64,000 nt of DNA from Paragordius varius (taxonomy: Eukaryota; Animalia; Nematomorpha): contig OZ176050.1 in NCBI GenBank assembly GCA_964247055.1, positions 5,952,001-6,016,000 on the forward strand, in the 5' to 3' direction. Below are positions 1 to 64,000 of the stretch, one piece after another. The notes beneath the pieces are model-generated. The model did no database searches. It saw nothing but the letters and a program-made list of their open reading frames with translations, and was not told where the DNA came from. Within the stretch, counting starts at the first letter, position 1; each line of letters begins with the position of its first letter. Position numbers and translations under genes: made by a program.

Positions 1-353
1 GAATGTTTTGATAAGGTATCTAAGTTTTTTTGTTAATTAATAATATAGGAATTCTGTTTTATAATTTTTTGAATCTTAGAGAAAATTTTTTTGTTAAATT
101 AGGTCAATAATGTCAATGAAAATATATAGTGATATGTCAAACCCTTAATGAAAATATTAAACAAAATTTGAAACACTTTTAGTATCACTTTGCTATTTTT
201 TATGAAAAAATATACTACTGCTATAATCCATAGTTACCAGTTTTCGATAAGGATAATATTTTTTGGTATTATTTTTTATTTATATACATTGTAAATTGTT
301 TTTTGTAAATATATATCCAGTAATACATTCAAAATGATTTCATATACATTTAG

Positions 354-3300
354 ACTGGTACATTGACGGAAGAGGGCTTAGATTATTGGGGTGTAGTACC
401 ATTACAAAAAATGGCTAACAAGTATTATTTACTAGCGAATTCATATTTTATTAATTTGAATATATTATATGATAAAGTTATATAACATTTAATTGACATT
501 ATCTGGGTTTTTCTTTTAGGTATGTTATGTATAATGGTTTAGTTTTTTTTGAAATTTTTCAGAATTTCCCAGAATTCTAACTCTACTTATAAATTTTAAA
601 CTAATCCTGACTTTTATCATCCAATACTATATAATTAACGTTTCCTGCTAATTTTGAGATCGAGATCAGGATAAAAACCATTTTTTAAGCTTATTAATAT
701 AAACGACAATATCCAATAAAATTAAACATTTTTCATTTTTTTCCAATAAATATAATAACTTTGTAAATAATTATGATATTTATAATAGTAATAAGTTTTT
801 ATTTAATTCGTATTTATCCCTGCTACTTTATCTTATAAAATAATTTTTGTTAGATTGGGACAACTCGTAAAAAACGTTGGTATTTGGGCCTCTTTGACAA
901 ATATCAGTAATGATGGTGGTTTGGGAGAATCTCTTAATATGTATAGATATTTATATGATAGTTAATTTGAATGTCATTTATTAACAGTCAAACCCTTTTT
1001 TGTAAAATACGTAATACTATCCAAAAAATATTGTAATAAGAATCATACTTTTAAATTTGGATATAAATATAGTATATAGATTAGCATGAACCCAAATTAT
1101 TAGTAATATCCAAACTTATCTATTAATTCAAACACATGTCTAATGAATTTTCCAGAAAAACTGAAAAATTAGTTTTACCCTTATTTATAGGCATAAATAG
1201 TATGTTACAAAAAGATATAAAGTCATTTTTAACATTAATCGCTTTTGTAAAAAATCGGGTTAACTCTAAATAATCCGTATAATATCAGGTTTTTGTTACA
1301 TATATGAATTTTATTTTTTATTTTTAGTGATGACCAAGATCGTAAATTATTATTGTATTGCATGGCATCTTGTCACAGTTTAACATTGGTTGATGGCGAG
1401 GTGTGTGGAGATCCGTTGGAACTTAAAATGTTTCAAGCAACTGATTGGGTTAATTTTTAGTTTTAACACGCACGCTTTCTTATTTTCCATGCCTTAAATT
1501 TAGTTTATGAAAATAAAATGATTATTTAAATTTCGAGTACTTTTTAAAACTTTTTTAGTGTTTTTTTGAATGATAATAATTTTTTAATGGTTTATGCATT
1601 CAATTTAAAAACTAATTATTTGATGTAAGTTGAAAATAGTTGTTACAGTATTGAATTAAAAACTGTTTAGGGTAAAATAATTTAATGTGTTAAATTTGTG
1701 TCTTGTTTTATATATGTATAATGAAGGCCAACTGTCAAATATATATATATAATAAAACAGATTTTGGAAGAACCTAATCCATTATTGTCGCCTGATTCAT
1801 CCCTCCTTCCCACCATTGTTAAACCTAAATTACAATCTTCAACATTGAACTTTGTTGAAGAGGATCCGAACACAATACTTAATTTGATCGAAATAGGTTT
1901 TTATTTTTATACGTAAATAAAACTTCATTATATTACTTTTTTAATGAACACTAAAATCAGTTAATTTTCATACCATTTATTTTAATATCTGTTTCGTGGA
2001 CAGTTATATATTTACTATCCTTGATTCATGTTTTTTTTTCAATAATTAATAATTAATGGAAATATACCATTTAGAATTTAAATTCACCCTTGAATAATTC
2101 ATATTCACTCTCTAACAATTCATATTCACCCTTGTTTTCGGGCTAAAATAAAATGAAAAATATATTCTTATGGCATAGTTTATTATTTTTTCAGTATTAT
2201 ATAAATTTTAAACAAAATTTCATTTTTTGAAAATATAAAATATAGGTAGTTTTTAACTTGAAAAAACACATAATTTATTTTAGGGTGAATTGAGGGTGAA
2301 TTCGAATTGTTTAAGGGTGAATTCGAACTGTAAATGGCATAGAATTGATTAACTTCTCGACACTATATCCTTGACGATATATATATCAAAACTGGTAACA
2401 TTAAAAATTTATTATTAAAATTTAATTATTAAGTTTGGAGCCGAAATATTTATGGCAAAATATACTATTCGAAATATGGTAAAATTAAATCATAATATTC
2501 ATATTTTATATTAGGTTTAATCAAGCATTTTGCCTTTTCGTCCACGCTTCAATGCATGAGTGTTATTGTAAAGATGCTCGGTCATCGAAACTTTGATGTC
2601 TTTACCAAGGGTGCACCAGAAAAAATTCTCTCATTATGTAACCATGAATCAGGTATATTAATGGATTATTTGCATTAATGTTTGAATATATAATAATAAA
2701 TTCTAAATTTTTTAAGATTTATAATTAAACGTCACACTAGATTTTTAGAATTGGTGGATAAATTAAAATAATTTTTTTTTTAAACTTCCATTTTTAACTG
2801 GTATATAAGCTATTCCAGTTGTAGGTCCTCATTATTTGATCATAAAAAGAATATAAAGATAATTTTAATTTTATAAATTTTGATTTATAATTTTATTTTT
2901 GCACTTAGTACCACCTGATTATTTGCAATCACTACGAATGTATACTGAAAAGGGGTTTCGTGTCATAGCGTTAGCGCATCGTAGTTTGAATAAAAAAATT
3001 ACATGGCATCACATTCATCGTATGAAAAGGTAAAATTTTATAAAATTTTATTTTTTTTCCTCCCCCCTACTAAATAAGCCATATGAAATAATTTTCTTTC
3101 CTTTATTAGAAATGAATTTGAAACTGATCTAAATTTTTTGGGATTTTTGATTTTGAAAAATTCGCTTAAACCATGTACCAAAGGCGTTATAGAGGAACTA
3201 CATTGTGCAGACATAAGGACTATAATGATAACAGGTACTAAGTTTTTTTCATTATTCATATGATACCTACAGTTATACCCCTTGGCTGCGTAGCGTGGTT

Positions 3301-6300
3301 TATTATCCGCATTATAACCCCCCTTTTCGATAGATAATTTAAAGTATAAATTAATTATCAGCTAATATGCAGTTTTTTAAATATTATATAAAATTATTTA
3401 TGTTTATTATTTTTTTGGGGTACTTATGATACCTCTAAAACATTCCCTAACATCAAATTAAGTCCTTATTAAAAAATCGTAAAGATGAATGTTGATCGGC
3501 ATGAGCTAATTAGCCACGTCCCTTTTATTTTAAAAAGTTTATATATATATATTAAAATGACAACTTTTAGGGGACAATATGTTGACAGCACTTAGCGTGG
3601 CTCATGAATGTAGCATGATTACAGATCACAAAAACAATACGATTGTTTGTTTGGAAATTGTTGGAAAAGTTACAAATAATGAGCCAAATAGTATACCGAT
3701 AGAAAAATTTGATATCACCTACGAAGTGTTGGAAAAAATTGATAAAGGTTTATTTAGTTATCTGATCTACTTTCTTTTTTAACAATCTTGAAAATAATCG
3801 AAATTTCTATTTTTATATTTTTTGCCAGAACGTATGTTATCATTCAGTAATAATGAAAATAGTCATCAAAATTCTGATAAAATCATTGGTCCGCTAAACG
3901 AACAGGTTTTATTTTACATGATATATAAATTTTATATTATATTGACATATTAATAAACCAAATATTTTAGGTTTCCATAGATATTTTTGAGGATAATATT
4001 GATGAAATCAAAAATCGGCATTCCAAAGTGAATCTGTTAAGTTCGGAAGAACAAGGGGGGGATAACAATACTTTTGATTCTCAACGTGTAATAAAGCCAT
4101 TACTTCAACTAAAAAATTTGAGTGCCTATGATAATCCAATTTATTTTGTATTAACTGGTGCAAATTACCAATTAATGGAATCGCATTTCCCACAATTTTT
4201 GGATAAGGTTATTAGAAAGTCTATTAATTATACAAAAAAACATATGGATTTTACAGTAAAATTGAATATACAGGGACACAACGTTAAAATATAAGGAGAA
4301 ATATGGTTGTTTTCAAAAAACAACCATATTTTTTTAAAAACCTTAGTTTTTCTTATATAAATAAATTATTTTATTCCAATTTTAAAAAACAAATTGACTG
4401 CGTTCCCAATATACATCATTGTTGCATATTTTGCAGTTTAAAACATCGAATCCCAAAAAACACAGCGATTTTTTGAAAAAAAATAATTGTCTTTATATAA
4501 TTACGTTTTGTCCGTATAGTTTTAATTTTTACTCTAAAATTATTTCTAAGTTAGGATGATTAAAAACTTGGCAATTATTTGAAAAAATTTGTTATCCTAG
4601 ATATATTATTATTAAAGTTGAGAGAATTACGCATTGTATTTATTTTTTCGATAAAGACTTTACTAAAAGTCGAAAATTAAAATATATATTTTTTATATTT
4701 GTACGCATTTCAAATTTTTTTAATAGATATATTATTATTTAGAATAATTTTTGATTTTTTATAAATATATTTAAATTAATTATATTACGGACCATTTTTG
4801 ACTTTTTTATCCAGATATTACCACAATCAAAAATTTATGCCCGCATGTCTCCAGATAATAAAACAGCTTTGATTGAGCGTTTAAAAAATAATGGGTAATA
4901 TTGTGAAATTTTATACAAATTATTTACTTTTAAACTATATTTTGATTATTTTTTTATTGAATTTTCTAGTTATATCGTAAGCATGTGCGGGGACGGCGCA
5001 AATGATTGTGGCGTAAGTATTTATTCTAAATTTTTTTTATTTTAATAAACTGACCTTTCGCCGCCAATCGAAGTTCCTAATTTTAATTTGGCTAAAAATC
5101 AAAAAACGTTTCTAATATTTTAGGTTTTTGATACATCTTGAAAAATAATACACATTTTTTTTCAAATTCAACCATTTTTAAATTCTAAAGTGTCTAAAAT
5201 TTATTTGATTAGAGTTGGTAAATATGGGGTTAAAGGACCCTCAACGCCATATCTTTCAACCTTATATTGAATAACCCTAATCATATTGGAATAATAAAAA
5301 ATAGATAAAAATATTTATGATTCTTTACTTCTAAAGTTGCGACTATTTATAAATATATTAGATTTTACATTAAATATTATATCATTTAAATAATTATTTC
5401 CTTATTCTTTAATAAAAAAGGAAAAAATAAACTAACCAATTTTTATTGTAACTATTGGAAACACAATGATATTAATTCAATTTATGATTAAAATCATTTT
5501 AAACGACGTTTAATACCATTTATTCAACGCATGCTTTTCACTTTTTATTTTTTTCCAAATTAAGGCTTTGAAAGCGGCTGATGTAGGAATATCACTCTCA
5601 GATGCGGAAGCTTCGATCGCTGCGCCATTTACAGCAAAAACTTTGTCTATTACTTGCGTACCTACTATCATTAGGTTTTTTTTTCTCTAGAATTTTTTTT
5701 TTATTAAAGAACAGTTAAAATTGATGAAATACAAAGACAAAACATTTATAAAAGCCATGTTTTTTAATTCTGTTCTTTTATTACCTCGTTTGGGGTTATT
5801 AGAAAAAAATATAAATTAATTTATTTGTATTTTACATTTGCAATGATATAGGTTATGTATAATTTTAGGAAAATATGATTTTTATAAATTATTAACATCA
5901 AAACACCTTATTTTTGTTAAAAAAATTATCTATATTGTATTTTATTCGTTATTAGGGAAGGTCGTTGCTCTCTTGTAACTTCATTTGGTATTTTCAAGTT
6001 TATGGCTCTTTATAGTCTTATACAATTTACATCTGTTCTCATACTTTATACGGTATATAATCATTATTACTAACTTTACAATCAATTAAACGCCAATTTG
6101 CTTTTGATAACTTTTAATTTTGCATCGATACATTTCAACATTTTTTTTGCAAATATTTTTTGTGAGAGAAATTATTTTTAAATCTTTTTCTAATTTTTAC
6201 AGTACGGACATAATTTATCAGATGTGCAATTTCTTTACATTGATTTGGGAATAATTACGACGTTGGCAATTTTCAGTGAGTAAAATTTTTAATTTTATGA

Positions 6301-9300
6301 AATGCATATTAGAGGATATTCAGCAATATATTCAGGGGTTTAGCTTTATATAATGAAACACATTCACTTTTTATCTCATGTTTAATTTTATGTTTGTACA
6401 AAATACTTGATACGAATACGATACGGATGTGATGATATGGGATTATTAATTCATATGATCCGTATAAAAAGTGTTACCAATATAATATATATATATATAT
6501 TACACATCCCCCTTGGGTAAAGGTGAGATGGTATGTTTTCTAATGCATTTTATCATGTACCAAATATATCCAATGAAATTTGCTGGAGCACTTTCCCAGG
6601 TCTCCACCCCTACCCCAATTTGTTTGTCATGTATATTAATTGATTCTTTCTAAATTGCCCCGGGCCAAATACGTTCTATTTTTTAGTCTTCACCCTCAAA
6701 AGTTCTAAACTTTATCTTGGCTCCCACCAAAAATATCTTTTCCCCTGAAACTTTCCCCCGCTCCGGAATGCGGTCTGGCACTCGATGATTGTCTCTTTAA
6801 GGGTAACTTTGGCATTTGTTCCGGCAAACCTGCCTGTTTTTACGCATGTTTTCAAGGTACGTATAACCCGTTCGATAAATTTGTTTGACTGTGGGTGATA
6901 GAGTGGATTAAATTGGTGGTCGAGTCAATATTATGTTCTTCACTGAATCTTTCAAACTGTCTGGACGCGAGTTGCGGACCGTTGTCCGAAACTAATCGTT
7001 CTGAGATACCGAATTAATCAAACAATGCGGTGAGTGCATTGATTGTCGTTTCATGGGGATGTTGGTTAAAACAACTTCCAACCAGCGTGAATAAGCATCG
7101 ATGACAGCCAACCAAAATTTATTTTCTATTGGTCCAGCGAAGTCAATGTGTACTCTTTCCTATGGTCGGTATACCGTAAGCCAATTGCCTGTTTCTCGTG
7201 GTGTTCACAGAGCTTCACCTTGTTTTTAATATCTTTATCCATATCCCATCATACTTTTTGTGCTACCACCTTCCCTACAATACCTGGATGCCCTGTATGT
7301 AAGTTTTCTAGAACCCGGTTCCTCAGTTTTATCACTATTCTTCCATCTCGAAATGAGATATCCTGTTCAGTCTTCCAAATTTAGATTTGAATTTAACTAA
7401 GCGGCGGTACGCATTTCGGCGTTTTGAAGTAACTTAGCAACGACTGATATTCTACCGTTGCTGTTCGTTTTTTTTCAATCAATAAACTAAAATTTTGCAA
7501 GTTAATGCTTCTGATTACTTGTTCGGTATGCGGGTCTTTCCTGCAGAAGATATGCCTGGCAGTGGTTATCTGGACAAGCAACCGCTATGATATTTTACCG
7601 CCAGGTTTATACTCGATTTTAAAATCATATTCCATTAATGATTAACCCCAACGTCGAAGGCGATTATTCGTAACTTTGGATAAGTCGCCTTTGATTCCAA
7701 AAATTTGTTCAAGCGGGTCTGTTTTGATTATAAACTTCCTTCCATAAATAAAATGATGGAATTTAGCTGCTGCAAACATGCTTGCTAATACTACTTTGTC
7801 AATAATCGAGAAAGTAAGCCTGTTCCGTTGTCGATAATATATGCGCGAGGAGTAAGAAACATGTTTAACGCAGTCTCCTTCTTTTTGGCACAACACAGCT
7901 CCGATACCTGATTCAGCCGCATCAGTTTCGATCATGATCCGTAATCGGATTATATATATATAGTGTCGATAGCTGAGATTTTGGTTTTAATGTTATTGAA
8001 GGTTTCCATATGTAATTTATTCCAAACGAATGTTTTTTTCCGTGACGTTGGGTCAACGGGTAGGCGCTTTTCTCTGTAGCATAGGAATGAACCTTTGGTG
8101 AAAATTTTTTAACCTCAGGAAACTTTTTAATTGTTGCCTATCTTTTGGTTGTTGAAATTTGATTGCCTTTGATGACTGCATATTTGGATGATATAATCAT
8201 TGCTGGAAAGGATACGGCGCGGCACGAAAGAAACGTTTGCGTATTTAAACTGCTATCAATTTTTGGGTTCAAAGTAAAAAAAGGACAAGGTGCGATACGG
8301 GCTACGGAGTGTTGAATATTTGGGAACGATGATTGACGGAAATTCATTCGATGGATGAAAAAGTACGGCATTTCTTTTATAATTTCATCCATCAAGCGTT
8401 GAAAAATTTTCGATGCCGTCGATAACCCAAAAGGTATTCGTGTGTAGCGAAAATTTTATATGCGTAGCTATCGTTAGCAAACGCTCGGTATCTTGGTCGA
8501 CAGGCACTTGGAAATGCGCTTCTCAGAGATCTAGCACTGTAAAGAACTGACCTCCACCGATCTTACTCATTTTATCTATTAATGGCATAATATAGAATTG
8601 CGTCGGTGCAGGATTGAGCGTATCCCAATAGTCCCAACAAACACGGACTGATTCGTTCTTTTTCTGTACATAATCCACCAGTGTGGACTGAGCGGTGTAT
8701 TATATCGAAGGGTCGACTTTGCGGATGACTCCGTTCAGTTGTAAATGTTCGAGCTCCTCCTCCCACTTCCCCTAAGAGTGGAATGGGTCGCCCCGGGAAT
8801 CGTTTCAGTGACGCTAAAGGATTGATTTGCTGCGTCATCGGTTCGACATTTATGGGTTTAAAGGAGTTATTGCACAACGAAAGATATTGATTGAATATCT
8901 CCACGTGATGGACTACAAGATTCGCACCTGTTCTGGAAGTACCATATCAAAAGCAATTATCCACAGTAAACCAAACAATGGACAAGCATTATCTGCTGTT
9001 ACCCATGCGTCCACGGTTTTGGTTACATGATTGACAGTTATTTTGGGTTGCGTAACTCCCAAGATATCAATTTCGTTATTATTATAATCTAAATATTTTA
9101 TATTACCACATAGTTTGAAAGTGGCAATGTCATCTAACATGACTTTGTTGATCAAGCTGACTTTAAGCACCAGTGTCGAAAGTGAAAATAAATTTCTTAT
9201 CATTAATTACAACTGGAATGGCAGCCTTTTGTTTGGAGTATATAGTTGTGTGGTACTTCCAAAACAGCTGCGAATTAACCAAGTCGTTAAACAACCATCG

Positions 9301-10898
9301 GTTAACGTGGAGATACTCGATCAATACCCATCGTTGTTTGATAACGGTGAAGCTTATTGATCCTTTAGCTTCACCGAAACGATTCCCGGTTAAAGAGTAC
9401 CCATCCTCTTCGCGATACGGATATGATGATATGGGATTATTCATTCAGATCAATATAAAAGTGTATCACGTGTTGCCAAGAAATTATATATATACTACAA
9501 TACTAATATTAATGTTTACCAGTTCAATTTCATATTTTTTTGGAAAATTTTATTTATTACATTTTAGTGGGTAAAACTGGTCCCTTTCCCAAATTGATTT
9601 GTGAAAAACCGCCAAGTTGTTTGATGACACAAGCAAATCTTATCGGCATTTTTTGTCAAATTTCACTCCAGATAATTTTTCAAGTTATGGGTCTTTTTTT
9701 CGTTATGCGACAACCATGGTATTTATTTTCAGTTCTTAATGCATCTAATTTTATATTTATATCGTATCGTAATAAAATACTTCTTTGCGTTTTGTTTAAG
9801 GTTTAAGGACCATGTACTACCTATGGAAAGCAAATCAGAATTAGCTACTTGGCACACTACATCAATCTTTTGGATTTCATGTTTCCAATATTTGATAATG
9901 GTCATTGTTTATTCATATGGCAAACCGTTTCGATTACCATTATACACAAATGGTATTTTAATTGATTAAATTTTTACCAATTTTATTAAACATATAATCC
10001 TTTTTTTATAATTTTTGTAAATTTTTATGGCCAGTTTTTTGGTAAATACTATTGTGTACATTATGATAAATAATTTTTTTAATTAGTCAACCTCTTGCTC
10101 AATTTGCTGTTGGTGAGTATTTTTAACTTGATTCTTATCTTTGGGCCTTTCAGACGTCTTCAGTCCTTTTTTCAGGTTTTTTCTTAAATAATTGAAAAAC
10201 AATCAATATTTTTGCTGATAATCAAAAAATACAATGTTAAAGATCTATTATTTTAAACAAATTAAGTATTTTTTTGAATTGCATTGTCTAATTTTTCTTA
10301 TCAAAATAACCCAATTTAGGCTATTTAAATTATTTTGTGTAATATATAAATATATTTATTTATTTAATAAATGATAAATGTGTTACCATTTTTATAGTTT
10401 CCCATCGATGAAAAATATCACTTGAAATTCCGTGTTATGTTATGCGTGATCATATGCCTTAATATTTTGGCTTCCATAATTTTTGAGGTATTATTTAATC
10501 GGAATTTTCTATCAAACCACATAATTACAAATGATTCTTAAATTATTTACATAAATTTGGATAAAGGAACTTATAGGATGTGTCTTTTTTAAGATCACTC
10601 TATATTTATGGGATAATATTACCTGGTTTTTAACGGCACATATATGATTTTTATCTTACCGTTTTTGGTATTCACACACTGTTATTAATTTTAGAAAGTA
10701 TTAATGCGATGCGCTTTTTTGCGCCCTTCATTGAATGACTCAATTTTTTCCGCAAAACGATCTCAAAAGCTGAATAAAAGTAAAGATGAGATGGAAAGCA
10801 TAGAAAATGGAAATGTATCAACATTTAGCTTTCCTGATTCGCACATCACACAAGATTGGATTGTTAAAAATTTGTTACCTAAGCATGGTCATTCCTGA
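354..10898 (+). CDS. ATP13A: P5B-type ATPase (ATP13A2/3-like), 5'-partial (start lies upstream of the window)
   Basis: Exons 354-421, 854-940, 1328-1448, 1761-1896, 2515-2652, 2909-3029, 3110-3234, 3571-3747, 3829-3905, 3971-4207, 4815-4894, 4970-5012, 5565-5674, 5956-6052, 6203-6275, 9568-9718, 9801-9952, 10087-10175, 10398-10487, 10695-10898. Motifs: [10 protein letters not shown] (phosphorylation loop DK|TGTLT), [77 protein letters not shown]. The last junction is the least certain. Confidence 0.93.
2067..2337. mobile_element. Non-autonomous TIR element (MITE family A, CCATTT termini, TA target, probably Tc1/mariner superfamily) in an ATP13A intron
   Basis: Left TA-CCATTTAGAATTTAAATTCACCCTT, right AAGGGTGAATTCGAACTGTAAATGG. 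Repeated subterminal ATTCACCCT/AGGGTGAAT. Second copy at 53197-53418. Confidence 0.75.
4271..4514. mobile_element. MITE family B (TA-flanked, CGGACAAAACG termini) in an ATP13A intron
   Basis: Left TA-CAGGGACACAACG, right CGTTTTGTCCG-TA. Right subterminal sequence resembles the copy at 11154-11389. Confidence 0.6.
6422..9500 (-). mobile_element. Decayed Ty3/Gypsy LTR retrotransposon (Mag/K02A2.6-like) in the ATP13A intron 6276-9567, antisense to the host gene
   Basis: Minus-strand frameshifted pol in the order protease (FTFDTGA ~9165), RT (~8900-8140), RNase H ([30 protein letters not shown], 7642-7935), integrase ([21 protein letters not shown] ~7150-6890). Diverged ~80-bp terminal repeats at 6422-6506 and 9416-9500. 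PPT AAGGGGGA next to the 3' LTR (6507-6514). PBS-like TCGCGAAGAGGATGG at 9415-9401. Flanks TACGA/TACTA (4/5 match, possible TSD). Confidence 0.9.
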
Positions 10899-11153
10899 CA
10901 TTCCATTTTATATTGCTATATTTTTTCTACAAAAATTGTTTATAATAAATTACGGAGATCATTTGTAATATATTGGTGGATAATTAAGATATGACAAATA
11001 TCGTAAAAACGATTAAGCAAAAAAATCACATTTAAGGAGTAAGAGTTTCAATGAACTATTTGATTTAAAATATATTTAAGTATCGGAAGTGTCGAATAAG
11101 CTATAAACCATTTCTACCATTTTTAATTTAATATATTATCATAAATAATTATA

Positions 11154-11389
11154 CGGACAAAACGTAAAAAAATACTTTTTTTCAAAAGACAACATACTTT
11201 TTTAAACTTAAATTTCCGTTTTTAATTAATTGCAATTGTAAAATATATAATGGATTTTGTTACCATTATATATGCATATTTCCTACTTTGCATTTTTAAA
11301 CAATGGTTTATATTAAAAAAATCCGGATTTTTAAGTATGGTTGTGTTTTAGGAAAAAATAATTGCCCTTTTATTTTTCCGTTTTGTCCG
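11154..11389. mobile_element. MITE family B
   Basis: Perfect TA-CGGACAAAACG ... CGTTTTGTCCG-TA terminal inverted repeat; related to 4271-4514. Confidence 0.7.
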
Positions 11390-11711
11390 TATAATTTTTT
11401 ACTCTAAAATATAACTTTTGCCCCATTAAATCTATTTTAATAAATGCATTATTTAAATAAACCTAACAAAAGGGTTTAAATTATGAAAATAAATATTTTT
11501 GAGTATATTTCAGTTAAACGTTAGATAGCCTCTTTAATCTCAGCTGATCTTTCTTTAAAGATATTTTTACGCTTTTAGGGTTGCTAGCTAGGGTTATAGT
11601 TAAAATATGATAGTTGAAATGTGTTGTGAAATCGTTATATTCTTTAGTTGTCACTGCCAAATCGTTCAGTGCGCACAATAATCGGCTTTTCAATTTATCG
11701 AATATCCAGAC

Positions 11712-11947
11712 CAGGGGTTTCCAACATGCGGCCCTCCAAAATATATCCGCCTACAAAATTTTACGAAATTTAAGTAAATTATTGTTTTTAAACAAATTTT
11801 TGAATAAGTTTTTCCGAATTTCGGCAACTATTGTATAAATAAGTATTAGTTTTTATAATATTATATTTAAAATCTAATAAAATATTTGTTAATGCCCAAG
11901 TATTTTGGGAATGTGGCCAGTCAAGTCATTTATGTTGGACATACCTG
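11712..11947. mobile_element. hAT-type MITE (family C)
   Basis: Left CAGGGGTTTCCAACATGCGGCCC, right GTGGCC...TTATGTTGGACATACCTG. Same end types as 12253-12541 and 26991-27164. TSD not preserved. Confidence 0.6.
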
Positions 11948-12252
11948 AAGACTAATTTCCCTGGCATATATTAAAGATGTATTTACTATATAAACATAAA
12001 GAGGTGTCATTATAATAAATTATACGTTTTTTATTGATTATATTTATTAAAAAACATTTTCAATTCAGTATTATGACAGCCATTGATTAGGAAATTCGAA
12101 TTTGTCACATCAAAATACTTTTTAATAGGATCGATATTATTAAATAATTATACAAGCATCATTGAAATATTGTCATACAACATCCTAACAGGGTATAAAT
12201 GTTTTAACTGTAATCATCTTTAATATTGGTCCAGGTTGTTAAAAATGTAATA

Positions 12253-12541
12253 CAGGGGTGTCCAACACAAATGTCTTCGACGGCCGCATTTTTGATTGAC
12301 AGAAACGGCGGGCCGCATTCAATATATATATGGGCATTCATAAAAAATTTAGATTTTGAACATAAAAATGTAAAATGCAAACACGATAGATATACCAATT
12401 TTTTCTAGTTCGCTGTCAATTAAATGGACATATTAAAAAGATTTATATAATAAATATCAATTTTACTTAGATCTTTTATGTATATAATTTGCACTTTATG
12501 AGTTTTCAAATTTTTCGTGGGCCGCATGTTGGACACTCCTG
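12253..12541. mobile_element. hAT-type MITE (family C)
   Basis: TIRs CAGGGGTGTCCAAC / GTTGGACACTCCTG with subterminal GGCCGC motifs. TSD not clearly preserved. Confidence 0.75.
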
Positions 12542-13443
12542 GACAAATATAGGAACTAGGTTCTCATAAAGATCAGGTGATGAGACCTTACAATCTAAAC
12601 AATGTGGCTTTAGTTAACGCGACCAGATATTTTTGACCCCAAAGCGCTACGAAATAGATAACCATTTATACAAGATATTATGGGAAATATGCAAATAATT
12701 ATTTATTTGTTTTAAATAGCATCGGTATACAATTGATTACGAGCAAGAGTATGTTGTGTTTTTTAAATAATGAGTATTTTAAATTAGTCCATCATTGCAG
12801 CCAAGTTCGGAAATAACATAGCTTAAATTAATGAATGGTGAAATGCAAAAAATTATTAATTAATGTATAATCGGTTAAATTAAACCAAATATACACTAAT
12901 AAACAATGGCAAGCTATTTAAAATTTTATCAAATACATATAATTCAATGTTGGCAAGAAAATAACCGGAATCGGGTTGATTCACAAATGTTGCCAGAAAC
13001 ACGATAGCTTTAACTTATCGGAACAAGATCCCTTATAATATATCCATATTAGTAGCAGAGTGTTTCGATTTGATGCCCCCTTGTAATTTGCTTGCTAAAA
13101 AAGTTTAACAAATTCATTTTTTATAAGGTTGTTGCTAATATATATATTTGGAAAATATAATATTTTTTTATGAGTTTTGAAAAAGTTATTCTAGACAAAA
13201 TATGATAAGCCCATCATTTCTATATTTTCCTTGATAAATTGGTTCAAATATAAACTGTGCTTTTCACACATACATACTCATTTATTAATGCAACTTAATT
13301 TTTTAATTGAATTTTAAGGTAGGTATCTTCGAAAGCCTTGAATTATGTCGAAAAAGTGTTTGTATAAAATTTTAAAATGAGTGATACCGTTTCTGCTTCA
13401 ATATAAAATAAATTTTATGTTTTACTCATAATATATATTTATT

Positions 13444-13821
13444 CAGGGGCGTACCGAGGGGAGGGCAAGGGGGTGCATCATGCCCCGGGCGCCGTTATTT
13501 AGGGGCGCCTAAATGATTTTTTAAAGTATTGTTCGCCATTATCATAAGATCAATCCAATTGCAACAAAAACATGATTTTATATATAATTTCCATATTATA
13601 GAATTTAAGGATATTTATGATTTAAAAATGAATAAATTTAGTATCTTATAATAATATATTTAATATAAAATTTATATGACTGTGCTGTCTTATCCATGGT
13701 GTTTAGGGTACAACGTTTGTATTTTTTTTCTAAATTTATTGGCTTTTTTTAAAAAAAGGGGAAAGGGGGGCGCCCTAAAAATTTTATGCCCCGGGCGCCG
13801 CAAATGCTCGGTACGCCACTG
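13444..13821. mobile_element. hAT-type MITE (family D) with perfect 8-bp TSD
   Basis: TIRs CAGGGGCGTACCGAG / CTCGGTACGCCACTG. TSD TATTTATT at 13436-13443 and 13822-13829. ATGCCCCGGGCGCCG occurs near both ends. Confidence 0.88.
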
Positions 13822-14501
13822 TATTTATTTGACAATTTTATTTAATAAAAATTCAAATAATTGGTATTTCTTAAAAAGTACTTTTTTGAATGTGCATAAA
13901 AGGCATGTGCATATTTTTAAATTGACCCATATTAAAGATGATATTTTTAAAGTCAATAATATATGAACTCTCATGTATCCCAAAGAGTATCAGTTAGACT
14001 GTTAGGAATAACACCCTATTTTAGTGGACTCAACTGTTTTCGTCCCACACAAAATATAAAAGTTTTAATAGATATATTTCTATTTTAATATATATATGAT
14101 ATATCTCAAATTTTTTGAAATTAGGCTAATGTCACCAAATTAGCATATTGTATAGTTTTGCGATTTTCTCATAATAATATTATTAAATGACGTGTTAAAC
14201 CCAACATTAAAAGCACCAAAATCCTAATACATATATTACCGGAATATATAAAAGAGCACAAAATCGATGGCATAAAAATATTCAGATTAAATCTGATAGA
14301 AAAAAGTATCAATTTTGTTTTCGCTGTTATAATTTTGGGGGCAGTAATTTTTCTATATCAAAAGTCGCAAAATTAGCCCAAAAATAATTTTTTTGGTAAA
14401 ATTATAAGTTGAAACTAAAACACATTGCTTTAGATCATAATATATAGATATTAATAATGTTTATATTAATAGAATAAATAAGAAAAACGCATTATTACTA
14501 A

Positions 14502-14586
14502 TAAAATAGTAAAGACTAAATGCAATTTATTTAATAAATATAATATTTAATTTTTAAATAAATGGCATTTAGTCTTTACTATTTTA
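14502..14586. repeat. Near-perfect 33-bp inverted repeat (hairpin, 19-nt loop)
   Basis: TAAAATAGTAAAGACTAAATGCAATTTATTTAA (14502-14534) versus the reverse complement of 14554-14586, with one mismatch. Confidence 0.85.
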
Positions 14587-16217
14587 ATGTTATATTAAAA
14601 TTTTAATGTTGATAAGCGAATGTGGAAAGCTTCCTCAAATTTTAAATCCGCTAAAATGGAGTAGTTCTCCTAAAACACATGAAATGCTTACGAGATAAAA
14701 AATGTTATCTGCTATATAGCCCCAAGGGCTGCATTTTTGACTAAAAAACGGCATGTTGCTTCCAGAAAATATATTTATAACATCGACATAAATAAATATA
14801 TTAGAGCTTATAAAGTATTTTTTTATGAATAACACAATCACCAATGTAATTACCATTTATGCTAGCAATTTCATTGGAATACAATTTGTTTAAGAAATAC
14901 TTAACAGTAAAAATTTTAATTATCAAAGACACAATCCAGAGAGCAAAAATAAATTTTTTGAAAAAATATCTTTAGCATTTTAACACATTACTTTAAAAAA
15001 AACACATTAATCCTCAAACATTATACCAAATAATGGCTGGCAGGAGCAATAATTGTGAGAAAATTTGAATATATTCCTTATCAATCTGCATTTCTTTACG
15101 CAAAATACCTTTGTCATGTAACGAGTTTATATACCTCAAATAAATATTGTGAGAACATATTTATAATTATATCCGTCTAAAAGCAGAAAGAATATATTTT
15201 CTGAAATCCACTTGTTTTTAACAAATTCACAACTTTTAACCTGTTTTGATAAAATATTTGTGATTAAAATAATAAAAACTATGCTTGTATGAATATTAAA
15301 CTATTTTCATTATTCACATAAAATATATGCATGATCTCGACTTAACACCAACTTACTAGTTAATTTTTTGACCCAGAGCCTAAAGTAGTAAATAATCTAG
15401 AGTTTTAAAATGTTCTGGTTCAATTTAATAATCTAACCTTCTTCTGTATTAATTACGACTTATTGTAACAGTTTTTTGACTTCACGGGTCCCAAATTCTA
15501 GCTCCAAAACACGAACGAGACAAACAGCTGATATTAAAATAAATATATAAATATAAAGATATGTTAATAAACTGTAATTTGAAAGCTTTTCAAAGTTAAA
15601 TATTTATTTTTGTTATATAATATACTTATTTGCCTGTTGTATTCGCGATTATAATTAATCATAAAAAAATTGAGGCGAAAAAGTTTGAGATCAGGATTTT
15701 TTTCCAATTTTACATTTTTTTTATTTTTTTGTATCCCACGCCTATAAGGCGAAATATATATTTTAAATTTGGCAAAATAATTAAGTTTATTGACCATTGG
15801 ATTCCCCAAAAAGTCATGAAGTGGTAATCTTGATGAAACGAGCGTGCTATTTTTGTAAACGCCTACACGACATTAATAAAATATTAAATATATATGCATG
15901 GTTAAAACAGACCTAATATTTAATTTTTGATTTATCAATCCGACTTCATAGTCTATATAATGTGGAACTAATACAGATATTTTTGGTACTAAAAATGACT
16001 TATTTTGAGGTGTTTATATGAATTTAGTCACATATATTTTCTGATTAGCTAAATTAACACTTAAAAAAAGCTATCGAATTTGATAAATTTTTATATTATC
16101 TATCAAAGTTCTCGACAAAATATAATAAAACCTAATTGTATTCTAAATATTATTATAGGAATATTTACTCAAGGGTAAAAAGTGTGAACAATTTTTGGTT
16201 AGTCACTTAAATTTGCC

Positions 16218-19200
16218 ATGAGTGTGCCGATTCAAGAAAAAAAGAAAAAAAAGAAGTTAAAGAAAATTGAAATTCCTCAAGAGGAAACGGTGGATCAACA
16301 CAATGAAGTTTTAACGGCGTCTTTAGATGGAGAAGTTTTTATTTTATAAAATATAGACATCCATGTTTGTATTATACGAGGATGCTATCGGTTATGCCCT
16401 TTTTAGAATTAAACAATATGAAGAGATTGGGATGGCATTACTCACAGATCAATTAAGAGACAATTTATTGGATTATACCAAATTTATAAATACTGTTCAT
16501 TTGATTGCGTTTTCTCCATTTAAAAGTGCAAAAAATGCCTTAGAAAATATAAATTACATATCAGAGGGGCTTATTCATGAAGATTTGTATACCTTTTTGG
16601 ACACTTATTTGCCAAAACAGGCTCTTGCTGGCGAAATTGCCAAACATAAAAAGAAAGTTATGTTGGGTGTTTCAGAACAGAAATTGGGCGCTACTATAGT
16701 CGAAAATGAAGCCTTGAGAGCTAATTGTGTTTATTCAGGACTTATACCAGAGATTTTGAGAGGTATATCTTTTAAACTTTTATAATTATATTTAGACTAT
16801 TTGGCATTACAATTGTATGCATAAAATGCTTAAGCTTAATTTATAATTTTACCGGTATATATATTCATAATTAACACTTCGATTCGAATTGGGCTTTATA
16901 AATACCTCAGACTATATATAAGTTGATATTTTTTAAAAAAAACTGAACAAAACAGTTTCAATTATTTATGCTTCTATCCTAATAAAAATTATATAAATAA
17001 GCCGAAATATCTGAATAAAATTTAGTTCTGATAAAAATTCATTATTAAACTACATCGACGCGATTTTCAATATTTTTGCAAAATATCATGTTATTTTAAA
17101 TTTAAAGCTATAATTAAAGATATTAAAATTTCATTTAACATTTCCATTCGAATTGGGACTACCCCAGACTATATTTAAGTAGATATTTAAAAACTGAAAG
17201 AAATGATCCCAATTTAAATTTTTGCTTCTATCAAGCCAAAACATCTAAATTAAAGTTATTTTTTAAAAAAAGTTTCATATCAAACTACTTCGACGCCATC
17301 TTATTCATACAAAAATTTGTGAAATATCGATTTTATATAATTTTAAAGCTAATTATTATTTAAAACTACTCTAAATTGATGAAATAGAAAAAGTGGTTTA
17401 TTTTGCATTATTTTTAATTTAGTTAATGAACACATGTTGTGTTAATTAAAATTTTACCATTGGGTTTTACCTAAAATGAGTATTATCAGGTATTTTTATA
17501 TTTCGGTTCATTAATGTCATATAAGTACAAGCCTTTGTAATGGTTTCAATATCTTTTATATTTTTTGAATTTAATTTTAAACAGTCCTGTGGTATATCAC
17601 AACCCCAATTCGAATTGAAGGACTTGAATGAATGTGCTATATCCAAGTGTTTATCTATTTTATTCATTTGATTAGATTTTTGTAAGGGTAGCGTCAACAT
17701 TCACCGATTTTTTTATTTTATCAAATATAATAATTTAATAAATTACTATATTAAAGTATCAATTACCGATCTTATTTATAACTATCTTCTAGTATCAATA
17801 ACGTTTAGCGAAAATGTTTATATTAATCAATCTATTTTTACAATTATATCATTCACCATATATTTCATATTTCAACCTAGATGAATCAAATTAATATATT
17901 GAATAAAAAATATTTTTTTTAGTAAACTAATTTATCCAATTATAATTTTTTTAATAATACTCATAGGCATTCGTCAACATTTTACCAAATATTTCCGTAG
18001 GATGGACTCAATAACGGAAAGTAGCGATATATCGAAAGTTACCACGCTCGCTATTGATGCTGATAAGGAGGATAAGGCACAATTAGGATTGGCTCACAGT
18101 TATAGTCGAGCAAAAATAAAATTTAACGTTAACCGAGTCGATAATATGATAGTTCAATGCATAGCTATTTTGGATCAATTAGACAAAGATATTAACAAAT
18201 TTAGCATGAGACTTCGGTAAATACTACCCACATCTTTTTTTCTTATTTCACTATCGTTATTTTCCATATAAAACGAAGTGCTAATTTGGTTTGAGTTTAT
18301 TTCCATATTTTTAAATTAAGCTTTTGAAATGAATAGTCAAAAAGTTTGGACATATGTTTATCCATTGAAATATAATTATACTAGACTATGAAAACAAAAA
18401 AATATTGTTAAATAGTTTTTATTTTTAACTTTGCCAAAATATGTATATTTATTTGTGGTAAAATTTACAAATATACTAACTTCGTTATAAAATCATACCT
18501 CTTATCCCTTTTTGTATAAGTAGTGTATCATAATAAATGTGCGTATCAAAATAATGCAACACTAAACCAAAATATATTGTTAGAAATAGCATTTTCTAAT
18601 AATTCACTTTAATTATTAATAAAGGCCCATTTACCTAAATATTTTATTAGTAAATTTAGGTTCTTTATACATCGATCATTGTTGCAACAATTTATTTATA
18701 TTTTTAAAACTTGTCCCAATTTACATATCTATATATATATATATATTCAATAAGCGAATGGTATTCCTATCATTTTCCCGAACTCTACAAACTTGTACCG
18801 GACAATTTGACATATGCCAAGGTTGTCAAATGTATTGGAAATCGTAAGGAATTGTTTAAAAAAGCACATGCCGGCGACGATGAAACAAAAAGTGAATTCA
18901 CCACAAATTTTAAGGCTCATACTGAATTATTACATGAACAGTTGCTTGATTTGTTGAATAACAACGAAACTTTAGTTGTCAACATTCTCCAGATTGCTAA
19001 ATCCTCTATGGGTATGCTAAACTATAAATAAAAACATAACTTATTAAAAGGTTTACTCTTAATAGGGGAATCGTTAGTTTTGTCAAATGATGTTGTTTTA
19101 CATGCACAATATTATTATAATTCGTTTATTTTTTTGTTTTTTTACGAATAACCTATTTATTTAAAATATGAATTGGGTTAGTTAATTCTAAATAATATCT

Positions 19201-22200
19201 CTAAAATGTTACATATATTTTACAGAATACTAGTTACGGATATCTCATAATAAATTAGCTTTCTTAAGTATATTTATTCCATTTTATTTTGGTCGCACAT
19301 ATAATTTTTCACATCTTTTTACAAATTTTGTTGCATACATTTGCACGCAATATAATATTTTATTTAGGTATGGATATAAGCCCCATGGATCTCAATATGA
19401 TTACCAAATTTACTGATAGAATAATGGCACTTGGTGAATTTAGGCAAAATCTTAGCTTATATTTGACTTCCAAAATGAAGAGTGTTGCACCAAACTTGGC
19501 TGAATTGTTGGGCGATACGGTATATGAATATTTTTTTATATCAGGTTTTGGAATCAGAACTATTAGTTTTTTTTCAGCAACAAATAAAATGTTTAAAAAC
19601 GTTTTGGTGGAACCGTTTTACATTTTAAAACGTTAAAATAATTTTTGTTTTGATATTTTGTTTTACTATAATTGTTATTTCCATTTTATTTGAATCATGT
19701 TTAAGTTTTTTTTGAAAAAAAGTAGGATATTACAATCCTAGTTTTAATGCTTTTATTTTTGTATTATATATCCACATTATACTAAAATAACCATATATGT
19801 AAATTTTAAAAATGGGATTAAAATTCCAACCTGAAAGAATAAATTTGAGATAAAAATGATTTAAATGAGCTTTGTTAAATTTCAGTTCGGATTAGGTGAA
19901 TTTTTGTGCCTGGTTCTTTAACATATTTTTGCCAAAATAATTTGGAAAAAATTTGGTTTTGGCTCCAATGTTCTGTTCTCATTTCGTTCACAATTTTTTA
20001 ATTTTAAAGGGCCTAATTAATTTAATATAATGTGGTTAAAATGCCTGAAAATATACACATAAACAAAAATGTTATGTATGCTACAATTTCTGATTTTTTT
20101 CCAACGATTTGTAAAAGAATAGAAAATCAATCATTATTTACTAAAAACTAAATAAGTATAATCTAAACCGTTTGTAACACGATGTCCTAAAAACAATTAG
20201 CGTTTTTCGAACGGTTTCGGTTTTTACAATTCCATTAATCCTTGAAAATATAGCACAGAACTAAAGGATTATATATTATGAATTACTATGTAATTTCTAT
20301 GTATTTAGCTAAAGTCGTTGTCGATTTATAGCTTTTTAGTATGTAAATCTGCGCCAATTTGCTCTGTTGTAAGTAAGGGATATAAAATATTATATTGAAA
20401 ATTAATGTTTTAAGTTAGATTTTCCGTTCAACGCATTTTACAACGGTCGCGTTTTCTTCTACTTTACCTCTCATTATATAATATTTTAAATTTTGTCTCT
20501 AACGGTGTCTTCCAAATACGAAACTTTAATTTGAGACAATGAGAGCTATTGTGGGTTTTATTTTTTCGTGAACTACTGAATTTTATTGTCATGTTACTTG
20601 TTAAGTCTATACAGCCAAAACTATAGTTCCAATGCGTTTAATCTTGAAGTCTCATAAATAATATTAACAATCCTTAGATATCAAATACAAATTGCGATAG
20701 GAAAAATTAATGTGAAAAAATATGTTAAAATATGGAAACCAATTATTTTAGACTATGATCCAAAATTGGGCTAATCACTTGATTTTAAATGTTATTTGGA
20801 GCTAAAAACTGGATCATAAAACGCATTTGAATTATGGTGTTGGCGTTACTTGTAATTAACTAATCTTGTTTGCCTTTTAAAAATATTTAATTATATCAGT
20901 AACTATAATTTTATTTTGTTAACTCAATTCATTAATGTAGGTTAGTGCTCGACTTATCAGTCACGCCGGAAGTTTATCAAATTTAGCCAAATGCCCAGGA
21001 TCAACAATTCAAATATTAGGCGCTGAAAAAGCTTTGTTTAGGTAAACTTTGATAAATTATTTACCTTATATATATATATATATATATATAAATACGGATT
21101 TTACTATTGTTAAGAAACCAAAATTTTAAAGGGGTAAAACTTTAAAAAGTAAATCGATTTTACCCGTTTATTCCAAAACTGTGGCTTAATTAAAATTTCT
21201 GGTTGCATCTAAAAAATAATAATTTCGATGCTAAAAATTATATTTACAGAACTGATTCCAAATATTTTTGCTACGGATTACTAAAGCACTATTATCTCTT
21301 TTTTTGTAAAATACAATTAATTTTTTGTATTCACCAAAATGTATCCAACCAAAACCTGCTTCAAACAGTGAAATTTTTGAGTCGTTATTTGTCTCATTAT
21401 AAAATTTTACAACTCTAGACAACAAAGTTTTCCTGCCAAACGAGATTATTTAATCTCTGTTGCCTAATGGTATTATGATAACAAAAAATAAAAAAATAGG
21501 GATTGCTTAAGGATTTAAAAAATCCTTTTTTATAAAAGGCAAAATTTACAAATTAATCGAAGATTGCATCATATGTTAACATCATGAGCGTAAGACTATA
21601 AAAATATATGAAAATGAAAAACCTAAATTCTTATTATCGAAATTGAAGTTTAATAGCAAAATTTACCTGAGAGAGATCATTGCTAATAAATTATAAAAAA
21701 TGACAAATTGCATTGTTCTTTATAATAGATTTTTTAGATTTATTGAGCTTTTTGCTTTTATATGGTGTTTTTATATTCGATGTATTATTAATAAAAAATA
21801 TCATATAATATTTTCCTAGTGCATTAATGTTTGAATTTTTAAAAGAATTAGAATCGACAAGCAGGTATCTATGTTTATAACATAAAACGCAAACGTAAAA
21901 AACGATCCAAATAATTTATGCATATGTTGTAGAAGATGGATATTTTAATAAAATTAATTAAAATTAGGCAACATGACTAATCAACTTTTTTAAATATTTT
22001 TTAAGAAAAAATTAACTCAGTATTGCTTGTTGATATATTTTTTCATAAGTTTATCATAACAAATATCTATATTAACGCTATATTTCATATTTTATTATTC
22101 ATTTTTTATCATTGTATGAGAATATATAAACACAACTTCAGAAGCATTCACTTATTTTAAATATAAATCCACTCTAGCCAAATCAGGGGCCGGCGTGATA

Positions 22201-25200
22201 ACTGACCTATTAAAAAATATATTTACAGTAGCTTTCAATGAACTTTTGTTTTATAACGACGAAGCAATGATTGCTTGCAAAATACCAAATTTTTTTAAAG
22301 GTTTTTAAGCTATTAGTATGTCAATTTATTTATTTTCAAATGAGCATAAAAATGCATATTGACGAACATTTTGATAAATTCCGATTTAATTACAAATCAA
22401 GGTGGCATCAAAACTTGAGAAGATGTGAAAAGAGATACATACAATCATAAAATTATTAACATGTCTATTAAATATGAACTCATTTTACATAGTTTTATTC
22501 ATTTATAGTATATTATTATAATGAAAAATTTCACTTTTCAATCAATAAATTTAGTAAAAATACTTCTTTCTCATAATCTTTGCTGAAATAAATCATAAAA
22601 ATGACCAAAAATAGCCTTAATATGCATATTTGGCGTGATAAACTCATATATAAACCAGCGAAATTAAAATTTTATTCTTCAAAACATTAATTTTTATGTT
22701 CTTTTAATTTTTCGACGCAATTAAGCCATTTCAAATCCAATATGTAATTTTTTCTCCAACTATTTCTAGAAAAAATATTATGTCTTAAATTGGTTTGGGT
22801 TTTAATCATAAAACAGAAAGATGCTTAAACTTTTAGAAAAAAAGAAGCCGATACTTTAATCACTAAAATAATTATGTTTCCTATATGTTTGGAAATATCT
22901 ATACATGTTTGATATGAACTCCCAATAACCGAATTACAATATTATTATATAAAAAATATTTGCTGAAAGCTTGTACATATATAATTATATTTATTGGATG
23001 AGTTTTTTGCTTTATTTAATGATTAAGTTTTATACTATAATCCTCTTTTATTAAATATTTTTGAACAAGTTTCCCATTTTTAATATATAAAAATCGATAA
23101 AATCCGAATTTGCACAAAATCTATGATTGTAATGTCAAAACAAATTTCGGGTTTAGAACACAAAAAGGGTAAAAATTGTTGTCTATTGTTGAAATTCATT
23201 AATCAAAGCGCTTTAAACTACCAGTTTTTCGTTTGTCAAAAATTTCATTATAGGTCTTGTGAAATTGGGACAAAAGGCAGTTTTGTAAAAATCCATATAT
23301 TTGAATGAAATTTAAGCAGTACTTTTCAAACCTTTTTTGTATTGTTATATCTTGCCCTTTATTTTACGCATTAATTATAATTTAGATCACTCAAATCTCG
23401 CAGTGGCAAAACACCAAAATACGGGCTTCTATATCATTCCCCATTCATTGGTAAAGCTAATGCATCTAACAAAGGAAAGGTCTCCCGATTTTTGGCTAAT
23501 AAATGTGCTATTGCTTCTAGAATCGATTGTTTTTCTGGTATAATAACAATAATTTTTATACCGACTATTTAATTTGTTTTTTGGATAAAAAATATATTTT
23601 TAGTAGCGTTTATTAGTTGAGAAGTGTGTGGTTTGTTTATTATTTGGTTATTTCGTACACTAAAACACCTATCTAATTTAAAATCTCAAATTGTACCGAT
23701 AATGAAATATTATCTGTTTTTTAATCTATATTCTTAAATTTTTCCCACTCTGATACGTTAACTAATGGTTTCCTGATTGGTAACTAATCAATAAAGATTT
23801 AACATCAATATTGGCCTCCACCAGGGCTCAACACCAAGCCCCTTACTAATTGATTATATAATAAAGGACCCACCATGGAATATATTAGGTGATTTGATAT
23901 TAGCAATAAACACGAATTAAAAAGCTCATTCCTCCAATAGAGGAGATGATATATGCATAAAATCCATGCTCTATCTCTCACTCTGAAGTAAAAACAAATG
24001 CCATTTTATGTGCATCTTGTAAATTTTGGTTCATAGAAAATGCTCAAACATCAAGGGAAAATTGATTGATAACAATATGGATGCCAAAACTGCACACAGG
24101 GAAACCAAACATATTTACAGCACGGAGTTTATTATGGAAAATTTTAGGATCTTATGAATAATAGGTAACATAAATAATCATATTAACATAATAAAGATGC
24201 CTAAGCAATCATCTCGCATATAATGAAACTCGGCTGGCCATATTTAATCAATTCATATATTAACACATAAAGCATAAAAACGTAAAAAAATTAAAATATA
24301 TAAATTACATATACTTCCAACCCTGACATACGCCTACGAAACTTGAGTCATTAAATAATCACTAGAATTAAGACTAAAAAGAGAAACAGAATAGAAAAAT
24401 GCAAAATATATGGGATGTATTCCATTATAAAGAATTAGAACCAATAACATCGTTTATTGAAACAAATAGAATTCGCTACTTTGGCCACATAGACAGATAT
24501 AATATTGACTCATCTGCTAAATTGAGCTTGCCTTTAACCGAAAAGAGATAAAACACTTTGGTCGCCAACAACAAGATGTCAAAATTTTAAACATATCACG
24601 AAATGTAGAGAAATATCGTAAATTCCACTGAACCTCATTAGGGCTAACCAATAACATTTAAATTATCAATTATGTGAAAATAATTTTATCTTTAATTTCA
24701 TATTTTCCCTCTAATATAATTAATTTTTACAATATTATTTTAGATGTTGCTTGTCCTGTATACGGTAAGTTTTTAAAGGCTCAAGTTGAAAATCGCATAA
24801 AATATTTGGAAAACGATGGCGAGCCTCTTAGAAATTCTGATGTTATGGCAGAAGCTATTGAAAAGGTTGTATTTTTAGATTTTAACAAAACATTTAATTA
24901 GACAAGTTTAACGAAAATTTTGTTATATAGTTATTAGATAAATGTACCATAATTTTTAATAAAAATTGTGTAAATACAAATATGTCAACTTCAATAGATT
25001 TATTAGAATTAATCATATATAAAAAATTTATATATCTTTTTATTTCGTTCGAAATTATTACTATCCATAATTAATCTTTTTATTATCCGTAGGTTATATA
25101 TTAATTTTAACTTTTACCTTTCATAGGCACGTGAATTTGCTCAAAAAGCTGAGATAAAACAAATACCAGCACCTGTAATTGAGATTGAGGCTAAGAAGAA

Positions 25201-25618
25201 GAAAAAGAAAAAAACTATTAAATCCGAACCCGAATCGGCTGTACTCAATGGTAGTAGCAGTGATACAAAAGATTTCCTATTAAATGGTGATATTCCAAAC
25301 GATTTTAATTTATCGATTAAGGCCGAGGATGGTGCTTCTGGTGGAGCCGAAGGTGCAGAATCTATTGAAACTGCGTCCAGTGGGAAAAAGAAAAAAGGTA
25401 AAAAACGAAAGCAATTAGAAAATGGTTATTTAGTTTCTGCCCAAATGAATAATAATGATCATCAACTTGATCAAACGTTAATTCAAATGAACGGACATGG
25501 TGATGAAAAGGTTATGTTCTCTAGCAGTAACAGCGTGAAAACCGAATATACATGTACGGACACATCTTCTTTGGAAGTGAAAAAGGTTAAAAAGAAGAAG
25601 AAAATGGTTGCAGTTTAA
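16218..25618 (+). CDS. NOP56: Nucleolar protein 56 (box C/D snoRNP core)
   Basis: Exons [16218-16334], 16357-16762, 17967-18216, 18755-19011, 19368-19519, 20941-21041, 23386-23537, 24744-24865, 25127-25618. Motifs [134 protein letters not shown], and a K-rich tail. The first exon depends on a 22-nt intron; otherwise the start is ATG 16363. Confidence 0.96.
16335..16356 (+). other. Putative 22-nt GT-AG micro-intron (NOP56 intron 1)
   Basis: GTTTTTATTTTATAAAATATAG. Removal fuses the upstream ORF from gccATG 16218 in frame to TSMFVLYE. Retention gives TAA at 16347-16349. Confidence 0.7.
16875..17649. mobile_element. Two tandem copies (16875-17134 partial, 17139-17649 near complete) of TTAA-associated MITE family E in NOP56 intron 2
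   Basis: TTAA-CACTTCGATTCGAATTGGG and TTAA-CATTTCCATTCGAATTGGG starts; shared GCTTCTATC core; homologous in reverse orientation to 28290-28851 and 34557-35079. Confidence 0.75.
23790..24600 (+). mobile_element. Decayed RTE-clade non-LTR retrotransposon fragment (RT C-terminal half) in a NOP56 intron
   Basis: Translates with stops and frameshifts to [25 protein letters not shown] (cf. VGLHQGSALSPLLF/PWELLYADDL), [15 protein letters not shown] (cf. LLYGCETW) and [13 protein letters not shown] (cf. RLRWFGHV). Boundaries approximate. Confidence 0.8.
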
Positions 25619-25645
25619 AATTAGCGAATTACTATAACCACTGTC

Positions 25646-25650
<5 letters not shown>

Positions 25651-25704
<54 letters not shown>
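25651..25704. repeat. (AT)n microsatellite downstream of the NOP56 stop
   Basis: Uninterrupted AT run of about 54 bp. Similar runs at about 21067-21090, 31646-31701 and 41636-41663. Confidence 0.95.
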
Positions 25705-25707
<3 letters not shown>

Positions 25708-26990
25708 TAAATCATGTGTAATCCATACATTAATTTTGGGTTGTAAATCGGAATATTATATAAATTTTGTATTATTTTTTGTGTTATTTATCCATATAAA
25801 ATTTCATAAGTGGATCAATACCAATGTGACCATAATGGAAAGTTTAAAACATTACTTATTATCATGTTAGTTCTTTTGCAGATTACCTACCTTGAGTTGT
25901 AATACCCATTTTTAGCTAAATGTGATTTCGTGAACATTATTAATGCCTTTTTAAAACTAGATATTCATAAAAATATTTATTAATATAAATCAACTAAAGT
26001 AATTAGTGAGTATTGCTAATTTATGTTTTTTAACGTTGTAACATTAAAATTTAAAAAATCTTGGGATATTTGAGACTTGATTGTATTAAAACAAATGTTT
26101 ATAAAACAATCCTTTTACTTAATAGTATTTGCTATGAAAGTATATTCTAAAGGTATGTTTAGTAAAAATATAATATAAAGCTAAAGCGTTACAAAAACCA
26201 TAATTTTAGACATTTGATTTATTTGAATTAAATGGTCACCATTGACGTATGTTCATAACTCTTAAGATTCTTTAAAAAAAATACCACCCGGTGGCGAGTA
26301 AAAATTACTTTGAAAGTTTTTTTCTAAAATAAGTGCACATATACACAGTGCACACAAAGAAAATATTTAACAAATACGTTTGGTTTCGGGCATTACGAAC
26401 CATTTAAAAATAATATTTCCACTTTTGTGGTAATTGATATGCTTATTTTAAAGTATTTTTTGCTGATATAATCTAATATACATATAGTAAAATTCGCGAA
26501 ATCTCGGCATTGCGTATTTAAGAGAATTAGCACATATAAATGGGCCAAAAAAATGAGATCGGAGCCCACATTAATAAATTTATAAATATTATATTTTGCT
26601 TTTTAATTATTCTATGTGATCTATTTTAATTATATTTTTTGGTGAAACATTCATTTAGCTTTCGCCAAAAAAATATTTAGCATAAGTGCGCATGCGATTT
26701 TCCGATATGGAGGAATGACCACAATCCTATTAACTTTATTATATTACTCGTAAAGCCAAAAATCGTTAGCACTGTAAGAACTCTGATACATTTAATTATA
26801 GGAATATAGATATGTCATCAGAATATTTTTTATACCCCTCGATTTTGTGCGCAGTGTCTATTGTCGACAAAAAGCCTAAAAGATGGTTATACCAGCTTTG
26901 CCCAAGACTAGGGTAGGCTTTAAAAATTTTTAAAAGTAGTGTGACCCATTCTAATTTCATTATAATACTGGGTTTTGAATACTCCTAGAG

Positions 26991-27164
26991 CAGGAGTGAT
27001 CAACATGCTTTTTTCCTTATGCAAAATGCTCTAAAAATGTAAAAAATAAAAAAATGGATTTTAATAAAAAATTTATGATTATGTTGAAGATATAACATCC
27101 GAAATTGAGCTCAAAATAAATAAATAATTAGAAGCCGCGAAAATATTTGTGTTGGACACCCCTG
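26991..27164. mobile_element. hAT-type MITE (family C)
   Basis: CAGGAGTGATCAACATGC ... TTTGTGTTGGACACCCCTG. Flanks TCCTAGAG/CCCTAAAG (6/8, degenerate TSD). A further solo right end lies at about 29641-29675. Confidence 0.7.
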
Positions 27165-28289
27165 CCCTAAAGTGTAATGAAGATTTTTTGATTTTCTGAA
27201 TTTAAGGGCCACCGTCATTTAAATAATTAAAGTAATAATTGTCCCATAATCAAGTATTTTTGGAAAATATATGTTCGCCATTTAATTGTTTATTGATATT
27301 TTGTTTTGCGCAATGTTTGATGGCGTTCAAGGATAGCCCCTCCCCTACAATAGGCTAAAAAAGAGTTTTTATAGCAAGTCACGATCATTAAAAGACTAAA
27401 ATACGATCAGCGCCTTTTAAATTATAGGTGATTTTAAAAAAACCAAAATTTTTAAAAACGCGAGATTTTGAATACATGCGGCCCTCCGAGACTTTATGTG
27501 CGGCCGGCGAAAACTTGGAAATCCATAAATTATAATATGATCACAATCTATATATTTATAAAAATGGAAAGTGGTGGCTTTGTGATCTGTTTCCGGTAGT
27601 CCCATTCAAATCCAAACGTCTAAAAAATATAATCATTAATGAATGCCCGACAATAGCTTCTCCCTTTTTTGAATTAGGCTCCCATTTCGGGCCTACCCCG
27701 TGTATAAAACGGTTTTTTTTGAAAACAGAAGTCCACAAAAATCGAGTCTTTGAGACAATTTTCCGGAAAACGTGCCATTCGATTTCTAATATAATTTTTT
27801 TTATTTTTCGATTGCGCGGAACATAGTCGGCTCGCTTTTTTAGTTTAGGCCCTCTTTTTACTGGCTCTCCCCGTAAAATGCCATTTTTTTTCAAAAAAAC
27901 TGTCCACAAAAATAATTTTTTGAATCGATTTTTCGCTTAAGGTACGAGACCGTAAAAATTTAATAAGGATTCCTGGTATTTCCTGTTAAAAGACAAAAAT
28001 TTTAGTCGAGTGTTTTTTTATATTGGCTGCCGGGTAAGGAGATATCTGCTAAAAATTGACCCGTCATATTGAAATAGCGTGCCTTTGGGGCTAAATTTCA
28101 AAAAATCCATCAGGCCATATCAGTTTAATAGCTTCTTAAAATATTACCCGTAATAAGGCAAAAATTTAAGTCGTGCGGTTTTTTAAAATTAGCCGTTAAT
28201 TAGGCCCTTGCCCAGAAAAATGCGCCACCATAGAAGATCTCAATTTCGTTAAGCCTTTTTTTCAAATACCGGCTTCGCAGGCCCCTTTA

Positions 28290-28851
28290 CACTATGTTTG
28301 CCACAGTAAAATCTCATTTCAGTCCTTCTATTCAAATTGGGGTAGTTGGATACCCCAGACCTATATAAATTGAATACTTTAAAAAATATGGAAGATATCG
28401 AAACCATGGCAATTGCGTTTAATATAACATTAATAAATATAAATATATAAAAAATTTTATTCAAAAATACTGTATTACTTACATTGATGTGAAACCCAAA
28501 GGTAAAAATTTTGTCGACGTAACATGTGTGCATTGGCTAAATTGAAAAATTAACCGCTTTTTCTATTTCTTATGAATGTTAGATGTAATTTAAATAAAAA
28601 ATTAGCTTTAATTTTACCTTTGAAATTAGATGAACACGATATTTTCAAAAAATTTCTAAAATAAAAATGGAAGTAGTCTGACATGGAACTTTATTTTCAA
28701 ACTGAAATTTTATTTAAATGTTTGGCTTATTTAGATAATTTTTAACAGGATAGAAGCATAAATTTAAATTGGGACCGTTTCCTTCAATAGTTTTTTAAAA
28801 ATAATAATTTAAATTTTGTCTGGGTTATTTAACCTAATTTGAATCGAAGTG
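28290..28851. mobile_element. TTAA-associated MITE family E
   Basis: Colinear along its length with 34557-35079. Ends CCTAATTTGAATCGAAGTG-TTAA. Left boundary approximate. Confidence 0.8.
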
Positions 28852-31303
28852 TTAATACAGAAAATTTATTTAGCAATTATAATTTAATACAATAAACTGC
28901 CAAATTGATAGGTTATGGGTATAAAACTACTCTAAAATGTTATCAAAGATGATTTTAAATATTTACCCTATATAGGCAAAAAATTTAACTCAGCTCTTTT
29001 TACCTGTAGAACTATGGGAAGGGGGCCACTGGTTTAAAACTGAGACGCCATACAAAAATGGCGTGGTTTTGGAGCTAATTTTAAAAAACTCTTAAGAAGC
29101 CATACTAGTTCAGTTAAACACATTTCCGGGGCATTTGCATAATATATCATTCCTTCCTTTAAAATGGGACCATAAATTACTTTATATCCCTTGATCCCAG
29201 TTGTGTGAACACAATTTCAAAATAAAACTTTTAACCATGATTTCGTAAAACGAAAATCTTAAAATAAATCCAATGATAGTTGAATATTAACTTTAATAAG
29301 GCAGTTTAAATATGGTTGATTTCGAGTAATCAATATTTAAGCCTATGCAATAACCCGTAAAAGAATAATTAAAGGCATTCTTATTATTAAATATGTTTTT
29401 TATTATTTTTTATCTCCATTACCTCTATTTACAAATCATTAAAAATAATTATCGGTGAGACTACGTCACAGCAAAGCGTGACAGAGCCAGCAAGTGTACT
29501 AATAAAATAGATATTTACTATATAAATTTTACTAATAAACCTATCCAATTGGCAAGAACTAAAAAATTTCTATATTGTGTTTGCATTTTACAGTTTTATG
29601 CTTGATATTATCCTTACAAATGTCCATATATATTTCGAATGCGGCCAGAAAGGCCATTTGTGTTGAGCACCCCTGGTATAAATAATACAAACTGTATCGG
29701 TTAGATTATTTTTAAAAGATTGGTATAATTTTATAATAAATATTAATTTTAATTATAACCGCCTAAAATTCACAATAATATTGTAGCCGCTTATTTAACC
29801 ATAAATATGACCTATATCTAATAAAAATATTTTAATATAAAAAATATATGTCTTGATTATTGGTTTATTGATTAGTAAATGATAGATAACCACATGATTA
29901 AAATAATTTATAACATTTAAAATATGAGGTATGTTTTTATAGTAAAACCAAATGTATGTGTATCTTTGATATAATATAGAAATGTGTGTGGTGCGTAATT
30001 TAGTGTGTTTCCAAAAAAAACAATTATGTTAAAGTATAAAAAAATGCTTAATTACGGCAATATTTAATATATACCATATTATACTGTAAATTTTTTATTG
30101 ATTACAAAATAAACTTACAGTAGCGTATGACATAAAACATTAGTCTATAAAAAAATGTTTTTTATTAAACAGCCCTAGTTGTATATACACATATCCATAA
30201 TATCATCCCATTTTTTAAAAACCATTTTTTATTCTATTATGGACTTCCAAACGCTACTGTATATTAATAAAGCATTGTCCATGAAAAATGTTCCTATAAG
30301 AAATTTTTAACGCTTAATATTAACCTTATCATTAAATTAGATAAGGCTTTCTGTTATTATCTATAATAGTATTAAGTAGTTTCAACAATTTTATGCTACC
30401 TTTATTATTGAAAAACACATAATAATGGACGCATAAACAACTTTTATCTGTTAAGTATATATTTTTATCCTAATATGTTGCCTTTATTTCTTTTTTGCGC
30501 TAATAAACCATGCATTATTATTTTAATGCATAGTCATAAATTGTGTCATCAATTTATTTATTAGTGTGACACACTTAATAACTTTAAAAAAAGATTTAAA
30601 TTTAATTATGTCATCATGAAAGATAAAATATGATTATTAAAACACTGTATAAAAAAGCGGTAACCGTTTATGTTGGACAAAGCTATTAATAACTAAAAAT
30701 ATTAATAAATCTGCCTTAGTTTTAAATAAAGAGACGCCTATATCTTTTTCAAATTTGGTGGAACATAGAAGCTCGGCTGTTGTTTCAACTTAAAAGCGAT
30801 AAAATAGTAGTCATCACGGTAAATGAATACAATATTGATAATAAATCGATTTAAATTTCATTATTAAAGGTCAATTATTATTCAAAATAATTAAGATGGG
30901 CTAGTCATATCCATCGTAGACGCCCAAATAATATAATGTATCACTAGTTAAAACCTGGCTCTTCTAAAAGTGGCTTAGTAAACTTTGATTTTAGACAAAA
31001 TGTAGAAGAAGCGGAAAATGAATAACTATATCAATCGAGCTATCTTTAACTTTGAGTACCCGTGGTATGATTATATCAATTGATATTTTTATGGATCGCA
31101 CACCTGTTATATTTTTTAATTTTTTGCGTGATAAACAATATATATCAAAGAACCTTTCAATCAAAAATTGTGAAAAAAAACTATCAGACAATAATTAAAT
31201 GATATTATATTGACCAATAGATACCAATATAATCAATATAAAACACTATTAGAGTACGTTGCAATCTTAATATTTGGATTTAAAAGTATGCCAATGCCTA
31301 AAA

Positions 31304-31643
31304 CAGTGGTACTCAAACCGCGGCCCGCGGGCCGCATGCGGCCCTAAGAGGGATTTAAAATTGCCCTTTGACCATATTGATACTTAAATTATTTTTTTAT
31401 TGATAATTTTTTTTAAAATACACTTTAACGAATTTTCGCTTATTTTATATTAATTTATTTACTTTAGATTTAATTTTGGTAATTGTTATTTTTTACCCAA
31501 TTCGAAATGTAGAAAAATTTGCCTACATTAAAATGATTTTAAAATTTTGGCGCACGTTGTTTCTGTATTCTATTTTCTTCTCTATTTTGAAATTTTTATA
31601 GCATTCTTTTTTTGTATTTAAGCAAGCCTTTCACCAAAACTTG

Positions 31644-31705
<62 letters not shown>

Positions 31706-33778
31706 CTTTTCATTGCTATCCTGCATCATTATTTATAACTCATTCCCATAAAATATTTTTCAAATTAACATAATTAAATTTCGGCCTGTTTTTTATAGTA
31801 TATTTCAAATTATATTCCTATTTTTTGGAAAAATTTACTTTTAATATGATGACATCTAATACTAAAAAACTTAAATTATCCGATGAAAATCGCTCCTTCA
31901 AAAAAGAATGGCAAGAAAAATTCTTTTTTGTTTTAAATTATATTACCTGCCTTATATGTAAGGACAACATAATTATAAAAAAATACAATATTGAAAGACA
32001 TTTTACAATCCAAATTTCTCATAAATTAACAGAATGCGGAAAACGAAAAATACAAGATTAAAGAATTATACCAAAAAGAAAAATCTATTATGCCCATGGA
32101 TTTCTCCCAGGAAAACGCTCTAACATTAGCTTCGTATGAACTATTATTTAGATAAAAATATAAAACCATTCCCAACTAATAAATGGTTGCACTTTTTTAT
32201 TTGATAAATTCCATAATAAAGATCAAAACATGAGGCAAATTAAAAAACTTACATTCTGATTCAATCGACGTATTGAAGATATGTCTAAATATATTTTTAA
32301 CAATACATTATTGGCTCTGAAAAACTGCAAATATTTTGGTATTGCTATTGATTCTAACACTGATATTAATTCAACACCTCAATGTGCGCTATTAGTGAGA
32401 TTTTGCAACGACAACATAATCAACAAAGATTATTTAAAATTTTTACCAATGAATAATACCACGAAAGAAAGTTTTCACGAAATAAATAGCACTTTTTTCG
32501 ATAATTATATTATATCTATAATAAAATTGGTTTCGATCTGCACTGATAGCTGTCCCTCAATGATAGGAATAAAAAAAGGATTTTTTTAAAATCAAATAAT
32601 TTGCAAAATATTTTATCCTTTCACTGGGTTATTCATCAGCAAAACTTCGTTTCGTGTGTGAAAAAATCGCTTCATTCAGTTAATAAAACGGTTGTGTATA
32701 TAGTTAACCGCATCCGTTGCAGAAAATTCAACCGCTGTTTCAAAAACCTTTTAAAAGATATCCACAGTGAGTTTGATTATATTCTTTTGTACACCGCTGT
32801 GAAATGGTAAGCCTTAGTAAAGTATTAGAAAGATTTTCTGTAAGACATGAAATTCTAATTTTTAAAAGATAACAGAAGGTTTGACGAGGAAATTAATAAT
32901 GACAAATGGTCGGTTTTATTAGACCTTTGCGACATTACTTATAAACTTATTTTTAATACAAGTTCAAAGGAGCAAAATAATAACCCAATTTGCTAACCAT
33001 ATATTTGCTTATGAAGAAAAACTAAAATATATATACAAGATTTTATAAATTAAACACCCCTATACAACACTTAAAACGATTTATGAAGAAAATATGGAAT
33101 TTAACGCGGAGATTAATTTAATATTGGACAATCATTTAACATTTTTATAATGAAATTCAGATTTCAAAAGAAATATTAAAAATTGCTTAAAACTCGTTGA
33201 AAATACATGGCATATGGATATATCCAATATTAAGCAACTTGAGCATTTCGGTTTTGATCAGGCGCATTTCATTGATGAATTCGAAGATTTTAAATGATTC
33301 CAATTTGTGGCCCTATTCAAGGAAAATCGTAGGGAAGAAAGATATGTAGAGTTTTGGCAAGATGTGCCAAATAAATATGAAAATATAAAAAAATGTGCTC
33401 AAGTTATCCTAACTTTTTCCTTCAACTTACACGTGTGAGAGGGCATATTCAAAAATGAAGTATGGAAAGAATACACACAGAAACCTAACCGATGATCTTA
33501 TGGACAACTTTGTAAAATTGGCCTGTCATGAGTCGAAACCAAATTTGAATTACAGGTTAATGTCCAATACCGTTGTTAAAAAATATTTTATTTTTTAAAT
33601 GGTGCAAAACTTTTTAGCTGGATTATGCGATCCGCAAAAACCATTGTGCTAATTTAGAGTATAAATATGTGCATATGTTCAAATAGCTATGGAATATTTG
33701 CCATTATAAGGTTCATGGCCCTCGAAAAAAAAAATATATTTTATTTGGCCCGTCAATTTTTTTTGGTGAGTACCACTG
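31304..33778 (+). mobile_element. Full-length but decayed hAT DNA transposon (Buster/SPIN/Charlie group; GTF2IRD2/EPM2AIP1-like transposase)
   Basis: TIRs CAGTGGTACTCA / TGAGTACCACTG. Perfect 8-bp TSD GCCTAAAA at 31296-31303 and 33779-33786. Broken transposase: ENRSFKKEWQEKFFF..TCLICK..KKYNIERHF, FGIAIDSNTDIN (first catalytic D), SICTDSCPSMIG, FHWVIHQQ, C-terminal TYTCERAYSKMK..RNLTDD. Many stops and frameshifts. Confidence 0.95.
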
Positions 33779-33854
33779 GCCTAAAATTACTAAGTGCTGC
33801 ATAAGACACAAACATAGTAAAGTTGAATTTAATTTATACACTACAAAATTCAAA

Positions 33855-34471
33855 TTATTTTTTATTGCGATTCCGGACAATAACCCATTCATCATCACTT
33901 GTTAATGACTCAGTAGCTGAATCATCATTTGTTATAGCAGAGTCATTGGATACTGGATTATTATTTGATATATCAGGGTTTTCGGTTATCAGAGAATTTT
34001 CGGGCATCGTAGAATTTTCGGGTATCATAGAATTTTCGTTGGTAACTTCAGATGTTTCGGTTTTCTTAATATTTAAAATATTTATACCACAACTATTTTG
34101 GTTGATGAATTTTTAGCCCGTTGGGAAAGGAAATTTTCCAACTGTGATATTTCATTATCCTCAAATAGATTAAATACCACTCTTATATCAGAAGCTATCT
34201 GAGACATTAAAATAAAATACCAACTCCAAAGTTTTATCTTGAATAAGCGTATTAAATTCATATTCTATAATGTCCTCCAAAAAATCCATTACTTCATGCA
34301 AGACAATAATTTCTAAATTTTATTTAAAAACAAACCATCTTTGAAGGCATTGTAAACTTCCTTACTGAGATAGGAAATAAAATCAGATTTCTTTACTCGC
34401 TTTTCACTTTGTTCTATTGCAAGAGTTAGTGAAGGCCAGTTATCCAGTAGAATATATAATGCGCCTTCCAT
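33855..34471 (-). CDS. TSR2: Pre-rRNA-processing protein TSR2 homolog (182 aa), 4 exons separated by 23/22/23-nt introns
   Basis: Exons 34471-34336, 34312-34221, 34198-34088, 34064-33855 give MEGALYILLDNWPSLTLAIEQ...LHEVMDFLEDIIEYEFNTLIQDKTLELIASDIRVVFNLF...(acidic/low-complexity)...SDDEWVIVRNRNKK*. Matches the TSR2 family pattern (W-P-x-L-x-x-A, EVEDFL...EFDTVVEDGS, terminal W-x-x-V-R/K). Not in the supplied ORF track. Confidence 0.9.
34065..34087 (-). other. 23-nt micro-intron, TSR2 intron 3 (an alternative donor at 34093 gives 29 nt in the same frame)
   Basis: GTATAAATATTTTAAATATTAAG. Retention gives an immediate TAA. Confidence 0.8.
34199..34220 (-). other. 22-nt micro-intron, TSR2 intron 2
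   Basis: GTATTTTATTTTAATGTCTCAG, phase 0, between ..TLEL and IASD.. Retention causes a frameshift and stop. Confidence 0.88.
34313..34335 (-). other. 23-nt micro-intron, TSR2 intron 1
   Basis: GTTTGTTTTTAAATAAAATTTAG, phase 1. Retention reaches an in-frame TAG. Confidence 0.88.
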
Positions 34472-34556
34472 GGACTACTCTTCAGATGCGTGTATTGTTA
34501 AGTACATGTGGTTTTAACAAAGCGTGTACGAATGATTTTCCTAAAATTATTTTTAA

Positions 34557-35079
34557 CACTTGAAGTCTTTCGATTCAAATTGGGGTTGTTGGATACCCCA
34601 AGTTTGTTTAAGTATAAATCCTTTAAAAAATATAGAAGGAATCGAAAGCATGGCAAAAATTTGCACTTATATAACTTTAATAAACCGAAATATATAAAAA
34701 ATTTTATTGAAAAATAATTGATATTAGTTATATAAAGCTTAACCAAAAGGTAGATTCATCAGCGCAACATGTCTGAAATGGTAAAATAAAAAAATAATAC
34801 AAAATAAACCGTTTTTTCTATTTCTATCAATGTTAGATGTTAATATAAAAAATAGCTTTAATTAAAATTTAATGACAAAAATTTTGTAAAATAAAAAAGG
34901 CGTCGATGGAATTTTTTTATCAAAACAAAATTTTATTTAGATATTATGGCATAATTATATAATTTTTATTAGGATAGAAGCATAAATTTTAATTGGGACC
35001 GTTTTCTTCAGTAGTTTTTTGAAAATCCTAACTTAAATTTAGTCTGGGGTATTTAGATACCCCAATTTGAATCGAAATG
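34557..35079. mobile_element. TTAA-flanked MITE family E (possibly piggyBac-derived), about 85 bp upstream of the TSR2 ATG
   Basis: TTAA at 34553-34556 and 35080-35083. Inverted TTCGATTCAAATTGGGG / CCCCAATTTGAATCGAA near the ends. Confidence 0.82.
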
Positions 35080-35930
35080 TTAAAGGTTAAAGGCCAAATA
35101 AGTGACACTATTTCAATTTATAAGGATTATATATATGCAGTATACTTTAATTATTATATCTATTAAACTATCTCAGATATAAGTTACCTAAATTATCAGA
35201 GATCATACGATTGGCGAGTTGTAAAGAAGTTACATAAATATAAAAAGAAAGGACCTACATAAAATAAAATTAATAAAAAAAACTCACAAATCAAATAAAA
35301 ATGTTTTAAAATATTTAGATTTTAATAGAAAATGGTTAAATTATCGCTTGAACACACATCATGTCTATATACATTCAAGTCGGTATGGTTGACGAACCCC
35401 GGCCTGTATTAAATATTTTAGCATGTGATTGAAAACAACTTGGATTATAACATAAGACAAACTAAAAGGATACATTTAAAATGACTTAGTTTAAATAATT
35501 TTTTTCTTAAGATTAACACTCGTTTGGGATAGTTTTATACTCCATAGCGATTTGAAATTCGAATATCTTATATAAATTTAAAAATATGCCTCAGGCCTTT
35601 TAGGTGTTTTATACAAATTTTTTTAAAAAAGATAAAATTTTTAAAAAATGCACATCTCAAATTCGCTGCAATTTTTTTTGTTTAAAATTATTTAAATCGC
35701 TATTGCAACAAGAATAATTAAATGGATATTATGGTTAGAAAATATAAAATTACCTTTAAGCTTTCAGGATGCAATTTACCAGTAAAACGTGAGTTAAGTT
35801 TAAATATCAGATGTTCGTTTCAATTGTGTTTTGGAGCTTTCAGAATTTTAGACTCTAGAAGTCACAAAACTGTAAAAAACACATTTTTTTATCTAATGAA
35901 AACAATTTGCTAATCTAAACTTAAGATATA

Positions 35931-36523
35931 CCATTTGCACTTCAAGGGTGTCCTTTAATAATTCAAGTTGGTCCCTGAACATTTTAAGATTGATTCTAAG
36001 TTGATCCTTCAACATTTGAACTTGGTCGTTGACACTTTAAGTTGGTCCTTGAACACTCAGGTCGGTTCTTAAAATTTTTAAATATTAATTTTACCATAAT
36101 TTTTGCATGTATTTTTTTATTATATTTTAACTTAACTCTCTTTATTAATCATATATTTAATCTTTTAAAAAAATTTAGTTCCAAACTTTTTTTGTTTCCA
36201 ACTATTTCTAATTTAACAAAATTATTATATTATGAATGTCTTTAATGAAAAAATGGTTATATATATATTTTTTAATTACCTGTTAAAATCTTAAAAATCT
36301 TAAAAATAATTTTAAAGTAATCAATGATCAAAAGTCGGTAATTATTTAAATTTTAAATAAAGAAAATAGGTTAAAAATGATTATATAGATAAATAATAAT
36401 ACATGATTTGATTAAAAGTTGAAAACAAAACAAAAAAGTGACCTACTTGAATTGTTCAAGGACCAACTTGAAATACTCAAGGATCATCTGAAGTGTTAAA
36501 GGACACTTTTGAAGCGCAAATGG
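35931..36523. mobile_element. TA-flanked MITE family F (CCATTTGC termini, subterminal AAGTTGGTCC repeats)
   Basis: TA-CCATTTGCACTTCAAGGGTGTCCTTTAA ... TTAAAGGACACTTTTGAAGCGCAAATGG-TA. About four AAGTTGGTCC-like units on the left, inverted GGACCAACTT on the right. Confidence 0.8.
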
Positions 36524-36988
36524 TATATAAAACTACCCCAATAAATACAAAAATCATGAAGCTAGATATTTTAGAAATTTTGTCTCAATAAGATTGTTAA
36601 TAAGATAGAGGTATAAATTTAAATTAGACTGCCAATTTAAGTACTTTCATACCGCATAAAGTCCACAAAAAAATTCTTGATATATATATATATATATTGC
36701 GACCAAAATGGGGCGGTATAAAATCTATATATTTTTTGATAGGAAAATGTGTCAAAATTATATTGTTGTTTTTGGTTTGTCCCATACCAGTAATTTAAGA
36801 TATTAACACTTTCTTCATGATATTTTTAAAATAAAGGATTTAACTATTATCTATTTAACATAAAGTGATTTAGTTTAGCGATATCTCGACATAAACCAAT
36901 TACCTCGTGTAAATATTTTTCTTATTTGTAAGGCCCAAAACCAAAAGCAAGCACCTTTGGAATCCTTATACATTTATCCATCAGGATT

Positions 36989-37019
<31 letters not shown>

Positions 37020-37208
37020 CATTTCCCAGTCAAAAAAACGTTTTCCCAGTCAAACGTACCATTATCCCAATCAATCGAAACGTTTTCCCAGTCAATCGAA
37101 ACATTTTCCGAGTCAATCGAAACATTTTCCCAGTCAATCGAAACATTTTCCCAATCATTAAAAACGTTTTCCCAATCAATAAAAACGTTTTCCCAGTCAA
37201 TAAAAACG
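37020..37208. repeat. Minisatellite, 9 x 21 bp (consensus TTTTCCCAGTCAATCGAAACR)
   Basis: Contiguous units with no spacers. It explains the FSQSIET and IDWENV pseudo-ORFs in the ORF track. Confidence 0.95.
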
Positions 37209-37562
37209 GTTTTATATTTAATGATAAATATCAAAACAAGATAAACATTTGCTTACATATTACGCATCTCAAAATCAGGAATAAATCATATCTTGTTAAA
37301 TTATATATCTTCTAAAAAAATTACGATCCTCATGGTGCAGAAAGTTTAGCGGGTAATAAAATGAAAATTAATACAAAAAGTTGCTTGAAGTTAAATATGG
37401 TGGTGCATTTTACAGAAGATAGAATCAGCGGAATTTAAAAAGCGTGTGCTAAAATTATTGCCTTTATGGGAATAGCTAAACCTGTTGATTTATAGTATCA
37501 CTCTGCGAAAAACTGTTTCAAAAATTTATTACATTATGCATTTTAATGCATGTTATACTATA

Positions 37563-37669
37563 GTAGGGTAATTTGCAACACAGCAGTGTATGGAAAAAAC
37601 ATCAAATTGTTGAATAAACCATTTTTCCTTTTTTTCCAAAAACTACTTACTGTGTTGCGAATTGCCTAC
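37563..37669. repeat. Small TA-flanked inverted-repeat element (~107 bp)
   Basis: GTAGGGTAATTTGCAACACAG ... CTGTGTTGCGAATTGCCTAC, with TA on both sides. Confidence 0.6.
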
Positions 37670-38167
37670 TAAAGTGTGAAATAACAACCATTAAAATGCC
37701 TATGTAATGGGGTCTTTCCTTTGCAGAAAATGTTATTATGCGGGGATAACGTCTAAATACCGGTGCTAAATTCAAATAATTATCCTCATGTTAATCACAC
37801 ATCCTAAAAATATTTTTTTGATGATTGAATTTGAATGGGCATACTTTTTTTCCAGAAACTCGGAGATATGTTTTTCGGGGCTTCTCGTTTTTAGAACCCA
37901 TTTTTCACACGTTATATATTTGTTACTTTCATCTACATTGTATCAAAATAATGAGCTTCCCCTAAATTTAAATAAGTCGAACGAATCCATTTGACTGAAA
38001 ACAAGCCCTGATTAGTGAATTGATTTTTAAACCATTCAAACTTTACAAAAATGTATCTTTCCAAATTAATCTACCATATAATTTATAATCAAATAAATAC
38101 ATTTATTTTTAAATTAGAATTGTATAAAAGTAAAAAAATGGGCTGTTTATTATAATCTTTAATTGCT

Positions 38168-40821
<2,654 letters not shown>

Positions 40822-41632
40822 CTAAATGTAAAAAAAAAGTTAATATCTCCTAACTATAATAATTTAACAATTTGAAAAAAACCATAGTATTAAGCAATAT
40901 TCAATTTAAACAATACTTTGTTATATGTGATCAGGAATGTAAAAAAATAGTTGATTTGATGTTCATGTTTTCTAATGAATCATTTGCCAGTGATGGGTAA
41001 AAAAGAATAATGAATCGGTTAAGAGAATTTTTTATATTTTTTTCTATAGAAAATTTAATTTTGTGAATGTTTTATATTATATTTGGTTGTTAAAATTTAT
41101 TACAATAGAATAGTGTAATTATGCATACATTTTAATCTATATTAAAAGAATATATGTTATCATAACAAACTAATTTAACAAAATGTTGAAGAGATTGAAA
41201 TTTTTGAATGCGAAAGCGCTTAATTATAAAAGAAAGAAAATCTTTTGTTAGATTTAGGGATTAATGTTATTATGTTTAGTTAAATATTTAATATATATAT
41301 ATATATATGTAGACCACACTATTTTATACTTTAAAATCAATAATTATTTAGTTAAAATAGATTTAATTAATACTATCAATTTTGTATATTTCCAAGCTTT
41401 GTGTTAAACACTTGAAATAAGTATCTATTTTATACCTAACAATTTAGAAGGGGGTTTATATTATTATTGTGTTATATACATAATATGTGATATCAATAAC
41501 CAATTATCTGTATTCTCTAGTAATTTTTAGGACTTTTAAATAGGATTTTTTGGAGTTTGTTAAAAGTAATGTCTTTAGTAGTATTTATGATAATATATAT
41601 TATTTTAAGGAAATATTTTTGCTTCAGTACAT

Positions 41633-41670
<38 letters not shown>

Positions 41671-43243
41671 GCGCTCATCTCAAATACTTTATAAAAAAAG
41701 CTAACCTATTAAGTGGTTTTTGTCGTAAAACGAAAGTATGGTTTACTGTTATGAGGTTATCATTGTTTTTTACTTAATGCATAAATAGTTGGAATGAAAT
41801 AAATTGTAACTTATATAATTAATCGGATTAAAACTTTTTCAACTATGTTTTAGTTTTAAATAAATTAAAAAGGAAAATATGTTGCTTATTATTGGGTAAA
41901 ATAGGGATCCCTCCACACTATAGTTTTTATTTTTTGTAAATCTAATAGTTAAGTTTAAAGCCAATATCCTAGTAATCCATGCGCACAAATCTTATTTCGA
42001 AAAACTTGGAAACAGAGAATTCGAAATGCAAAATGTTCAGCTGTTTTCTACAAGAACTGATATATTAAACTGTGTATAATTCATTGTTTTTCATATATTA
42101 ATTCATACTGTTTCACATTTTTTTGCAATAATAAGATTTCAACAAGAATCGATATTTTTCCATAGATATTTTTTAAATATATTTACTACTTAAATAATAG
42201 ATTTTATGATTAACATATATAACAATGCATATTCGAGAAAGCTCATAAGCTAAATTATAATGAAGCTGTAATTTGAACTCCAACTCCTCCACTCCGTTTC
42301 ATATTTTTACGGATAGAAAAACGTGCTAATATTAAAAAAATATTCATTGAACTTTTATTTTTAATAAATATATGGATGACAAGTGAATTACTTAAATGTA
42401 TATTGAAAGAAATAACAGACGATTACTTTTTTTAGGAAGATGGATAAAAAATAACTTTTTACAATTGACAAATATTAAAAATTATGGACTATAATTAAAT
42501 TAAAGATGCTTATTCTAAAAAAACGTTTTTTATAATTTAGCTAAGTTGTTTTAAAATTCTATTACAAGGATCTAAAAAAACTCCGATGACTAAAATATAT
42601 AGTTTGAGAGGCATGGTTTCTAAATAAATAAATTTCGATAACCCTAAATTTAGGTGTAGGGCCATTAAACCATTACAATAATTAGCGATTTCACATTTAT
42701 AGTCAATCAAATGAGCCAGTTCTTTAGTTAATCATTAAAGCAAATACTCACTAAAAGCTGATAATTGACTAGTGTTATTTCATCTAAGATAAAAAAATAT
42801 GTTTTTATCAATCATAGTACCGAATACAACCCTTTATAAATGTTTGTTTTAAAATATCTTATATTTGAGCATCGTTAAATAATAATTGCCTACTTTGATA
42901 TACTAATGTGCACAATTGATTTATATTAATTTATAGGTTAATTGGTTTATGGCATACATTTTACCATCGGAAGTTTGTTTAAACGTAATTGTACCAATAA
43001 AAAATATTCTGTATACTAATTAATGTATATGTTAGTAATCAATGAGTATTCACTATTCACTACAATAGAGAGTAGTTTTATTTATTAATGGTATAAATGT
43101 AGTAGACATATAATAATTATCACATTTCCTTTAGATTGTTTCATGGTTTCTTTGTACAATTATAAGACAAAATATGATATATATTTAGATAATACTGTAA
43201 TCTAAGTAACATTTATAATATCACGAGGGAGAAAAAAATATGT

Positions 43244-57490
<14,247 letters not shown>

Positions 57491-57553
57491 TTTATTCGTA
57501 GATCGGCAAATTTCTCACCAACAAGTGACTTTAAACGATTATGCTGAAACCAG
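57491..57553. promoter_or_regulatory. 63-bp spacer between the divergent PI3K and CYB5R4 start codons (bidirectional promoter or overlapping 5' UTRs)
   Basis: PI3K ATG at 57490-57488 (-), CYB5R4 ATG at 57554 (+). No promoter motifs were identified; the call rests on geometry only. Confidence 0.55.
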
Positions 57554-60500
57554 ATGGAGTTAAAGTCCGATGTAGTTCAATCCCGATCAAAAAAGCGTGA
57601 AGGTAAACCCTTATACCAATGGATCGCTTTTAGCGCTAGTAATCGCGATTTATCGTCATGCGCAAAGAAACCACCGTTTGTCACATCTGAAGAACTTGAT
57701 AAACACAAATCGATTTCAGATTGTTGGATGTGTCTTGGAGGTTTGTGATATATTTATACAAACATATAGATAAAGTATATAATTTGACTCCCTATGTGCA
57801 ATTTCATCCTGGCGGTATATCCGAATTAATGCGAGGAGCCGGAAAAGATGCAACTTCATTATTTTTTGAAGTATTATTTAAAATCTATGAACAATATATA
57901 AATTTATGCCATAATATTTTATATATTATTTTAACTTCATTTATAGGCACATAAGTGGGTAAATTATGACCAAATGTTAAAAAAATGCTACATTGCTCCA
58001 TATCGAAAAACCAATGCAATTACCAGAAATTCTCTTACTGTTTCCGCCATACCATTTGATATAAGTATATTAAAATATTTTTTAATTCATATTTATAGCA
58101 TGCTTTGATATTAAACCTTTCTACCATATATTTAAACAACTAAATTATTTTAGAATCTGCATCGTTTACTACTTCTCCGTTACAAAATGCAATAGATGAT
58201 GTTGACACCTCAACCAAATTAATGTAAAAATTTTAGCATTAATTCACGGTTCAATAACACAAATTAAAATAATTGTGGATTATTTTACTCTTTTAATTTC
58301 TTTAATTTCTTGTTATAATCAAATTTAATCAATTATTAAACCACAATAGGCGATTATATAAACAACATTTCAAAATTCTACGTATAGTATGGTTGTTATG
58401 GCAAAAATTGGTTTGTATATAATAATCTAGAACATTCTTGTTACATATATTTTTGCAGAAGTTACGAGATTTATGAAAAACAACGACGCAAAATATTAGT
58501 GCCTGATCAAACTAATAGCACTCAATTTGATACTCTTGCCTTAATAATCAAGCCTACAAATCATCAGTTAACATTCCAAAAGGGTTTTGTTTCCCAACTC
58601 AATGGACAAATATTTTCTTTTCTTTGTTATCTTAAGGATTTGAGATATTGTATCCATATAAGTATACTGAAAATAATTATCTTTTTACGATGGCTCAGTT
58701 TATTACATATTATATATAATTATTTATATACATTTTTCACTAAAGACTTTGTTTATCATTGAGACAGGTTTTAATTTACATAAAATAAAAACACAACTAT
58801 TTTTTTCTTTTAAGCAGAAAATATTCGTTTGTTATTAATTGCATATTGAATTAACACTTACAACAAAGGTTTTTTACTCTAGATTTTATTAGACCACTTT
58901 ATTTAACATTTATATTATAATCTAATTTTTCTAGAAATTTCCAATCAAATCCGAAACTATTGTAAAGGTAATGCATGTTTAACACATTTTTCTTGCAAAA
59001 TCTTTTACTATAAACTCTTTTTTGTATAATAGTTAAATGGGAAAATATGGATTTAGGCACGCTTGAAATAAATTTTTATTATACGAATCCTTATGATGAC
59101 AAAAGTTTCAACTATAGATCACGGACACCATCTCCAAACGGTTTGTAATCATAAAATATATATATAGACTATTTTTTTATTGTTTAAAAAATCAATTATT
59201 AATTTTAATATATATATTTATCTTAATGGCTATATTTCTTACAGCTCTTTAATTTATCTTTTATAATATAATTACGATTATAAAAAAATGTAAATAATTT
59301 TTAATCATTATTTAAGTCCACATTACATCTTTGTTTTTATAAGTATATATAGGGTTAAATTTAAAAAGCTTGGATTTGTAATACTTATTGTGGTATACAT
59401 ATCACATTATTTATTATAGATACAGCCATTTTGGCATATTCCATTTTTTATTTACTCTGTTTCTTGAAGGCATCCTATATCTATAATTTTTCTTTAATCT
59501 AATGATGCCGGTATTAATATATTGTTTAATGACAAAATATTTTAAATTTAAGATCCTATTAAGGAGGTTATTTCTTTTTTACAGTCATATTAAATTTACG
59601 ATTTTATTATGTATTGAAGTTTATATATGCTTATTAATTTACCTTGCAATAACAACACAACTTTCGTAATCAATAGTGAGAATGCAAAAATTATGGCCAT
59701 TATATGAATAAAAATGTTGTTTTTTATCAAAACCGTTGTTGTTATAAGTCAGGATATTAAGTGTGCATCAAGGTTGGGTTTAAGTCTAAAATTAAACACT
59801 CGATTAATTAATTTCAAGCAAAAATTTATTTTGTCCCCAAACGGGAACATTATGAGAAAGGGATCTACCGTATTAGTTCCCTCCTTATAATAGCCGCTTC
59901 AATAGTGGTAAACGCAAACGATTTTAATTTTAAAACCAAAACCTTTAGGACCCTACTTGGAAATTGGAAAAGTCAATTATAATCATGACTATTTTTTTAG
60001 AGGCCAACAGAATTTTATAAATAACTTATAGAAACTGTAACAAAACATATATGCTAAATAACTGTTTTAAACCTTTTATGACATTTACATCACATAAAAT
60101 CGTCCTATAACGACTAGCCATAAACTTGTATGCAAAAATTCTAATTTATGCCAAAATTCCATCCATTCAATCAATCTTCTATTAAGGAGATGCGAATTTT
60201 TATACAATTTAAAAAAATTCTTTAACATGGTTAACAAATTTGTTGTGTACGAACTTTATTTAAAAATCGAATGTTTCCAAAAAAATTAAGAAGATTAATA
60301 ATTAAAAAAATAACTATTTATAGAACAAACAAATAAAATCCAAATTTAATAAAGAAAACATGGCTTACCTCGAAAAAAGGTTATCAATCATAAAGTAAAA
60401 CGAAGAATATAAGTAAAATTGTTTAAACAGAACTAAAAGGATAAAATTTGATGAAAACTAACCTTAAAAGTATAATCTCCTTAATTAAGGTTTTATTTAC

Positions 60501-63492
60501 ATAATTAAACACCATAACCAACATTATGAATAATAATTAAGGACACAATCATTATATATATTACTTTTCTAATGTTTGATTATATATTCAGATGGCTCTA
60601 ATACCTCGATCACCAATTCGAAAGGTAGTTTACGGGAAACTTTTTTAAATCCCAATAATAGCAATAGCAATAATCAATTGAGCGTTAGTCATAGCGATAT
60701 GCGTCGCCCATCCGTTACACAAAACCTTTATTCTCCTTTGTTCAACAATGATAGGGCCTATTTTTCGGATGATTATTCAAGTTATAAATTTTATAATTTT
60801 AGTTTTTATATTAATACTACAATAAAACATGACATTTAAATCATATATTATAAGGTTAGTAAATATAACGCATTATATCAATTTTCTGTTTATTGTATGT
60901 CAATAATTTTAATATAAGTTTAAATTACTTGTGAATTATCACTATATCTTGTTTTTATACGATTTTATGTTAAAAGATATATCGATTTCTGATTCATACG
61001 CTACAGTGTAATTGATTACCTACTATAAAACATTTTTTCAAATTTTATTTGTTTTGTCTAGCACATTTAAGTTATTATCAATGCTTTCTAATTCGACGAC
61101 AAAAATTAACTCATGATACTCATTTATTTTCATTTATGGTTCCCGCCCACACATCCATGAAATGTCCATTGGGTTACCATGTTTATATTAAATTGTCAGA
61201 AAACGAAAAAGGTAGAATAAATCTTATTTATTCATTTATTTTCAAGGGTTAATTTTTAAATCTTTAAAAAGAAATCGTATGAAAATTTTATAGTTTTAAA
61301 ATTATATAAGGTTAATATATTATTATTTTAACTATTAAAGCATAATAAACATCCGAGTAATGTTGAACATTTTAGCTTATAAAACTTTATTGATAGATTT
61401 AATACGTCCTTACACACCAGTACCTCACACAATTTTATTAGACCGTGATGAAGTGTATTCTCCCTTTTCTGATATTATACCACAATACAATAAAACATTA
61501 AATTTTATAATAAAGATTTATCCTCATGGTGGATTGACAACATTGTTGGATGCTAATATAAAAACAAAAAGTATTGCTTAATATTAATATTTGTCATCTA
61601 ATTTTGATATCAACATTTTGTATTCCTTAAATTTATAGTTTTGATTTGAGTGCATTTATTTTTTAAAAAGGGCAAGTTTTAATGCGCCTGATTTTGGGTC
61701 TTTAGGTATTAGGATTATACGAATATGTTTAAGCATTTGTACGCAAACATAATTACATAGTTAAATTTAAATGAATTTGTTTATCTTGTATACATTAATT
61801 TAATATTCCATTATTTCAACAGACGATTCCGTATGGATTAGTGATTTTGTCGGGGATTTTGATGAAAATTTGTTGTGTGAATCTGTCTCAAGATCCAAAA
61901 ATTTTATTAACAATGCCAAAAATGCCGATCCAAACATTCCCATAATTTACGTTAATTCAGATAATGAACCAGATTTAGGTCATTTAGGATTTTTTAAAAA
62001 ATGATTACAAAAGATTTTAATGGTTTTTAACGTAAAAAAGGTTTTATTGCCTAAATATTAAATAATTAAAATTGTTTTAAATTTGAACAATATAATTAAT
62101 TTTATTCATACTTGTAAATTTAGCGATAATTAAATTATTTAAACGCAATTTCGCTAACTTTTTGAAAAAAAATAATTTCCAATTTTTAAATGACCGATAT
62201 TATTTTGTAGGTGGGGTTTTTGAAAAATTGAAAAAGGATGATATATTAAAGATTATTGATTATAATATATATATATATATGTCTATAATATTTGACAGAT
62301 TCAACAATTATAAAAAGTTTGGAGGATCGTTTTCTAATATTAATAACTGCCGGGACTGGGATAACACCTGCTCTGCAAATTCTACATCGATTTGGAATGG
62401 AAAATGCCTTGACAGATTATTACAACAAAGATTATAATCCATCGTTAACTGAAAAATCTGGAAAAGTCATTAAAGAAACCGTTTATAAAATTGGGCAGGA
62501 GAGCTCAAAAGAAAATGTGCAATACCAAAATTCCTATAAACCAAAACATAGGTTGGTATTACGCATTAATATTTACGAAATTACTTATTATTCATTTTAA
62601 TGTCTAGTTCAAATTTTCTCATTTATATGTTTCAATAAAAAATTTCGTTTGATAGTCAAAACTCCACCAAAGCAAAATTAAGCATATTGCTTCTCAATTT
62701 CAACAAAACTAGTCAAGATGTTATATGGAACAATGATCTTGCATCGATTGAATCTGAATTAAAGTAAAAATTTAATGGTAAATTATTTTTGGAAACAAAA
62801 AAAATTAATTATTTAAATGTACACCTATTTTCATTTTTTCAATTCGTAACTTAGTTTCAAAATGATAAACTTTCTTACGAGAGAAAGTCAAGACAAAAAT
62901 AGCAATACGACAGATATGAATACGAATCTCAAAGGTTTTATTATACGGGGTCATCGTATAAGTCCAGAGATAATTTTGTATGCAATGTATAACAATTTTA
63001 TCAAGACCAACCATCAATACTCAAACAACTGTAAAATTGATAATGATCTCAAAGTTCAAAATTATGATTTTGCAAATTGTGAAAATGTTATTGAACAAAT
63101 TCAAAATTCCGACATTTTTGCCTCTCTGTGTACACGGTTACGAGTTTGCGTTTGTGGATCTTATGAGTTCAACCAAGCTGCTTTAACGTATAATTAATAT
63201 TTTTGGTTTATTTTTGTCCCTAAATATATTAATAGCATTATAAAATACAATATTAAATTATTTATTGAAACAAATTAAAAATACTGCATAACATACAAGT
63301 CTAGTTTTGATTCCATGAGGAATGAATTTACGGTATTCTTAATATGCTATTTTAATAAATAATTTACCAAGTTATACCTAGATCAAACAAAAATAATTTT
63401 ATTATATTCTAAATTTTATTTTTTTATACTTACACAGATCGCTAACCAGTTGTGGAATCAAAGAATCTAATATATATATCTTTGCAGAATAA
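57554..63492 (+). CDS. CYB5R4: Cytochrome b5 reductase 4 (NCB5OR: cytochrome b5 + CS + FAD/NAD-binding domains), about 745 aa
   Basis: Exons 57554-57740, 57770-57870, 57947-58064, 58154-58223, 58459-58661, 58935-58967, 59033-59140, 60592-60780, 61062-61211, 61397-61570, 61823-61978, 62299-62551, 62656-62763, 62855-63187, 63438-63492. Motifs VTSEELDKH..DCWMCLGDKVYNLTPYVQFHPGG, AHKWVNY, LKDLRYCIHI, LTHDTHLF..PLGYHVY, RPYTPV, IKIYPHGGLT, ITAGTGITP, NFNKT..DVIW, CVCGS. Linker exons are less certain than domain exons. Confidence 0.92.
57741..57769 (+). other. 29-nt micro-intron, CYB5R4 intron 1
   Basis: GTTTGTGATATATTTATACAAACATATAG, phase 1. Removal gives CWMCLGDKVYN, gap-free against human CWICIRGFVYN. 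Retention stops at 57748. Confidence 0.88.
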
Positions 63493-64000
63493 TTAGTCCA
63501 AATTATATTATTTATTTTTATTTAGATAATAATCGAAAAAAACAAATATGTTAATAACGATGTAAATGTGATACATATAAGTGTTTTATAAATTTATGTA
63601 TTTATTATTAACTAATGTCTTTTATGCCAGCATCTGCAAGTAATTTTCGGCTAAAGCATCAAATTCTTTCGACTTTTCATCGTAATTTTTGGAAAACTCT
63701 TCATCAGAATGTTCGCTTCGTATTTGATTTAATAAACGTGACGTTTCCTATGTTTTGTGCAAAGTATATGAGTATAAATCATGTTCTTAGCGCGAATTCC
63801 CTAATCCTATAAAATTTAGCTAAGATTTTTCCCACTTTTTTACTATATTTTAAAATTAGGTAAAAGTCCTACACATAGCTTTCTGACCCAACTTTAAAAT
63901 TAACATTAGCGCATTTCTTATTTTATTTGGGAAGTTGATGGGTGCAGAATTATAATTGTTATCATATGCATTGTGGCGATCAGAACTATCAATTAAAAAT

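Follow-up and report, generated by a model that had tools for sequence, protein, structure and literature searches.

Probable GT–AG introns of 22–29 nt beside conventional introns in three genes of an AT-rich animal genome

Results

Genes and short segments in the window

The window, a continuous stretch of 64,000 nucleotides, is part of an AT-rich animal genome, probably that of a horsehair worm. It contains genes encoding NOP56, TSR2, a class I p110 phosphoinositide 3-kinase (PI3K) and CYB5R4, in which six GT–AG micro-introns had been predicted. All six segments were read off the window sequence at the predicted lengths and with the predicted GT...AG ends. The features are as follows:

16335..16356, + strand: NOP56 candidate segment, 22 nt, GT...AG, 6 nt upstream of the start codon
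33855..34471, − strand: TSR2 gene, four exons, spliced translation of 181 aa
34336-34471, 34221-34312, 34088-34198 and 33858-34064 plus the stop codon, − strand: TSR2 exons, from sequence and spliced translation
34313..34335, − strand: putative TSR2 micro-intron 1, 23 nt, phase 1, GT...AG
34199..34220, − strand: putative TSR2 micro-intron 2, 22 nt, phase 0, GT...AG
34065..34087, − strand: putative TSR2 micro-intron 3, 23 nt, phase 0, GT...AG
44461..44528, − strand: conventional PI3K intron for comparison, 68 nt, with a branch-site-like TACTAAT motif
51053..51118, − strand: shortest conventional intron measured, for comparison (PI3K, 66 nt)
56820..57026, − strand: PI3K exon 2, profile positions 116-188
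57027..57048, − strand: putative PI3K (class I p110) micro-intron 1, 22 nt, phase 1, donor GTATCT
57049..57490, − strand: PI3K exon 1, adaptor-binding domain, 147 aa; matches PDB PIK3CA chains with E = 1.6e-20
57554..57740, + strand: CYB5R4 exon 1, start codon at 57554
57741..57769, + strand: putative CYB5R4 micro-intron 1, 29 nt, phase 1, GT...AG
57770..57870, + strand: CYB5R4 exon 2, cytochrome b5 domain core; Pfam Cyt-b5 E = 1.1e-10, positions 21-53

The A+T content of the six segments is 77–91%. None of the lengths is divisible by three, and the retention of any of them leads to a stop codon 1–13 codons past the end of the exon. An adenine is found at position −9 in six out of six segments, inside A-runs; this pattern was spotted post hoc in six sequences with an A+T-rich background. 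The −9 adenine usually lies within a TTAAAT-like run.

A scan of the open reading frames alone found GT..AG segments to be no more frequent than control dinucleotide pairs, so that the support for the introns comes from homology and not from counting. The original prediction held five segments (three in TSR2 and one each in PI3K and CYB5R4) to be necessary for a continuous protein. Homology anchors three of them, namely those of CYB5R4 and PI3K and the first of TSR2, while TSR2 introns 2 and 3 were placed by the reading frame. Taken together, the interpretation of these five segments as real ultra-short GT–AG introns, located beside conventional introns in the same genes, is well supported by the sequence analysis.

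Homology and reading frame at the junctions

The CYB5R4 junction was compared with the solved cytochrome b5 domain of human CYB5R4 (PDB 3lf5_A). Residues 43–61 of exon 1 correspond to residues 8–26 of the structure and residues 2–34 of exon 2 to residues 30–62, and the spacing is exact and gap-free only with the 29 nt removed. Among the 10 possible 29-nt deletions at this site, one has GT..AG ends, compared to a chance expectation of about 0.02. The segment would be the first of at least three introns and the sole micro-intron of the gene. Three further short segments in this region were considered and rejected as introns. For 58065-58098 (34 nt, CYB5R4), a sensible frame comes from an 89-nt intron reaching 58153. 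The segment 62978-63005 (28 nt) is located inside a CYB5R4 exon, the unspliced frame of which we take to be coding because of its resemblance to human CYB5R4. Downstream of 59145-59167 (23 nt), the frame runs into non-coding sequence with 14% GC.

In PI3K, the exons match the profile in colinear order (exon 1 at positions 1–99, exon 2 at 116–188, and exon 3 at 187–269), and one profile domain runs unbroken over the micro-intron junction. Exon 2 by itself gave no match in PDB or Pfam searches. The codon and the phase (phase 1) of the 22-nt segment are identical to those of a 1,168-nt intron and a 2,301-nt intron in genomic contigs of two other animals (L001 and L003, respectively). The segment would be the first of about 22 modelled introns and the sole micro-intron of the gene. 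A second 22-nt candidate in PI3K (45193-45214) was discarded, because it is merely the acceptor end of an intron of roughly 1.5 kb.

For TSR2, the Pfam WGG/TSR2 profile covers exon 1 (positions 4–44) and exon 2 (positions 52–75) colinearly across intron 1. Exons 3 and 4 gave no match in Pfam or PDB searches, and the evidence for introns 2 and 3 is the restored frame, which ends in a plausible predicted protein of 181 aa. Retention of intron 1, 2 or 3 leads to a stop after 7, 10 and 1 codons, respectively. At the site of intron 2, there is a single frame-restoring GT..AG candidate. Intron 3 has three in-frame GT donors and one acceptor, corresponding to 23, 26 or 29 nt, so the stated length may be off by one or two codons.

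A homologous-protein search with PI3K exon 1, the open reading frame of CYB5R4 exon 2 and NOP56 exon 1 returned no homologous proteins. The best identity in an exhaustive search of representative proteins was 56%, which indicates that a close relative is absent from the protein collection. A metagenome scan for a transcript or a relative of these genes found none.

Intron sizes in the window

About 38 introns were examined in the window including the micro-introns, and about 33 of these are conventional introns whose length was measured or estimated. The shortest conventional intron has 66 nt and the longest about 2,340 nt, which leaves the range of 30–65 nt empty. Those of NOP56 measure 1204, 538 and 356 nt as well as about 1420, 2340, 1200 and 250 nt; those of CYB5R4 76 and 89 nt; and those of PI3K 145, 66, 77 and 68 nt, with others of about 190–1590 nt. 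The original prediction had described a bimodal distribution on the basis of roughly 70 other introns of 65–3292 nt. The gap between the two modes was confirmed, on about 33 introns instead of roughly 70. Since all of these are 66 nt or longer, two size classes hold in the sample. The short introns, five of about 38 (six with NOP56), are a minority in the window, and the median does not lie below 30 nt. They occupy intron position 1 in PI3K and CYB5R4 and all three positions in TSR2, a pattern noticed post hoc in three genes.

Neither snRNA nor splicing-factor genes were found in the window, and Rfam and tRNA scans of the window gave no match.

Alternative readings of the segments

The sixth segment, in NOP56, had been proposed as a micro-intron because of its phase and position, which did not hold for a coding intron. 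In the open reading frame beginning at 16363, the NOP5NT profile is matched from residue 2 onward, and the segment is located upstream of this conserved start codon; hence, it is not needed for the conserved protein. The chances are about even that the segment is no intron of a coding extension, but either part of an unspliced 5′ leader that ends an upstream open reading frame or a sequence whose AG has another role (e.g., as a leader acceptor). Consistent with this, the upstream 39-aa open reading frame had no family match, and upon retention of the segment the upstream frame stops within it. However, the segment resembles the five supported micro-introns in length (22 nt, not a multiple of three), A+T content (91%) and the presence of an A-run from −6 to −9, and its removal brings an upstream ATG in frame with NOP56.

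For the other five segments, it appears unlikely that the introns are real and some of their boundaries are wrong. The candidates for such a shift are TSR2 intron 3, whose three in-frame donors share the acceptor and would also give 26 or 29 nt, and the PI3K intron, for which a donor at 57081 with an unchanged acceptor yields an intron of 55 nt and a score of 107.3 bits compared to 106.7 bits for the 22-nt solution. The 55-nt intron, however, requires a GTC donor, which is used by none of the well-supported introns of the window, and it deletes the peptide MLDYQL, which corresponds to the conserved MLNYEI that immediately precedes the shared intron position in L003. For CYB5R4 and for introns 1 and 2 of TSR2, there are no alternative boundaries of this kind, so the class of micro-introns would still exist.

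Errors of the assembly, or insertions that disable decaying copies of the genes, are very improbable explanations of the segments. The possibility of assembly indels, raised along with the original prediction, was checked at TSR2: the read-derived DNA contigs of run X1 contain 60 out of 60 sampled 31-mers across the intron-bearing gene, so the DNA form of TSR2 is not an assembly gap or error. This check covers the TSR2 region only. Apart from the segments, the genes are intact across more than 20 exons, and the PI3K segment is located at an ancestral intron site. Moreover, GT...AG at the exact frame-restoring position is expected by chance in about 2% of cases per junction, and it was seen at all five junctions (three in TSR2 and one each in PI3K and CYB5R4).

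Even less probable is a removal from DNA instead of RNA, with the segments being germline-limited sequences excised from the somatic genome in the manner of ciliate internal eliminated sequences: the shortest eliminated sequences of Paramecium overlap the size range of the segments, and runs X2, X4 and X5 carry just 0.53–0.75 of the TSR2 words (a share compatible with spliced RNA and with patchy or diverged DNA alike), but the segments end with GT...AG and not with TA...TA as in ciliates, other animals have an ordinary intron at the PI3K site, and the share in X2 is similar (0.73) over a mostly non-coding 5.9 kb, which makes the missing TSR2 words look like a matter of coverage and not of excision. 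We know of no DNA-elimination system of the ciliate type in this group.

Discussion

The five segments in TSR2, PI3K and CYB5R4 are, with good probability, U2-type GT–AG introns that have shrunk to near the minimal spliceable length and coexist with conventional introns in the same genes. This minimum would be about 22–23 nt, with a tail to 29 nt, while the conventional introns range from 66 nt to several kb, many of them with transposon debris. The major spliceosome presumably excises the segments from the pre-mRNA by means of a GTA or GTT 5′ site and the 3′ AG. A likely candidate for the branch point is the adenine that all six segments carry 9 nt before their 3′ end. With lengths that are not multiples of three and an early stop upon retention, the segments would render unspliced transcripts non-productive. 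With respect to their origin, the class may stem from the collapse of ancestral introns, mostly those towards the 5′ ends of genes, and introns invaded by transposons would have remained long.

Introns of this size have a precedent in animals. The background given with the original prediction did not include two published cases, the myxobolid myxozoans and the parasitic flatworms. The median intron length of myxobolid myxozoans is 22–27 bp (27 bp in Henneguya salminicola; 22 bp in Thelohanellus kitauei and Myxobolus rasmusseni), and these short introns are backed by Iso-Seq; the precedent demonstrates the splicing of introns of such a length in animals (PMC13644364). The segments described here resemble them as canonical GT–AG introns below 30 nt with a modal length of 22–23 nt, found in a parasite, with a weakly conserved A-run upstream of the AG and little or no polypyrimidine tract. 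In both cases, tiny introns occupy positions at which other animals have long introns (here in PI3K). In contrast to the myxobolids, whose introns are mostly tiny and whose genomes are compact and poor in transposons, about five of 38 introns are tiny here, beside kilobase introns with transposon fragments. In addition, the lineage is probably an ecdysozoan worm and not a cnidarian, and its putative short introns are predicted from genomic sequence, whereas those of the myxobolids are supported by Iso-Seq. The original prediction proposed a distinct mode of short-intron recognition or modified spliceosomal components. Neither is required, since myxozoans that have 22-nt introns possess a U2 snRNA and a U2AF of canonical appearance (PMC13644364).

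Short introns have also been described for Dicyema japonicum (Dicyemida; summarised in PMC13644364). This animal lineage shares introns below 30 nt and reduced splice-site motifs with the present case, but its short introns dominate genome-wide, whereas two separate size classes were found here. Parasitic flatworms, including tapeworms, exhibit two peaks of intron length, the shorter of which lies near 32 bp and is enriched at intron positions 1–2, and the peaks of Gyrodactylus salaris are near 32 and 58 bp (PMC4040987). Like the organism studied here, these flatworms are parasites with a short class alongside long introns (up to many kilobases in flatworms), and the short class is located at the first intron positions (here in PI3K, CYB5R4 and TSR2, a small sample). 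However, the short flatworm peak, at about 32 nt, exceeds the length seen here by about 10 nt and lies above 30 nt, and the second peak (58 nt) falls inside the gap of 30–65 nt observed here.

A narrow length peak near the physical minimum is also a feature of ciliates (about 20–35 nt in Paramecium and 15–16 nt in Stentor) and of chlorarachniophyte nucleomorphs. Ciliate introns tend to have lengths other than multiples of three or to contain stop codons, which makes their retention non-productive, as would be the case here. Unlike the organism studied here, these are protists and not animals, and nearly all of their introns are tiny.

In the literature collection that was searched, no publication on intron length in Nematomorpha was found. 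We tentatively suggest, while regarding it as the less probable outcome, that a third group of animals, independent of the other two and the first within Ecdysozoa, has introns below 30 nt, namely the present lineage (probably Nematomorpha). In contrast to myxozoans and dicyemids with their compact genomes, it would combine two intron classes in one transposon-rich genome, one of 22–23 nt, whose size is set by a length ruler and which clusters towards the 5′ ends of genes, and one of 66 nt upward. Common aligners and gene predictors use a minimum intron length that introns this short just reach or fall below; hence, the gene sets, orthologue completeness scores and claims of gene loss for the phylum may need re-checking. 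If the suggestion is correct, genes such as TSR2 would be fragmented or overlooked by gene finders and orthologue checks that make no provision for 22-nt introns. Confirmation by RNA would extend the class of introns below 30 nt to a large bilaterian worm with a free-living stage, whose genome is repeat-rich and not compacted, and would argue against tiny introns as a by-product of genome shrinkage only. Introns of 22 nt and of kilobase size, processed in one transcript by one spliceosome, would be a natural system for studying the pairing of 5′ splice site and branch point at a distance of about 13 nt.

The six short segments

All six segments of the original prediction were found by direct reading of the sequence, with the claimed lengths and GT...AG ends:

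16335-16356, plus strand, NOP56 candidate segment, 22 nt
34313-34335, minus strand, TSR2 intron 1, 23 nt
34199-34220, minus strand, TSR2 intron 2, 22 nt
34065-34087, minus strand, TSR2 intron 3, 23 nt
57027-57048, minus strand, PI3K intron 1, 22 nt
57741-57769, plus strand, CYB5R4 intron 1, 29 nt

Their donors are GTA or GTT and their A+T content is 77-91%. None of the six lengths (22, 23, 22, 23, 22, and 29 nt) is a multiple of three, and the retention of any segment leads to a stop 1-13 codons past the exon end. Position −9 from the 3' end is an A in all six, located within an A-run and usually in TTAAAT, a pattern seen after the fact. In general, these common features were spotted after the fact in six segments, too few for statistics. 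When A+T-rich segments 18-64 nt long with GT..AG ends that join two open frames were sought purely mechanically, they were no more numerous than those obtained with control dinucleotide pairs; counting therefore proves nothing, and the case must rest on homology. Four further short intron candidates were examined and discarded.

Homology across the junctions

In CYB5R4, exon 1 residues 43-61 aligned with residues 8-26 of the solved b5 domain of the human protein (3lf5_A), and exon 2 residues 2-34 with residues 30-62. Three residues remain between these anchors, and exactly three codons supply them: the one that ends exon 1, the one split by the intron, and the one that opens exon 2. The removal of 29 nt thus gives the exact spacing, and the intron is needed for a continuous protein, as had been claimed. 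Ten 29-nt deletions fit between the anchors, one of which has GT...AG ends (chance expectation approximately 0.02). A 38-nt alternative would remove three residues from a conserved strand.

Exon 1 of the class I p110 gene (PI3K) encodes an adaptor-binding domain of the p110-alpha type. In a profile built from full-length homologues out of a representative-protein search, exon 2 falls between exons 1 and 3, and the spliced product of exons 1 and 2 aligns as a single domain running through the junction, which places the 22-nt intron inside a conserved alignment as originally predicted. An intron of 55 nt with the same acceptor reaches the same profile score, but requires a GTC donor, used by no well-supported intron here, and loses residues matching a conserved motif. 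The homology of several PI3K fragments in the databases ends at one common residue. Intron positions were compared in the animal genomic contigs that carry two of these fragments, L001 from the JGI metagenome 3300027599 and L003, a 340-kb contig, from the ENA metagenome ERZ25069853. Both assemblies contain sizeable animal genomic contigs with single exons called prokaryote-style and are useful for such checks.

PI3K introns at the aligned codon (donor with the splice site as a slash, phase, length)
L001: CTC A/GTACGT, phase 1, 1,168 nt
L003: ATA G/GTAGGT, phase 1, 2,301 nt
Window: TTA A/GTATCT, phase 1, 22 nt

The 22-nt intron lies in the codon aligned with the introns of L001 and L003, and the common codon and phase place it in an old intron site, where it appears from the sequence comparison to have shrunk about 50- to 100-fold.

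Splicing out the three TSR2 segments results in an open frame of 181 amino acids. Exon 1 matches positions 4-44 and exon 2 positions 52-75 of the Pfam WGG (TSR2) profile, and the two exons are continuous to within one residue across intron 1. Exons 3 and 4 gave no family or solved-structure match in family-profile and structure searches; hence, introns 2 and 3 rest on frame restoration and on a presumed likeness to the human protein, to be taken as a lead rather than a test. The claim that a continuous protein needs all three introns is consequently borne out for intron 1, whereas introns 2 and 3 restore the frame only. Intron 3 could also measure 26 or 29 nt.

The NOP5NT profile starts at residue 2 of the ORF beginning at 16363, and the 39-amino-acid lysine-rich ORF upstream matched no family. 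The conserved protein thus does not depend on the 22-nt NOP56 segment, whose assignment as a coding intron by phase and position is not supported. Its features are exactly like those of the other five; its removal would bring an upstream ATG into frame, and its retention ends the upstream ORF. The chances that this candidate is an intron appear about even.

An AG directly before or up to 6 nt upstream of the start codon was seen for NOP56 (16357), TSR2 (34474), and CYB5R4 (57553), not for PI3K; with such a base composition it could be a coincidence, or it could point to an acceptor site directly ahead of the ATG. The start codons of PI3K (57490, minus strand) and CYB5R4 (57554, plus strand) are divergent and 63 nt apart. 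The genes must have a very compact shared two-way promoter, minimal or overlapping 5' leaders, or a leader acquired by another route.

Sequence reads and related sequences

In X1, a sequencing run checked for sampled 31-mers of the window, 60 of 60 across TSR2 were present. The run also holds a 0.74 share of a 5.9-kb stretch, most of which is non-coding. Since such a stretch is covered, X1 is DNA, and the intron-containing form of TSR2 is present in reads. X1 may be the sample used for the assembly. None of the sampled words was found in runs labelled as possible RNA. Runs carrying the labels of four other organisms also contained this DNA, as might be the case for the DNA of a parasite. Close relatives of the genes concerned were absent from the protein collections and metagenome contigs searched.

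Intron sizes and genomic setting

Conventional introns were measured exactly in NOP56 (1204, 538, and 356 nt; the remaining ones about 1420, 2340, 1200, and 250 nt), CYB5R4 (76 and 89 nt), and PI3K (145, 66, 77, and 68 nt). The profile chain gave about 22 introns for PI3K, of which the first is short and the others range from 66 to about 1590 nt. The micro-intron is likewise the first intron in CYB5R4, and all three TSR2 introns are micro-introns, an arrangement also spotted after the fact and in too few cases for statistics. Among about 38 introns examined in the window, none measured 30-65 nt; the size gap claimed for roughly 70 introns is thus reproduced in this smaller sample.

The G+C content is 24-37% throughout, and the window carries ordinary animal genes as well as hAT-like and retroelement fragments. 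For Gordionus, the published genome shows a G+C content of 26.9% and a repeat share of 63.8%, mainly DNA transposons. These values, the transposon fragments of the window, and the presence of its DNA in runs of other organisms would all fit a horsehair worm. Further features are:

6800-9500, minus strand, G+C-richer block (36%) with stop-interrupted ORFs like LTR retrotransposon RNase H and integrase
23790-23920, plus strand, reverse-transcriptase-motif-like fragment within a NOP56 intron, an example of transposon debris in long introns
31800-33600, plus strand, ORFs like hAT/ZBED-type transposase adjoining TSR2, fitting DNA-transposon-rich horsehair worm genomes
36900-37300, tandem array with a 21-nt period, several frames open on both strands, translated as repeated FSQSIET-like units
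38100-39400, minus strand, gene with a terminal smoothelin-type calponin-homology domain, last two introns conventional (about 125 and 200 nt by eye)

Comparison with known short introns

The literature searched contained nothing on intron length in Nematomorpha. According to a September 2026 paper, introns <30 bp occur among 51 animal genomes only in myxobolid myxozoans, with medians of 22-27 bp, and in Dicyema (PMC13644364). Introns of parasitic flatworms are two-peaked, with the short peak near 32 bp concentrated at intron positions 1-2 (PMC4040987). The micro-introns of the window resemble those of myxobolid myxozoans in length and those of parasitic flatworms in their two-class, 5'-biased layout, although both groups belong to other phyla. 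The best explanation of the segments, judged from sequence, is that they are probably real ultra-short spliceosomal introns. The window combines myxozoan intron length with the flatworm layout in a different phylum and does not represent a new kind; given these precedents, the special short-intron recognition mode originally proposed would not be required.

Follow-up and report, generated by a model that had tools for sequence, protein, structure and literature searches.

The minus strand of the 64-kb stretch of animal DNA analyzed here (the window) very probably carries a TSR2 gene that is functional and is interrupted by three tiny introns. We consider it likely that this locus is the single functional TSR2 gene of its genome. 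TSR2 is an ordinary conserved ribosome-assembly factor, and its presence is expected; the unusual part is the structure of the gene. As judged from the sequence, the case for TSR2 is carried by the Pfam matches to two of the exons rather than by the length of the open reading frame that can be stitched together.

Structure and family membership of the candidate gene

The window has a GC content of about 26% throughout. The candidate sits between two other genes. One encodes a class-I PI3K catalytic subunit and matches human p110-alpha in its first exon (E 1.6e-20); the other is NOP56-like, as recognized by eye from ORF translations. These neighbors span about 14 and 9 kb, respectively, with kilobase-sized introns, and repeats are common in the window. 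If the candidate is transcribed from the minus strand and its three GT-AG introns (23, 22, and 23 nt) are removed by the spliceosome, a coding sequence of 549 nt would result (Table 1).

Table 1. Features of the candidate TSR2 gene (positions in the 64-kb window)
Feature	Position	Strand	Description
Candidate TSR2 gene	34471-33855	minus	Four open pieces and three GT..AG segments; 617 nt of DNA
Exon 1	34336..34471	-	136 nt; starts with ATG; 45 codons + 1 nt, phase-1 end; N-terminal half of the WGG/TSR2 domain
Intron 1	34313..34335	-	23 nt; GT..AG; GC 13%; in-frame TAG at its end (34315-34313) if kept
Exon 2	34221..34312	-	92 nt; second half of the WGG/TSR2 domain
Intron 2	34199..34220	-	22 nt; GT..AG; GC 23%
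Exon 3	34088..34198	-	111 nt, 37 codons; presumably the last part of the helical N-domain; without homology support
Intron 3	34065..34087	-	23 nt; GT..AG; GC 9%; in-frame TAA at 34084-34082 (bases 4-6) if kept
Exon 4	33855..34064	-	210 nt; 69 codons + TAA; acidic Asn/Ser-rich tail with a short basic stretch at the end

The separate exons total 549 nt, corresponding to 182 codons and the TAA stop, with starting phases of 0, 1, 0, and 0. Together with the separate exon translations, this arithmetic bears out the exon and intron boundaries and the 182-aa product proposed in the initial annotation. All three introns are preceded by an exon-final G, begin with GTA or GTT, have an A/T-rich body, and end in TAG, CAG, or AAG, with a GC content of 9-23% compared with 27-35% in the exons. 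In the ORF list, the in-frame pieces measure 52, 37, 59, and 57 aa. None of them reaches 60 aa, and the gene is therefore invisible to ORF finders, in agreement with the original statement that no ORF of at least 60 aa corresponds to it. Two ORFs above that length do overlap the span, one of 61 aa out of frame and one of 97 aa antisense, and neither is the gene.

No intron length is divisible by three, so that retention of any one of them leads to a premature stop and would be expected to make the transcript non-productive. The initial annotation had stated that each retained intron creates a stop. This is correct for introns 1 (TAG) and 3 (TAA), whereas intron 2 itself lacks a stop; when it is retained, exon 3 is instead read in a shifted frame that meets a TGA (34190-34188) ten codons on. 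The introns thereby resemble those of the Paramecium type, which are policed by translation, in that no length is a multiple of three and retention always leads to a premature stop. The stops in retained introns of the Paramecium type are linked to nonsense-mediated decay. Unlike Paramecium, the organism studied here is an animal with the standard code, and TSR2 ends in TAA.

The family assignment was assessed exon by exon against PF10273 (WGG, pre-rRNA-processing protein TSR2), an 80-position model with a gathering cut-off of 26.8 bits. Exon 1 scored 18.1 bits (E 0.0038; residues 4-44 on model positions 4-44), and exon 2, for which PF10273 was the sole family matched, scored 18.9 bits (E 0.002; residues 5-28 of the piece on model positions 52-75). 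Each score lies below the cut-off; the sum of these two separate exon matches is 37 bits. The matches are ordered along the model, and six residues (one from exon 1, the split codon, and four from exon 2) bridge the seven model positions between them (45-51). Such ordered matches with compatible spacing are expected if intron 1 has been correctly removed. Exon 1 also matches SAC3, an unrelated helical family, with an E-value of 0.0017, similar to its value for PF10273. The calibration was therefore checked on ten flanking or antisense control ORFs of 34-50 aa, among which no Pfam match below E 0.05 was observed.

A six-frame PF10273 search of the whole 110.5-Mb genome returned exon 2 as its only match. 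The exon 1 peptide, the exon 3 peptide, and the 617-nt DNA each occur once in the genome. The initial annotation had noted that an intact TSR2 copy elsewhere, combined with the lack of a spliced transcript, would make this locus a pseudogene; the whole-genome search gave a single copy, and thus there is no other copy to make 34471-33855 a pseudogene. Together with the ordered matches of exons 1 and 2, these data support the TSR2 identity put forward at the outset.

The protein is a divergent member of its family. The W/F-G-G tripeptide that gives the WGG family its name is absent, and exon 1, the region in which the motif lies in the yeast and human sequences, contains no GG dipeptide. The peptide encoded by exons 2 and 3 and the terminal W-x-x-V-R presumably resemble human TSR2. 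The searches for relatives used single exons, and length limits put full-length TSR2 proteins out of their reach. Within this scope, word search found no relatives of exon 1, the ESM Atlas gave no usable match, and HMMER against 1.84 billion proteins returned three matches, all of them multi-repeat proteins unrelated to TSR2. Exact look-ups of the 52-aa and 57-aa ORFs also returned nothing, in collections from which records of this genome may be held back. In sequence searches of the PDB with exons 1-4 taken singly, no Tsr2 chain was matched.

Downstream exons and the extent of the gene

The end of the PF10273 model falls within a few residues of exon 2, short of the C-terminal W-x-x-V-R, and exons 3 and 4 gave no Pfam or PDB match. 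Removal of intron 1 restores both the frame and the alignment; for introns 2 and 3 the evidence is frame continuity (P ~0.001). Beyond exon 2, passage through at most two mini-introns extends the frame by 106 codons, an extension with P = 0.001 under a Markov null and P = 0.013 for random starts in the real window. Using a codon table built from 1,315 homology-supported codons of the same genome, we found that in all four exons the annotated frame outscores the other frames of its strand in codon usage and scores positively, with exon 4 reaching +22 bits. Compared with stop-free null segments, the codon usage of the individual exons is marginal (P 0.05-0.3). Exon 4 encodes 14 acidic residues (D+E) versus 5 basic ones (K+R), and four of these five basic residues fall within the last six positions. 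Frame continuity and codon usage, together with a tail that is acidic as in yeast Tsr2, suggest that exons 3 and 4 belong to TSR2.

A genuine TSR2 gene with a different structure would be the next best explanation, although we regard it as improbable. Such a gene could have an extra 5' exon joined through an intron of normal size, could end after exon 2 or 3, or could use a different last exon. The family support confined to exons 1 and 2, as well as the kilobase-sized introns of other genes in the window, would fit a structure of this kind, and the AG immediately before the codon that precedes the ATG could in principle serve as the acceptor site for an upstream exon. Against an extra 5' exon, the Pfam alignment begins with residue 4 on model position 4, and the N terminus thus looks complete. 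An in-frame TAG lies two codons 5' of the ATG, and the frame search found no upstream ATG within 730 nt that lengthens the frame, even when four mini-introns were allowed. Termination after exon 2 would leave 86 residues without the tail that is required in yeast Tsr2 for eS26 to stay free of RNA (PMC6131548), and an extension of 106 codons is improbable by chance. We thus favor the four-exon TSR2 model.

Introns of the same size class, gene decay, and chance

The small introns of the four-exon model have counterparts in two ribosomal protein genes of the same genome. The gene for eS26 (RPS26), the client of TSR2, is present at one locus (L005:1440-1900; G000:C4:11925001-11925330, minus) and contains two 24-nt GT..AG introns. 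One of these segments, with an in-frame TAA, separates the matches to PF01283 model positions 2-60 (95 bits) and 62-103 (62 bits), and the codon that it splits corresponds to position 61 of the model. The other lies directly 3' of the ATG. The eS26 gene is intact, including its basic C-terminal segment. The gene for eS19 (RPS19; L016:1501-1863; G000:C6:9053084-9053446, plus) has introns of 21 and 33 nt between family-conserved residues; the 33-nt intron carries a TAA. The length of the 21-nt intron is a multiple of three, with no in-frame stop, and its retention inserts only 7 residues; the stop-on-retention rule is therefore not absolute here. Both genes are essential and would be unworkable unless their 21-33-nt segments were removed. 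The TSR2 introns (22-23 nt, GT..AG) fall within the size class that homology proves in eS26 and eS19, and by this analogy the tiny introns of the initial annotation gain support, suggesting that they may likewise be spliced.

Ultra-short spliceosomal introns (<30 bp) have been described in myxobolid Myxozoa and in Dicyema japonicum (Hadjez et al. 2026, PMC13644364). Thelohanellus kitauei and Myxobolus rasmusseni have a median intron length of 22 bp (PMC13644364), and in the study of Hadjez et al., introns of <30 bp were not found outside myxobolids and Dicyema (PMC13644364). The TSR2 introns resemble them in their length of 22-23 nt, in GT..AG ends whose 5' signal is reduced ("GTa/t"), in hardly any polypyrimidine tract, and in an A-rich stretch shortly before the AG. 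The genomic setting differs: the myxobolid and Dicyema genomes are compact, with a tiny median intron (PMC13644364), whereas kilobase-sized introns and common repeats are found here. The present case adds to the evidence that an animal genome otherwise rich in introns and repeats can contain introns of <30 nt.

Candidate 22-nt introns were also seen in the neighboring genes, at 57027-57048 (PI3K) and 16335-16356 (NOP56). The PI3K candidate was tried as a control and rejected: the piece upstream of it matches human p110-alpha strongly, and the piece downstream matches no p110 structure. The eS26 and eS19 genes served as controls in its place.

Gene decay would account for the interruptions differently, as insertions and frameshifts in a TSR2 pseudogene that yields no functional protein. 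The unusual divergence of the locus, with the W/F-G-G lost, sub-threshold Pfam scores, and no relatives found, points in this direction, as does a dispersed repeat 89 nt upstream of the ATG. We nevertheless consider decay quite unlikely, because no other TSR2-like locus was found in the genome, which has an intact gene for the client eS26; because all the interruptions are GT..AG segments of 22-23 nt that follow an exon-final G and are AT-richer than the exons, like the introns of eS26 and eS19; and because 182 codons are free of stops at 26% GC, where by our estimate ~9% of random codons would be stops.

The frame itself was examined by dynamic programming, which sought the longest frame beginning with ATG after deletion of up to three GT..AG segments. 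This search returns exactly the TSR2 model described here, with allowed segment lengths of either 20-25 nt or 18-35/40 nt. The readable frame grows from 52 to 86, 114, and 182 codons as the introns are successively removed, with no further gain from a fourth deletion. Among 80 simulated 64-kb strands of the same second-order composition, the maxima had a mean of 120 codons (SD 20), with a top value of 175. A stitched ORF of 182 codons is thus only modestly unusual and would recur by chance many times in 110 Mb, and we do not treat it as decisive evidence. Three consecutive plus-strand ORFs at 31825-32810, by eye a decayed hAT/ZBED-type transposase, provide an example from the same window: chance GT..AG pairs stitch this transposon remnant at 32.3 kb to 182-210 codons, which calls for caution on stitched ORFs taken alone.

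Although the simulated strands, the transposon remnant, and the SAC3 match of exon 1 all fit an AT-rich stretch that was stitched through convenient GT..AG pairs and has only noise for Pfam matches, we judge this the least probable explanation and very unlikely, given that adjacent exons match a single 80-position family, with the matches correctly ordered and consistently spaced, that the ten control ORFs lack such matches, that the genome-wide PF10273 search finds this site alone, and that codon usage favors the annotated frame in all four exons.

Proposed function and consequences for annotation

Tsr2 is the escortin of eS26 in yeast and human (PMC4161973, PMC6131548, PMC8880767). Yeast Tsr2 comprises a folded N-domain (1-152) and an acidic disordered tail (153-205), and the tail keeps eS26 free of RNA (PMC6131548). 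The N-domain, Tsr2-N, has a six-helix fold (PDB 6G03/6G04). The 182-residue product of the four-exon TSR2 gene would similarly consist of a helical N-terminal domain, encoded by exons 1-3, followed by a tail encoded by exon 4 that is acidic and probably disordered. It is like the Tsr2/TSR2 escortins (PF10273) of yeast and human in its ordered model matches across exons 1 and 2, in its size (182 aa versus 205 aa for yeast Tsr2), in the acidic tail that follows a predicted folded N-terminal part, and in being encoded by a single-copy gene alongside an intact client gene. It differs from the family in that each exon stays below the cut-off and the W/F-G-G tripeptide is missing, and from yeast Tsr2 in having 113 aa before the tail, compared with 152 in Tsr2-N, and a tail that is Asn/Ser-rich as well as acidic.

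By homology with the yeast and human proteins, the product may act as a dedicated escort of eS26. It would take eS26 from importin in the nucleus, its acidic tail would shield the RNA-binding surface of eS26, and it would then hand eS26 over to the nascent 40S subunit (the pre-40S particle).

The structure of the gene bears on how genomes of this kind are annotated. In AUGUSTUS, min_intron_len is hard-coded at 39 (PMC7858049). Every TSR2 intron is 22-23 nt long, and an AUGUSTUS run with this built-in 39-nt minimum thus cannot model the gene. The suggestion in the initial annotation that default predictors would miss or fragment such a gene is therefore supported in principle. The minimum intron of HISAT2 is 20. 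The annotation of the hairworm Gordionus was made with STAR and BRAKER/AUGUSTUS 3.4.0 and contains 10,320 genes at a BUSCO completeness of 71.6%.

A broader reading is possible, although we put it forward only tentatively and think it more doubtful than the gene itself. The genome may be a non-compact animal genome, with kilobase-sized introns and many repeats, in which introns of 21-33 nt form a class of their own that is found mostly in small housekeeping genes. TSR2, eS26, and eS19 might then be systematically lost or broken by AUGUSTUS pipelines, and, if the genome is that of a horsehair worm, the "rampant loss of universal genes" published for this phylum could in part be an annotation artifact. 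The TSR2 locus offers a test case, as a gene predicted to be complete, single-copy, and in an essential pathway, with all of its introns 22-23 nt long. Taken together with eS26 and eS19, it suggests that claims on the gene content of this genome, and possibly of the lineage, need re-annotation at a lower minimum intron length before "loss" is believed.

Several further features were noted around the locus and elsewhere in the genome. The dispersed repeat upstream of TSR2 is about 520 bp long (34560-35084), with copies at 28321-28855 and 16871-17628 (reverse) that share 68-76% identity. As it lies 89 nt from the ATG, the promoter would be either very short or inside the repeat. A tandem repeat at 36957-37244, probably a minisatellite, reads as heptapeptides in several frames (e.g. 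ETFSQSI). A minus-strand ORF at 38168-38368, whose end resembles by eye the C-terminal part of a calponin-homology domain, is probably the final exon of the gene that lies upstream of TSR2.

The genome also contains a BiP/GRP78 gene (L012:1540-3204; G000:C4:12482568-12484199) that ends in HDEL and is 80-85% identical to vertebrate, arthropod, and nematode BiP. A search with a NOP56 exon gave no match, and in a search for the nematode cuticle-collagen domain PF01484 neither this domain nor the controls were recovered. The protein collection held no relative closer than these 80-85% matches, which came from fish, birds, arthropods, nematodes, and Trichoplax. Identity at this level corresponds to a fairly normal rate of protein evolution, apparently unlike that of the fast-evolving myxozoans.
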